A stretch of DNA of 64,000 nt from Geosiphon pyriformis uo1. Lineage: Eukaryota; Fungi; Glomeromycota. The notes below the pieces were generated by a model. It was not told where the DNA came from, made no database searches, and was given only the letters and a program-made list of their open reading frames with translations. This document shows, in pieces, positions 1-64,000 of the stretch. Location of the stretch: the NCBI GenBank assembly GCA_016748015.1, contig JAAOMT010000525.1:62001-126000 (forward strand). Reading direction: 5' to 3'. Positions within the stretch are counted from its first letter, which is position 1; the number at the start of each line of letters is the position of its first letter. The position numbers were made by a program, and so were the translations under genes.

Positions 1-494
1 GAAAACTTAATGCTTACTCCGATTAGTATTCCACCAAACGCTACAATTCAACAAAAACTTCAACTGTGTCTCAATGAGGAAAACATTGAATATCTTTCAA
101 TCTATAGATATTTTCACATTGGAAAAACACTCTACGAATGGAAACTGGAACTTACAATAGCAAACCTCACAAAAAAAGCTATTCAGAAACAACTCCACAA
201 CAAATTCAAGACAACAGCTGGATCAACAAACAGTCACTACAGGCTTAAAGCTGTCTTAGACTTTATGACCTATTCTACACCTGTGAAAACATATTACAAA
301 ACCCAATTTTTCAACCTTTGAAGATTCAATACATTGGAAAGCTCACAGAACTGAAATTTTAACAATTTTCAGACCAAATTTTTTCAATAATTTTGGATTA
401 TTATCTGGAAATAACAGACAGTACTTGGATTTCGATGGAGCTCAGTCTTGAGGAGGAGGTTATGTTACCAGACAAAATTAGAGATATTATTTAG
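1..494 (+). pseudogene. 3' part of ORF3 of a family-B Gypsy element (element truncated by window start)
   Basis: Near-identical to 21738-22230 (MLTPISIPPNATIQQ..YRYFHIGKTL), with frameshift and stops; runs through the PPT gaggaggagg (450-459) into the LTR. Confidence 0.9.
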
Positions 495-1445
495 CATGAA
501 ATTATCTTATAATTCCTATCATTAATTAGCATATATTATCATTTCAAATGATCACTTATTATATTAGCAAAAATGTCCAAAATTATCATTTAATTAATAA
601 CCCAAATTGTACACAACACAAATGTAACCTAATTGCGATGATCAATCATGCAATACTTCGAACTATGTAACATTCAGAAGTTCACTGAAATTTGTAGAAA
701 TTTGCCAAAATAATTGATAGTTCACCGAAATATCTAATAGTTTGCCAAAATAACTTGTAGTTTGCTGAAATATATCTTTAGTTCAGCGAAATTGTAGAAA
801 ATAGTAAAGTTCAAGTTCATAAAATAGTGTTACAACAAGTTGTATAAAAGAAAAGCTTTTCTCTTCAAGAAAATATATCTTACTTTAGATTTATCACTTA
901 GAACCATTCCTATATACACAAAAAGAAATAAAAATCAAATAATTTGAAAAAACCAAATTTTTTAATTATTACACTTGGAAAATCCTCAAAACCCAACTAA
1001 CGTTTTGAAATTGATTAGCTACCAATTTCAGTAAACTGTTAGTGACTTCAGGCCTGGATAGAAAACGTTTTTCTTGACAAAATTTTATTTCTTTTACATT
1101 TCTTTTATTTTTCTTTTCTTTTCTTATTACAATCATTAGGGTAGCTTACAGATGAGATTCTTGTAAAAAAGTTGACTTTCACAGCAAAATAACTATACAT
1201 TTTAGTGAGCTTCCAGACAAACAATTCTTGGGAAAGAGTGGACGTTTACTACAATGTAACTACACAAAGTAACTGGCAAGGAATTGGCCATTCCACTTAT
1301 AAGCCCAGCAGTTCAAATTATAGGAGATAATTTGAAGTCAAAAATTCAGTTACTGAAGGTTCAACCACATCCAGAAAACGTGAATTCACAGCAAATAAGT
1401 ATCAACAACATTACAGAAAAGAGACCAAAAAAACCTCTGGTAATA
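463..1445 (+). repeat. 3' LTR of a family-B Gypsy element
   Basis: TGTTACCA...TGGTAATA (decayed TGGTAACA); colinear with 13298-14286 and 22199-23177; preceded by a PPT. Confidence 0.95.
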
Positions 1446-2150
1446 CCATAAGAATTTTCTTAATTACTACAGTCCAATTTGATCTCATTCTTTGTCTCTT
1501 AAAATCACTGTTTACATTGATCCTTTTTTTTCTGGCCAATAATACAGTCATTTCTATGCTCTTTTCCAAAGTAAACGTTGATCAGATAATCTCTTCAAAT
1601 TTTGAAAGGGTATTGGCCCCTCTAAAACTATTAACTGATGAAAAAATTTTTCTGATGACTTAAGATTTGACAATTTTTGGGTTAACCCATTTTTTTTCAA
1701 GAGAAATTTTAAGAGAAGGGGGGAGGAGTCTATCATCTTTATCTATGTCATAATTGATTGAGCCAAGAGAGAAGCCACAAACCAGATTGGTATTTACTTT
1801 TTTCACTTTAGGGGTATTTGTTGCCAAACCAAAAAAAAAACCATTACCAACACCAAAAAAAACATCATTGTCCTTACTATCACCAAATATACTGTCCATA
1901 TCCGAATACACACTATGACTAGAATCAAGTTTGACCAAAGAGATATCTTTTTCATTTCTAGAATGCTTAATATTACCAACAGAAACCCTTTTCTTTTAGA
2001 AGAAAGAACCTCCAACAGAACCATAAAAAACCCCTATGAATGTCTTTTTTTAGACATAACACTACTTGAAACAGCAGCCAGATTCACTACAAAAAAATTA
2101 TTTGATTGAGAAATGTTTGAAAGAGATAGCAAAAAAAAATAAAAACTTCT
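1446..2150 (-). pseudogene. 5' fragment of a degenerate LINE ORF1 (target of the B insertion)
   Basis: Minus-strand ORF pieces (…ATNTPKVKKV…GFSLGSINYDID…) of similar character to the ORF1 at 41331-42125; boundaries approximate. Confidence 0.55.
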
Positions 2151-2199
2151 TTTTCAAAAAAATTTGTTTTTTGGGGTTTTTTGAAAGTAAGAAAGAAAG

Positions 2200-4110
2200 A
2201 AGTTTATAAAATTTTTTTTAACTTTATTTAATATAAAAAAGTTGTATTGAACATTTAAATTCAGTAAATATTAGATAATAAAAAATTTTAAAATTAGATT
2301 AATTATTATTAAATACATAAAAAATTTTGTTTATAATAAAAATTATATAACTAAAAATATTTTAAGATATTTGTTTTAAAAAGTTGTTTTAAATTATTTG
2401 ATTATAAATAATAATTTAATTTTAAAATTTAATAAAATCAAATTTAAAATAAATAAAATCATAAAAAATTAAACTACTAAAAAAATAGTTTTTTTGAATT
2501 TTCTGAACATATTTATAATAATAAAATTAATAACAAAATATATATTAATTTCAATTAAAAAAATAATTTTTTTTGTTATCTTAAAAAAAGCTAAATAACT
2601 ATTTAGTATATTTAAATATTGCCAACAAGTTTTTTATAATTAATAAATTAAAAAAGTTTTTTTAAGTATTAAAAACTTGTTAATTAAGAATATTTAAATT
2701 TAATTTAAAAAAAAACATACTAAAATATTAGATTTTTTATTAATTAAATTTTAAGAAATATTATTTTGAATAAAAAATTTATTTATTTAGATTTAATAAT
2801 TTTAAAACTTATTATTAACTATAGAACTCAATTTAGTTTTGTGTTAAAAAATATATATAAAAAATAGAATATATTAATTAAAAAAAAATAAAAATTAAAA
2901 CATACTTGTTTAAAAATTATTTAATAATATTATGTATTATTTTTTGTTATATAATTTAAAGACTTTTGAGCAAATTTAAATTAAAAACAAGATAATTAAT
3001 ATAATAATATTTATAAATATTAATAAAATTTTTAACAGACTTTTTAATTATTAAATTATGAATTTACAAATTTTGAATTAAGTTTTACATAATTTATTTT
3101 AGTTTTTATTAAATTATTAATTAATTTTTGAAATTTTGAGATAATACAACTAATTTTTTTAAAAATATAGTGTTTTTTTATCAATAATATTTATATTTTA
3201 AATGTTTTAAATTAATTAATTTGTTATAATATAATATAATTTCTTAAAAAATTTAATATTATATTTATAAAGCAATTATTAAATAGTCATAATATTTGTT
3301 TTAGTTAAAAAAAATTTTGTTATTAATTTTAAAAACTTAGTTTTTATATAATTTAATTTTATATTAAATTTTATTAAAATAAAAAATCTTATTAATAAAA
3401 ATTTACTCATATTATTTTTATTATATTAGTAATATTTTTTTAATTTTAACTATTTTAAAATAATAAAACCAGTTTAAAAGATATTTGTTTAAATAAAATT
3501 TTAGTTTTTACAAATAAGTCTATTAAAATATTATAAAATATTAATTTATTTTTTAATTTTCAATTTAAATATTAATATAAATGTTCATAATTTAATATTA
3601 TTAACTTTAATATTAAAATATATTTTAGTTTTAGTATTGTAATTAGAAATTTAAACAATAAAATATTTATTAATATGTATATATTAAACCTAATTTGTTT
3701 AATTTCAATTTTTGTAATTACTATTAAATAAAAAAATAACATATTTATATTATTATTTATTGTAAAAATTTAAATATTTAGTGGTTAAGATAAAAGTTAC
3801 TTAAAAATTATAGGCAATAATTATGTTAATATGCTTGTAAATAATACTATAATTTTAAATTTTATATGTTTTATTAATAAATTTTTAATAAAAAAACTAA
3901 ATATATTAAAAACTATCTTTGTATAATATTTTAATAAACACATATAAATAAATTTATTAAGCAATTTTATTGCTAGTTTTTAAACATAATTTTTAAAAAT
4001 TTTTTTAAAAAATTGTTAATAGCTGCCAAAATAAAACTTTTTAAACCTAAATATTTAAATATAAATTATTTTATTATAATATATATAAAAATTTTAAACA
4101 TATTTTTATA
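2200..4110 (+). repeat. Hyper-AT-rich relic of LINE sequence
   Basis: Almost no G/C; a ghost of the LINE RNase H motif (W-VK-K-H-G--GN--A) is still readable near 3780-3830. Confidence 0.5.
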
Positions 4111-4245
4111 TATTTTTTATTATTATTATTTAATGAGTAAAGTCAAAATGCAGTCTAGTACTATACATCACATCAATAATCTAAACTAGATGTGAATCAT
4201 GTATTTGCTACACGTGATCAGCCATTCAAGTCAATCAAGACAACA

Positions 4246-7200
4246 CTAAGCACTTATATAAACAGAAACCATGTTCTCAATACTTGAAAAAAACAGACAA
4301 GACTTACAAAACCCAAAACTAACACCAAACACATCAGCAATACCCAATAATCTAATCACACCAGCCGAAAACACCACCAGAAGACCAGAAACTGAGACAG
4401 AAACAGAACTATCTGATAAGATCAAACCACTTTTTTCCATAATAGTCTGGTGTTTGGTACATATCAGCCAAATATCATCCTGAAAAGTAAGACAGAAATC
4501 ATGCACAAAGGAAGCAATATTCTGAGCTGCAACTTTAGAGTCCTTAAAAATAGAAACAGATTCACAATACTAATCATTAAAAACAAAGTCTTTATACAGA
4601 GCAGTACCAATAACAACATCGGAAACACAAGTATATAATAATTACAATACACAAGAAAAAGAGCGAAATAAACCCGAGTATAACTCCCATGCCAATGCAT
4701 AAGCTTTTATCAAATGGGCACGACCAATAGCATCAAAAAGACAAGAAAAAATATGGTTTAAGACTTCAATATTTCTACAGAACAAACACACTACACTAGA
4801 GTAAGACTTATTATAAAGTCACTTATGTACTGCAACAGAAATGAAAGCCAGCAATACATGCACTAGTAAAACCAGCAGCCAAGTGAGAATCAGAATGCCA
4901 CACCAATAAAAATCTGGACTAATCAATATCAGCACGCAGGTTATCCATCAAAATATGGGAACCAGAACCAACCTTCCAACATGCACAGAAAATAGATTAG
5001 AAAATATCATGAACAAAATGCTGAGAATTACCAGAGACAGTCACATCATTAGCTTGAAAAAATTGTTCACTGATTATGTAAGATAGATGCCTATTAAAAA
5101 AAACAGCAGCCTTAGCTAAAGCATTAGCATGTTTATTGTTAAAGACACCAGAGTAACCTTTAACTTTAATCCAATTTACATCCAAATTCTTGTGATAAAT
5201 AACATTAACAATATAATGATGTTTGACTCAACACCAATTCCTGAAATCTGGACAAACCAACACAGACTCCAATTTGCATGCATTTAGAGCAACTTGGCTG
5301 TCCAAAAACAAGTTAACAGAATAGAAAGAAGGAATGCACTTAAGAGCCAGAGCAATGGTCTGTAACTCCATTATTGTAGAAGAGACCAAACCAGAAACTC
5401 CAACACCCAAACCCAAATCAATGTCCTTAAAAAAAACAGCAGCACCAGCCATCATACCAGAAGTTCTCAGATTGCTCAGAGATCCATCTGTGTACACAAA
5501 AAGATAAGCAGCATTAACATGTAGCAAATTAACTTTAATGACACCAAAATTATGAGACCAAAGAACATTAAAAGAGACATTCAAAGATAGGGAACAAACA
5601 GAAAAAGAAGTCTCACCACCAAAAAAACGAACAGAAAGCTCAAACCAAATGGGAACAGAGCCACAAGAGTCCAGTTGCTTTTACCACTTAAAAGTCATTC
5701 AACCAAGAACATTACTATGCTTGTCATGCAGCTGGTCTACAAAAACAATCCCATACCACCAAAGAAAAAAGACATACTTAAAATAATTAAGCTTACCAAG
5801 AACAAAAGACATAGGAGTACCACTTTTATAACAAAATGCACTGGCCAGAAAGCCATCCAAAGACAAATTACATCCAGAAAAAATGTGAACCATACCAGCC
5901 AAAAAATTGTCTAAACAGTTAACTTTAACATGAATCAAAAATTGTAAAAGGTGACAAGAACACCAGCTAAGAACCTGAAGATCATGAGACTTATGAGAAA
6001 ATAACCAACCCAAAATACCCAGCAAATTTGCAAAAGAAACAACGGAAGCTGATTTGCTCTCAGTCTGAATTTGTTCAAAAGTCTTTAAATCATACAAAGA
6101 AAAATAATGAATCACATTAGTAGACAAATCACGTGGAAGACCAGATCTAAATTTCAAGCTTCTGCAAATCATAATATCTCATTTATTACAAACACTAATA
6201 GAAACAAAACTGAATTGGGTCCTGTAACTGACAATAGGAAAAAAAACCACTGACACCAAATATGCAAACTGTTTATTCAAAATTGCTTTCCTTAGAACAA
6301 GATTGACAAAAAACCAAACATTTAAATGTGTCTTAGCCATACTAGGTTTTAACAGACCCTCAGAAAACAAAAAAATACCCAAATAATGATGAGGTTCTCT
6401 TTTTTTGGTGACAGAAATAGGTGAGCCACTAACAGTCAGATGAGGGTTAGAAACCTGGCAGTTGATGGAGATGGCCATAGTCTTGTCATTATTTATAGAA
6501 ATATCATTAAACCTAAAAAATTTACTAGCAACATTGAGGATGTGTTGTATAGCAGTCTGACTACTACCAACTCAAATTGTATTATTAATGAAAGCACCAA
6601 CAGCAAAAAATAATGTCAATCTGGTTTGAGATTCTATCTGGCTCAATCTGAAAACAAAATAAGAATTCAATCTGTAACCACACACACTCTTCTGCCTTTT
6701 GACTTCACATAGAAGTGAATCATAGAATATGTACCAAAGAAAAGATGAGAACACTTCTTTTTGGTCTAAACCATCATGAACATGTTACCCATCAGTTAAG
6801 CCAAAGTTTGTCATCACTTTGTTAACTCAACTATTGTAAATATTACCAAAAAATCTAATGAATCTGTCATATATCTTGATTTTAACCAAACTCCTTTTGA
6901 GATGTTCCCAACCAACAGAGTTATAGGCTTTACACATGTCTTACAAAACCAGCCACAGTTTATGGTTCTTCTCCAATACATCTTTAATCACTAAACTGAT
7001 GGCAAAAATAGATGATTGTGTTGTTGTACCCCTTAATACAGAGAAATTGTCTTTACATAAAACATCATAAGTATTGCAAGCTGAAAAAATCCTGTCCAAA
7101 AGAATCTTGGAAAGGATTTTATGAGCCATTTCAATCAAAGCAATAGGATGAGTATTCATAAGAACATCTTTTTATTCATATAGCTTAGGAATTATCAAAA

Positions 7201-8896
7201 CCCAAGCTTCCTTCCAAGGCTCAGGTACTGATTCATGAGTTAGACACAGATTCAAGAGCACAGAAAGCATAGCCAAGACTGAGTTGTTACAGTGTTTCCA
7301 CAATTTATTAGAGATGTCAGAAAGCCCAGCTGCTTTCCCATTAGGCAAATTTAAGACCACAGCAAACAATTTATCAGAACCAATTGGACATATTACACTG
7401 GAAAATGCACCATTAAAAACATAATCCAAAGACTGATATTGGCAAGTCTAATTATCAGAGATATCAGACACTACTCTGCATTTTTTTGTTCAACTTTCCA
7501 TAATTTTATCCACTTTAGACTTAACCAAATCAGGCTCCAAAACCAACTTATCACCTACAACTAAATGATCCAATACTATCTTATGAAAAGGATGCTTCAA
7601 CACACTCCTAATAGTACAATCCTTATCTGATTCAAAACTTTTTATTCTACTGGTAATAGCCTGCTTGATGTGAGATTCTTTAGCATGCTTGAATTCAAGT
7701 AACTTGAAAGAATAGTAAAACTTTCTTGTTCTTGCCAACCCAGAATGAATAGCATTAAAAGTAGAACCTGAAAGAAAAAGAGACTTTACTTCTGCTGCAC
7801 CACTAGAGTCAAGCCTGTCCCATGTATCCAGCAACAAAACAAAATCATCACTTGAGACCAAATGAGAAGCTTTTACCAGCCTGAACACCAACAACTCCAG
7901 TTTATGAAACTTAGAAGACATCTTGGTAAAAACACTGTTATAATCTTTGAACCATTTCTTCTTGAATGTTCCATTAGCTGAAGAAACTATGATTCTACAA
8001 ACAATGTTCCACATTGCATCCAGATCCAAAAACCTCTCAGCTATTACAAATGCACTTGAAAACATAACAGTATTAGCAGCTGTGGTATTTCTAAACTCAC
8101 AACACTTTCTCTCATCAGCATCTTTGATGTCATACTTCCAATAATCCTTGTTCATCTGCTTGTACAGCAATGACAGCTGAATATCCAACAGACTACTCAG
8201 ATCCACAGAAACAGAAACAGCCATGTGATCAGTATTAAAATAATCCACAACACTAACCACATTGTAATTCACCATTGCATTGACCAAATTTGAGGAAACA
8301 AACACATAATCAATTGTCTTAGCAATTCCATGAGAATTGCACCATGTAGGTATCTTGGCAAATATGCTTCCAGCCAAAGAGTTGACCAGACCCAAATTAA
8401 AACACTTCTTGAAACTGGCACATTTGTGAGATTCATTCTCATTAAAGTCACTACCAAAAATAATGAAAAAAGACTTGTTTACAGTCTTTGCAATAAAAAA
8501 ATTGATGTTACCAGTCTGAAAAAACCAAACCACTGAGGAAGCACCAGCATACAGTCCCAAAATTGACACAAAAAGTTTATTCTTAAAAAGCAACTTGACA
8601 CAAAGGATCCGGCTAGGCACTTTAGAAACCTTGTACACATGACAAGCCAAAAAATTGTCCATAATAATAGCTATGCCTAAACTCAGATAACCAGAATCCA
8701 CCCCAAAAGTGAAGACATAGATACCATCAAATCTGTTCACAATCCACAAACGAATCTTATCTTTCAATTTAGTCTCAGTAACAATGAAAATCAAATTGTT
8801 TATTTCCTTATGCCAACAAACTATATCACCCTGCTTTGCAGAATTATTCATTCTTCTGACATTGCACATAGCAATTTTTCAAATTAAATCAATTAT
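4246..8896 (-). pseudogene. LINE ORF2: APE endonuclease, reverse transcriptase, RNase H, Cys-rich C-terminus
   Basis: Endonuclease motifs CNVR, VTETKL, GSDFN, IDYVF, TDH; RT motifs LPNGKAAG, PIALIE, HYLG; RNase H motifs VYTDGS, ELQTI, WIKVKG.SG..N..A; many stops. Confidence 0.9.
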
Positions 8897-9069
8897 TGAG
8901 ATAGAGAAAGAGCCAATGAACCCAAACCAGAACACAAAGAGTCTAATCTTGTTAAAACTGAACCAACTAAAACTTTCAGAGCCATTATCTTTGATTTCAA
9001 ACCACCCACTTTGGTGGTGAGAATCTTTGAACTGCTCAAACTCAGTTCAAGAGCAGTGTTTCCAACCAC

Positions 9070-9920
9070 TGTTACTTATAGAAATATAGGAAATATATTA
9101 GCATAATTATTAGCCAATCAGAAGTAAGCATAGTAAATGTGGAATTCCAGGATTCCTTTCAAGAATTACAGGATTCCAGGAATTTCAGGATTCCCCGATG
9201 AGGAATTGCAGAATTCCAGAATTTCAGAATTCCTCTCAAAGGAATCGCAGGATTCCAGGAATTCCAAGATTCCTGTCATGAAGAATCAAAGAATTGAGGA
9301 ATCTCAATTATGTATATATAGCAGTAGTATTAAAAACAGAAAAGACAGAATCAATACCACAGAATCCTTAGCAAGAAACAAAATCATTAAATAAATAATT
9401 ATTCCATATCTCAATCCACTATCCACTATCAACACTTTATGTTGATAGTCATTGATACTTAACCACACTGGAACAATAGCTCTTGATCACGGCTATTGAC
9501 GGAATACTAATCTGCCAAACCACCTGGGCTTATTTCTTTTCTTTCTTTATTTTTATTTTATTTTATTTTCTTTTGTTGTTTACTAATTGAGTAAAAGGAT
9601 TAAGTGCTAAGTTATTGACATCAAGGATAGCCTGGTAAAAGACCCAAAAATAAGGATAGAATTTTATATATTATCGGATAGCTTACCAAAAGGGCACAAC
9701 TGCCAGACTAAATCCAACCACCATGCTGAGAAAAAAATTGAGAAAACTCTTGGAAAGATACATCTACTATTGACACTATTGAATCTCTGTCTATTATACA
9801 AAAGACTCCATCAAAATCTTCAGATACCATACCTTCAGAACATTATCAACAGAAATAGCTTTTAAGCACCAAATTACGAGTTGTTATTTACTTCAACAGC
9901 AAAAATAATCCTCTGTAACA
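9070..9920 (+). repeat. 5' LTR of element A
   Basis: TGTTAC...GTAACA; matches 39481-40340. Confidence 0.95.
9138..9305. repeat. U3 tandem array of GGAATTCCAGGATTCC-like units in LTR A
   Basis: Repeated ggaattccag/gattcc units just upstream of a TATATATA box (~9313); also present at ~39550-39715. Confidence 0.8.
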
Positions 9921-9922
9921 TT

Positions 9923-9939
9923 TGGTGCTCCCTGTGAGG
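9923..9939 (+). promoter_or_regulatory. Primer-binding site of A (probably elongator tRNA-Met)
   Basis: TGGTGCTCCCTGTGAGG 2 nt after the LTR; its complement CCTCACAGGGAGCACCA resembles eukaryotic elongator tRNA-Met 3' ends. Confidence 0.75.
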
Positions 9940-9982
9940 TATAATCCTACAAAGAACCAGCACTGATAACACCAAACCAAAA

Positions 9983-12900
9983 GTGGCAGAATCAGAAAAT
10001 ATAGGAGCAAACCATTTAGGATTCACAAAATCCTTATTTCAACACTATTGTCAATACTTGGGATTAAACCACAATCATATATCCGCCAAATCAGCCTTCA
10101 ATTTCTATGTTAACAAAAAGATTTTCTCTTTATTAGGAACACCAATAAATACTAAATCAGCAAGAGAAACTTTCTATAAGAAATTAATTCAAAACACCAA
10201 CATACTAACAAATCATAATTTCACATCTATCATCATTGAGATCAACAAAAAAATTGAACATTACACTCAACAAAGATATCCAATTACATATGCTAGTAAA
10301 GGCAAGGGAAAATTACAAACACCAGCAGTAATACCCAGAAAAATACAGCCACCTGCTTGGAAGAAAAACAGAGTTGAATCCCCAAGCAACCCATCCTATC
10401 ACTATACACTTGGAAGTGCCATCAACATATCATCAACAGATGCATTCCCATCAACTGTGACATCAGCATTTGGACAATTCTCATTCCAAAATAGACAAAG
10501 GAAAGCAGAATTGTTAGGACCATATGGCAAATACTTTGAGGGATTTAATTCACGATCATTAACCCCATCAGGACTTCGATCACCACCGCCTCCACCAGAC
10601 TTCGGAATCTCTGATCCATGGGAAGCAGCAGAATCAGAAAAGAAGGAAAAAGAATCAGAGAATCAAGAATTCACTTACCAGCACCCGATCACTAAAAACC
10701 TGGAAGTTAAAATCCCAAATTTTCAAACTCAGTAAAATCCAGATCTAGAAAATTCGGAAATCAAAACTCTGAATTATCAAAGGCAGAACAATCCAAATTC
10801 CAAATTAATTAATTAGCAAAACTTACCTCCAGTAATCGTTATCAATCAACTGCCGATTAATTCCATAGCCAAACTCATACAGCAGCCACTTCAACTACCA
10901 CCCCAACAACCAGTACAACAACAACTGCTTTAACAGCCACCACAACCACCTAACTTAGATCCAATGGCCTACACACCAATTGCAAAACTTGACAACTTTA
11001 CTGGCGAAGAGGATGACACTCAAGTATGGCTGAACAATGTAAAAAAGGCCATCGCAGCCAATGAATGGAATGACGCTCGAGCAATGCAAGCCATTCCCTA
11101 CTTTCTTAAGAATACTGCCAATTCATGGTACCAGAGCCTGATTAATAAACCACAAGATTTTAATGCCTTCAAAGTGGAATTTCTAAGATACTTCAACAAC
11201 AATAACAGTATCAATTGCCTAGTCAATACATTCACCACCATAAAACAAAGAGAAACTAAAGCAGTCACCACTTACCTGGGACATTTCTACCAAAACCTAT
11301 GCCAAATTTAAGCAATTGATGCCAACTATTTCACAGCATCACAGATACTCAATCAGTTTATCCATGGCCTGCGTAGCAGCATCTTGCAACATGTATGTCT
11401 GTTGCATCCAAGTACCCTTCAAAATGCAGTTACATGTGCCAGAGATTTTAAATCTGCTAAGTCAGAGACTAACCACGCCCAAGCCGTTAATCTAGTAATG
11501 AATGGATCATCTGAATTGGATTCCAAATAGGAGAAGTTCAGTGAATCAATTAATAAAAAATTGGAAGGATACTTAGTTGACAATTATGCCATTTATCAGC
11601 CTCCACAATGATACAATAATCAAGGAAACTCTAATCATGCCCAAAATCAGCCACATCTATTTTTATCGACCAATCAACAGTGGCAACAAGAAACGCGTAC
11701 CTGCTACTATTGTGGTAAACAAAAACACCTCCAAATTGACTGTCACCAGTGTTTAAATAACCAATAATTAGGAAAGCAATATTGAAATCCCAATCACCAG
11801 TTCCAAACTCCGAATCAGTATCCAAATCAAAACCAACCCGCTTACCTACCAGTAATGCAGTCATCCATCTATCAGTCTCTGGTGTACCAAGCTCCAATCT
11901 ATCAACCACAGCCACATGTGATTTATCAACAACCGCAGTCACAAATAATCTATCAACCCCAACAAATCCAAATACCATCCCAAAACTTACCACCCAATGG
12001 AACCCAAAGACCGAGAATGACTTAACAGAGCTAGAAATCAGCAATGATAGTCCATCAACTGATCCCCAGTTCTTCACAGCAATCATCTGGATTACACCAG
12101 CGGAATTCAGATACCAGTCAAGCCCAAAACCTGAATTCCCAGAACTATTTAAGCCTTCTGGTCACCCCAGAAGACGCCTTAACCAATAACCCAGCATTCG
12201 CCCAAAAACAACCACTCATCAGTAATATTCTACCTGCTACCATCACCGAAGACGAGTCCTTGGCTGCTATTTTCTCATTTGAATTCGAGAAAACAGCTGC
12301 AATGCCATTATTTAGTGGAGCTGCTCTTAAAACCAAACCAATTACTGCAATGTACACTGATACCAAAGTCGAGGAACAATCCATCAAATTGATCCTTGAC
12401 AGCAATTCAGCAGGCAGTATCATCACACGGCAACTCATGAAACAATTAAGTCACCGAGTTGATTGAGCTGCCAGCACCAGAATCATCACAGCTGATGGAG
12501 CAACCAAAACTCTAATCAGTGAAATTGACGACTTCCCTTTCGAAGTCAATGACATCATGACTCCCATTAAAGTTCTAGTGATGGAAGCCACTCAATACCA
12601 AGCTCTCGTTGGTAATGACTGGCTATTCAAAGTCAACGCAATGTTAGACTGGAACACCCAGGAACTCCAGTTAACATATCAGGGCCAACACATATGTGTA
12701 CCAGCCATGTGTGGCCACTTTAAGATTCCTCCAAAAGAGAAATTATTGATCGAACTGGAGGAGAAGAAAGAAAAACCTACCTGGGAAGCCTACCAAGTGT
12801 CGTGGGCTGATGAAGAGCATAACAAACTGCCACCAATACTCCCCTGGGATGACAACGACAATGGAAAAGAGAAACAAAAAGAAAAACTTACCTGGGAAAC

Positions 12901-13297
12901 CAATGACTTGACCTGGACTAACAACAACGAGAGCAAACTAACTTCAAGCTGAGAATGGGGAGAAAACAAAGAAAAAAAAGGAAAAGGGAAAGAAAGGGAG
13001 GAAGAAAACACTCAAGCCAACAACACTTATATCCAATATACCTATGGTCAGTAACAACCATCGACTTATTGCTGATTCAAACTGATATGCATTGATTGTG
13101 GCAAGAAATTGTTGTCAATAGGTGCATGCTGTGGCAACAATGAAGAATATCAGATGACAACCAAGTTTTATTACCACGCATGCCATATCAAACATTTTGG
13201 AAGACCAAAACAAATGGGAAAATGGGATAATATGCCATATATAGCCTATGAAGAAACTCTTCTGGATGAAGGAATGTGGAACGACATCCCAGGACGT
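9983..13297 (+). pseudogene. Element A gag (N-terminal extension, capsid, CCHC), protease and start of Cys-rich domain
   Basis: All ORF pieces share one frame; MAYTPIAKLDNFTGEE capsid start at 10964, CYYCGKQKH zinc knuckle, ILDS.SA protease motif. Confidence 0.9.
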
Positions 13298-14286
13298 TGT
13301 TACCAAACAAAATTAGAGATATTATTTAGCATAAAATTATCTTATAATTCCTATCATTAATTAGCATATATTATTATTTTAAATTATCACTTATTACATT
13401 AGCAAAAATGTCCGAAATTATCATTTAATTAATAACCCAATTTGTACACAACACAAATGTAATCTAATTGCGATGATCAATCATGTAATACCCGAACTAT
13501 GTAACATTCAAAAGTTTGCTGAAATTTGTAGAAATTTGTAGAAATTTACCAAAATAATTGATAGTTCACCGAAATATCTAATAGTTCACAGAAATAACTT
13601 GTAGTTTGCCGAAATGTATCTTTAGTTCAGTGAAATTGTAGAAAATAGCAAAGTTCAAGTTCATAGAATAGTGTTATGACAAGTTGTATAAAAGAAGAGC
13701 TTTTTTCTTCGAGAAAATGTATCTTACTTAAGATTTATCACTTAAAACCATTCCTACGTACACAAAAAGAAATAAATATCAAATAATTTAAAAAACCAAA
13801 TTCTTTAATTATTGCACTTGGAAAATCCCCAAAACCCAACTAATGTTTTAAAATTAATTAGCTACCAATTTCAATAAACTGTTAGTAACTCCAAGCCTGG
13901 ATCGAAAACATTTCTCTTGACAGAATTTTATTTCTTTCACATTTCTTTTATTTTTCTTTTATTTTTCTTATTACAATCATTAGGGTAGCCTACAGACAAA
14001 ATTCCTGTAGAAGAGTTGACTTTCACAGCAAAGTAACTACACATTTTTAGTGAGCTTTCAGATAAGCAATTCCTGGGAAAGAGTTGATATTTACTACAAT
14101 GTAACTACATTAAGTAACTGCCATAGAATTGGCCATTCCACTTATAAGCCCAGCAGTTCAAATTATAGGAGATAATTTGAAGATAAATTCAGTTACTGAA
14201 GGTCCAACTACTTCCTGGAAACGTGAATTCACAACAAATCAACATTAACAACATTCAAGAAAAAAGACCAAAAACCTCTGGTAACA
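13298..14286 (+). repeat. 5' LTR of element B
   Basis: TGTTACCA...TGGTAACA; U3 repeats of (a/g)tttgccgaaat type; TATAAAA near 13687. Confidence 0.95.
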
Positions 14287-14288
14287 TT

Positions 14289-14305
14289 TGGTGCTCTCTC
14301 ATGGA
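14289..14305 (+). promoter_or_regulatory. Primer-binding site of B (tRNA not identified)
   Basis: TGGTGCTCTCTCATGGA 2 nt after the LTR. Confidence 0.75.
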
Positions 14306-14331
14306 AATAACACAGCAACAACAAATTCAAA

Positions 14332-17300
14332 GTGGCGACCACACCAGATGCAACAACTCTAGAGTATTACCAGTCAATTTACACCCACTGCAAGCAAAGA
14401 TTCAACATTCCAGACGGAATTGAAGTTGTTAAGAAATCAGTATATTAATATATTGAAAACTGCATCAACAATTATTTTTTTGGAAATTACAATATCTCAG
14501 AAGTTAGAAGCAATCTTTACAATAATTTAGCACATTATTCACAGTTGGGAACTGAAGATTTTAACAGTGAAACACTTGCCACTTACTTTCACGAACTTAA
14601 TTTTAACATTATCAAATACTGTGAAGAAACATATCCAGTACAGTCTCAATACTCTATTAATTTTAAATTGGAAACAGAAACAAGCAACAAAGGCAAAAAC
14701 AAATTGAAGCAATACTCAAAAATCACCCCAAATACTCCAACACTACCAAAAACGACTGCCAAACATTTACAAACACCTGAACAAAGAACCAGTTCAAAAC
14801 TTCCACTTACTATCACACCTTTTCCAGCTTCACTTGCACAAGCACAAACACCTAATTCACCCTTGAATTGATTTGCAAGACCAGAAGATTTTACATCACT
14901 CAGAAGTCCCATCAGACAACAAGAACCCCTTCAAACTAGTTCCAATCTTCTTGACTTTCTAGCTGAAAATCAAAGTGAACACTCTAAGACAGCAGCGAAC
15001 AAAAAAAACAACTCTGAAATATCTAAAGAAGAATCAATAGACAATGAAAATGAAGAAGACAAAATGACAACATATATCGCAAAAATCCCGGAATTTAATG
15101 AAGAAGACATTGAGACCAGTCTCCAAGAATGGCTCGACCAAGTTACTAAAGCTGGAGATGCAAATGAATGGAATGCTGCCAGAATATTAAGAACAATTCC
15201 CTACTTTCTCAAAGGAACAGCAGGAGAATGGTTTGAAAACTTGGTTGCTCTATTCAATGATTGGAATGCTTTTAAAGCAGCCTTCCTTGAACAGTTCACC
15301 GACAATAATACCTCCATCACCCTTTGTAATTGTTTTCAAAATATCAAACAAGAACCCTCCGAATCTGTTATGACTTATATTGGGAAATTCAACAAACTTC
15401 TCAGATGAATTTGCCAACTCGAAACAAACAATTATTATTCCAATGCTCAAATCTTGGATCAATTTATCACTGGTTTAAAAGATAAACTAATTAAAAAGAT
15501 TCGCCCACATGCGCCAGAAGATTTAAACTCTGCCATACAGCATGCAAAAAGATATGAAATGACCATGGAAGAGACCAATCACACAAAACTTGTAAATTTG
15601 GCAATTGCAGAAACCAGCTCAGCAGCTGAGAAAAAAATTGACCAACTCACAAAGAAGGTTGAAAACTATTTTACCAAGCAACAACAACAGCAACCCCAAA
15701 GATATTAACCACCTCAAAGATATTAACCACCCCAAAAATGAAATCAAAATAATTTTGCACCACTTTCCAATAACCAGTCTCAGAATTGCCATTACTGTGG
15801 AATCTCTGGCCACTGGAAAAGAGATTGCAGGAAGCTACAACGAGACCAACAAAATAAAAATAATTAACGTTATCTTCCATCACAGCAATCTTATTATCAA
15901 CTACCACCACTAGCTTACTATCCACCAAGGCCCCAATACCAAAATAACTATTATCAGCCCGCCCCACAGCCAATCCAACAGCAATACCAACAACCACCCA
16001 CACAACATTATCAAGTATCTGCTCGAAGACTGAGTACACAAAGTCAATTCACACCACAAAACCGATACCAAGTAAACAACAATAGAATCAGTTCGAACAA
16101 CCAATTGGTTCCTCGAAATTCTACTCAACCAAGACCCAACCATTATCACACTCAACCCAATTATTTAACAATGTCAGAAGAACAGGATTTTCACCATACT
16201 GCACCTTCGGAAGGTAGAACTGCAGCACAACAACAAAACCCTTCTCATAACCACACCACTATTCCATCAGCCCAAATTGCTGAAAACGCCAATCTCTTTG
16301 ATATCTTTCCTTTCGAGTTCAAAGCCAATGAATCACCATTTCTACTCAGCAATGCAGCCGCTAATGAACAAAAAGCAAGCACTGCTATGTACACTGAAGC
16401 AGAAGTTGAAGGAAAGACAATTTGCTTGATCCTAGACAGTGGATCCGCTGGAAGCATTATCACCTACCAGTTAATACAACAGTTAAAGAAAAATGTCGAC
16501 CGATCAGCTCAAACAGTAATCATTACTGCTGATGGCATGAAAAAGACTTCAGTAGGAGAAATTGAGAATTTTCTATTCACTCTTGATGGAATTACCATTC
16601 CAGTCAAAGTTCTTGTAATGGATGCACCCCAATACCAAGCTCTCTTGGGAAATGATTGGCTTCAAAAAGCCAATGCTAATCTGAATTGGGAAACACAAGA
16701 GTTAACAATCTCCTACCAAGAACAACACGCCCAGGTACCTGCCACTTATGGTACATTCAACAAATGCTCTGAAAAAGCCCCAGTTTTTGAATTCGAACTG
16801 GAAGAGGAAAAACCCTTCATTGAAACATTCATGGCTCTTGGATCAACATCCAACTGGGCCAATGAAACGGAACAAAAACATTTTACCTCACACTCTGAAC
16901 CCGAAACCTCTGGATGGAATATCCCTTACTCAAAACCCGAACCAAAGAAACAACGTCCCTATATTCTCCTTAAATGTAAAGACTGCCACAAAAAACTATT
17001 GTCAATGGAAGCCTGTATTTTACCTAAAGAAGAATATAAAAATCATACTTGTTATTACTGCAAGGCTTACCACAGAGAACAATGGGGCCATCTAATAAAA
17101 AGAAGTAGAAAATGGGACAACACCCCTTGTTTGACTTGTGGAGATATACTACCAGAAGAATGCAATTGAATTGATATAGCAATGAGAGAAGGAGTCTGTG
17201 ATCAAACCTGCCAATATGCTTTATCAATTTCAGAAAAAATCAAAAAAGGAACACCTTTTAATGTAGCATACAACAGTGCTCTCAACAAACTTTATCACTA

Positions 17301-19967
17301 CCCCTATGATACTGAAATGATTTTCAATTTAGCAATGGCATTAATTAATAGAGCTACCAAAGAAGATGTTCGTCAAATGAAGGAAGCAGAATACATTGAA
17401 TACACCATGGAATTAGCTAGATTTGATTACAAAAATGAAGTAAAAGTCTACTATCAAATTGCAAGTCACACCTACCCAATCCAAGAAGCTCAAATTCAAC
17501 AATTAGAGCAAATGAACATTAGGCTATGTGAAAAATGCATTATGTCTTGTAATGAACAGTGGTGTCCTGAATGCTATGCTCTTAGCATCCTCTTGCCCAG
17601 TGAAAGTGATGAGAACGAAATTGAATTTGGAAAACCTGAAGCCACAAAAGAAATTGAAACAACACCTACTTATCTTATCAAAAATCAGCCTGCTTTACAA
17701 CTTAAATACTTCAACAACAATAGACAAGAAATAAAACCTGAAAAAACACATGAAATTGATGCTGGATATAACTTAAGATATCCAGATAAGGATACTCTTG
17801 TTTTCTAACCCAAATCTCTCACAAAAATCAACCTAAAAATTGCACTCAAAATCCTGCTAGAAACAATGATTCAAATCGCCTCCCAGTCCTCTCTGGCAAG
17901 CAAAGGAATAAATGTTAGAGGAGGAATAATCGATGCTGGATATACTGAAAACATTACAGTAATGCTTCAAAACGAAACTGACAAATCATTCAAGATCGAA
18001 CATGCTGAAAAAATTGCCCAAGCTATTTATCTACCCCTAATCAACATTTTGGGTTTGCAACTAGTCAATCAAAGAGAACAATTAGGAAAAAGTGATAGAG
18101 GAACCCAAGGTTTTGGTTCAACTGGACAATTCACAGTTCCAATTAATATAGCTCTTAATACACAGAACGAATCCCACCAGATTCTCAGACTTCCACAACC
18201 AATTACCATCTCACCCTTTGGAGAACATCCGGAAATCTACACCTGCCCAAAGCCAACAACCACACAACAAATTTTTGAGTTCAATGAACAAGTCTGCTTG
18301 AAACATAATATTTTAATTCCAAACATTTATATTCCAGAAGGAACAAAAAAAGTCCGAGTTACTTTTTACAACCCCAATAATTACCCCATAATTTTATTAA
18401 ATAATTTAGAAATTGGAGTTATTCACAGTAATATATTTCAACAAAAATTATCCCAAACAGTTCCCGATTTCTCTGAAATTATTGGACATTCACTACCAAA
18501 AATCAACCCAAACTTCAGCTCTGAAAATTACCATGTTGTTATAGAAAAACTGTCTCGAATCAACATGGAACAACTTGAACCACAACAACAGACCCAGCTC
18601 AAAGAGCTAATTGCAGAATTTGCCAATATCTTTGCTGAAAACAACAATGACTTAGGAAGAACCGATTTGGTCCAACACCAAATTTATACAGAAGATGCCA
18701 AACCAAGAAGACAACAAGCATATCGAGTTGCTCCAGAAAGCCACCAATTCATCCAAGAAGAAATACAACGAATGCTTAACAATGGGCTCATCCAACCCTC
18801 CATGAGTCCTTGGGCTTTACCTGTAGTGCTAGTTAAAAAGAAAAATGGAAAGATCTGATTTTGTGTTGACTATTGACAACTCAATAGTGTTACAATTGGA
18901 GATGTCTATTCTCTTCCCCAAATTAATGACATGTTAGATGCCCTTGAAAAATCCAAATACTTTTCAACACTAGATTTAGAAAGCGATTACTGGCAAGTTG
19001 CTATGGATTCCATAGATCACTCCAAAACAGCATTTATTACCCAAGACGGAAATTACGAGTTCAATATAATGCTTTTCGGATTATGCAATACACCAACAAC
19101 ATTTCAGAGATTAATAGATGTTGTGTACCAAGGACTTTTTAGAAGTCAGTAGTCGTTTATCTTGACAATACTGATGTTTATTCTCCATTGTTCAAATTAC
19201 ACTTAAAACACCTGTGAAAAGTTTTTCAATGATTACAAAAAGCAAGACTAAAACTTAACATCGAAAAATGCTACTTTGGAAAAACAAGTTTGGCCTTCCT
19301 TGGGCATATTGTTAATGAAGATGGAATCAAACCAGACCCTGGGAAAATTAGCATTGTCAAAAACTTCAAAACTCCTTGAAACACTACAGAACTAAGAGAA
19401 TTCATAGGATTAGCATCCTACTATCAGAAGTTTATCAAAGAATTCTCAGAAATTGCAAAACCCCTCAACCAGCTCACCACCAAAAACATTGAATACAAAT
19501 GGACTACCGAACACCAAAAAGCTTTTGAAATTCTCAAGGAAAAACTGACAACAGCTCCAATCCTCGCCTACCCAGATTTCAGTAACTGATTTCGACTAGC
19601 TACAGATGCTTTGTATACTGCTTTTGGTGCCATCTTATCACAACTAGATAACAATGGAAATGAGCAAGTAATTGCTTATGCTAGCAGAACATTAAAACCA
19701 GCTGAGAAAAACTATCCTGCCACAGAACTAGAAACAGCAGCCATAATTTGGGCCCTACATCACTTCAACCTTTATCTCAGGCCTAAAGAATTTGATATTA
19801 TTACTGATAATATTGGACTCAAATAGTTACAAAACAAAAACACTCAGCTGAATACCAAACAAACCAAATGGACAGAATTTTTAGCAAACTATTAATACAT
19901 AGTACATCACAAACCAGAAAAACTCCACACCAATATTGATTGTTTCTCCAGAATGAGACAAGATTAG
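14332..19967 (+). pseudogene. Element B gag-PR-Cys-rich-dUTPase-RT-RNase H polyprotein
   Basis: CHYCGISGHWKRDC, ILDSGSAGS, DAGY/RGTQGFGSTG, YLDN (decayed YLDD), ELETAAI; one frameshift near 19140 and many CAA/CGA/TGG-derived stops. Confidence 0.93.
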
Positions 19968-20018
19968 AAAACACAAAAACCAACACTCAACTTAACCAAT
20001 TAAAACAACCAACAAACA

Positions 20019-21404
20019 ATGAATTTGGAAAACTACAACAATCTCAAACAATATTTGGAAACATTAACAATCCCAACAGATTGGTTTCCAGATAAAAAAC
20101 ATCGACTACAACAACAAGCCAAACAATATTTTCTACACAACAACATTATTTATCATCGAAATTTCAAAAACCCAAACAAACCACTCAGATTAATACAAAA
20201 ACAGGAAAAAATGACCATCTTATACAACATGCACTCAGATCCTTCATTAGCACACTTTGGAAAAGATAGCACCACCCAAAGAACACTAGAATACTACTTT
20301 TGGCCTCGAATGAGGAAAGACATTCACAAATATGTTGAGTTTTGTAATAATTGTTAAAGAAAAGAAAAAATACGCCCTATTGAACCATTAAATCTAATCA
20401 AAGTTGGACAACCCTTTGACCAAGTTGGTATCGATTTAGTCGGACCACTATCTATCACCACTCAAGGAAACCGTTATATTGCAGTAGCTGTAGACTATCT
20501 TACTAAATGGCCTGAAGCCAGAGCCATTCAATGAGCAGATACAAAATCAATAGCAAATTTCATCTATGAAGACATCATTTGTAAACACGGATGTCCAATT
20601 GAACTTTTATCTGATCAGGGGACACACTTTGTGAACAACCTGATACAAGAAATTTGCGAACAATTCAATGTCAAAAAACCTTTGTCTTTGCCCTACTATC
20701 CACAAACAAATGGACTTGTGGAACATTTTAACAAAACATTGTGTGAGTCATTAGCCAAAGTCTTAACTGATTTTGAGCAAGAGTGGGATATCTTTATTCC
20801 ATCAGTGTTGCTAGCATACAGAACACTAAAACAAGATACCACAAAACACACACCATTTGATTTAACTTATGGAAGAACAGCAACATTACCAATTAATTTT
20901 ACAGTGGAAACATACCTAGTACAACCAATCAATGAAAACAATTTCCAAGAAACGCTTCAGTGAAGAGCCTACACTCTGCTTAGCACATTGGAAGAAAAAC
21001 AATGAATAGCAGCCACCCATATTGAACACTCCCAAGCTTGACAAAAAGAACAGCATAATAACAAATTGCCTCCAGTCACCAATGAATTTAAAACCGGAAA
21101 CAAAGTTCTCTTACACAGAACTAAAGCTGAAAAACAATGGAGTGGAAAATTTGAAAATAAATGAGATGGACCATTCTTTATCCATAAAGTCCTAGGCAAT
21201 GGATCATACAAGCTAAGACTTGATGACAAAATTCTAACAAAAGTTGCACATGGAGATTGTTTGAAACACTATCATTCCAGAAACAATCCTGAACCATTAA
21301 TTCTACAAATTGGTAGACATTCCTCTTTAGTCAATCCCGAAGATATTTCCCAAAACTTAGAACCAATAGTTGTCATTGAACAACCTTCCAACCTGAACAC
21401 TTAA
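20019..21404 (+). pseudogene. Element B integrase (separate ORF)
   Basis: Own ATG; H..H/C..C zinc motif, GIDLVGP, SDQG, NGLVE, GPF module; no chromodomain seen. Confidence 0.92.
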
Positions 21405-21510
21405 TTTAATTTTACTAGTTATTCTCTTATAATTTAGAAACAATCAAAACAAAAATAACATAAAAACCCATACACCAAAAATAATTTTCTTTTATTTCAA
21501 ATTTCTTATA

Positions 21511-22230
21511 ATGACTATTCCTCAAAACATTCAACAATTATCCCAAAAACTAATGTTAGCTTTAAAAACAATACCCAAATTATCCATTACTGTTAGTGGA
21601 AACCACATTAATTATACCCAAACAGAAGTAGTTATAAATTTAGCCCCAAATTTACAAAAATATCATCCATATAAGAAGAACACAAGAAGTTATTCTGGAA
21701 TTCATCTGCCAGAACTTTTAAAGCTTGCTTTAAGAGAAAACCTAATGCTCACTCCAATTAGTATTCCACCAAATGCTACAATTCAACAAAGACTTCAACT
21801 GTGTTTCAAGAAGGAAAACACTGAATATTTTCCAATCTATAGATATTTCAACATTAGAAAAACACTCTATAAACGAAAACTGGAACTTACAACAGCAAAC
21901 CTCACAAAAGAAGCCATTCAGAAACAACTCCACAATGAATTTAAGACAACAGCTGGATCAACAAACAGTTGCTACAGGCTCAGAGCTGCTTTTAGACTTT
22001 ATGACCTATTCTATACCTGTGAAAACATACTACAAAACCCAATTTTTCAATCTTTGAAGATTCAATACATTAGAAAGCTCACAGAACTGAAATTTCAACA
22101 ATTTTCAGACCAAATTTCTTCAATAATTTTGGATTATTATCTGGAAATGACAGACAGTACTTGGACTTCGACAGAGCTCAGTCTTGAGGAGGAGGTTATG
22201 TTACCAGATGAAATTAGAGATATTATTTAA
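21511..22230 (+). CDS. Element B ORF3, 239 aa, unknown function
   Basis: Uninterrupted ORF between IN and the 3' LTR, reading through the PPT; homologous to the ORF3s of A and C. Confidence 0.85.
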   Translation: MTIPQNIQQLSQKLMLALKTIPKLSITVSGNHINYTQTEVVINLAPNLQKYHPYKKNTRSYSGIHLPELLKLALRENLMLTPISIPPNATIQQRLQLCFKKENTEYFPIYRYFNIRKTLYKRKLELTTANLTKEAIQKQLHNEFKTTAGSTNSCYRLRAAFRLYDLFYTCENILQNPIFQSLKIQYIRKLTELKFQQFSDQISSIILDYYLEMTDSTWTSTELSLEEEVMLPDEIRDII

Positions 22231-23177
22231 CATGAAATTATCTTATAATTCCTATTATTAATTAGCATATATTATCATTTTAAATTATCACTTATTACAT
22301 TAGCAAAAATGTCTGAAATTATTATTTAATTAATAACCCAAATTGTACACAACACAAATGTAATCTAATTGCGATGATCAATCATGCAATACCCGAACTA
22401 TGTAACATTCAAAAGTTTGCCGAAATTTGTAGAAATTTGCCGAAATAATTGATAGTTTACCGAAATATCTAATAGTTCATAGAAATAACTTGTAGTTCAC
22501 CAAAATGTATTTTTAGTTTAGTGAAATTGTAGAAAATAGCAAAGTTCAAGTTCATAGAATAGTGTTATAACAAGTTGTATAAAAGAAGAGCTTTTTTCTT
22601 CAAGAAAATGTATCTTACTTTAGATTTATCACTTAAAACCATTCCTATGTACACAAAAAAAAATAAATATCAAATAATTTAAAAAACCAAATTCTTTAAT
22701 TATTGTACTTGGAAAATCCCCAAAACTCAACTAATGTTTTGAAATTGATTAGCTACCAATTTCAATAAACTGTTAGTGACTCCAAGCCTGGATCAAAAAT
22801 ATTTCCTTTAACAGAATTTTATTTCTTTCACATTTCTTTTATTTTTCTTTTATTTTTCTTATTACAATCATTAGGATAGCCTACAGACGAGATTCCTGTA
22901 GAAGAGTTGACTTTTACAGCAAAGTAACTACATATTTTTAGTGAGCTTCCAGACAAGTAATTCCTGGGAAAGAGTTGACATTTACTACAATGTAACTATA
23001 TAAAGTAACTAGTATGGAATTGGCCATTCCACTTATAAGCCCAGCAGTTCAAATTATAAGAGATAATTTGAAGATAAATTCAGTTACTGGAGGTCTAACT
23101 ACTTTCCGGAAATGTGAATTCACAACAAATCAACATTAACAACATTCGAGAAAAAAGACCAAAAACCTCTGGTAACA
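22199..23177 (+). repeat. 3' LTR of element B
   Basis: Follows the PPT gaggaggagg; matches the 5' LTR. Confidence 0.95.
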
Positions 23178-23738
23178 ATGTGGAGGAATGTGCGACATAT
23201 CGTGTCAATACATAATTTTAATAAGTGACTGGATAAGAAAAAGAACCCCAATAGAAGCAGCCTGGAAAAGAGCCGTACAGTGACTGGACAGTTGTCCACA
23301 TAACGATGACAAAATTTGGCGAATGGCACTCGCCAAAATCGAAGGGGCATTGTCTAAAGAAATAAAAACAATCAAAGACAACCCCCCAGAATCTTTAGAG
23401 CTTAACTGGGATGCAAAACCCATTATAAATCTTCTGGATTCAGAACAATTCCATGAACACTACCAAGAATTAGCACCCACAAGGGAAGAACAAGAACAAT
23501 GGTTAGAGCAGTTGAATGCTTGACTATGTCAACACTATCTAATTCCCTGTGACTTTCAGTATTGTAATGAGTGTAACCTCATTTACAATCCACTACCACA
23601 TATAATTTATACAATCCCTGAAGAGGAAAAACCAATCAGCAGATGTGCATCAGAATCGGAATCAATTTTTTATCCTGATTCAAACTCCAACAATGATGAT
23701 GACAAAAACACCAGTTCCAGCTCCATTTAATATGGCAA
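23178..23738 (+). pseudogene. Element A polyprotein, continuation of the Cys-rich domain
   Basis: YQELAPTREEQEQ…LC.H.LIPCDFQYCNEC, homologous to C 28013-28510. Confidence 0.88.
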
Positions 23739-24833
23739 TGTCATCTAAGTAGAAAAACCAATCCAAAGTTATAAAAAAACATGACCAAAATGTAACATAA
23801 TACAGAATAATACACAATAACATTGGATAACACATTATAACATTGGATAACATGTTATAACACAGGATAACACAGAATAGCACGCAATAACATAGAATAA
23901 TGTGTTATAACACAGAATAACACAGAATAACATGTAATAACGTCAGATAACATATTATAACATAGGATAACTAGCGATAACGTAGAAAAACGAAGCAATA
24001 ACAGAAACAACAAAGCAATAGCTAGCAATAGTAAGACAATTGAAAGCAATCCTGTAAAACCAAAAGAATGTATAAAAGCAAGTAGTTGTAGAAGTGAGAA
24101 AAGACAGAGAAGAAAAAATAGATATGAACCTCTAGACCAGAAATTAAAATATCCATACCCCTTCATCCTTTATTATCTTCCCTATTTCATTTCCTAAAAT
24201 AAATCAATTATTAAAAGAAATCAGAATCATGAATTCATGTTCTCGAACTTCGTGAAATTTACGTGAATTAACCCTTGTCTCATACCTCTGTTCTAGAACA
24301 GAAGCTCTTAGCATAACTGCCTCGAACCTATTAACAATTTGAACTAATTGCTCTTGATCACAGCAATTGACAATACTAATTTATCTTTTCTCTTTTTTCT
24401 TTTCTTTTCTTTTTCTTTTTCTTTCTTTTTCTGTCTTAATTTTTTTGTGGAGTGGCAACATAGTAAAATCGACTGTCTGGAAATAGACTTCATAATAGCC
24501 TGGTAAAAGAGGGAAGCTTCCCCTAAGTTTTGGATATTAACATTATCTTGTTAGCTTACTAGAAGGGTGAAAAGACAATGCCAGACCCTAATGACTGCAC
24601 TCGTTAGCTCGGAGAAGAAAGCTCACATTTACGAAAAAACATTGCAATCGACGAAAGACAAACTCTGTGCCTTATAACCAAAGAACTCAACAGATAAAAT
24701 TCACATCCAGAAATAGACCTTCAGAGACTGATAATCAAGACTAAGCCAACAGAATTACACGAAAGACGCATCATCAATAATTGAGAGCACCAAATGTTAC
24801 TATTTCCCATACCCACCAAGTTTACCCGTAACA
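23739..24833 (+). repeat. 5' LTR of element C
   Basis: TG...GTAACA; matches 32893-33967. Confidence 0.95.
23790..23985. repeat. U3 tandem array of ATAAC(A/G)-core units in LTR C
   Basis: ataacac/ataacat/ataacg repeated many times; the array is shorter in the 3' LTR (~32945-33120). Confidence 0.85.
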
Positions 24834-24835
24834 TT

Positions 24836-24852
24836 TGGTGCTCCCTGTGAGG
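24836..24852 (+). promoter_or_regulatory. Primer-binding site of C (identical to A)
   Basis: TGGTGCTCCCTGTGAGG. Confidence 0.8.
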
Positions 24853-24895
24853 TTATAAATCCACAGAGACAGAGCACCCCCAAAAATACATAAAA

Positions 24896-27800
24896 GTGGT
24901 GACTATTAGAACAATAGGAAAAGACCACTCCTCATACGAAAAAACACTATTTCAATACTTTCAAAAAAACTTAGGAATACCAGCAGGAACCACTTACACA
25001 GAAAGTGATTTTTGTAACTATATTAATGCAAAAATCAACTGCTTGTTAGACTGCGCAACTGATACAGGAAAACTTGGAGAACAAATCTATCAAAGTTTAC
25101 TAGGGTATTCAACAGCCACAACTACCCGAGCAATCGCTGAAACTCTGCGCATAATCGATACAGACATTAAATATTACATGGCACAATGATTCCCTCAAGT
25201 ACAACAACCAGTGGAATCCGATCCTGAGGAATACAAAAATGAATCCAACAAATCTGTAACTGCCTAAGCCAAGTCCACAGTCAACAAGAAACCAAGGATC
25301 CTCTCCCCAACAACTCCATCATACCATTAGACACCCTAAAGTAGAATTGTATTCAACCCACCTCCGGAAACTCAGTCAGAAACACCACGAACTCCTGGAA
25401 ATCCACATCCTTGGAATCAACACAGTTGGACCAAATCACTAGGAGAATACAGATCGCTGTTTGGAAATCTTAATCCAGCAGCTGGTCAAACAGAAAGAAA
25501 CCCATCAACTTGGAAACAGCTACCAGCACAAAACCTAGCAGAATCAGCATCTCCTCTGATGGAAAAAACAGCTATCTTACAACTTATTGGTTCAAGTGAC
25601 AAAGGAAAGCAACCAGCATTAGCACCCAGAGAACACTTGAATACACGGACACCAATCCTTTTAAACATAACCAGTAACACCCCACCCATTAATCAGATCA
25701 TGGCTTACCAAGATATCACTAAATTGGAAAAATTCTCTGGTGAAAAAGATAACGCATATTCTTGGATCGTGGATGCTGAGAAAGCAATTACCGCTAATGG
25801 TTGGAACGACAACCACACAGTTCAGGCACTGCCATTCTTTCTGACCAAAACCGCCAATTCGTGGTACCAGAGCCTGGCAGAGAAGCCTATTTCCTTTACC
25901 GAGTTTAAACTCGCATTTCTGCAATACTTCTGTGACCCCAATATGTTAATCCGATTGCAGAATCAATTCAGCATAATTAAACAAAAAGATCATGAAGCAG
26001 TAACTACTTATCTCGGACGATTCAATCAAATCCTGCATCAAATATTAGCTATCGAAAGGAACTACTACACCATGGTGCAAGTTCTTAATCAATTCATTAA
26101 AGGATTGTGGAGTAGTATTCTAAGATTCATAAGACCCTGCCATCTGACCAGTTTACAAGACGCCGTCACTCTCACTTGCAATTTTGAGTCTGCAGAACAA
26201 GAAGCGAACCATACCCAAACCATTAATTTAGCCATTAATGGAACTTCTGACATTGACACAAAAATAACCCAATTGAGTGAGAAACTAACTCAGAAAATTG
26301 AGGGATTCTTAGCCAGAACTACAGAAACTTACCAACCACTCCAACGGAGAGAAAATAACAACAACAGCAGATACCCACAGCAACAGAACTGTCAGCAACA
26401 GCAACAATCTTGGAGATCTGATCTCTGCAACTGCTACTACTGCCAGAAACCTGGACACATTGTCCGTGATTGCAGAAGGAAAATCATGGACCAAAATCAA
26501 GAAAACCCATACCAGCAATCCAGATATCAGCAAACCATGGTATCCCAATATTCTATACCTTAGAATCAACCACCCCTATATGCACAACAGGTCCTGTATA
26601 CTCAACCACCACCCCAGAATTATTATCAACCACCACCAATGACACAAGCAATCTCTTACTATTAAACTTCCCCTTACAGCCTGTCCAAACCTCGAGCTAT
26701 AGACTATAATCAGGGATGGAGGAATTCCAACAACAATCAGGTGCAAACCAACAGTAAATCATCTCGACCAATCCCTCGCGGTCCTGTCCAATCTCAACCA
26801 ACACCAACTGGATACCCGAATCAAGCTTCCTATCTCAGTCTTATGGAAGACTAGGGTTTTGATAAATCTATACCTGTGGAAAAGGAGGATATAAAACAAA
26901 TCTCCCAACCTTCCAAGCAAACAAAAAGCAATATTCCACTAGCCACTATTACCAAAGACACCACCCTAGCCGCCATATTTCTTTTTGATATCAATAATTT
27001 AAACACACATAGCTTTTTTAGTGGAGCAGCCATCAATCAGGGTAAACCAATAACGGCTCTATACACTGATGCCAGAGTCGGAGGAATAGACATTAAATTA
27101 ATCCTGGATAGCGGATCAGCCAGTAGCATAATTACAAAACAGCTCATAGACCAACTAGGTCGCCGAGTAAACCATGCTGCTACCGCCTGGATCATTACAG
27201 CAGATGGGAACACAAAAACCCTGATAGAAGAAATTGACAACTTCCCCTTTGAGATTAATGGAATCCAAATCTCTACCAAAGTACTCATTATGGAAGCTAC
27301 TCAATATCAAGCTCTAGTAGGAAATGACTGGTTGTCAAAAGCCAACACTATTCTCGACTGGAACACCTAAGAACTTCAACTCATGTTCAATAGACAACAT
27401 GCCCGAGTCCCAGCTACGTGCAGACACTTTAAAAACCAACATACCAAGGAACCCCTTATTGAATTCGAAGACACATCAATGCCACCAACTATCGAGACCT
27501 ATCAGGTTTCATGGGCAGATAATTATTGAACTGAACTACCCCCACCACCAACCTGGAAAGAAAAAGGAAAAGGCAGAGCCGAAGAAGAACCCCAATCATC
27601 ATCACTAGGATACGTAACCTCGGACCAAAGAAACTTATTTTACCAACCCCCAAGACTAATATGTGTTGATTGTGGAAAAAAACTATCCACTATGGGCGCA
27701 TGTATTGAGGACAACAAAGAATGGCCCACCACCACTAAATACTATTGCAGGCCTTGTTTACTGGAAAGATTTGGATGACCAAAATGACAAGGCAAGTGGA

Positions 27801-30685
27801 ACCACATGCCATGCCTTGCATGTGGTAAAATCTTACCAAATGAAGGACTCTGGAATGATGTGCTGGGCAGAGGAGAAACATGCAATGAGGCTTGTCAATA
27901 CATCATATTAATTAACAATTGGGTACGAAAGAAAACTCCCATCGAGGACGCTTAGAAATGAGCACTTAACAGACTAGACGGTTATCTACACGATAACCAT
28001 GAAATCTGGAGAATGACAAGCGCCAAGGCCGAAGGCGCCATGCCCAAAAAAATACGAGAAATTAAGGACAACCCTTGGATGCCTGAATATACTGGACCCA
28101 ACTACCCTGAGGATGATTTCTTCACAGATAACCCAGATGTATTTCAGAACCAATATCAGGAATTGGCCCCAACTCACAAGGAACAGGAGCAAAGATTGGC
28201 TGATTTGAATACCAAACTATGCGATCACTGTTTGATCTTTTGTCACTTCCAGTACTGCGATGAATGTGATCTCATGTTCAATCCATCTCCAAGAATACTG
28301 TTTCCAATTACCGAACTACCTGAACCCAAAAAAGAGGTATTGATTACTGAGGACATGTTATTTCAAGATCCAACTGAGAATACTGAAACAGAACAGTATC
28401 TTGCATATCCCGACCTATCCAAAGAACTAGAGCTAAAATGGTACAGTGACAATAAGGAAGGAATCTGTCCTGAAAGAGTGCATAACACTGATGCCGGTTT
28501 CGACTTATGATACCCTAGACAATCATTCATTATTATAGTCCCATATTCTCTCGTAAAAATAGATCTTAAAATAGCATTAGAAATTCTTATTAGTACAATG
28601 GTACAAGTTGCCTCTCAATCTAGTTTAGCCAAGAAAAAAATTGACATAAAAGAAAGAATTATTGATGCCAGTTACATGGAAAACATCATCGTGATGCTAC
28701 AGAACAATTTGGACAGACTCTACAAAATAGAATCACAAGAAAAAATTGCCCAAGCTATCTTCTTACCCTTAGTCAAAATACCCCAATTAACTCTGGTAAC
28801 AACCCAAGAAGAGTTAAGCCTCACTGCCCGAGGAATCAACGGGTTTGGATCAAGTGGAAGAGGAAACGTACCAGTTAATTTTATAAAGGAAGACAGTGAC
28901 CAGGTAGAATTTATCCACACTGACACTGTCATCTCCATTTCCCCATACCAACAATACATCCTCAAGGTGAATTGAAAAATCTAAGATCAAGTCTTATTAT
29001 TCAAAGCCAGTTCCGAAATCTGTTTCCTAGCCAATGTTGCTAATCTATACCTACCAGCCAAAGCCCATAAACACTTCAAAATCTCCATCCACAACCTGAC
29101 AGAAGATGTTATTGAAATTCCTGAAGGAACCCTCATCAGTTTCATATCCGTAGATAGTCAGAATCCTGAAAAACCCCAGTTCATTCCAGATTTCACACAA
29201 TTATTTTTATTCTGTAACATTACCTTACAAGTATAGAATTTGCCAAAAGAAAGTTACTTGTTCATACCAGAAGAGATCAATAAATTGAATTTAGGAAATT
29301 TAAGTACCCTGTAACAAATGCAACTCAAAGTCCTTCTGAATCAGTATGCCGATGTCTTTGCCAGTGAAAATAAGTTCAGACGCACTGACATTGTGAAGCA
29401 TCAAATTGATACAGGAGATGCTTAACCAATTAAGCAACGAACTTACCGCATACCTCCATCTGGCGATAACCTAATTAAGCAAGAAGTGCAACAGATGCTT
29501 AATAACAGCCTAATCAAAGAATCGTTAAGCTCTTGGTCCTCGCCAGTAGTTTTGGTCACCAAAAAAAACAGAAAAGTGCGATTCTGCGTAGATTATCAAA
29601 AACTAAATAGTATTATGCGAGGAGATAGTTATCTCACTCCCCTTATCCAGGAAATTCTGGACAATCTAGGGAAAAAAAAATGGTTCTCGTCATTAGATTT
29701 AGCAAGTGGTTACTGGCAAGTTGAAATAAACCCCAAAGACAAAAAAAAAACAGTGTTTACCACTCGAGATGGAAACTTCGAGTTTAACATAATGCCTTTT
29801 GGACTTTGTAATACTCCTGCCATGTTTCAACACCTGATGGATGTAGTATACAAAGGAATTCTTTGGAAATCAGTAGTAGTCTACTTAGACAACACAAACA
29901 TGTTCTCTGAAACATTCGAAAACCATCTGCTTTATCTGCAACAAGTCTTCAAACGCCTTTGTAGTACTGGATTGAAACTCAATCCCGAGAAGTGCTTTTT
30001 TGGAAAAACTGAGTTAAAATTCCTAGGACATGTAATCAGCAAGAACGGAGTTAAATCCAATCCAAATAAAATACAAAAAGTCAATAATTTTCTAGCCCCA
30101 ATCAACCTTAGAGAATTACGAGAATTTCTAGGATTAGCAGGATATTATCGTCGATTTGTCAAAGGTTTCTTGAACATTGCAAAACCACTCCATCAATTGT
30201 TGTCCAAATATGTACCATACTTGTAGAAGGAAGATCAACAGAAAGCATTTGACTATCTCAAGCAGTGATTGATCACATCCCCAATCCTGATTTACCCAGA
30301 TTTCACTAAACGATTTATTGTTGCTACAGACGCCTCAAAAAATGCTCTAGGAGCAGTTTTATCACAGATAGAACTGGACAATAGAGAACACCCAGTTGTC
30401 TATGCTAGTCGCAGCACTAGTCCAGCAGAAAAAAATTACAGCACAACAGATCTGGAATGTCTCGCCATTTATTGGACCATACAGACTTGGAAACATTACC
30501 TCAGTCAACCATTTGACCTATATACCGATCACAAAGGACTTATTTGGTTACTCAACAATCCACAACTAGAAGGAAAATATGCAAGATGGAGTACTTATCT
30601 GTAACAATTCCCACTTAAAGTCTATTACAAGGAAGGATCCAAGAACACCAATGCCGACAGTTTGTTAAGAATGCCACAAACCTAA
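24896..30685 (+). pseudogene. Element C gag-PR-Cys-rich-dUTPase-RT-RNase H polyprotein, single frame
   Basis: ORF pieces at 24896, 25559, 26876, 28013, 28598, 29486 and 30269 are all in the same frame; CYYCQKPGHIVRDC, ILDSGSA, DAGFDL, LDLASGYWQ, TDAS. Confidence 0.94.
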
Positions 30686-30695
30686 TCCCAGACCC

Positions 30696-32063
30696 ATGGA
30701 TACATTCACTTATCAATGACTACATCAGTACCTATCGACACTATGTTTCAAGGAGATATTATCTCAACAGGAACAGAGTATTATACAAAAACAAGCCCGA
30801 AATTATTTTATTCAAGACAACCAACTATATTGACGAGAATGCCGAAACCACCCCAACTCACAACGACTAATTACGGACAGTAAAAGAGAAACTATACTAT
30901 ATAGCATGCACTCAGATCCGACTGCAGGACACTTTAACAAAGACGCTACCCTCGAAAGAACACTAAACTTATACTATTGGTCAATAATGCACAAAGACAT
31001 TTTCGAATACGTGCTCAATTGTGACGCATGTCAGCGAAGAGGAGGAGCAAGATCAACAAAACCACTTTGACCCATTCCAGTTGGAAATCCATTTGATAGA
31101 ATTAGGATCGATTTGGTTGGACCTTTTTCAATTACATCCCAAGGAAATCACTATATCGCTATAGCTGTAGACTATCTTACAAAATGGCCAGAAGCCAGAG
31201 CAATCCAAATGGCCAATGCCAAAACAGTTGCCGAATTTGTGCATTAAGACCTAATTTGCTAATATAGATGTCCAAAAGAATTATTATCTGATCAGGGAAC
31301 ACACTTCATTAATAATACACTGACTGAACTAAGCCAATGGTTTAGAATAAAAAGACTCTTATTGTCACCATACCACTCACAAATAAATGGACTGGTAAAA
31401 CAGTTTAACAGAACACTGTGTGAAGCACTAGCAAAAATAAGTCATAAAAACAGACAAGAATGAGACTTATTTATACCTTCTGTACTCTTTGTATACCGAA
31501 CATTGAAACAAAATACAACTCAGTTTACACTGTTCAAACTAGTCTATGAAAGAAAAGCTACATTACTGATTGAACAAGTGATACTATCATACCCAACAGA
31601 AACAATCAATGAAGAAAATTTTGAGGCTACCTTACACCAAAGAATGTAACAGCTAATGGAAACATTGGAAAACAATCAAAAAACAGCAGCTGACAATATT
31701 AGTTATGCTCAAGAATAACAAAAAGAAAGACATAATAAACACCTATTAGAACAACTAATGGAATTCAAGATTGGAGACCAAGTACTATTACATCGTACAA
31801 AAGCTGAGAAACAGTGGAGTGGAAAGTTCAACCCAAAGTGGGACAGTCCATTCCACATACACGAAGCATTAGGAAATAGAGCTTACAAATTACGATTGGA
31901 AGACAGGATTTTAAAGAAAGTAGCACATGGAAATTAGTTAAAAATTTATCATGTAAAACAGGAATCATTGTCATCAGTACTTCAACTAGGAACACAAATT
32001 TTATTAATCAGACCAGAAAATATACCATGAGATCTGGAACCAATCATCATCATCGAAACATAG
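30696..32063 (+). pseudogene. Element C integrase (separate ORF)
   Basis: ATG at 30696 (MDTFTYQ.LHQYL), in a different frame from RH; MHSDPTAGH, IDLVGP, SDQGTHF. Confidence 0.9.
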
Positions 32064-32143
32064 ACAATGGGCAGCAAATTAAATTGGAGAATTCAAATAT
32101 ATATAGCATCCGAAAAGCAGCAAGAAACAATAGAAATTTCAAC

Positions 32144-32878
32144 ATGGATCTTTCAGATCAAATTTTAAAATTATCTAAACAATTATTTGAAACAATTCAA
32201 AAATCGACATCTCAAATAGAAATAACAATTGATAAAAAAGAGATATGGTACAAAGATAAGAGCAGGAGAGGAGAGGACGAGAGTTCAATTAGAACTAAAC
32301 ATTCTCTCCCCTACCCACCACCCAAAAGGCAATGTGGAAAGAAAAATTGCCTTCAGGCGGGGGGTGGAAAAAAAGGAGGCAAAGAACGAAAAAAAGGTTA
32401 CAAAAGAAGATACTTGGTTCCCGAGCTCAAAGAAATAAAAGAAGCTTTAGCTCATGGGACTGAACTCCCCGAAACAGGGGAGTGGACACCTGACAATGCT
32501 CAGGAATAGAAAGAAAGACTTCCTCCAGCTTATTGGTTCTACAAAATTGGAGAACAGCTTGACTTGAAAACACCATACGAAGACCTCAGCCAGAAAACGT
32601 TTAACAAAGAAACAATACAACAAGTAGAAAAATTTGTAGGGAAAAACAACCTGACCCTATATTACAAAGCAGCATACCAACTATATGCCACCTTCTAACA
32701 TTGCCCAAATGTACTACTGAACGGATCTATGAAAACCATAATGGTTAACAGCATAGGACGAATAACCAATCAATAGTTCGAAGACCTACAAAAGGCAATA
32801 CTCGAAGCAACAATCAAACATTACATAAATGAAGCCACGATAACAAATATATACAGTTTCACAGAAGCTCAATTTTAA
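32144..32878 (+). pseudogene. Element C ORF3
   Basis: MDLSDQILKLSKQLF…FYKIGE…KAAYQLYATF…IGRITNQ.F; three point-mutation stops. Confidence 0.82.
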
Positions 32879-32892
32879 AAAAAGAGGGATAA

Positions 32893-33967
32893 TGTTACCC
32901 GAGTAAAAAAACTGATCCAAAGTTATGAAAAAACATGACCAAAACGTGACATAACACAGAATAACGCGCAATAATGTTGGATAATGCATTATAACGTTGG
33001 ATAACGTGTTATAATGCAGAATAACACAGGATAGCATGCAATAATATAGGATAATGTGTTATAACGCAGGATAACACAGAATAACATGTTATAACATAGG
33101 ATAATTAGCAATAACGTAGAAAAACGAAGCAATAACAGAAACAACAAAGCAATAGTTAACAATAGCAAGACAATTGAAAGCAATCCTGTAAAACCAAAAA
33201 AATGTATAAAAGCAAGTAGTTGTAGAAGTGAGAAAAGACAGAGAAGAAAAAATAGATATGAACCTCTAGACTAGAAATTAAAATATCCATATCCCTTCAT
33301 CCTTTATTATCTTCCCTATTTCATCTCTTGAAATAAATCAATTATTAAAAGAAATCAGAATCACAAATTTATGTTCTCGAACTTCATAAAATTTACATGA
33401 ATTAACCCTTGTTTCGTACCTCTGTTCTAGAACAAATGCTCTTAGTATAACCACCTGGAACCTATTAACAATTTGGATCAATCACTCTTGATCACGGCAA
33501 TTGATGATACTAATTTATCTTTTCTCTCTTTTCTTTTCTTTTCTTTTTCTTTTTCTTTCTTTTTCTGTCTTAATTTTTTTGTGGAGTGACAACATAGTAA
33601 AATCGACTGTCTGGAAATAGACTTTGTAATAGCCTGGTAAAAGAGGGAAGCTCCCCCTAAGTTTTGGATATTAACATTATCTTGTTAGCTTACCAGAAGG
33701 GTGAAAAGACAATGCCAGACCCTAATGACTGCACTTGTTAGCTCAGAGAAGAAAGCTCACATTTACGAAAAAACATTGCAATCAATGAAAGACAAACTCT
33801 GTGCCTTATAACCAAAGAACTTAATGGGTAAAATTCACATTCAGGAATAGACCTTCAGAGACTGATAATTAAGACTAAGCCAACAGAATTACATGGAAGA
33901 TGCATTATCAATAATTGAGAGCACCAAACATTACCATTTCCCATATCCACCAAGTTTACCCGTAACA
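32893..33967 (+). repeat. 3' LTR of element C
   Basis: Follows the PPT aaaaaagaggga; TGTTAC…GTAACA. Confidence 0.95.
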
Positions 33968-36900
33968 GCGACAACAATAATACCAATGCCAACTCAAATT
34001 CAAACTCTGATTTAAACTATGAACAATACATTGCACTACCAGATCTCTTCAAGGAACAAGAGTTGAAATGGTATAGTGACAATGGGGAAGGTATTATGCC
34101 AGAACGTGCGCATGATACAGATGCAGGGTTTGATCTGAAATATTCAGGAAAAGATGCCATCAAATTGGAACTGCATTCACGCACCTGCATTGATTTGAAA
34201 ATAGCACTAAAAATTCCAGCAACAACAATGGTTCAATTAGCATCTAGGAGTAGTTTAGCGAAAAGAGGAATCAATATAAGAGGAGGAATAATTAACACGG
34301 GATATATAGAAAATATCATTGCCATGCTACAAAATGACTCAGAAAAGACCTATATAATAGAGCTCAACAAAAAAATAGCACAGACAATATTCCTGCCTCT
34401 GGTTAGAATAGCTCAGTTAGTGTCAGTGGGAAAAAGGGAGGAATTAGAAATAACAGTGAGAGAAATACAAGAATTTGGATCAATGGATAGAATAGAGGTA
34501 CCAGTTAATATGGTAGAGAAAAAAATTGTTGGCCAAGGAGAAATTATCTCAGCTGGTCAAGCTATTTCCATTCCACTATATAGCCAGTACATGCTAGCAA
34601 TAGGAAAGAAAGAAAAGAAGCAAGGACAAATTTTTGAAGCTGAAGCAAACCTTTGTGAATCAGGAGAGATTGAGTTAATCAATCTTCACATACCAGCCAA
34701 AAGTTATAGCAGCATAAAAATTCCCATCTACAACAACACTGGCAATGTCATCAACATACTAGAAGGAATCACCATTGGATATTTAACCATAGAAATAGAA
34801 GACCAATTACCAAACCCCATTCCAGACTTTCCACAACTTTGTGGATATGTTGACATTATATCACAAACAATCTATGGACGAGACAAATGTTATTTGCTCC
34901 AACCAGAACAATTAGAACAAATGAACATGGGAAACTTAGATCCACTCCAATGTATGCAGCTCAAGATATTACTCAACAATTTCAATAACATCTTTGCCAG
35001 CGAAAATGAGTTTGGCTGAACTGACATCATCCAGCATTAGATCAAGACTAGAGATGTAATGCCAATCAAACAAAAAGCATACAGAGTGCTGCCAGCTAGC
35101 CACAAGATCATTCATCAAGAAATAAACAAAATGATTGACAATGGACTAATTCAATCATCAATAAGTCCATGGTCATTACCAGTGATACTCATCCATAAGA
35201 AGAATGGAAAAATCTGGTTTTGTGTAGATTACAGGAAACTCAATGGTGTAACTCATAGAGACAGTTATCCAACTCCATGAATACAGGAATTATTCAATGC
35301 TTTTGGTGGGAACAAATGGTTCTCAACATTAGATTTGGACAGTGGTTACTGGCAAGTAGCCATGAATCCAGCTGACAAAGAGAAGACAGCATTTACTACT
35401 AAAGAAGAGAATTTCGAATTTGAAGTGATGCCATTCGGCTTAACCAATGCCTCAGCAACTTTCCAATGGCTAATAGAAATTGTTTATACTGGCTTATTGT
35501 GAAAATTAGTAGTTGTATACTTAGATGACACCAATGTATTCTCAAAAATGTTTGATGATCATTTTCATCATCTTTAACAAGTGTTTGAAAGACTAAGAAG
35601 AGCAGGACTAAAGTTAAATGCAACAAAGTGCTTCTTCAACAAGACAGAACTAAAATTCTTGGGACACATAGTCAGCAAAGATGGCATCAAAATAAATCCA
35701 GAGAAAATAGAGATAGTAAAGAACTTTCCAGTGCTGACCAATATGACAGAACTGAAATCATTCTTGGGATTTGCCAGCTACTATTGATGTTTTATCAAAA
35801 ACTTTTCTAAGATAGCGCAGCCACTCAACCAACTGCAAAACAAAGATACAAAATATAAATAGACCAAAAGTCAACAAGAAGCTTTTGATATTCTAAAAAG
35901 AAAGCTTATACAAGCTCCAGTACTGATCTATTCAGATCACTGCAAACCGTTCATCATCACCACAGATGCATCCAGTCAGACATTAGGAGCAGTACTATCT
36001 TAGAGAGGACCAGACAGCAGAGAGCATCCAATGGCATATGCCAGCAGAGGTTTAACACCAGCTGAAAAGAACTATAGAACACCAGAAAAAGAACACTTAG
36101 CAATATACTGGTCAGTGTTACCAGTAGAATTTTAACTATTAATTAGCATAAAATTACCCTTATAATTCCTATAATTCATTAGTATATTAATATCATTTCA
36201 AATTATCATTTATTATTTAATCAATTATCACATATCATGATTCAATTAAAATAATCTAATTAGTATAACAGAAAGTAGGATAATCAAATTACACAATACC
36301 CTGAACTTTGTAACATTTAAAAATTTGCCGAAATTTACAGAAATTCGCTGAAATTTATAAGAAATTTGCCGAAATTTACAGAAATTTGCCGAAATTATGA
36401 ATAGTTCACCCAAATTAATCAATAGTTCAGTGAAATAACTTGTAGTTCATTAAAATGTATCTTTAGTTCGCCAAAATTTGAGCAAAGAGAAAAAGTGTAA
36501 ATTCATAGATTAGTACTATAACAAGTTGTATAAAAGAAGAGCTTTTCTCTTCTGGAAAATGTATCTTACTTTAGATTTATCACTTAGAACCATTCCTATA
36601 CACACAAAAAGAAATAAATATCAAATAATTTGAAAAAACCAAGTTTTTTAATTATTGCACTTGGAAAATTCCCAAAACCCAACTAACATTTCGAAATTGA
36701 TTAGCTACCAATTTCAGTAAACTGTTAGTGACTCCAGGCCTGAATAGAAAACGTTTCCCTTGACAGAATTCTATTTCTTTTACATTTCTTTTATTTTTCT
36801 TTTTTTTTTATTACAATCATTAGGGTAGTCTACAGACGAGATTCCTGTAGAAGAGTTGACTTTCACAGCAAAGTAACTACATATTTTTAGTGAGCTTCTA

Positions 36901-37336
36901 GACAAGCAATTCCTGGGAAAGAGTTGACATTTACTACAATATAACTACATAAAGTAACTGGCAAGGAATTGGCCATTCTACTTATAAGCCCAGCAGTTCA
37001 AATTATAGAAGATAATTTGAAGATAAATTTAGTTATTGGAGATTCAACTACTTCCTAAAAACGTGAATTCACAGCAAATCAACATTACTAACATTTAAGA
37101 AAAGAAACCAAAAACCTTCAGTAACATTAGTCATAAAATGGAAAGAATATTTGAGCCAGAAGTTTGAGGTGTACACAGATTACAAAGGATTAACATTGTT
37201 TCAAAAACAAGAATTTGGAGATGGAAGACAGTCAAGATGGAAAATGACACTCGCACTATATAAGTATACTATACATTATAAAAAAAGAAAAGACAATAGA
37301 AATGCGGACAGTTTATCACAAATGAGACAAATCTAA
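33968..37336 (+). pseudogene. Element A dUTPase-RT-RNase H (interrupted by the solo LTR at 36116-37126)
   Basis: PERAHDTDAGFDL, SRSSLAKRG, YLDDT, TDAS, NADSLS; IYW|SVIKW is restored when the solo LTR is removed. Confidence 0.92.
36116..37126 (+). repeat. Solo LTR of a B-related subfamily
   Basis: TGTTAC…GTAACA, flanks tcag/ttag, no PBS or PPT; 3' two-thirds close to the B LTRs. Confidence 0.93.
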
Positions 37337-37399
37337 AAACATTTCAACCCAAAAATATAACAAAACCAGAACAATACCAATGGAAAAATACAACAAAAG

Positions 37400-38783
37400 A
37401 TGAACATACAAAAATATCAGCAATTGCAACATTATATAAACACTCAACAGTTCAAGGAAAATTTATCTCAAACGGAACAAAAGAGTATTAAACAACAATC
37501 AAAATATTTTATCACTTACCAAAATATACTTTATTGGAAAAATAGAAGAGATCCAGATCAACCAACCAGAGTAATTATGGAGCCAGAAAAAGAGACAATA
37601 TTATTCAACATGCACTCAAATCCCAACAACAGAACATTTTCACAAAGAAGCAATCATGGAAAGAACCAGAAAGAGATACTATTGGCCATCAATATACCCA
37701 GACATCATTCAATATGTTCAAAATTGTGATGCTTGTCAGTAAAGAGGAGGAACAAGACCCAGTAAACCATTAAGACCAATCAAAGTGGGACAACCATTTA
37801 ACCGTATTGGAATTGATTTAGTTGGACTATTAACAATCACCAGCAGAGGAAACAGATACATAGTGGTAGCTATGGATTATCTTACTAAATGGCCAGAGGC
37901 AAAAGCAATTCAAAGAGTGAATGCAGAATCTGTTGCCAAATTCGTTCATCAGGATTTGATTTGTTGACATAGATGTCCAAAAGAATTATTATCAGACCAA
38001 GGAACTCATTTTGTGAACAGAACATTAACAGAATTGAGCCAAAGATTCGGAATCAAGAGACCATTATCATCACCATACCATCCACAAACCAACAGATTAG
38101 TAGAAAGATTCAATAGAATACTGTGTGAAGCAATAGCTAAGCTCAGCCAAAAAAACCAAAACAATTGGGATTTGTTCATACCATCAGTACTATTTGCTTA
38201 TTGGACAATGAAACAAGATACTACACAAGCAATACCATTTGAATTAGTATATGAGAGAACAGCAATGTTACCAGTAGAGAAAAAAATTAATACATATCCA
38301 GTTGAACCAATAACAGAAGAAAATTTTCAAGAAACATTGCTAAAAAAAACATATGACTTAATGGAAACATTGGAAAACAAACGAAGAAGAGCAGCTAATA
38401 ATATTCAAAAGTTACAAGAAAAACAAAAAAAAAGACACGATAGTCAATTACTAGACAAACCAGTTGAATTCAAGATTAGAGACAAAGTATTACTACATCA
38501 TACCAAAGCGGAAAAACAATGGAGTAGAAAATTTAACCCCAAATGGGACAGACCATTTCAAATAGAAGAAATTCTAGGAAATAGAGCTTACAAATTAAGA
38601 TTGGATAACAAAATTTTAATCAAAGCAGCACATGAAGATTGACTAAAGCCATATCATGACATCACACTACCATCTACCAGTAATATTCCACAATTAGAAG
38701 TACAGAGAATACTAGTCTGACCAGATAAGATTTCATGAGATCTGGAACCAATCGTTATTATCAACAACAACACATTAAATTGA
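37400..38783 (+). pseudogene. Element A integrase (separate ORF)
   Basis: MNIQKYQQLQHYI start, GIDLVG, SDQGTHF, LVERFN; one frameshift near 37630. Confidence 0.9.
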
Positions 38784-38837
38784 TCAATCAAAAGAATATA
38801 TAAAAACATAGTAGACACTACAGGAAATATCAGAAAA

Positions 38838-39467
38838 ATGGAAATTACAAACAACATTTACACACTAGCACAACAACTTTTTCAATTAATCCAACACCAG
38901 GAAATGGAGATTACAATCAATCAACAAACCATTCGATATCAAGATACTAGAAAGACATTGCAACTCAGAACACCAAAAAAAACTGAAAATATGGTGGACA
39001 AAATCATGGTGAAAGTAAAATTAGCAATAAAAGAATTGACAAAAGAGTCACTATATCAAGAGTTGACTAAAGAAACTTGGAATTAGTGGATACAACAATT
39101 TCCAAAAAACTATTGTTATTTTTACTTGGGACAACACGTAAATATCCAAAATTTATATACGGATAAAACAAAGTGATTATTCGATAAAAGAATACTACAA
39201 CAATTAGAACATTTTGTGGGAAAAAACAACTTATCCACACAAGCCCGAGTCATATACCAAATACACACAACATTTCAGGATAAATCAGAAATATTGCTTA
39301 ACAAAGCAATAGATATGATTACCAGTAATCAATTGGAAAAAATCACCAATGCTCAATTTGAAAAATTACAAACCCAAATAACACAAGTAATTCTCAAAAA
39401 CAAAATCCAGGAAATATTTCAAGAGGGGGAATTACATAAGTTGGATTTTGATAGAACTCAATATTAA
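38838..39467 (+). pseudogene. Element A ORF3
   Basis: MEITNNIYTLAQQLF…FYLGQ…VGKNN…LEKITNAQF; homologous to ORF3 of C and B. Confidence 0.82.
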
Positions 39468-39480
39468 AAGAAAGGAATAA

Positions 39481-40340
39481 TATTACTCATAGAAATATAG
39501 GAAATATATTAGCATAATTATTAGCCAATCAGAAATAAGCATAGTAAATGTGGAATTCCAGGATTCCTCTTAAGAATTGCAGAATTCCAGGAATTTCAGG
39601 ATTCTCCAATGAGGAATTGCAGAATTCCAGAATTCCAAGATTCCTCTTAAAGAAATCGCAGGATTCCAGGAATTCCAGGATTCCTGTCATGAAGAATCAA
39701 GGAATTGAAGAATCTTAATTATGTATATATAGCAGTAGTATTAGAAACAGAAAAGACAGAATTGATACTACAGAATCCTTAGCAAGAAACAAAATCATCA
39801 AATAAATAATTATTCCATATCTCAATCTACTCTCCACTATCAACACTTTATGTTGATAGTTATTGATACTTAACCACACTGGAACAATAGCTCTTGATCA
39901 CAACTATTGATGGAATACTAATCTGCCAAACCGTCTGGGCTTATTTCTTTTCTTTCTTTATTTTTTTTATTTTTTTTTTATTTTATTTTCTTTTGTTGTT
40001 TACTAATTGAGTAAAAGGATTAAGCATTGAGTTATTGACATCAAGGATAGTCTGGTAAAAAACCCAAAAATAAGGGTAGGATTTTATATATTATCAGATA
40101 GCTTACCAGAAGGGCACAACTGCCAGACTAAATCCAACCACCACGCTGAGAAAAAAATTGGAAAAACTCTTGGAAAGATACATCTATTATTGACACTATT
40201 GAATTTCTGTCCATTATACAAAAGACTCCATCAAAACCTTCAGATACCACACCTTCAGAACATTATCAATGGAAGTAGCTTTTGAGCACCAAGTTATGGG
40301 TTGTTATTTATTTCAACAGCAGAAATAATCTCCTGTAACA
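39481..40340 (+). repeat. 3' LTR of element A
   Basis: TATTAC (decayed TGTTAC)…GTAACA, after the PPT aaaagaaaggaa. Confidence 0.95.
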
Positions 40341-42125
40341 CTGCTGAAGAAAAAGGTGAAAAAGGCACTACCACACTATTCACAGCTATATCCAAATTCA
40401 AAGCTGAGTCCATAAGAGAAGCAATAATAGAAAAGAGAATACAAGATAAAGATAACATTGGCACCAATTCCACAAAGCTTAATTTTCTCAAAATTTTAGA
40501 GACTTGATTCAATAAAAGCTCCATGGAGCACTCCAAAGAAGCCACATGGTCAGTCAAACCAAAATTATCAAGAAGATTGGAAACCACCACCAAAGGTTTC
40601 ACACTTAAAGTTGAACCAGCACCAAAAGAAACTAACAAGGCCACACAAAAAGATGAGCTACCAGCAATTTAAGCCCAAGTTTTTCCACCAAAAAATACTG
40701 GATAGGCAATTGGAGCTTACTTTTTCTTATAAATATTAGCTAGATAGACCTGATTTTGGGAAAAAACTACCCACTTATAATGAACCCCAGAATTCCCACC
40801 AACTAAACACATATCAGAAATATAACCAAAATTTTTACACTTGGTGCAACAAGCCAAAGAAAAACCAGTCTAGCACAAATTCACACCCTTATAAACTAAA
40901 ACAGAACCAATAGCAGCCAATTTGGATGTCTTATTATCAAAACATACAACCACACATCTATTACAAGCATATAAACCAGGATTATGACCAATAAAGCAAA
41001 TTTTCTCACCATAAGAATTCACTAAACTTGACAAATCATGAGCAATAGTGCCAACAGAAAGTGTATACAACAAAACTTGATGTTGATTTCTGGAAACTCA
41101 TGTTTATTTATTATTAACAGCTTTTGTCACATAAACAAAATCTTTTTTCATAAGACAAATCATCTAGCTACAACCAAATCAGCTATTTCAGATGACTTAA
41201 ACTCCACTAAGGCTTTTTGTTACAAACCTATCAGCTGCACCTTGATAGATACAATCTTGCCAAACTTAGAAAAAACAGATTCTATAGCCAATTTGAGAAG
41301 ATTGACTGGGATCTTCTTAATGATCACCTCCTAATTTGAATGGCTGTTTATCTTTCTTAAATCATCATTAACAATAATTTTTTTACAGATTGCTAATTCT
41401 TTTGCCTTATTCATACTAAACTCAGAAATGAATAAAGCTTTGATAATCTTTGGGAATTTTAAGAGAGTCGACACTTCCCCAAAACCATCAATTCTATAAA
41501 AAATTTTTTTGATTAAAATTAATTTATTGCCATTAGTTTTTTCAGGCACAGCAGCCAACTCCATGTCCAAAGCAAATAATTTAACTGGCTCAAAGCTATG
41601 TCTATCTGGAACATATAATTTGGCTAATGGCAGCTGATTGGATCCAACAAATTTAAACTTAGAAAGCACTAACTCAGTATTATTATCACTCAAGTTTTTA
41701 AAAGAAGGTGTTTTCAGTAGTGGTTCCAAAACATAGATTCTTGTTTGCATTTTCCTAGGAGTCATATCGTCTACCATGTCATCAGTTTTAGAAGTGTTGG
41801 AATCTATATAACTAGTCTTTTCGGCCACTATGTTGTCCATGTTTTCAATGTCCAATACCCCACTAATGCTGACATTTTCACTTTTAACTTCACTACCCCA
41901 AGACATCTTGCATTCACTACAGTCAGTCTGTAAAACATGTTCAAGAAGAGGTCCAGTTAATGAGTTCACTACAACTCCAGTAACACCAGATTTTTTCGAT
42001 TTTTTGTATGAAAGATCACAAGCATAGACACTCTCAACTTGTACTTTCTTTTTAGTTCCAGACCAGGATCTCAATTTAGTCAAACCAGTACTAGAACTAT
42101 CAGCAAAAAAGCCTGCTGGTTTCAT
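40341..42125 (-). pseudogene. LINE ORF1 (N-terminal ~600 codons; C-terminus at 8893-9069)
   Basis: ORF pieces 41331-42125, 40870-41073 and 40341-40644, with a CCHC-like remnant near 40810-40850; directly upstream of ORF2 when element A is excised. Confidence 0.8.
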
Positions 42126-43273
42126 TACAACAAAATTAGGTATGTCGGAAGAAATAACTAAAAATAACTAGGAGGAAGAAGAAAGGAAAAAGCTAAATCT
42201 TTGGCAATATAAAGCTCTTGTTGTGGTCAGAGAATTAACAAGAAAAAAAATTTTGATTTAAATTTTTTATATATATATCTAATACTATTATAAAAATAAT
42301 TGTTATTAAAAAATGTTTTAATAAATAGATTGCTGTGTTTAAAATTGGATTTGTAAATTTATTAATTTTTTATTTATTATATAATATTATTAATATTATA
42401 TTTATATTTATATAATTAAGAATTTTGTTTTTAAAAATTGGTTTTTTAAATTACTTTTAATATTTATAAATATTACTAAAATTGGTTTATGTATAATAAA
42501 CTTTTTTTATAATTTTATAGTATATTATAAATTAAATATTTGGTTGCTAATATTAAGTTTAAAATTAATTATAAAAAAAATATTTAATTATTAATAATAA
42601 ATTAATTTTAATTAATGTTAATAATTTTATTGTATTTAACTTTAAAATTTGAATTATAATAAAGTTTTATTAAAAAATATTATATAAGTTTTGGTTTTAA
42701 TATTAATTTATAACTGTTTTTTAAAAAAATTTGTAAATTTAATAATATTAATAATATTATAATTACATAATATAATCTTAATTAACTTAAATAATTAATA
42801 TTATAAATAGTTTATTTAGATAAATTAATATATATTGTTGCTCATAGAAAATACAAAAAAAAAANNNNNNNNNNNNNNNNNNNNTAAATTACTTTTAATA
42901 TTTATAAATATTACTAAAATTGGTTTATGTATAATAAACTTTTTTTATAATTTTATAGTATATTATAAATTAAATATTTGGTTGCTAATATTAAGTTTAA
43001 AATTAATTATAAAAAAAATATTTAATTATTAATAATAAATTAATTTTAATTAATGTTAATAATTTTATTGTATTTAACTTTAAAATTTGAATTATAATAA
43101 AGTTTTATTAAAAAATATTATATAAGTTTTGGTTTTAATATTAATTTATAACTGTTTTTTAAAAAAATTTGTAAATTTAATAATATTAATAATATTATAA
43201 TTACATAATATAATCTTAATTAACTTAAATAATTAATATTATAAATAGTTTATTTAGATAAATTAATATATAT

Positions 43274-44173
43274 TGTTGCTCATAGAAAATACAAAAAAAA
43301 AAGTTGAAAAAACAGATAGAAAAATAGACTAATAAAAGAATAATAATTAATATATAAACACAATATCAGAAAACTATAATATATTGCTTAACAATGTGTA
43401 TATTGCTAACGAATTATGATATATTGTTTAGCAATATCAGTAAATTAAGGCACATTGTTTAAGAAAATGTAAGATCTCATAAAACAAAAAATATATATAT
43501 ATAATGAGAGTATTAGAAGCAAAAAAAACAGAATTTAATTCAGAATCAATACTCACAGTCTCTTAATTATCTTATATTTTTCTTTTTAAAAGATAGTTTT
43601 CTATAACTTAAAGTAAAATCAAATCACATATCAATAAAATATTAATTACCATTTGAATTCATATTATTGTTATTAATTAAGAAATATTAATTATTTCTAT
43701 TCTATCAATATTTTATGTTAATAGAATCCAATACTTAACCATATTGGAACAATAATTCTTGATTATAGTTATTAACAAAATACTAATTTCTTTTATTTTT
43801 TTGTTTTTTTGTTTTGTTTCTTTGCTATTTACTAAATTGATTAAAAAAATTAAGCATGAAGTAATTTGACATTAAGAATAGTCTGGTAAAGATTCAAAAA
43901 TAAGGATATAGAATTTGAAAATTAAAGATAGCTTATTAAAAGAGCATAACTGTCAGAATAAACTAGCCACCATATTAAAGAAAAAAATTGATGAAATTAC
44001 CATTTCGGAAGACTACTCAAACAATCATTGAATCTCTATTCATTATATAAAGAACTTTACCAAAATTTTCAAATTATGAAAATCTTCAGATACTATCAAT
44101 ATCACTCAACTATTGAATACTAAGTTACAGATTTGTTATTTGTACCAATACTCCTAAATAATTACCTATAACA
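43274..44173 (+). repeat. Old solo LTR related to family A
   Basis: TGTTGCTCATAGAAA…ATAACA, flanked by atat/atat; keeps decayed A motifs (ggaacaata.ttcttgatta, tagtctggtaaa, gatagctta, tgtcaga). Confidence 0.8.
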
Positions 44174-47150
44174 ATATTTAATGTTTATTTATATATTAAT
44201 TAATTTTAAAAAATTTGATAAAATTTTAAAAATTTTTTTAAAGTAATTTACTAGTAAAAAGTTTTTTTATAAAAAACAAAAATATTAAACTTTTTAAATA
44301 TTTGTATTAATAGTAATATTATTATTTGTTATTTTTTTATTGTATTATTTAAATTATTTTTAATTGTATTTAATTTAAATTGTGCTATTTAATTGTATTT
44401 AATAAAGTTTAATATTGTTTTTGTCTTTTTAATAAATTAATAATCTTTAATAAAATTAAATTTAAGATATACTTTTTTTTTATCAAACTATTATAATATT
44501 AAATTATTTATTATAACAGTTAAATACTCAAATTTTTATATATATTACCTCTAATTGTTTTTAGATTAATTACAAAGTTTTTAAAAAAATAGTATTTTAT
44601 TAATTATTATAATTAAAACCAATTGGTTTAAATTATTAAGATTTTAAAAAACATTATGTTAATTATAATTGGCTTTAGATAAAAAAAGTTAATAATAAAA
44701 ATAAGTAATTGGGTTTCTATATTTATAAATTTTAATAATATTTTTATTAAATTAAAAAAATACTTTTTTTTTCTTTTAATTTTATGATTATGACTAGAAT
44801 AAAAAGTAAAAAAGTTTTAAAAATTATTTTTTTTATAGTAATTAATAAAGTTTTAAAAAAAAGTCTTTTTGTTATAAAAATAGTTAAATAAAACGGTTTA
44901 ATAATATTTTTTTAAATATTAATAATGAAAAACTGCTTTTGGTAACTTTTAAACCATTTTTTTATTTTTGGTTAATAGTTTTTTTCAATTAATATTCTTT
45001 TTAAAAAATACATTAAGATCAATTTTAATGTTATTTTTATTTTTTTTAAAAGTTTTAAAGTTTTTAATAATAAGTCAATTAATAAACTAGTTTTTTTATT
45101 CTTAATATTATAATTATTATTATCTTTTTATAAATAACTAAAAGCCAAAAATTCTAAAAAACAACAATAGTTATTTGTATTTACTATTATTATATCAACT
45201 TTTTTTGTAGTTCTAAATAAAATTTTTATAATAGTATTTAATTCTTTTTTTAATATAAGTAATAACAATAATAGAGTGTTTTTTAAGATAAGCCAAAATT
45301 AATTACTAATTATATTGCTAGTATATAATATATTTTAACAAATTATTACTAGTTTTAAAAACAAAGCATGACATATTTTTGAATATATTTTTAATTAATC
45401 AACTAATTAGTTATTTGATTTTAAAAATTAAGCTGATTAAATAAAAACCAAATCAATTTTTTTTCTTTGTTTTTTGATACTGTTTTTAATAATATTTAAA
45501 AAACAATTTCTAATTATTAAAAATTTTCTGAAAAATAACTTTTATTTTAATATTTAATATTATTTTCAAGATTAAATTAATTTTTGTTTAATTTGCTACT
45601 TGGCTTTATTGAATTTAAATTAATTTTAAAAATATTAAGTTGTTTTATGTAAATTTTGCTTTTAAAACTTTTATGATTATTACTATTAAAATTTCTATTG
45701 GTAATTTTTTCTTTTTAATTACACATAAGATTACAAAGTTTTTTGTGATAATTTCTGTTTTTTCTTTTTTATTTTCTATTGTATTTTATAATATTTTTTT
45801 TAATATATTTTCTAATAATATTAAAAATATTTTTAGTGTTTTTAGTATTGTTATTTTAATTAAATTAAGATCTATTAACTTATAGTAATATGTTATTTTA
45901 ATTTTAAAAATTTTTTTTGTTGTTATTATTTTTACTTATTAATTTTTGCTAATAAAAAAAAATTATTATCTTAAAAAATACTTTTAAAACCAAATTAATT
46001 AATCTGTTTTTTAGTTATATTGTTTTTAAAATTAGTAATTTAATTTTTTAAGTTAATAGCTATATGTGTTTTATTTTCTATTTTTCTAATTTTTATTGTT
46101 ATTAATATTTTGTTATTATAAATATTAAGTCTTTAAAAACTTTGAATTCAACTATTTTAAAAACTAATATTTTATATAAATATTATATCTAATAAAAAAC
46201 TTTTAAGTATTAATGTTATTACAAGTATTAAAGTTTAAATTATTTATCTTTAAATTATAAAATATTCTTATTTTTTTTCTTAAATTTTTTCTTAAGTTTA
46301 TTAGCGGCTTTAAAATTTTTAATTTATTTTTTGTTAATATAAAGTTATATGTTAATACTTTTGCTTTTTTAGTTTCTTTTGTTGTTATGTTTTTGGCTAT
46401 TTTTGCTGTTAATTTTGTAATTAATTCTAGATTAAATTTTTTAAAATCCAAGATTTTTGAATTATATGCTTTGATTAAATCTGTTATTAAACAAATTAGT
46501 TCTTTAATTATTTTGGTTTTTTTTTTTAGATCAAAATTTGTGCAAGAATTTTAAGATAAAAAAAAGATATAATTATTATAATAAAAATTACCAAATATTT
46601 TATTAATCTTATGACTAAAATAAAATTTAATATTATAAATAAAAATAATTTAAGTACTACTAAAACTTTTTTTTAAATAATAAAACTGTTGACTATTTAG
46701 TGGTTTTATAATAAATAAATAATTTTAATATTAAGTATAGTATTAAAAAAATCAGATAGTTTTTAAGTAAATTTATTTTCAATAGTTAAAATTTGGATAG
46801 TTTTATTATTAAACTTTGTAAATTGGATTTTTTTTCAGTTTTTTTTAATTTAGCTTTGTTTGTGTTTTAATTGATTTAAGTAGTTAGTTATATATAAAAA
46901 GTATATAAATTATATTTAATTTAAGTCATTTATTATAAGTATATTATATTAGATAATAATAAAGTTACATATTGTTAAAACCTAATAAAAAAATTAAAAA
47001 TATAAAAATATAATTAAATCTTAAATATTGACTTAAAAGATTAAATTTACAATAAAAAATACTTTTATTAAACTAAAATTATTTATATAAATACATATTT
47101 TTTGTTTTATAAATAATTTTTAAAAGCTTAATATCTACTATTATTATTAT
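44174..47150. repeat. Hyper-AT-rich TE relics
   Basis: Very low GC, with residual codon-like stretches (e.g. 46440-46510); family not assignable. Confidence 0.4.
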
Positions 47151-48261
47151 GTTAAATTGATCAGAGCCAGTCATATTTCGGATTCCAACAAATCAAAAAA
47201 CAAATTCGAGACTAAAAACAATCTTTTGGCAAAACCAAAATTCAAACTAACACTTTTGGCCAAACTGATTTTATTAATTAAAGTATTATTAAACAGAAAA
47301 AGTAATTCTTTATTCTTATTTTATATTATTTAATGTTATTATTAAATATTTTGACATTATTGCTAATAATTATTAATTATTTTATATTATTTATATTATT
47401 TTGCATTATTATGTTTTAATTACATTTTTTTGTGATTGGTTGGTTTTTTACTCAAATAATACTGATTATATATATAAAAAAGCATAAGCTATACTTATTT
47501 TAGATTTTTTTTGATTATATTGTAATAAATAGTGATTGAACTGCACTTATTAAATAAAATAAAAAAGAATTAATAATAATAATATGGTTTAAAATATTTT
47601 ATTGAAAATTTTATTTTTTATAAAAAAAATATGAACAAGTATAAATTTTTATTATATTGATTAACAATATTTAAAATATTTAATCATTAAAATAATAAGT
47701 TAATAATGTTTATATTATTATTATTATTATTATTTTAATATTTTATAATTTTTATAATTTACTAATTAATTTTTAATTCTTTATTTTAACAAATAAATAT
47801 TATATAGGTAATCAACTACATATAAAAAATGTGTAAAACCACAGTTATTAAGCAAATGATAAACAAAATATATTTAATAAATTATTTTGAAGTTTTATAA
47901 AATTGAACTGAATTTATTTTTAATCATTATTTTAAAATAATACCAAAACGTTTTCGTTATAGTTAATTACAAATTTACATATATTATAATAAAATACTAC
48001 AATAATAATATAATATTAAAAAATCTCTTAAATATAAATTACATCATTTTGATTTTTTTCATACAAAAATATCTTTGAAAAACCACACATGTGAAAGCTT
48101 TTGTTTAATTCTGCAGAGAAAAAGCTGATCATTACACAGAAATCATCGAAACTAAAAAGGATTGATATTCAAATTTGTCTACCAAATTCTCAACCTTGAG
48201 AAATTGTTAGATATAATCTCAAAGAATTATCTTTCACCCAATCCTCCCTATTACACTCCGA

Positions 48262-48870
48262 ATGCCTTCAACTACAAACACATCCTACACCTGGACTCCG
48301 AGCTTACCAAATATTAATCTCAAAAGGTTGATACCATATGTTTCTGAGAAACCACCCCCAACCCCTTCCAAATCCACTACCATCTCATTAGGCATCTTTT
48401 GGCCGATTTTTTGGATGCTTTTGGGTGGTAGCGCGGTGACAGCAATTTATATGTGGATTTTTCGGCCTCAGTTCTTGATTTCTTCGATACCATATTGGAA
48501 CCAATCAAATAGGCTTTTTGGTGTAGCAGATCAAGATATAGAACGTGGTGTTGGAGTAAAAGAGAGTACATTCCCTTCCAAAGAAAAAAATAACGAATCG
48601 ATCCTTGGCAGGAAAGATCCAGAGACTAATAGTGTCAAATCTTTGTGGTTTCCATGGTTTCATCCACAGAAGCATTATTATAGTACAATTCACGTTTATA
48701 ACAAATGTGAAAGCTGTGGTGGTGACGTGATTAAAGCTGAGATTAAGGATCTCGTGATGAAAGACAAGGAGCAACGAAGAGAAAAAGGCGAAGACGAGGA
48801 AGATGACGGAGTGGTGTTTGTTGAAGGAAGTAGATCATTTAATCTGGAGACACGTACAAATGATGAATAA
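48262..48870 (+). CDS. Hypothetical single-pass membrane protein, 202 aa
   Basis: Intact ORF with normal GC and CpG; hydrophobic segment LGIFWPIFWMLLGGSAVTAIYMWIF; acidic C-terminus. Confidence 0.7.
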   Translation: MPSTTNTSYTWTPSLPNINLKRLIPYVSEKPPPTPSKSTTISLGIFWPIFWMLLGGSAVTAIYMWIFRPQFLISSIPYWNQSNRLFGVADQDIERGVGVKESTFPSKEKNNESILGRKDPETNSVKSLWFPWFHPQKHYYSTIHVYNKCESCGGDVIKAEIKDLVMKDKEQRREKGEDEEDDGVVFVEGSRSFNLETRTNDE

Positions 48871-49094
48871 CCACAGAATATGAACATTTATGTAGTAATA
48901 TGGTTTTGGAAATTAAATATATTTACACTTTGTTTAAATATAGCTTAGTTTCATTTATTTACTGTTTAACAAATATTTACTTCTATCAATAAATAAAACA
49001 ACCCCTGTACTCCTTCATATGGCACTAATCCCAAGATCTCTAAGTTAATCATATTTCGACTCCTTGTGTTTGATGAAAGCTCTTTCTAGTATCT

Positions 49095-50423
49095 TCATTC
49101 GCTATTACCTGTAAAAGGTGGTGGTTTTTCGCGCTGAGAGTATAATTCATCTGCCCATTCGCACACCAATGGATGCCGAAACTTCCCACGAGTTGAATCG
49201 AAGAATTCTGTCAGATTTTTCTTGTCGGCTGGTTTTAAGAATGAATAAATGTATAGCATTAAAATTATATGTGTATGGGATTATTGTGGTATTCACAGTT
49301 AGAAGAAAGAACAGAAATAAAACTTCCTCACATTGCTCATACTCAAACGCCTGTAAGATCATTTCGAATTTATCCAAATCCTTAACGAATAGAGCTTCCG
49401 GTGTTTTAGCATTTTCATACTCCTCCCATAAGGAATAGATCTCGATCGATTGTTGAGTGTCACCCAATAGATCTGTACACAGGTGATGCATTGCTTCCTA
49501 TAATTCGGAGTGACGAGAATTAAAAATTAGAGTTGGGAATTAAAATTCATATCGAATTCTCAGAAGACAAATTTCAAATTTTGGAAAAAACGCGTTAAAT
49601 ACCTGTTCGCGCCGATGTTTCTCTTCCTTAGTAACACCATCCAAGGGTGTGATATCACCCTAGATCATTCAAGAAATAGTATAATTGATGAATTGAAAAT
49701 AAGGTCTAGGAATTTGAGGTGGAATGGTTCATTTAACTCATACAAAAAATTTAGGTGACTTACAACTATACTTTCCGCCAAGTCATGAACCACTGCCATC
49801 TTTACACATCTTTAAATCAACGGAAAATTTTCAAAGTTTTAATCATATGATTGTTTATTTTGGAATCGATCACAATGGCAATAAGACGCGTCACATTCAA
49901 TTTGATCGTTTCATGCCCAAGTATACTAGTATCCAATCTTCAAGCAAGTTCTCTTCTGGAAAATAAAAGATTCGTCCCAACTTCAAAAGAAATACAAACC
50001 GTTCTCGATTTAAGGACTCGTCATTACACAACAAAGCCAGTATCGACATCCGATGCATATGATCACCGATCGACTCTGGATTTGCGATGTTGTGGTTTAG
50101 CCAGCCCGTACGTTTTGTTCGCTACAGTCATATAAATAATTTTCTTTAGTATTTCGCGTTAGGAATTATTTAATAAAATGAAGATAATTCAGAGTATGCC
50201 CAAGACGTAATTAATCATTTTATTATTCTTCAAGGAAATATTAACATATAATAATCCTATAAAAAACAATTAAGCAGCCTATCACCTTGAGCTGCTCACA
50301 AATGTGTAAAAAAGTTAGAATGTTTCCCACTTTCGTGGTTTTTTTAGTCTTGGTTTCTTCATTACCACCTCTAATAAGGTCACGACCGTTTGTAGAGACG
50401 TTATTTGTAATACTATTTTCCAT
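49095..50423 (-). CDS. HDDC2: HD-domain 5'-deoxynucleotidase (HDDC2/YfbR-like), 6 exons
   Basis: GT-AG exons 50423-50286, 50121-50000, 49809-49764, 49659-49603, 49497-49332 and 49228-49095 give LKRTKRTGW…ESIGDHMHRM…VHDLAESIVGDITP…KDLDKFEMILQAFEYE. Confidence 0.93.
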
Positions 50424-51637
50424 TATCTCTAATTTTTAGGTGGCAAGTAAAGATATTTGGTACAAATTTTTCGCTTTTTTCTTTTGCTACAAGTATAAGG
50501 AATAGGGGCTTGCCCAATTTTAAAATTTTGATCTCTAAACCTTAGAGGTTTCGTGTCGGCTATATATATAAGATCAGAGCCAATCAAAACATGATTGACG
50601 CCATACTGGTAAAAACGGGTACGAAGCTGCGTCATCCTATTATTAAAAAGGTAAAATGAACTGTTAATATAACCAAAGTGAGCACAAAGAATTTTTAGGG
50701 CTCAAAGGTGATTGAAACTTGTTAAAGACCACAATTAGGTGTTCAGCATCATATCAAATAATTAAAGTAGTTTGATTTATTTTTATTAAATATTATTTTC
50801 GCTAAATTGAATATATTGCAAACTCTTTTATGTCATTTTTGAAGTTTATTTTTATTATTAAAGTGTAAAATATTTGAATATAATTATGTTTTGTAATGTT
50901 TTGTGAACTTTTAGATTTTTTGTTATAGCATAATAAATTTTTTATTTGGCTTAATTTTTGCGTTTCAAATTTAATATTAAACAGCTGAATAATTATGTTG
51001 ATATTTAATTTTTATTACAACAAAATTTATTAATAAGTTTATTTACTTTTAATTAAATTTAATATTAATTAATATTTGTATTTTTTTATTATGTAAAATT
51101 AATTAATTAATTAATTTTATAATTTGATTTTTTTATTAGAATATATCATATTTGTTAATTTAAATAATATAATTACAACTTTTTTTGCAAAAATATTATT
51201 TATTTTATATAATAAATCTGCATATTTTATTTTTGTATTATAAATCCATCTATTTAAAAAATTATATTATTTACAAATTAATAAATAATAATAATAATAA
51301 TTTTATTTTTGCGTTTTATAATAAATATTATAATTTTTTATAAAATAATAAAATTTGATGTGAAATAATATCAATTAATTAACAAATTTAAATTTTTACA
51401 AGTTTATATATTATATTAATATTGTTTATTTATTTTTATTCAGAATTATATTTTAATTTATTTTTAAAATTTAATTAACACATAAATTATATGTTTTATT
51501 ATATATTTTAATTAAAAATATTAAAAAATTCCTGTTTTTAATAATTTTATTTTATTGTTTATTATGAAAAAGAATATTTCTTAAAAATAACAATAAGTAT
51601 ATAATAAAAATACATTCTATTAATAAATTATATTAAC

Positions 51638-51669
<32 letters not shown>

Positions 51670-52244
51670 TTTAAATTAATAATCAAATTTATTAACTTAT
51701 TTATTTATTACTGTTATTCAATATTTAGAAAATAAGTTAAATTACTTTTTTTAACTTAAATACCTATTTTTAAAGACTAATTTGCATATTTTTTATAACA
51801 TTTCAAAATTAAATTTTTTGATCGAATGTTATTCCTTTTTCGAATTGAATTTTTTATATTCCTTTAATTATGAGTGTTAAAATATTATATTTTTCTATTT
51901 TAATAAAGCTTTTTCGTTTGCTTAATCTTTTTCCAAAATGTAATTTTGAATGATGATTTTTAAGATATTAAAATAATAATTGAAAGGTATGAATTTCTCT
52001 ATTTTTCTTAAGAAATAAAAATATTTTGTGATTAATATAAATTGTGGAAAACAATGCTCTTCGAGATAGATTTTCTCATTATAGTTAAATTTCATGTTTA
52101 ATTTAGTGACACAACCAATTTTATTTAAAGGCATAAATAAGTACACTTGCAGGTCTCCAGAGAATGGTAATAATGAAACCAGTTCGATAAACTTGTATTC
52201 AATTTCGCCACAGGAAATCACTCCAATCACTAGTTTACGTAAAA

Positions 52245-54332
52245 TCAAACAGAATATAGCGCGTCTAGATATCCAGCTGCTACATCATTTACGATTGATT
52301 TGTCAGGTAGGCTCGCTGCCATCCCATATATAGCTGCAGTTCCAAATTTTTGGTTAGGCGGCGATTGTTTGAGTTCATGAACAACATTCTTGAGATCTAC
52401 AATAAAAATGTCTGCATTTGGTATGGTGAGCATAGTGCAAGCGATGTGAATTGCCGGTGGGTTCTGAAGAGCATTAAGATTCCAGCTCTTTTGAGTCATC
52501 TTGTCATAGATAGCATACATATTCAAAGTGTTCGAACCAAAAGCGACAACTGAAACAAGAGGATCCCCATAAACAAAGAGATCATCGATTTGGCGAATTC
52601 TACCCAATAAAGAAAGTGTTCATTCCTTTTCATATAAACAATTATAAATGCAGCAATTAAACTACTATAAAATACCCTGCTTCTATTTTCCTCCGACATC
52701 CAACAATCTCCTTTGTAGCATCAATATACCCAGACTTGCCCATACTCATCAGTGCTGTCCAGCAGGCAGCAATTAACGCCCCGGGCCTTGTTATTTTGGG
52801 TTCCAAGATGACACAATTTAATAAAGGAACAGTTAAATCTGAATAGTAATAAACTTTAACAAAAAATGAAACCTTGACCCAGCAATAGAAGGAGAGGCGT
52901 AAATTCCACCCGTCCATTCAGGGGCAAAAAAGTATTGATATCTACGATAGCTCTTTGATCGGTACATTATAACTGAGGAGCCTTTTGGTGCAAATCCATA
53001 CTGCCATTGCGAAAGATATTTATATGAATATGTTACTGTTTCAATAACAAAATGAAGAATTACCTTATGAGTATCACACGATATTGATGTGACTCCTTCA
53101 ATACTAAAGTCAAAAGGTAAAGTGGGAAAACCGGCTTCCTCCAAGTAAGGAACCAGAAAACTACCGAGACAACAATCAACATGTAACCCAATATTCCGCT
53201 TCTTGGCAATTGATGCCAATGCAGGTATATCATCAATAATACCGTGGGGAAAGTTAGGCGCTGATCCGGCGATCTTTGTGAATAGGATGACATCTTTATT
53301 ACTTTTATTATTCAGAAAATGATGGAAAATAAAAAAGGCCTACCATGATTGTATTCTTATTTACTGCTCGTCCCACAGCTTTAATATCAACCTGCCCTGA
53401 TTTAGCGTCAATAGGGACATGAATGAGTTTAATTTTAAAATAAGAGGCTGCCTTATCAAAGGCTGCATGAATAGTGTCAGGAACAACCCTAAAAAATAAG
53501 TTCTATATTATTATGGGTTTTATTAAATATTTTAAACGATTTGATATACTTACATCTCTGGATCCGTAATCCCTTTAACTTCTTTCGCCCAATCACGATA
53601 AGTTTTACAGGCCATTAAAATACTTTCGGTACCACCAGATGTGGTTGTTCCACCAGCACCGTCCGGTGCATTGTAAATATCGAGCACCATAGCAACGATC
53701 TCAGCATCCATTTTACGAACACCAGGAAATACATCCGGATGTAAGGGATTACTGTTGGAAAACATGGAATATGCTTCAGATGTAATCCGCGATAAGTCGC
53801 GACCACCGTGATAAACTGCTCCAGATACACGGCCGTCTTCCCAGTTTACATCCCCCATTACACGATATCTATTGTGAAAAGACAAAGATTCTTATATTGT
53901 CAAAATTAGAACAAAATTACATAGGGAACTTCTTTAAAGCGCTCACCGAATTAATTCTTCATGCAGTCTTTTTTCTTCAAAACCATGTTCAGGTAAAACA
54001 CGGTATCGGGGTACACCTGGCTCCTTGGGTGCGACTTTCTCTTCAATTTCTTTGATTGCTTTATCAAGCTCTTTTTTCAACTTACTCTGTGCTCCAGGAG
54101 CAGTACGCAAGAGAACTTTAAAAACAAAACCTCCGATTACGCGATAAACATCCTTTAATGTTCGTTGTATACCTTGTCGTGCAAGTTTTTGAAAAATAAA
54201 GGTAGTGTAATGGTACACTACCAGGAGAAAGATTATGTTTTTAAAATTTTCTAAAAGGGGAGAGTTTAAATAGGTTAAAAAAGTAGAGAAGAGGCTAAAA
54301 GCAGTTGGGTATCTAGTCTCAATTGTCGGCAT
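52245..54332 (-). CDS. DPL1: Sphingosine-1-phosphate lyase (PLP-dependent), multi-exon
   Basis: N-terminal TM segment; [41 protein letters not shown]|[19 protein letters not shown]; GT-AG introns. Confidence 0.95.
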
Positions 54333-54599
54333 TTCCAAACAAAATGTCCTTGACAGTGGAAGATGAATTAATTGTTAATTAATGGCTCCGATTTTTTTTA
54401 TTTTATTTATACCTTAAATTAGATGCGACTCACGCGTTGTCTACATGTGGCTAGCCACCAGACTATTCTGAATTGAATGTATAAAAGAAAACCCATTCTG
54501 AAAAAACATTTTGTGCATAAAAGCAATTAACATACAACTATTTCTAATTATCTCATTCATCCATTTGGCACTTGACTTGATATTAAGACTCTGAAGCAA

Positions 54600-56470
54600 A
54601 TGTGTTTTTATTAACAATATTATTCAAAATATTTATACTATTATTTTTAACTTATACTTTTTTTTAAGTTTTTCAATCTTCTTACTTAACTTATTAACAA
54701 CTTCTTTAAAAACAGCAATATTATCTTAAATAGCAAGACATTTTTTTATTAACTTCATGTATAAACAAAAAAAATATTAACCAATCTTGTTATTAAAAAA
54801 ACCAAGATATTAAAAAAGTTAATTTAAAACTAATTACAGAATTAATAACAATAGCAATAATAAAAACAATTAAAAAAAGTAACAAAAAAGACCAAAAAAG
54901 CAAATCTTAACATAAAAGCTAATATCTATAAAACAATATTCAAAAATCTTAAAATTAACTATAAATTTAAAAAAAAACTTTAGAAAAAAAATATTTTGTA
55001 GTTTAAAACCAGTATTAATAATTAAAAATCTTTTATTAAATATAGTACTTTTTTAATATATAAGTTTTATAATATTTAAATTAATTTAAAAACTAAATAT
55101 AATAATTATATATTTTAGTTTTTTAAAAAAATTAAAATATTAAAAAATAAAACAAATATAATTATAAATTTAAAAAACCAATTTGCTAATTTAAAAACAA
55201 TATAATTAAAAAAAATTAATCAATTTGGTTTTAAATAAAATAAAAAAAATTTAATATTATTTTTTATTACTAAAATTAACTATTAAATAAAAATAATTTT
55301 AATAGTTTTAAGATTTTTAAAATTTTATTAATAAAGACTTAAAAAAAATATTATAAAAAACAACAAAATAATAACAAATATTATACTATTACTAAAATCT
55401 TTAATATATAATATATATAATATATAAAAAAATATAAAAAAATTATTTTATTAAAAAAATAATAAACTACATATTAAATTATATACAAATAAAATATATT
55501 GTATTTTTTTAAAAAAAAAACAAAATATTTGTTGGTTTAAAATATTTTTTTATAATTAAAAATCTGTTATTTTTATTAAAATTTCTTTTAAATTACATGT
55601 TTTTTATTATATTAAAACAAAAAAACAAAGTAAATATTGTTAAGTTATTAAATACTAAAAAATCAAGTAATAATTAACCAAATAATAATTAATTAAGCTT
55701 TGATATTACTTAAATAAAAAATAAAAAATAAATTTTTAAGTAATAATTAATTTACAAAAAAATTAATATAAGCAAATATATTAAAAAAACTTGTAAAAAA
55801 CATCAAATAATTAAATATATAAATAAAAAAATAAAATCAATTTATATGAATTTTGTTAAATCAATATTTTATAATAAAGAAATAATCTAAAAAAAAACAG
55901 CTTTAAATTTTAACAAAATTAATTTTTTATCAATATTTTTTTCAGTAATTATAAACTTTTATTTAAAATTATTAAATTAAATAATAAAGAAAATAATTTG
56001 TTTACTTGGTTTAATTATTTATAAACCAATTATTATTTTTTATTAAATATATATAATTATATATAAAATATAATTAATTGGAAATATTTTTTTAAATATC
56101 AAAAATTTATTTTGTTTATTATTAATTTTTATTTAAAATATTTACAAAAAAATTTAACTACATAATAAATTTTTAAACTTTTTTTTATAAAAAATATATT
56201 AATATAAAAATTTTATTAAAAACTATTTAATAATGTATTTATTATTATTTTTATTATGTTTTTATTTATATTTTAAAGTATTTAATATTTTTAAAATATT
56301 TATATTATACAATTTTTAAAGTAACAAAAGATAAAAATTCAACAAATTAAACTTAAATAACAATATTTAAAGAAGTTTAAAATACAAATTTTATACAGAA
56401 CAATTTAATATTATTATTAAAAATTAATTTTATCTTAATAAAATTATATATAAACTAAAAAAAATATTTT
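54600..56470. repeat. Hyper-AT-rich TE relic / intergenic DNA
   Basis: Very low GC, no credible ORF. Confidence 0.35.
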
Positions 56471-58100
56471 TTTTTATTAGCTTTACGAGTGAGATCCAAA
56501 CACTACCTAGTGCTATACATCAAAAAAATGATCTATACTAGGCGTAAATCATGCATTTTTCACATATAACCAGCCATTCAAGCTGATCAGAACAACACTA
56601 TGCAGCTATGTGAACTGAAACTAAGTTACCTATGCCTGAAAAAAACAAACAAGATTTGCGAAAGCCAAAACAAACACCAAAAGCATCAGCAATACCAAGC
56701 AATTTGACTACTCCAGTCAACAATCTTGAGACCAAACCAGAAACTGAAACAAAAACCAAGCCATCAAAGGGAATCAACCTTTTCTTCTCCATATAAGCAT
56801 AATGTTTAACATGAACTGACCAGATATTACTTCTAAAAGCAAAACTAAGAGAGCACACAAATTTGACAATCTCTAAACAAGCAACCTTAGAATCTTAAAA
56901 AATGGTGACTGCTTTACAAAACCAACCACCAAAAACAAAACCCTTATAAAAAGCTATGGACAAAAAGGAGTCAGAAACACAGGATAATAACAGTTGTAAT
57001 ACACTTAAAGAAAAATAAGAAAGACCAAAAACTGCTTTTTAGGAGTTCACATGGAATTCCAATAACTGACATTGAGCAGAATCATCAATCTTACAAAAGA
57101 ACACATGATCTGATATCTCCACATTACTACAATATAAGCACAAAATACTTGGATAGAGTCTATCATAAAAGCACTTCTAAACAGCAACTAGTAGCTAGTA
57201 GTGTAGAGCTTTCATGAAATAAGTACATACATTAGCTGAGGGTTTGCTGGTAAAACTGGCAGCTATGTACAAGTCAGGGTGCCAAACCAAAAATAAATAG
57301 AGCCAATTAATCTCAGAAAGCAAACTGTCTGCCAAAAACCTGGAACCAGAACCAACCTCTCAACATACATAACAAACTGAATAATAAATATTATGGACAA
57401 AATGTCTGGAATTGCCTAAAACAACATTATCATCAGCCATTATGAAGCATTTACCCAAGTGAGAAGGAAGATGCTAACTAGAAAGAAAAGCATTACTAGC
57501 AATCACGTCAGTGCACTCATTCTCTAAAACACCAAAGTGATTTTTAACCTTATGCCAGCTGATCTTCAGATTCTTATTGTAAATAACATTGACAATATAA
57601 TGATGTTTTACCCAATACTGATTACAAAAGTCAGGACATACCAGACTCAATTCTAATTTACAGGCATTCAGAGCAGATTGGCTATCCAAAAACAATTTAA
57701 TAGAGCTCATTGAAGGGACACATTCCAAAACCAGTGCAATAGCCTACAACTCTGCCAAAGTAGACAACATCAAACCCAACACACCAATATCTAAACCCAA
57801 ATTAATGTCTTCAAAAAAAGCAGCAGTGCCAGCTCTATAGCCTGCTGTGTCCAGATCACTAAAAAACTTATCTGTATATACCAACAAACTGTTAACATTA
57901 ACTTGCGAGAGATGATTACAGACAGAAACAAAATCATGAGACTCAAGAATGTTCAAAGAATTAATACCATCCAAAGACAAAGAGCGAGTAAGAAAAAAAC
58001 CTTCACCATTGAGAAATACAACAGAAAGCTTAAACCACTTAAGAACAGGGCCATAGAAGTTCAACCTTTTCTAATGCTTGAAAGTATGCCAAAAATATTT
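56460..58100 (-). mobile_element. LINE 3' fragment (RNase H, C-terminus, 3'UTR, A-tail)
   Basis: VYTD…GTAAFFEDINLGL, WHKVKNH.GVLENE, VKLLGIADAFGV; homologous to 4110-5700. Confidence 0.9.
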
Positions 58101-59114
58101 TTAATATAAACTAATTTAATTTTTAAAAAAAAACCAAATATTAAAATAAAAGTTATCTATTTAAAAAATTTTTAATAATTAATAATAATTTTTAAATATT
58201 ATTAAAAATAATACTATTAAAAAACAGAAAAAAAAGAGTTAATTTTTATTTAATTTGTTTAATTTTTAAAATTAAATAACTTAATAAGCTAATTAATTAA
58301 AAATATATATAAAACATAATTTGTTGTGCTTTTAAATTAATAAAAATCAGTTAAATTAGTATATTAAATAATACAACCAAGAATTAATTCAAATTAAATT
58401 GGTTAATATGTTTTTATTATTATTGTTCATAATAAAAAATTTATTTTTATTCATAAGTACAATAAAATTAAGCATTATAATTGGTATAAATAATATAAAA
58501 TTGGCAAAAAAATTAAAAAAAAAACAAAAAAAACTTAAGTTTTATTTTTTATAAAAGAAAAACTTAATTTTAAAACATTAAAATTAATAATAAAAATATC
58601 AAAAAAAAAACTTTTCAGCATTTTAAAAGAATTTTTATCAAACATAATAAATATTTAAAAGATTGTTTTTAATTAATTTAATTAATTTAAATTTTTTAAT
58701 TATTTAAATAACAATAAAAAGAGCATAAAAAAACTAACTTAATTATTAGCTTTTTATTAAAAACTTTGAAATTTTTAAAGAAACAAAAATAGTATTTTAG
58801 AATCAACAAAAAATTAATTTATTATTACTTTATTTAAAAAAAATGTTTTTACAAAGTGCTTTATTAATAATATATTATCAAATATTTAAGAAAATAAAGA
58901 CCAAAGAAATAAGCAATCTTTTAAGTAATTAATCTATATAATTAAAATTTATCAAAGATTTTTTATATTAATATTTTTATAAATTGAAATAATAAATTAT
59001 AGATAGCAAAAACAGTTAAAAATATTTGTTTAAATATTTAAAATTTTTTTATTATAATTTTAATTCATAAAATTTTTTTTTATTAAAGTTTAATAAATAC
59101 AACTTAATTATTAT

Positions 59115-59680
59115 TTACGTCTCTCTCGGGTTGATGCTGATAGTTTGACTGTATATACAGATGGGTCGTTAAAAAATTTGGTTGTAAGGCTGGGGCTGCT
59201 GCCTTTTTTGAGGACATTAACTTGGGTTTGGGTATTAGTGTTTGGGGTTTGGTATCATCTACTTTGGCAGAATTGCAGACTATAACATTGGCTTTGGAGT
59301 GTATATCTGTGGCTTGCTCTGTTTGTCTGTTTTCAGACAGTCAGACAACCTTGGATGCTTGCATATTAGAGATTGACTTGGTGTATCCTGACTTTTGCAA
59401 TTAGTGCTGGGTCGAGTGCCAGCATATTAGGAATGTTAAATTGCTTGGTATTGCTGAAGCTTTTGGTGTCCATTTTGGTTTTCGCAAATCTTGTTCGTTT
59501 TTCTCAGGTATTGGTGACTCGGTGTCTGTTAATATAAATGTGTAGTGTTGTCCTGACTGGCTTGAGTGGCTGGTCACATGTAGAAAGTGCATGATTCATG
59601 CTTAGTTTAGATTATTTCTTTGATGTATAGTTCTAAGTTATGTTTAGACTTCACTTGTTAAAAAGATAAAAAAAAAATTA
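59115..59680 (+). mobile_element. LINE 3' fragment with an internal deletion
   Basis: VYTDGS…LAELQTI… joins directly to VKLLGIAEAFGV near 59435; same 3'UTR and A-tail. Confidence 0.88.
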
Positions 59681-60113
59681 CTATTTAGTATATAAAACCA
59701 AAATTAGAAGTTTTAGTTAAATACAATTTACATTTTTTTTTACATGTGATCAGTTACTTAAACCAATTAAAAACACACTATGCTAATGCTTTAAAAGAAA
59801 ACTTATCCAAAAAGACATCTTTTAAACAATTTCAAATAATATAGCATTATTAAAAACCAACCATATTAACTAACTAACTGTTTTAAATACATCAAATTTA
59901 ATTTTAGTAGGTTTATGTTTTTATAGTAACAACAAATTAGAAAATATATCATTATTAATAACAAACAAATCCACATAAGAATCAAACATATCAATATTAG
60001 AAAAATTACACTTATTTTTTAATACAACTATATTACATTTCAGCTTACTTACAACTTTACTAAAAAATTCATATATATTAAAACCTTATTAATTTTAAAA
60101 TTAAGAGCACTGT

Positions 60114-60681
60114 TGTTACGGTTTAAGAATTTAGCAAAAAGAATCATAAAAATAATACAAACTATTCAATCATAATATAGCACAGTAATAATCTTAGAAA
60201 GGTAATGATTAACATAGTAGCAAACACCATCTCGCGATAGTGGCAAGCACCAGTTCACAATAGCAGCCAACACCAACTGGTGATAGCAGCAAGCACCAGG
60301 TTGAAATATCAAAAAGAAAGTATNNNNNNNNNNNNNNNNNNNNTAATTGATAAAAGCTTTATTGTGAGAATTAGAAAAGCACTAAAGACCATTAACATTC
60401 TGTGTTTCTAGATTAGAGAAACACATTAGGCAATTGCAAAGATAGCCTCAGAGAAGACCCCAGACAGTGGGTAGATTTCAGTTCAGCCTCTGAGAAGGAG
60501 TACATAAACACACACAACAATCAAGAATTAAAGAATAACTTACATCGCAACAGTAAAAAGAAAGCCTTCAGTGTAACAGTGACACTATCACACAAATAGA
60601 ATTGAGGAACTCACAAAAAACTGATTGCAATTAAAGCGGGATATCAGCAATTAAATATAACAAAAAAACCATCCCGTAACA
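60114..60681 (+). repeat. 5' LTR of element E (contains N gap 60324-60343)
   Basis: TGTTACGG…CCGTAACA terminal inverted repeat followed by TT-TGG. Confidence 0.8.
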
Positions 60682-60683
60682 TT

Positions 60684-60700
60684 TGGTGAACCCTACGAGG
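60684..60700 (+). promoter_or_regulatory. Primer-binding site of E (different tRNA from A/C and B)
   Basis: TGGTGAACCCTACGAGG. Confidence 0.75.
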
Positions 60701-60763
60701 AAAGAAAATCAAAAAGGAAATAATAATTAGCAATAATTCATTGCTAAAAAGGAAAAGACAAAA

Positions 60764-63638
60764 GTGGCGACAAAAACCCCTAATCTTACTGTTCTTGAAT
60801 TCTGCCATGCTATTTACACACAAAATCAAAGTGATTTTGGATTACCAGAAGGGTGTTGTCCAGCAGAATCTGCCCTCACTTATTATATCAACGCCAGAAT
60901 AAATTATCATATAGGAAAGGAAGAAGAACCACACAACGCAAAACTTGGATTGTATAGAGAATTATTACAATACACTACAAAAGAAGTAGCAGTAATAGCC
61001 GCAACTATTGTCAAAATCCATCGAAAAATTGAGCAATACGCCAACGAAAATTTTCCAATATCCACAGGAAACACTAGGAAACGCGCCAACAAAACCAAAG
61101 AAAATTTAGAAACTAATTAGGAAAGTAACCAGCAAAAACTAGGAACACCAGCTCAAACGCCAAAGAAAACTGTCACTCAATCAATAAAAAAACAACGTAT
61201 TTATTCACCAGAAGATAAATCATACCATTTTTCACCAGAAAATAAGATACAAATTCCATTAGGAGCTGCATCATCATCAACATCAACTCCACAAATGCCA
61301 AGAACTCCTAGTTATATTGATAAAATTAAACAACGTAACTGGGGAGACATACCAATTACAGGAGGATATTCATTACTATTCCAAAATCCTCTTTTTCAGC
61401 CAAAATTTAGAACGGGGTTTGAAAACCGTAAAGAGGAGTCTGAATCGGAATCCGAAAAAGAGACCAGCAAAAAAACAATCACAAGACCAGTCACTGGAAC
61501 AAGCAGCCAGTCCAGAAACCAAGAAACTCGTGATCAAGAGAAAGAACCAGATATAAGGGAAGCCACCTTTAGGAACGCTCAAGGAAATATCATCACACCT
61601 TCTCTTAGACCAATAAACCCACCAGCAGAAAACAGCAACGAAATGACCACACCATACATTGCAAGACTAACAGATTTCTCAGGAGAGAAAGAAGAAACGA
61701 ACATGCACACATGGTTCAGAGAAGCACAAAAAGCCATCCAGGCAAATAACTGGAACGACCAAAGAGCAATTCAAACATTACCTTTCTTTCTGAAAGGCAC
61801 AGCCGACTCGTGGTATCAAAGCCTGGAAACAAAACCCATGAGCTTCGCCGAATTTAAAAATGCACTCCTGGAGTATTTTAGCGACCCAAACGCAGTAATC
61901 CAACTACAGAACGAATTCAATACTATCAAGCAAAATACCAGTGAAACTGTCACCCAATACCTTGCTCGATTCAATCGAATTCGCCGTCAGATTGAAGCGA
62001 TTGAACAAGGATACTACACTGATCCTCAGGTTTTAAATCAGTTTATTAGAGAATTAAAAAGCAGCATTTTAGGAAGAGTATGCCCTGCCCACCCTAATTC
62101 CTTACCAGAAGCCGTTACGCTTGCCAGAGCCCTTGAATCGGCTGAGAAAGAAGCTAACCATAGTCAAATGGTTAACATGGTAATGGAGGAAAATAAGACA
62201 GAAACATTAGAGAAAAGAGTAACGCGATTAGGGAAGGAACTTTCTAAGAAAATAGAAAGTTACCTCATCCCGGATCCGAGAAAAAATACATACCAACCAC
62301 CCCAAAGACGCAGCCAGGAAGTCAGCGACAGTTGAAATAATCGCTCGTCACGCCAGGAATTCAGAACAGAAACACGCGCCTGCCATTTTTACAAACGCAT
62401 AGGACATTTGATTAGTCAATGTCGAACGCGAATAATGCAGGAAGCACGCGAAAATAATTACTACACGCCACCCCAAATGCCCAGAAACCAGTACACGCCA
62501 ATACCACGCCAATATTCCACCACGTATCAAAATCAAGGAGCTTACCAGCAACAGCCCATGATAGCCAACCCGAATTGGTGTCCCGAGGCCCGAAATTAGC
62601 CCATGTGGAACCAGAACACGTTGGTCCAGAGGAATCCAAACCGCGCCGGAACCAATCAGCAAACCAATCCAAACTACCAAAATTATCAACAAACTTACCT
62701 TAATATACTGGAAAATCTGATCATTGGAAACAATGATGGTAGAAACATAAACAGAACCAAGAATTCCTCCAAATTGAGCCAGACAATACCACCAGCAGTT
62801 GCCACCGAAGATAGCAGCCTCGCAGCTATTTTTCCTTTTGAATTAGAGGAAAACGAGGCTATGTTCAGTGGAGCAGCATTGGACGAAAAACGCCCAATCA
62901 CTGCTATGTATATGGAAGCCACTATAAACAATACCCCAATCAAACTTATCTTAGACAGCAGATCCGCTGGAAGCATCGTAATGCTTCAACTAGTAAACCA
63001 ACTGGGTTTCAAAGTTGATTGTGCCGTGACGCTCCAAATCATAACAGCCGATGGAAGTACAAAGCTGTCTTATGGCGAAATCGACTCATTCCCTTTCGAA
63101 ATTAACGGCATAGTAATACTTACAAAAGTATTAGTAATGGATGCTACACAATATCAAGCGTTAGTAGGGAATGACTGGTTAACAAAAGCCAACGCCACCC
63201 TAGACTAGACCACCCAAGAGCTTCTGATCAATTATAATGGCCACCAGGCCAAAATTCCAGCCACCTGTGGCCACTTCCAAAAACCCAGCGCCAACCAAAG
63301 ACCTACCTTCGAATTTGAGGAAAATCCAGCACTACCAGCCATCGAAACCTATCAGCTCTCTTGGGCTGATGACCAAAGAACAAAACTACGCAGCACATGA
63401 ACTTGAATGCTTAGCAGTAGTCTAGAGTTGTGTTCACTTTGACACATATTTACGGTACCAACCCTTTGAGATTACGACAGATCATAGAGGTCTGGTCTAG
63501 TTAAATAACAAGAAAGCGCTAAAAAGAAAATATGCCAGATGGTCACAAACGTTAGCACTATACAATTATATTATCAAATACAAAGAAGGTACCAAAAATG
63601 CTAATGCCAACTGTTTGTCAAGAATGAGACACACATAA
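60764..63638 (+). pseudogene. Element E gag-protease fused by deletion to the RNase H C-terminus
   Basis: MTTPYIARLTDFSGE capsid start at 61643, ILDSRSAGS; YQLSWADDQR joins NYAAHELECLAV near 63380. Confidence 0.9.
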
Positions 63639-63667
63639 AAATCACCAACCCACCCGTCACAACAACA

Positions 63668-64000
63668 ATGAACAACCACCTTTACAAAAACCTCAGCCAA
63701 TACTTGGAAACACTACAAATAGACGAAAAAATGCCAGTAAAAGAGCTAATTAAGCTCCAAAAATTAGCAAAACACTATTTCATCCAAAATCACATACTTT
63801 ATTACCGGAATCGACAAAATCCAGATAATCCATTAAGAGTTATAACCACGGATGAAAAAGAAACTATCTTATTTAACATGCACTCAGATATTTATTCAGG
63901 CCATTTTGGAAAAACAGCAACCATCCAACGTGCAACTAGCCGTTACTATTGGCCAAAAATGAGCTCAGACATAATCCAATACATAAGAAATTGTGACCCA
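63668..64000 (+). pseudogene. Element E integrase N-terminus (separate ORF)
   Basis: MNNHLYKNLSQYL…NMHSDIYSGHFG…YYWP. Confidence 0.88.

What the first reader, a model, noticed from the sequence alone, without database searches (positions are those of the whole stretch)
9066..60113. LTR insertions have 4-bp target sites that appear centred on CpG
Seen flanks: A ccac/ctgc (9066-69, 40341-44), B acgt/atgt (13294-97, 23178-81), C gcaa/gcga (23735-38, 33968-71), solo LTR tcag/ttag, old solo LTR atat/atat, and single flanks ccat (1446-49) and ctgt (60110-13). The outer bases always match within a pair, and the central dinucleotide is always CG or a transition product of it (TG, CA, TA). A, B and C reconstruct cleanly to CCGC, ACGT and GCGA. 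Inference: the integrase prefers N-CG-N, possibly methyl-CpG, in CpG-poor DNA. That would steer elements into other TEs without a chromodomain and explain the nesting. The sample is only seven sites, three of them firm.
Basis: partly seen in the sequence, partly recalled or inferred. Interest (0 to 1): 0.75.

Follow-up and report, generated by a model that had tools for sequence, protein, structure and literature searches.

The report
Fungal retrotransposons inserting at CpG sites
Nested jumping genes in what is likely a mycorrhizal-type fungus duplicate four bases on insertion, and three well-preserved sites trace back to a central CG, a likely built-in target preference already known from a related transposase family, while a role for DNA methylation is untested.

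Summary
Observation confirmed. All seven sites are as stated. In the four younger paired sites only a 4-bp duplication fits without transversions. A, B and C show CG-diagnostic mismatches (CA/TG, CG/TG, CA/CG), about 1e-5 by chance and at most 0.003-0.006 after post-hoc correction; all seven centres are pyrimidine-purine (p 3e-5). The other four sites do not separate CG from TG/CA/TA, and the old solo LTR favours plain TA. The elements are dUTPase-bearing Ty3/Gypsy retrotransposons of a Geosiphon-like fungus whose integrase is a separate ATG-started gene. That integrase groups with Ginger1-like transposases, whose published 4-bp targets are CCGG, CCGT and ACGG. So N-CG-N is most likely a sequence preference of the integrase with a known parallel. 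The methyl-CpG and 'steers into TEs' steps are unsupported: CpG decay after insertion explains the mismatches, and host genes are as CpG-rich as young elements. No genome-wide sample could be obtained; one outside site inferred from a protein fits TCGG.

The parts
463..1445 (+). 3' LTR of a B-family element that runs off the window start
   Evidence: 90% to B, polypurine tract before 463
1446..1449 (+). single right flank CCAT (centre CA)
4100..9065 (-). decayed non-LTR (LINE-like) element, target of A, left part
   Evidence: RNase H hit, endonuclease-like frame by eye; 2.4 CG/kb
9066..9069 (+). A left TSD CCAC
9070..9920 (+). A 5' LTR, followed by primer-binding site TGGTGCTCCC
13294..13297 (+). 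B left TSD ACGT (CG intact, in an Arg codon kept in paralogues)
13298..14286 (+). B 5' LTR
20019..21305 (+). B integrase, separate ATG-started gene after the RNase H stop, interrupted by stops
22199..23177 (+). B 3' LTR
23178..23181 (+). B right TSD ATGT
23735..23738 (+). C left TSD GCAA
23739..24833 (+). C 5' LTR (start decayed to TGTCAT)
30696..31949 (+). C integrase, separate gene, interrupted by stops
32893..33967 (+). C 3' LTR
33968..33971 (+). C right TSD GCGA (CG intact)
36112..36115 (+). solo B-type LTR left TSD TCAG
36116..37126 (+). solo B-type LTR inside A's RT/RNase H region
37127..37130 (+). solo LTR right TSD TTAG
37400..38660 (+). A integrase, separate gene, frameshifted and with stops
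39481..40340 (+). A 3' LTR
40341..40344 (+). A right TSD CTGC
40345..42300 (-). LINE-like target of A, right part
   Evidence: a reading frame is open on both sides of A; 2.6 CG/kb
43270..43273 (+). old solo A-type LTR left flank ATAT
43274..44173 (+). old, heavily decayed solo A-type LTR
44174..44177 (+). old solo right flank ATAT
60110..60113 (+). single left flank CTGT (centre TG) of element D
60114..60681 (+). D 5' LTR (contains an N gap), followed by TGGTG primer-binding site
63668..64000 (+). start of D integrase, separate gene

Best explanation
These Ty3/Gypsy elements make 4-bp target duplications, and their integrase likely prefers, by sequence alone, a palindromic target centred on CG (N-CG-N), as related Ginger1 transposases do. 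The preference is probably leaky, with some TG, CA or TA centres. After insertion the region is inferred to become methylated, and each TSD copy loses its CG independently to TG or CA, which gives the mismatched pairs. Nesting is inferred to follow from young elements being CpG-rich, abundant and tolerated targets, not from reading methylation. Shown: flanks, 4-bp length, decay spectrum, separate integrase gene, broad clade. Inferred: the ancestral CG, the integrase as its cause, methylation as the mutagen.
For: Three CG-diagnostic pairs and seven pyrimidine-purine centres. CG survival in TSDs (2 of 6) matches that in LTRs (0.34-0.37). Paralogous proteins keep Arg at the B site (2 of the 3 hits; the third reads Gln), and of the two that reach the C site one has a G-started codon and one an A-started codon. 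One outside site: the Geosiphon gene model P0060 ends by reading into a reversed A-type LTR; its Gly codon fixes G at TSD positions 3-4, and the window paralogue's Leu codon CTC suggests TCGG. The integrases fall in one clade with integrase+OTU/Ulp1 proteins (SH 0.998 among 166 sequences; 99.1/100 among 43; SH 1.0 among 53). Ginger1 TSDs are CCGG 75%, CCGT/ACGG 24% (PMC2836005, passages). Three full-length Gypsy elements outside the clade have 4-bp TSDs CATA, GATT and GATC, so a pyrimidine-purine centre is not automatic. Related TE families share target motifs (PMC3276498, passages).
Against: Only 3 of 7 sites are diagnostic. The other four together favour a generic pyrimidine-purine centre about 18-fold, driven by ATAT/ATAT; the fitted CG fraction is 0.75 with range 0.2-1.0. 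D looks young (CpG o/e 0.74) yet shows TG. No same-clade flanks came from 80 metagenome loci, 78 genome-collection loci, 6 viral loci or the read-laying. The P0060 site could be a splice junction, and its C is borrowed from a paralogue. Sister status to Ginger1 is unresolved (0.357; the fungal group joins plant-type sequences at 32/63). The outer TSD bases here (CC, AT, GA, TG) are looser than Ginger1's.
Confidence: 0.62

Rival explanations
1. The integrase prefers any flexible pyrimidine-purine step at the centre; CG shows up because young CpG-rich elements were the targets.
For: 7 of 7 centres are pyrimidine-purine (p 3e-5); four sites fit this as well or better; target bending is general for integrases (PMC10045372, passage).
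Against: Even at CpG o/e 1, CG is only 12-15% of such steps, so 3 of 3 has p 0.0015-0.0035; A hit a CG in a LINE remnant now at 2.5 CG/kb; overall ratio 42 in favour of CG.
Confidence: 0.2
2. The integrase reads methylated CpG at the target centre and so steers insertions into silenced TE chromatin without a chromodomain.
For: 4 of 7 sites are in recognisable TEs; A chose a rare CG in a CpG-depleted LINE; TEs are CG-methylated and most genes are not in the related fungus Rhizophagus (10.1101/2021.03.30.436303, passages); no chromodomain or MBD match. That methylation can create retroviral integration hot spots in vitro is recalled, not read.
Against: Nothing in sequence dates methylation to before insertion; CG-rich targeting without methylation is published for ZAM in Drosophila (PMC2527525, passages); the passages seen of the Ginger1 paper never mention methylation (0 occurrences); about 41% of the Geosiphon genome is LTR sequence (PMC11952901, passage), so nesting is the default; selection removes gene insertions.
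Confidence: 0.13
3. Small-sample coincidence plus pervasive C-to-T decay.
For: Seven sites in one window; 197 of 205 LTR mismatches are transitions, so mismatched TSDs are expected.
Against: Elements were defined by LTR ends, not by TSD; corrected p is at most 0.006.
Confidence: 0.05

Closest known systems
Ginger1 DNA transposons (Bao et al. 2010, PMC2836005; passages read)
   Same: 4-bp TSD with central CG; TGTNR termini; Gypsy-type integrase with an N-terminal segment before the zinc finger that aligns from the start Met; same broad clade; integrase as a gene of its own.
   Different: These are LTR retrotransposons with gag, protease, dUTPase, RT and RNase H, no TIRs, no OTU or Ulp1 domain; fungal host; outer TSD bases vary; sister relation not resolved.
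YPYY-motif Gypsy elements (Athila/Tat, Gypsy-1-I_RO, DGLT-A1; named in PMC2836005)
   Same: Gypsy domain order, no chromodomain, integrase clade that includes plant-type sequences (P0068, P0218).
   Different: Integrase split from pol by a stop; dUTPase present; 4-bp TSD (Athila/Tat 5 bp, recalled). None of the named elements was available to compare directly.
ZAM errantivirus of Drosophila (PMC2527525; passages read)
   Same: An LTR element whose integrase binds a CG-rich target (CGCGCg); 4-bp TSD (PMC3276498 table).
   Different: Stricter alternating motif, insect host, different lineage (recalled); not placed in my trees.
Drosophila gypsy, 412 and Idefix clades (PMC3276498; passages read)
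   Same: 4-bp TSD, palindromic clade-specific target motif.
   Different: Cores are TATA/TRYA or ATAT, not N-CG-N.

Membership tests
Ty3/Gypsy LTR retrotransposons | paired LTRs with TG...CA ends, PBS and PPT | tested here: met
   the tRNA matching the PBS was not identified
Ty3/Gypsy LTR retrotransposons | gag, protease, RT, RNase H, integrase order | tested here: met
   Pfam hits in order; RNase H end before integrase
Ty3/Gypsy LTR retrotransposons | 4-6 bp TSD | tested here: met
   4 bp
Ty3/Gypsy LTR retrotransposons | RT phylogeny within Gypsy | not tested
   only integrase trees were built
Chromoviruses | chromodomain at the integrase C-terminus | tested here: not met
   no chromo hit in A's integrase piece, the two 3' ORFs or the intact relative L019; integrase ends about residue 420
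Ginger1 DNA transposons | terminal inverted repeats of 40-270 bp, no RT | tested here: not met
   direct LTRs and RT present
Ginger1 DNA transposons | C-terminal OTU or Ulp1 domain | tested here: not met
   absent in A's piece and L019, present in P0052 and P0132
Ginger1 DNA transposons | 4-bp TSD CCGG/CCGT/ACGG | tested here: inconclusive
   length and central CG fit three sites; inferred CCGC, ACGT, GCGA are not the Ginger1 words; two single flanks fit decayed CCGT
YPYY-motif integrase group | YPYY segment before the zinc finger | tested here: inconclusive
   collinear N-terminus with Y..YL, P (in B only) and YF/HF...LY by eye; no reference motif alignment was available
YPYY-motif integrase group | clusters with Ginger1 and Athila/Tat | tested here: met
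   group labels are mine, from domain content and one named fern protein
Troyka | CG...CG termini, 3-bp TSD, animal hosts | tested here: not met
   PMC12440569 parts 1-3 of 5 read; termini here are TG...CA

The most novel reading that the evidence does not exclude
This fungal Gypsy lineage is the missing link to Ginger1: an LTR retrotransposon whose integrase is already a free-standing gene with the Ginger1 N-terminus and the Ginger1 CG-centred 4-bp target, so Ginger1 transposases arose from (or were captured as) this module; and the shared CG readout favours methylated CpG, targeting silenced repeats without a chromodomain.
Probability: 0.15. Interest if true: 0.75.

Novelty: new variant of a known kind. 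Interest (0 to 1): 0.45.

Why it matters
If it holds genome-wide, it gives a target rule for the LTR family that likely dominates this fungal genome, explains why TSD-based LTR finders would miss many copies (the TSD centre is the fastest-decaying dinucleotide), and adds a functional character, target motif plus free-standing integrase, to the open question of how Ginger1 transposons relate to Gypsy elements (left unresolved in PMC2836005). Methyl-CpG reading by the integrase itself would be a new targeting route, but nothing here shows it.

Tried and rejected
One public run holds the sequence (it may be the window's own source). Laying its contigs on 22150-23900 placed 20,409 of 2,090,870 records, but only 6 of 779 loose-end rows were shown, none at an LTR end; one joint (22199 to 23602, opposite strands) may mark another B insertion in an A-type copy but its register is ambiguous and was not counted. 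IMG/VR gave 6 distant loci. The metagenome scan kept 80 of 558 confirmed loci; close relatives share the PPT-TGTTAC start but are short or collapsed, with no host flanks. The genome collection gave 78 loci, of which 14 were examined; close relatives were short contaminant contigs, and searches of four of those assemblies added nothing. A protein search for gene models reading into the B LTR start found 3 of 5 candidates, all matching only the host-element side. The matching search for the C LTR never ran, so that route is open. TSDs of 3, 5 and 6 bp were rejected. Troyka and GingerRoot were rejected. No tRNA gene lies in the window. Earlier scan findings: none. Ten literature searches listed no paper on target sites or a separate integrase gene in Glomeromycotina LTR elements; the library lacks most subscription papers and Repbase, and supplements were not read, so this is weak evidence of novelty.

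Full report
Setting. The window is 30.8% GC with CpG at 0.44 of expectation. It holds a nest of LTR elements: A (9070-40340) inside a LINE-like remnant; B (13298-23177), C (23739-33967) and a solo B-type LTR (36116-37126) inside A; the end of another B-family element (to 1445); an old solo A-type LTR (43274-44173); and the start of D (from 60114). Pfam finds gag, aspartic protease, dUTPase, RT and integrase in Gypsy order. The most similar named proteins are from Geosiphon pyriformis (67-75% over part of the query) and other Glomeromycotina, so the host is likely a Geosiphon-like fungus; a published survey gives 41% LTR content for that species (PMC11952901, passage).

Observation. A 4-bp register needs no transversion in A, B, C and solo B, whereas 3, 5 and 6 bp need 1-6; the old solo reads ATAT/ATAT once its start is set at 43274. 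LTR pairs differ almost only by transitions (59 of 61, 53 of 57, 85 of 87), and CpG survives at 0.34-0.37 per copy. CA/TG, CG/TG and CA/CG are therefore best read as decayed CG, giving CCGC, ACGT and GCGA, with CG kept in 2 of 6 copies as expected. Such column pairs are 1.3%, 1.6% and 3.4% of LTR columns (product 7e-6). Taking undecayed CpG as background and correcting for position and choice of dinucleotide gives 0.001-0.006. All seven centres are pyrimidine-purine, p 3e-5.

How strong is 'CG' against 'any pyrimidine-purine step'? A simple decay model gives a ratio of 778 for the three firm sites, 0.054 for the other four and 42 overall, with a fitted CG share of 0.75 (0.2-1.0) (rates for the four weak sites are my estimates). 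TCAG/TTAG, CCAT and CTGT are neutral; ATAT/ATAT argues against CG; D is little decayed yet shows TG. So a real but probably leaky CG preference fits best.

Outside evidence. A genome-wide sample was not obtainable. Three small additions: paralogous proteins keep Arg at the B site in 2 of 3 hits and show G- and A-started codons at the C site; gene model P0060 ends by reading into a reversed A-type LTR, which fixes G at TSD position 3 and, with the window paralogue's codon, suggests TCGG, although a splice junction is not excluded; and three full-length Gypsy elements outside the clade have 4-bp TSDs with an AT centre.

The integrase. In all four elements whose integrase start lies in the window, RNase H ends in a stop and the integrase begins at its own ATG; the relatives L019 and L030 show the same with open frames, so this is design and not decay. 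No chromodomain or methyl-binding domain was detected. Trees of the integrase place these sequences with integrase+OTU/Ulp1 proteins (Ginger1-like by domain content) and a few plant-type sequences, apart from 117 other Gypsy-type integrases (SH 0.998; 166 sequences, including 22 of 44 non-redundant close relatives). A 43-sequence IQ-TREE run gives 99.1/100 for the group, there including one further polyprotein, and one search gives SH 1.0. The order inside the group is unresolved (0.357; 32/63). Sampling is biased: the outgroup and the Ginger1-like set came from two searches, and no curated Ginger1 or Athila sequence was used.

Comparison with what is known. Ginger1 transposons have 4-bp TSDs that are CCGG (75%) or CCGT/ACGG (24%) and group loosely with YPYY-type Gypsy integrases, with no Gypsy lineage as a supported sister (PMC2836005, passages). 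ZAM targets CGCGCg through its integrase (PMC2527525, passages), and target motifs follow clades in Drosophila (PMC3276498, passages). A CG-centred 4-bp target is thus a known kind of behaviour. Its occurrence in a fungal LTR lineage with a free-standing integrase was not listed by ten searches, which cover only part of the literature. The elements work like Ginger1 in target choice but are not members: they have LTRs and RT and lack TIRs and OTU/Ulp1.

Methylation and nesting. TEs are CG-methylated and most genes are not in Rhizophagus (10.1101/2021.03.30.436303, passages), which makes methylation the likely cause of decay after insertion. It says nothing about the state of the target at insertion. 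In this window genes have 27-28 CG/kb, element D 29, older internal regions 5-16, LINE remnants 2-4 and spacers 1-3.5. A plain CG preference would therefore point at genes and young elements alike; selection against gene hits and the abundance of LTR DNA explain nesting without methyl reading. A's use of a rare CG in a depleted LINE is the one hint the other way.

Verdict. A real feature, a likely intrinsic CG-centred target preference (0.62), a generic pyrimidine-purine rule as main rival (0.2), methyl reading possible but unsupported (0.13). New variant of a known kind; interest 0.45.

Noticed in passing
window 20019, 30696, 37400, 63668; L019:5711-6991; L030:3131-4144: The integrase is a separate ATG-started gene right after the RNase H stop in all four window elements and in intact relatives; how it is translated and packaged is unexplained.
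   Followed up: partly
window LTR pairs 9070-40340, 13298-23177, 23739-33967: 197 of 205 LTR mismatches are transitions, with many C-to-T changes outside CpG; the contig-laying spectrum is similar. This is a RIP-like or non-CG-methylation signature in a group where RIP signatures were reported absent (passage).
   Followed up: partly
window 17809-18855, 28511-28972, 33919-35016: A, B and C each carry a dUTPase between protease and RT; the relative L019 shows none in its listed frames (by eye).
   Followed up: no
window 21433-22230, 31880-32509; L019:7458-9179: Extra sense-strand ORFs between integrase and the 3' LTR with no Pfam match above cut-off; similar small ORFs follow the integrase in many metagenome relatives.
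   Followed up: partly
window 42447-42864 and 42885-43302: 418 bases repeated at 100% on either side of a 20-N gap, probably an assembly artefact; it contains the start of the old solo LTR.
   Followed up: no
window 48217-48870 and about 52000-54400 (-): CpG-rich host genes, one resembling a pyridoxal-dependent decarboxylase or sphingosine-phosphate lyase, between extremely AT-rich spacers (12% GC).
   Followed up: no
L090, L091, L092, L110: Long contigs in bacterial genome bins carry intact eukaryote-type Gypsy elements with perfect 4-bp TSDs, which points to host contamination of those bins.
   Followed up: partly
window 22199 and 23602: One contig joins the B LTR end to the A-type internal region on the opposite strand, possibly another nested insertion; register ambiguous.
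   Followed up: partly

Follow-up and report, generated by a model that had tools for sequence, protein, structure and literature searches.

A putative upstream GUG start and a predicted N-terminal extension of Gag in four Ty3/gypsy retrotransposon families of Geosiphon pyriformis

Gag proteins made as a pair, from a non-AUG start and a downstream AUG, are known from MLV and from the domesticated gene PEG10. In MLV, glyco-Gag, an extended minor form of Gag, is initiated on the unspliced gag RNA itself, at an in-frame non-AUG codon that precedes the gag AUG (PMC3042739, PMC5120145). The CUG used lies in the favorable context accCUGg, and ribosome density on the extension amounts to 6.7% of that on gag (PMC5778647). 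For PEG10, starts at an upstream non-AUG codon and at a downstream AUG were established by mutagenesis (PMC2800197). Near-cognate codons are also used by filamentous fungi: in Neurospora, the cpc-1 gene has conserved near-cognate starts that produce N-terminally extended isoforms along a long AUG-free open frame (PMC5487733). GUG itself serves as the start codon of eIF4G2/DAP5; near-cognate codons are weak starts, ranked CUG > GUG > ACG, and are read with the initiator Met-tRNA (PMC5666671). Two forms of Gag that differ in N-terminal length have also been described for Ty1, where the p22 protein is made from a subgenomic RNA (PMC4551931).

The elements described here, from Geosiphon pyriformis, resemble glyco-Gag in that an in-frame non-AUG codon in a good context lies upstream of the gag AUG, initiation at this codon being inferred. 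The MLV extension starts at CUG and consists of 88 residues with a signal peptide, whereas the Geosiphon extensions start at a putative GUG and comprise 244-327 residues with a predicted soluble helical domain. The membrane segment of gammaretroviral glyco-Gag has no counterpart in them, and the setting is a fungal Ty3/gypsy element instead of a mammalian retrovirus, as their reverse transcriptase (RT) groups with fungal Ty3/gypsy sequences. PEG10 is a host gene with a CUG 34 codons upstream and a -1 frameshift; in contrast, the Geosiphon elements are mobile, LTR-bounded, multi-copy families with a GUG, a predicted folded domain followed by a long linker, and gag, protease and RT in one frame. 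Likewise, cpc-1 encodes a transcription factor of the host, is under uORF control and has several near-cognate codons, whereas the present case is a retroelement. The p22 protein of Ty1 is a truncated restriction factor made from AUG starts on a shorter RNA, while the evidence in Geosiphon points to a single RNA and an extended form. By analogy, the Geosiphon arrangement works like glyco-Gag and PEG10 yet belongs to neither. Other Ty3/gypsy elements of Glomeromycotina (Rhizophagus, Cetraspora and unnamed environmental sources) fall on the same side of the RT tree and have a similar layout with unrelated extensions.

LTR elements account for 41.2% of the G. pyriformis genome (PMC11952901), and in R. 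irregularis expression of gypsy elements has been described (PMC8647823). The stretch analyzed here, 64,000 nucleotides of strain uo1 (hereafter the window), contains nested, decayed Ty3/gypsy LTR retrotransposons, as determined by self-comparison and Pfam searches. They belong to four divergent families, A, B, C and E (Table 1). Element A encloses B (13298-23177), C (23738-33967) and a B-like solo LTR (36116-37126); element E starts near 60300, and its 3′ part lies beyond the window end. The LTR pairs of A, B and C are 90-93% identical, with differences at 7-9% of sites that are mostly transitions. As expected of Ty3/gypsy LTRs, they have TG...CA ends, a primer-binding site (PBS) with TGGTG 2 nt past AACA in all four elements, and purine-rich tracts preceding the 3′ LTRs. 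The Pfam order, PF03732, PF19259, PF00098, aspartyl protease, dUTPase, RVT_1 and rve, is that of Ty3/gypsy gag-pol; the RNase H region was located by tblastn, and the capsid profile weakly matched Drosophila Arc1 (E 0.002). Capsid, zinc-knuckle region and protease share one frame in each element, and in B and C the same frame runs on via dUTPase into RT. Decay of the copies is mostly by transitions, with C>T at 358 and G>A at 231 places versus A>G at 133 and T>C at 134.

Table 1. Features of the four Ty3/gypsy elements in the window (coordinates count from its first nucleotide)
Feature	Position	Strand	Remarks
A 5′ LTR	9071..9920	+	92% identical to 39483-40340; ends in TGTAACA
A 5′ LTR features	TATA-like box about 9313-9320; AATAAA about 9390		both picked by eye; long U5
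Structured RNA motif AGCY-stem...stem′-RAAG, U5/leader	9625..9696	+	common to four families
A PBS	9923..9939	+	TGGTG, 2 nt past LTR end; contains nearest upstream in-frame stop (TGA 9935)
A putative upstream start GTG (AAA-GTG-G)	9983..9985	+	Val in 73/87 family-A copies covering the site
A conserved ~105-aa N-terminal domain	9983..10297	+	predicted five-helix bundle; codon-position pattern
A Met-free low-complexity linker	10298..10963	+	three decay stops in window copy
A capsid-boundary ATG, inferred second start	10964..10966	+	Met in 14/15 aligned copies; 30/38 by motif count
A capsid, zinc-knuckle region and protease, one frame	10964..12826	+	
A pol, resuming past nested insertions	about 34060-38640		
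A 3′ LTR	about 39483-40340		partner of 9071-9920
B GTG and 244-codon extension	14332..15063	+	LTR 13298-14286; PBS 14289; capsid ATG 15064
C GTG and 268-codon extension	24896..25699	+	LTR 23738-24833; PBS 24836; capsid ATG 25700
E GTG and 293-codon extension	60764..61642	+	PBS 60684; capsid ATG 61643

A sequence-only reading of this DNA had proposed that all four elements carry AAA-GTG-G shortly after the PBS, in frame with the capsid ATG and with no in-frame ATG between PBS and GTG, and these positions were reproduced. The motif AAAGTGG occurs eight times on the plus strand of the window, and four of these occurrences are the gag sites, each 43-80 nt past the start of the PBS. In the window copies, the nearest in-frame stop lies 8-16 codons 5′ of the GTG, which is the sole in-frame near-cognate codon with A at -3 and G at +4 common to all four families. 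Element B has a single out-of-frame ATG, at 14301 within the PBS, a detail missing from the earlier reading. The best 40 rows of the read table for 9000-11400 include no entry at 9983. ATA at 9941 and a CTG in the PBS were considered as alternative starts and rejected, as they are not common to the families and the upstream peptides change frame between A subfamilies.

Other copies of the families were then informative on whether ATG is the ancestral codon at this site, a check that the sequence-only reading had suggested. Val predominates at the start residue, being found in 176 of 207 copies, followed by Met (18), Leu (10), Ile (2) and Glu (1). These counts refer to gene-finder proteins, not DNA: 240 predicted proteins yielded 215 domain matches, of which 207 cover the start. 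In family A (n = 87), the residues other than Val are Met in seven copies, Leu in five, and Ile and Glu in one each. Family B (n = 84) has 71 Val, 9 Met, 3 Leu and 1 Ile, and family E (n = 35) has 31 Val, 2 Met and 2 Leu. The one covering C copy (P0179) has Val, and four further C proteins, matched from profile position 2, show Lys-Val. Four copies were available for the A subfamily furthest from A itself (41-49% identity): one has Val, two have Met (both model starts) and one has Leu. The Leu residues seem to stem from gene-finder joins into AAAG^TG (the caret marks the junction), as their upstream peptides suggest.

The first position of a gene model favors the capture of Met copies: 11 of the 18 start Mets are the first residue of the predicted protein, and Met stands at only 7 of 196 internal start residues. 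With a stricter alignment, Met occupies the start column in 2/59 A, 9/83 B and 1/34 E copies. Elsewhere, G>A change at the first positions of Ala, Glu, Asp, Gly and Val codons ranges from 5.0 to 19.5%; since the start Met share lies within or below this control, the Mets match what GTG>ATG decay predicts. Furthermore, Met far exceeds Ile at the start column, which points to GTG and not another Val codon. In line with the earlier argument that G>A bias cannot make GTG from ATG, decay led by C>T and G>A turns GTG into ATG instead.

The extension behaves as coding sequence. Its window copies are decayed and contain 3, 2, 4 and 1 stops in A, B, C and E, another detail missing from the earlier note, and the stop positions are Gln or Arg in other copies. 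Among predicted proteins spanning start to capsid, 30 of 74 in B and 21 of 29 in E have at most 10 residues missing; none of the 12 in A does, the best missing 20. Over the first 100 codons, identity between families at codon positions 1, 2 and 3 is 42.5, 52.8 and 38.9% (n = 583 pairs; P = 2.5e-6 for position 2 versus 3), against a background of 27.8, 29.6 and 32.1%. The capsid has the same shape, with 59.3, 66.9 and 37.9%. Judged by codon position, this pattern, with position 2 above position 3, shows the first ~105 codons to be apparently under purifying selection, which the sequence-only reading had named as a check. Similarity over the first 110 codons is frame-specific in five of six family pairs (z 4.2-19.1, versus at most 0.3-4.7 in other frames), and the B-C pair is not discriminating (6.9 in frame versus 7.2 in another frame).

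The first ~105 residues are only 20-27% identical between the four families, and AlphaFold2 predicts five helices from a 61-row alignment (mean pLDDT 81, pTM 0.74). The linker that follows is predicted to span 140-220 residues of low complexity, with 59-67% P/S/T/Q/E/K/N. No signal or membrane segment was detected in the extensions, where the maximal 19-residue Kyte-Doolittle values are 1.27, 0.39, 0.67 and 1.10. Pfam gave no match to the A domain. A weak Pfam match to PAZ_2 (best E 9e-4, in 10 of 61 rows, all from E or B) was set aside because the all-helical model disagrees with it. The best PDB sequence match is partial, to ribosomal L24 (E 0.006); Foldseek searches of PDB and viral structures returned nothing at E<=0.001, and the ESM Atlas gave no usable match. 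The best VIA-align Z, 7.6 (rmsd 3.1, 102 aligned residues, a nuclear pore chain), is within noise for helical bundles. This absence of a family or fold match is not proof that the predicted fold is new.

At least 120 of the 185 matches to the A extension, namely all among the matches listed, are G. pyriformis 'hypothetical proteins'. The same holds for the 120 listed of 526 matches to the B/C/E profile. A profile search of 1.84 billion representatives yielded 201 matches; the 115 new ones among the best 150 all sort to A, B, C or E, and the ten of the more divergent matches that were looked up are all from Geosiphon.

The sequence-only reading had also placed a second conserved start, an ATG, at the capsid boundary 327, 244, 268 and 293 codons downstream of the GTG in A, B, C and E; both the positions and the spacing were recovered. 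Met is found at this capsid position in 99 of 122 copies (60/78 in B and 25/29 in E), and the minor residue is mostly Ile. Upstream of it, ATG triplets in any frame occur at 4.5 per kb in leaders and 4.4 per kb in extensions, versus 18.3 in U3 and 18.2 downstream; leader limits were set from about 30 nt past the TATA-like box picked by eye, and the E leader was counted only from a sequence gap. Counted over all frames, the stretch that begins at the TATA-like box is depleted of ATG about four-fold as far as the capsid ATG, where the desert stops in all four elements; such depletion is the signature of leaky scanning. In dinucleotide shuffles, the extensions have 15 ATG versus 39.8 expected (0/500 as low) and the leaders 11 versus 32.4, compared with 384 versus 411 downstream. 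Codon shuffles gave 29.8 out-of-frame ATG for the extension, versus 12 observed (0/5000 as low), and 143 versus 140 downstream. In frame, Met takes 3 of 1128 extension codons versus 76 of 3945 elsewhere in the comparison.

As the earlier note had described, the extension is nearly Met-free, with 0, 0, 2 and 1 Met in the window copies of A, B, C and E, and Met makes up 0.08-0.36% of extension cells in other copies. Its proposal that the few Mets are explicable by CpG decay agrees with their placement in Thr/Met or Ala/Val/Met columns. All extension columns with at least 8% Met are of these kinds, except an alignment-offset column adjoining the B capsid Met. Its caveat that ATG>ATA decay could have erased Mets was not borne out, as no extension column has a stable Met majority decaying to Ile, whereas the capsid Met column does. 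Residual extension ATGs lie mostly at ACG-decay positions, and the sister LTRs have ACG in place of the leader ATGs at 9723 and 13843. Several other leader ATGs (9439; 24124, 24578 and 24591) are kept in both LTR copies and may open short uORFs. The desert is in part a matter of composition, as the Gln/Pro/Asn-rich region past the zinc knuckle is also somewhat ATG-poor (8.7 per kb, versus 3.8 per kb in the linker). No consistent hairpin was found 3′ of the GUG (z +1.1 to -0.9). Leaky scanning calls for no AUG between a weak start and the downstream AUG; the approximately four-fold depletion, found in decayed copies and ending at the capsid ATG, lends support to the leaky-scanning interpretation of the sequence-only reading.

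Relatives outside Geosiphon were sought through RT. The closest named fungal sequences among the 120 listed of 3354 matches come from Rhizophagus and Cetraspora (52-55% identity), and the relatives as a whole are 52-58% identical to the window elements. A capsid match below 1e-5 was obtained for 11 RT relatives: seven fungal-side elements with an upstream region (P0424 being represented by the longer cluster member P0489) and four others, of which two start at the capsid, one is a partial record and one an arachnid fusion. In six of the seven (P0426, P0429, P0393, P0489, P0387 and P0412), a Met follows 157-241 Met-free residues and stands at the capsid or up to about 36 residues ahead of it. 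The long pre-capsid region of R. clarus P0399 contains five Mets, and R. irregularis P0500 has 232 Met-free residues with a Met about 60 before the capsid. Taken singly, the Met-free runs have P 0.03-0.09, and they are not mutually independent. A FastTree phylogeny of 42 RT rows separates the animal-type elements, with support of 0.999, from the window elements and every element that has a Met-free extension; branching on the fungal side is weak.

One of these relatives, P0393, is a stop-free protein of 1321 aa in which no true Met precedes residue 182, at the capsid edge. Its records differ in the residue given at one and the same first position, Val in the four from JGI and Met in the five from Logan, which identifies the codon as GTG. 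Two further records start at its Met182, and the position aligned to the P0393 start in P0429 reads Lys-Val-Asp. Since bacterial gene callers choose GTG mechanically, P0393 demonstrates the codon, not its use. The relatives' extensions have no detectable homology to the Geosiphon domain (hhalign probability 0.2%). The extension type with a His/Cys motif begins with Met in NCBI and JGI records, and its start is probably ATG. The Rhizophagus-type His/Cys domain is predicted to be folded (pLDDT 71; best Z 4.8) and does not align to the Geosiphon profile. DNA of the relatives was absent from viral contigs and from one metagenome scan; a second metagenome scan gave one distant locus (L001, 22% identity), which was uninformative. 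Genome contigs yielded 12 distant loci, and three of the ten examined have a capsid match below 1e-3 (L002, L010 and L013) and served as controls only. In L010, an LTR element that falls across the RT split from the window elements, the segment before the capsid begins at an ATG and contains 13 ATG within 525 nt, and in L002 and L013 the start lies at the capsid itself; the desert is therefore not generic.

The upstream AAA-GUG-G has been kept while AUG has been avoided from the promoter to the capsid AUG, and a capsid of two forms is therefore likely. On this sequence evidence, we consider it probable that one RNA gives two Gag(-Pol) products by leaky scanning, the long one minor and the short one major. 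The GUG would capture a minority of ribosomes, which would produce long Gag(-Pol), and the remainder would scan on and start at the capsid AUG, which an AUG-free corridor of about 1.4-1.6 kb would allow. The weakness of GUG would set a low ratio of long to short product, and the long form would be a minor, co-assembling Gag isoform. Its tethered domain would sit at the matrix position outside the capsid shell and bind a host factor, for targeting, nuclear entry or counter-defense; this role is a guess from position and analogy.

A real GUG start could also coexist with another source of the short Gag, such as an internal promoter, shunting or an IRES at the U5 motif, or protease cleavage, in which case the Met would be conserved for its structural role. 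A structured leader motif with covarying stems in all four families, the 1.4-1.6 kb to be scanned, and the precedent of Ty1 p22, which arises from subgenomic RNA (PMC4551931), speak for such a route. However, none of these routes needs out-of-frame AUGs to be removed across the extension, yet the shuffles reveal just that, and the desert stops at the capsid ATG in every element, so we regard this explanation as unlikely. Splicing might instead supply the AUG, if AAAG provided an AG 3′ splice site joined to an exon ending in A (A^UG) or to an exon with its own AUG. The AAA before the GTG does create an AG^TG junction, A^GT(A/G) donors are present in all four leaders, and the genome's gene finder used the AAAG^TG junction in some models, yielding Leu or Met. 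Against this, the acceptor would be AAG and not YAG in all four families, the 30 nt before it are 7-20% T, and a branch-like CTRAY is found in only one family of the four. Moreover, AT-rich DNA abounds in A^GT donors, and those in the four leaders do not share a position; conserved AUGs that an exon could carry are almost absent from the leader; and the scarcity of Met at internal start residues is not what a splice-made AUG would leave. A spliced start thus seems decidedly improbable.

Least credible, and in our view very improbable, is that the whole pattern is an artefact of decay, the start having been ATG or the extension being non-coding and merely Met-poor. The copies are indeed heavily decayed, mostly by transitions, and A>G differences do exist among them at 133 places. 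Nevertheless, Val persists across copies in four families and several subfamilies, the prevailing changes convert GTG to ATG and not the reverse, and the extension has a coding signature and a confidently predicted fold. The intact relative P0393 likewise has GTG.

Leaky scanning from the GUG, if correct, might extend to a wider group. As a tentative proposal that we rate at somewhat below an even chance, the whole Glomeromycotina Ty3/gypsy branch may carry a two-start Gag cassette, in which a weak start, being GUG in Geosiphon and in one or more other clades, would combine with a corridor free of AUG to place an interchangeable accessory domain on a few capsid subunits. At least three unrelated extension types would have been swapped in; the Geosiphon domain would represent a novel fold family that counters host silencing or aids nuclear entry, and the leader motif would tune the system.

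Searches of a full-text collection that covers a minority of subscription papers found no report of a mobile LTR retrotransposon whose Gag starts at a non-AUG codon, nor any account of the Geosiphon families treated here. Alongside MLV and PEG10, the arrangement would add a translational strategy to Ty3/gypsy biology, and it defines an unannotated, predicted foldable Gag domain kept across four families. It would also offer natural evidence that Glomeromycotina ribosomes start at GUG. For annotation, hundreds of Geosiphon 'hypothetical proteins' (the 185 and 526 matches above) correspond to this extension with invented upstream exons, which arise because gene finders demand ATG.

The U5 leader motif is a further shared feature of the four families. 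Rfam contains no match to it at gathering level, only chance-level ones. Its stems differ in sequence but remain complementary, and 13 of its 14 plus-strand matches lie within LTR U5.

All four Ty3/gypsy families in the window (A, B, C and E) carry in U5 a leader RNA motif of the form (U/G)AGCY-stem...stem'-(G/A)AAG, which also occurs in sister LTRs. The stem sequence varies between families with complementarity kept: the pairs are TGGTAA/TTACCA in A and C, TCAGAG/CTCTGA in E, and TACAG/CTGTA together with TCCAG/CTGGG in B. Across the window, 13 of the 14 plus-strand matches to this motif are located in LTRs. A comparison of the motif with Rfam gave no match; it could serve as a packaging signal, a translation element or a ribozyme. 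Further downstream, the sequence directly 3' of the PBS is able to pair back onto the PBS, and a hairpin is thereby predicted shortly upstream of the GTG codon. The pairing in C is GGTGCTC...GAGCACC (z -2.3), and those in A and B are weaker.

Coordinates of leader and coding features in the window
Feature	Element	Position	Remark
U5 leader RNA motif	A	9625-9696	
U5 leader RNA motif	B	13983-14075	two tandem copies
U5 leader RNA motif	C	24493-24570	
U5 leader RNA motif	E	60440-60500	
PBS fold-back region	A	9921-9968	
PBS fold-back region	B	14289-14320	
PBS fold-back region	C	24836-24880	
dUTPase domain between protease and RT	A	34090-34450	Pfam
dUTPase domain between protease and RT	B	17809-18130	Pfam
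dUTPase domain between protease and RT	C	28511-28975	Pfam
Extra ORF 3' of integrase	A	about 38700-39480	
Extra ORF 3' of integrase	B	21511-22230	
Extra ORF 3' of integrase	C	about 32050-32880	

The additional ORF of A, B and C lies between integrase and the 3' LTR, at the position expected for env; the three copies have no Pfam match, and their C-terminal motifs look alike by eye. The dUTPase domain is also present in a few relatives (P0397, P0415, P0420). In a set of fungal-side relatives (P0393, P0426, P0429, P0489, P0373, P0372, P0388, P0387, P0502), the polyprotein ends right after RNase H, and their integrase would therefore lie in a separate frame or ORF. Element C changes frame after RNase H, at about 30670-30720, and element B reads through there.

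A second type of Gag extension, covering residues about 1-135, was found in the Rhizophagus-like elements P0500, P0387, P0412 and P0399, in all of which His14, His18, Cys36 and Cys39 are invariant. This extension is likely to be zinc-binding; structure prediction yielded a helical fold, for which no fold match was obtained. The distant Ty3/gypsy loci L002-L013 are located within bacterial MAG assemblies, where they likely represent eukaryotic contamination; the LTRs of L010 are 99% identical.

Elsewhere in the window, decayed LINE-like fragments with an RNase H match, and presumably endonuclease-like in appearance, occupy the minus strand at 5228-8878 and 41331-42167. The minus strand at 52833-53339 carries a host gene fragment that encodes a PLP-dependent decarboxylase domain (PF00282) and probably resembles sphingosine-1-phosphate lyase. 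Finally, a 418-bp direct repeat (42447-42864 and 42885-43302, 100% identical) flanks a run of Ns and is probably an assembly artefact.

Follow-up and report, generated by a model that had tools for sequence, protein, structure and literature searches.

In textbook LTR retroelements the integrase (IN) is fused to Pol, and this fusion both sets the dose of IN and brings it into the particle. The locus described here raises the question of how IN is made where the fusion is missing: within the window (the whole 64,000-nucleotide stretch of Geosiphon pyriformis DNA that we analysed), four Ty3/Gypsy-type elements close their polyprotein after RNase H (RH) and begin IN at an ATG of its own.

Nested elements and their RH-IN junctions

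The four copies, here named B, C, A and E, are nested Ty3/Gypsy-type elements on the forward strand, and all are dead (CpG observed/expected 0.24-0.77; each ORF of B and C, where stops were counted, has 6-18). Element A is a single element interrupted by B, C and a solo LTR. Its LTRs (9070..9920 and 39481..40340; element flanks CCAC/CTGC) enclose an ORF1 in pieces (9923-13297, 23178-23738, 33968-36115 and 37127-37336), an RH stop with its spacer (37334..37399), a frameshifted and decayed IN ORF2 (37400..38783) and a probable, decayed ORF3 (38838..39500), which was assigned by position and by eye, has a TATA box 41 nt upstream and gave no match to the ORF3 family HMM. The solo LTR (36116..37126; flanks TCAG/TTAG) is related to the LTR of B and lies within the RH of A. 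Element B runs from its 5' LTR (13298..14286; TG...CA, followed by TT and a PBS-like TGGTGC at 14289) to its 3' LTR (22199..23177), the two being 94% identical to each other, with 4-bp flanks ACGT/ATGT. Its decayed ORF1 (15064..19967, with a single frameshift near 19100 and a frame that also extends 5' of 15064) encodes Gag (CA, CCHC), protease, a Cys-rich insert, dUTPase, RT and RH. The IN ORF2 (20019..21404; 461 codons, 6 internal stops) encodes an N-terminal extension, H2C2, DDE and SH3/GPY-F, and is followed by ORF3 (21511..22230), an open frame of 239 aa from a helical family found after IN (E 3e-24 to the family HMM), which crosses the PPT (22186-22195) and enters the 3' LTR.

Element C has LTRs that are 92% identical (23739..24833, with a PBS-like TGGTGC next to it, and 32893..33967; flanks GCAA/GCGA), a decayed ORF1 (25700..30685) encoding Gag, protease, dUTPase, RT and RH in one frame, a spacer (30686..30695), a decayed IN ORF2 (30696..32063) and a decayed ORF3 (32144..32878), whose TATA box lies in non-coding sequence 46 nt further 5'. 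In element E, ORF1 (60602..63638) comprises Gag and protease, an internal deletion (near 63375) and the last ~80 RH codons; dUTPase and RT are missing, the post-protease region abutting late RH. Its spacer and IN start occupy 63639..64000, where the window end cuts IN.

The RH stops, IN ATGs, spacer lengths and frames given in the original prediction were all reproduced to the base. In B, the TAG (19965-67) is separated from the in-frame IN ATG (20019) by 51 A/C-rich nucleotides (19968..20018) without G, AUG or AG and with a fold of 0 kcal/mol. The spacer of C measures 10 nt, from a TAA (30683-85) to an ATG (30696) in frame +1; that of A, 63 nt with one out-of-frame AUG, from a TAA (37334-36) to an in-frame ATG (37400); and that of E, 29 nt, from a TAA (63636-38) to an ATG (63668) in frame +2. 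The predicted alignment of the stop and homology of the IN start are likewise present in 4/4 copies, which share the RH end N-x-(D/N)-x-(L/F)-x-x-M-x-x-x-stop and have alignable IN starts, M-x4-Y-xx-L-xx-Y. At the B junction, Pfam places RT/RNase H on the 5' side and H2C2, rve and SH3/GPY-F on the 3' side.

What did not stand was the treatment of these copies as four divergent families, and so as independent cases. Nucleotide identity among the four junctions is 56-65% (200 nt on each side), and they are kin by descent, which makes them a single inherited arrangement rather than four independent events. The argument that random stops would not line up in four families is weakened by this shared ancestry, and the proof comes instead from intact relatives. 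Among host DNA contigs aligned to the B junction (three contig runs from one sample), most copies deviate at 20000-20001 (among the 40 of 172 differences listed), so the second in-frame stop within the B spacer is probably copy-specific. At least 13 host contigs agree with B up to 19966 and then carry another spacer, the first letter of which completes a TAA there. The deletion joints seen in single contigs have no GT-AG ends, and such DNA contigs are uninformative on splicing.

A separate integrase cistron across the lineage

Intact copies with an open in-frame RH-IN junction were searched for in metagenomes, where the RH end and the IN start were both present in 49 of 80 loci, and the two were fused in 0 of these 49. 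Only 14 of the 49 have IN in the same frame as RH, which we counted in favour of reinitiation (see below). In 27 of 38 de-duplicated loci both RH and IN (at least 400 aa) are stop-free on the two sides of the stop, and the aligned IN Met is the first residue in 49 of 69 protein matches. In line with the original prediction, the separate IN cistron is, as judged from these sequences, a trait of the lineage and not a result of decay. Relatives with names come from arbuscular-mycorrhizal-type fungi, and no IN relatives were found in the viral contigs searched. The IN tree of the relatives, a quick one, leaves many forks open and misplaces one locus (L054) owing to a frameshift.

The literature searched, which covered few subscription journals and no Repbase Reports, yielded no LTR element described as having IN in an ORF of its own, and no account of a stop-and-restart route to IN for elements of this type. 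Annotation pipelines report such integrases as "transposases" that stand alone, or join them to RH by splicing, and the annotation of mycorrhizal fungal genomes therefore describes the lineage wrongly. Since this is a large intact lineage without a Pol-IN fusion, another route is needed for the translation and packaging of IN. Its junctions, dozens of natural fungal cases that range from overlapping codons to spacers of 365 nt, allow eukaryotic reinitiation after a very long ORF to be tested. Two further products are a conserved and apparently new RNA structure and a protein family that has no name.

Possible routes to the integrase

The original prediction proposed reinitiation, internal entry or a subgenomic RNA as the source of IN, which would be packaged independently of Gag-Pol. 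A separate IN ORF after a stop codon suggests that IN is likely the product of ribosomes that terminate and resume translation on one RNA, and we regard termination-reinitiation on the genome-length RNA as the most likely route (probability roughly 0.55). Gag-protease-RT-RNase H, IN and a small third protein occupy three separate reading frames. A 40S subunit retained after termination downstream of RNase H would restart immediately at overlaps of -1 to -20 nt, or would otherwise scan a short, mostly unstructured, AUG-poor spacer to the IN AUG. The output of IN would be low relative to Gag-Pol, its N-terminus would need no protease cut, and IN would enter the particle non-covalently.

We compared 54 junctions (50 loci, after 4 near-duplicates were dropped, plus the 4 window copies). 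Their spacers span -20 to +365 nt and fall into the three frames 15/21/18; 10 junctions lie at +2 nt or overlap, 37 at 3-100 nt and 7 are longer, with the IN start within 100 nt of the upstream stop in 47/54. All three stop codons occur at the RH end across loci, and upstream of its Met the IN frame is open for no more than 42 codons. Counted for reinitiation were the overlaps (ATGA in L031 and L068, TAATG in L034), in which the stop-start tie persists across the tree, the weak folding of non-motif spacers (median -3.6 kcal/100 nt) and the freedom of synonymous sites at the RH 3' end to vary. The spacers are rich in A (39%) and poor in G (13%), and 37 of the 44 that measure at least 10 nt are AUG-free; in spacers up to 170 nt we observed 6 AUGs against 29 expected, compared with 127 against 126 downstream of ORF3. 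CAT (28 vs 43) and GTA (13 vs 27) are also rarer than expected, which makes the loss of AUG non-specific, and in non-motif spacers alone the depletion of CAT (3 vs 10.8) exceeds that of ATG. Both observations were counted against reinitiation, as were two spacers of 192 and 365 nt, whose 6 and 7 AUGs simple scanning would be unable to cross, and the finding of no shared nucleotide tether at the RH 3' end of the loci. Reinitiation after long ORFs is described as usually requiring a tether or a helper protein (PMC10275272, PMC5972666).

The IN ATG itself is, by sequence, in an initiation-type context, with a purine at -3 in 60 of 68 IN starts compared with 222 of 361 Mets at internal positions (p = 1e-5). 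Residue 2 of IN is D, E or N in 71/71, and Met followed by D/E/N is the N-terminal pattern of NatB substrates.

In 26 relatives the RH-IN spacer contains a 37-nt covarying RNA hairpin, usually 18-39 nt 3' of the RH stop. The distance from its end to the IN AUG is 0-13 nt in 24/25 cases, so that it would have to be melted, a point counted against reinitiation. The hairpin is mostly limited to one clade of the quick tree and is absent from 3 of the 26 members there; one of the three, L045, has an upstream poly-A run that may be an assembly artefact. Neither pattern nor model detected it in the window, among 14 loci that carry the motif Rfam matched nothing at the hairpin with E up to 5, and viral and prokaryote contigs held 0 exact matches to the pattern. 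In this subclade the hairpin likely regulates restart or is a protein-binding operator.

ORF3 lies 3' of IN in 28 of 35 loci, the other 7 being without it. Its predicted fold is all helical (pLDDT 94) and was matched neither by Foldseek in PDB or BFVD nor by VIA (best Z 5.1), which does not show the fold to be new; an Atlas search returned no usable match, and no Pfam family was matched in more than one of 30 members. ORF3 probably has an internal promoter of its own and is likely expressed from a short TATA-driven transcript: a TATA box lies upstream in 18/29 loci, compared with 14/60 for IN in the same window, and a test for excess gave 23/29 against 8.3 expected for ORF3 and 16/58 against 14.6, hence no excess, for IN.

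This probable promoter lends some plausibility to the possible but improbable alternative that IN is also translated from a subgenomic mRNA, which would either start within the RH end or the spacer, at an internal promoter that has no TATA box, or be spliced from the LTR leader. A short 5' leader is equally compatible with the strong start context and the AUG-poor spacers and accounts more easily for the long AUG-rich spacers in L032 and L040, and the AGY codon used for an RH Ser in 34/34 could conceal an acceptor. However, there is no TATA excess before IN, 9/44 spacers lack AG and 15/44 lack YAG, YAG is found at the AGY site in only 56% and that site lies ~290 nt upstream, and a separate transcript leaves start codons that overlap the stop unexplained.

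Internal ribosome entry on the spacer, for which upstream translation would not be needed and which would use either A-rich unstructured RNA or the hairpin, appears quite unlikely to us. It fits the base composition of the spacers and the conserved covarying structure beside the AUG in 26 loci, but at 10/54 junctions there is practically no spacer to enter, C offers only 10 nt, and the hairpin is mostly confined to one clade and is missing even from some members of it.

Less probable still is an intron that excises the stop and spacer to give an ordinary RH-IN fusion in the mRNA. Five fungal gene models do join RH to IN (P0066-P0068, P0070, P0071), yet the join points of P0066, P0067, P0070 and P0071 are all different and lose conserved RH-end and/or IN-start residues, as expected from ab initio introns placed over a stop. 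Against an intron also stand the invariant IN Met in its initiation context, the spacer of B without G, and the finding of no conserved GT or AG flanking the junction among the loci compared. That the stops represent decay, or that IN is reached by readthrough or frameshifting, is hardly credible, for although the window copies are heavily mutated and IN is in frame in B and A, most de-duplicated loci are otherwise stop-free on both sides, and three frames, three stop codons and so few open codons before the IN Met all occur.

Comparison with known systems

The LTR features are those of Ty3/Gypsy (Metaviridae), with TG...CA termini (the TG decayed at two LTR starts), PBS, PPT and a 4-bp target duplication, as are the Gag-PR-RT-RH-IN domains with a Ty3-type capsid, RNase H and an H2C2/DDE/GPY-F integrase; among solved structures, the IN profile matches Ty3-G Gag-Pol best (E 4e-50). 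An integrase within the Pol polyprotein was found in none of the 49 loci, and we therefore place the lineage, by LTRs and domain order, as a Gypsy-type variant and not a canonical member. Described Ty3/Gypsy layouts have one Gag-Pol ORF, or Gag and Pol, with IN inside Pol (PMC12440569, PMC2864245). The dUTPase between PR and RT resembles that described for the Ty3/Gypsy element PosPlaTy3-5 (PMC2864245), whereas the separate AUG-started IN ORF and the third ORF after IN are unlike yeast Ty3.

In its features the IN resembles Ginger1/YPYY-type Gypsy integrases, being likewise free-standing, Gypsy-like and extended on the N-terminal side of H2C2. Ginger1 is reported to use 4-bp GC-rich targets (PMC2836005), and 3/4 of the window target duplications read N-C-G-N before deamination. 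Here, unlike in Ginger1, IN belongs to a complete LTR element that has RT and lacks TIRs, and identity with Ginger1 was rejected on the direct LTRs and upstream RT-RH of the window and loci. Troyka/Kuafuorterviruses share the LTRs and the RT-RH-IN order and are described from animals, with CG...CG ends, 3-bp duplications and IN mostly contained in a single Gag-Pol (PMC12440569, PMC11673190); this identity was also rejected, as neither such termini, nor such duplications, nor a single Gag-Pol were found here.

A second long ORF starting at or soon after the first stop is also described for SART1, LINE-1, CHV1 and the victorivirus HvV190S (PMC5972666, PMC10275272, PMC2699510). In SART1 and CHV1, reinitiation is driven by overlapping stop and start codons, UAAUG (PMC5972666, PMC2699510); mammalian LINE-1 ORF2 follows a 63-nt spacer, and SART1 uses a downstream RNA structure (PMC5972666, PMC10275272). 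Those systems are non-LTR elements and RNA viruses, whereas here the element has LTRs, the product is an integrase and the junctions are far more variable.

In CaMV, TAV is the last ORF and has its own promoter, and ORF3 is likewise last, apparently with a promoter of its own. ORF3 is absent from 7/35 loci, the Pfam and fold searches described above showed no likeness to TAV, and caulimoviruses are, to our knowledge, without IN and LTRs. The Caulimoviridae are described as a related RT lineage (PMC12440569), and CaMV/TAV reinitiation after long ORFs spans a few to 700 nt with no cis signals (PMC5972666). A caulimovirus-like plan, in which a polycistronic RNA would yield IN by reinitiation licensed or controlled by ORF3 from its own promoter, together with an operator-like hairpin in one clade, is only a speculative extension of the comparison. 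If true, the uncoupling from Pol would make IN a free module, a state from which it might later be lost or exchanged.

A nest of decayed LTR elements

The original prediction placed a stop after RNase H (RH) and a new integrase (IN) ATG in four Ty3/Gypsy-type elements (A, B, C and E), and all four junctions were reproduced at exactly the same coordinates. Its further argument, that random C>T stops would not line up in four families, stood only in part: the alignment holds, but the window alone is suggestive rather than conclusive, because stops are numerous (6-18 per ORF in B and C) and the four junctions share ancestry (56-65% identity). Decayed elements lie nested in the window: element A (LTRs at 9070-9920 and 39481-40340) has been interrupted by element B (13298-23177), by element C (23739-33967) and by a solo LTR (36116-37126); element E lies apart from the nest and is without dUTPase-RT. 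LTR pairs are 92-94% identical. Every inserted element is flanked by a 4-bp duplication blurred by C>T changes, which before deamination read N-C-G-N in three of four insertions (13294-13297, 9066-9069, 33968-33971), hinting at CpG-centred target choice. In B, Pfam identified Gag, CCHC, protease, dUTPase, RT and RNase H upstream of the stop, and H2C2, rve and SH3 downstream.

A Cys-rich insert with several CxxC pairs separates protease from dUTPase (16900-17500, 27650-28300, 13060-13290), and that of B had no Pfam match. Positions 1-1342 hold the 3' end (ORF3 and LTR) of a further B-family copy. Element A inserted into a decayed minus-strand LINE-like element (4100-9069 and 40341-42170), whose pieces were assigned by eye as endonuclease-, RT- and RNase H-like; more such fragments lie near 56400-58200 and 59180-59700. 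The window also contains a minus-strand host gene split by introns (52245-54374), presumably resembling sphingosine-1-phosphate lyase, an HD-domain-like gene near 49100-50500, and AT-rich DNA (42447-43184) in which a sequence recurs with 100% identity 438 nt away, through either tandem duplication or misassembly.

Integrase as a separate ORF

Metagenome DNA was searched with an IN alignment, in which a fused close relative is expected to score equal to a split one, and the best 80 of at least 561 confirmed stretches were taken. Of these 80, 49 loci cover the junction, with the end of RH as well as the start of IN; none had an open RH-IN frame, upholding the predicted separate cistron, and only 14 had RH and IN in the same frame. 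Since neither RH nor an IN of 400 aa or more is interrupted by a stop in 27/38 de-duplicated loci of these 80, and ORF1 (Gag to RH, 900-1600 aa) was intact as far as its stop in several, the split is a property of intact elements. The separate IN ORF is thus real and lineage-wide. We consider the lineage a previously undescribed variant of Gypsy-type LTR elements: no LTR element with a separate IN ORF was found in the literature covered (Repbase and most subscription journals lying outside its scope), including passages of PMC12440569, PMC11673190, PMC2836005, PMC2864245, PMC10275272, PMC5972666, PMC5911963, PMC2699510 and bioRxiv 10.1101/2021.03.30.436303.

In six related loci (L020, L029, L041, L043, L058, L060), ORF1 runs up to ~300 aa beyond RNase H. 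This tail is acidic and contains Cys and His, and Pfam scans of three of the loci (L020, L041, L060) matched nothing in it. Elsewhere ORF1 is also broken at Gag/PR or PR/RT (L004:1975-2197, L022:2884-2999, L037:3292-3341), and such relatives may have three or four cistrons.

Residues 1-200 of the B IN, searched against proteins of 253-807 aa, gave 69 matches, of which 49 begin at the aligned Met, 14 begin later or are cut, and six have extra N-terminal residues. Because this length filter favours stand-alone IN, longer proteins were searched too, yielding five matches, two of them close and both fungal gene models. In the fused models inspected, long and short, the RH-IN join points differ and conserved residues are missing, and we read them as predicted introns spanning the stop. 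Named matches came from Rhizophagus clarus, Entrophospora, Cetraspora and Geosiphon (for ORF3, Funneliformis), and a Glomeromycotina fungus is therefore the likely host; a Geosiphon gene model closely resembles element C.

Junction anatomy and the route to integrase

The junction set comprised 54 cases, the four window copies plus 50 loci from the best 80 of at least 561 stretches, after removal of four near-duplicates and of L030, L038 and L042, whose real ORF1 terminus is masked by a stop lying before it; where the contig did not include RH (eight loci), the longest open frame upstream set the ORF1 end. The three frames were represented 15/21/18 times. Ten junctions overlap or have a spacer of no more than 2 nt, 37 have one of 3-100 nt, and in seven it is longer. 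A purine at -3, the rule for start-codon context, precedes 60/68 IN AUGs compared with 222/361 internal Mets (p=1e-5), G follows at +4 in 56/68, and the second residue is always D, E or N (71/71), the N-terminal pattern of NatB substrates. Third codon positions of RH vary freely right to the ORF end. Most spacers (37/44) are AUG-free, and those up to 170 nt hold six AUGs against 29 expected from dinucleotide shuffles, a scarcity lending only moderate support because CAT and GTA are depleted as well.

Judged from these sequence features, ribosomes would terminate after RH and reinitiate at the IN AUG. We give this best-fitting mechanism a probability of roughly 0.55, because the position of the start follows that of the stop, most spacers are short, open and poor in AUG, and no common splice acceptor (44 spacers) or TATA (58 IN starts) was found; start/stop overlaps like these also occur in known stop-restart systems. 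Two long AUG-rich spacers and the absence of a common tether sequence speak against it, and routes may differ between subclades.

Directly before the IN ATG, 26 loci among the best 80 of at least 561 stretches carry a 37-nt sense-strand RNA structure (for example L041:4464-4500), with no significant score elsewhere in the 80; 21 of the 26 were training rows and four of the other five are near-duplicates. It has an outer stem of 3-4 bp, a purine-rich bulge of 11-12 nt, a stem of 6-8 bp and a CANNGUGA loop. In the alignment of 21 copies, 97.6% of the cells are paired, with compensatory change at 7/10 pairs, and none of 500 shuffles nor any slid control came near this pairing and covariation. Between the hairpin and the AUG lie 0-13 nt in 24/25 cases, and between the upstream stop and the hairpin 18-39 nt in 17/21, a placement that suggests control of restart or protein binding. 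A quick IN tree put 23/25 motif rows within one 26-row clade, with B and C outside it, grouping with locus L011; the hairpin was not found in the window, B and C included, and no Rfam model hit it in the 14 motif-bearing loci compared (E up to 5). In another subclade (L003, L004, L007-L010, L012) the spacers contain recurrent YGGA words, and 5-25 nt ahead of the IN ATG there is a motif resembling TTGATTT.

Among the alternatives to termination-reinitiation, synthesis of IN from a subgenomic RNA is possible though doubtful, as no excess of TATA boxes precedes IN, though one is seen before ORF3. Internal ribosome entry we hold to be unlikely, and a spliced RH-IN fusion more so: its sole support comes from the fused fungal gene models, whose joins differ in position and drop conserved residues, and 9/44 spacers, B and E among them, are AG-free. 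That decay or recoding accounts for the stops is highly improbable given the 27 loci stop-free in both RH and IN.

A third ORF often preceded by a TATA box

A helical protein of 120-270 aa (ORF3) follows IN in 28/35 loci long enough to show one; of the other seven, one has an HTH ORF (L004:6546-6944) and one a NUDIX ORF (L057:1945-2889). The family HMM recognizes the ORFs of B and C; that of A is a probable member judged by its position. The predicted structure is confident, but had no match in Foldseek against PDB and BFVD or in VIA, and no Pfam family was hit in more than 1/30 members. For ORF3, 23/29 start codons have a TATA box no more than 120 nt upstream (8.3 expected), and for IN 16/58 (14.6 expected), so that ORF3 serves as an internal control for the TATA test; in a window set after seeing the positions, the counts were 18/29 versus 14/60. 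Seven of these 18 boxes are non-coding and 11 fall within the last part of IN, so that codon usage may account for some of the signal; the box is present in C and A and absent from B. Among known systems, the caulimoviruses, which to our knowledge lack an integrase, have in TAV a protein with its own promoter.
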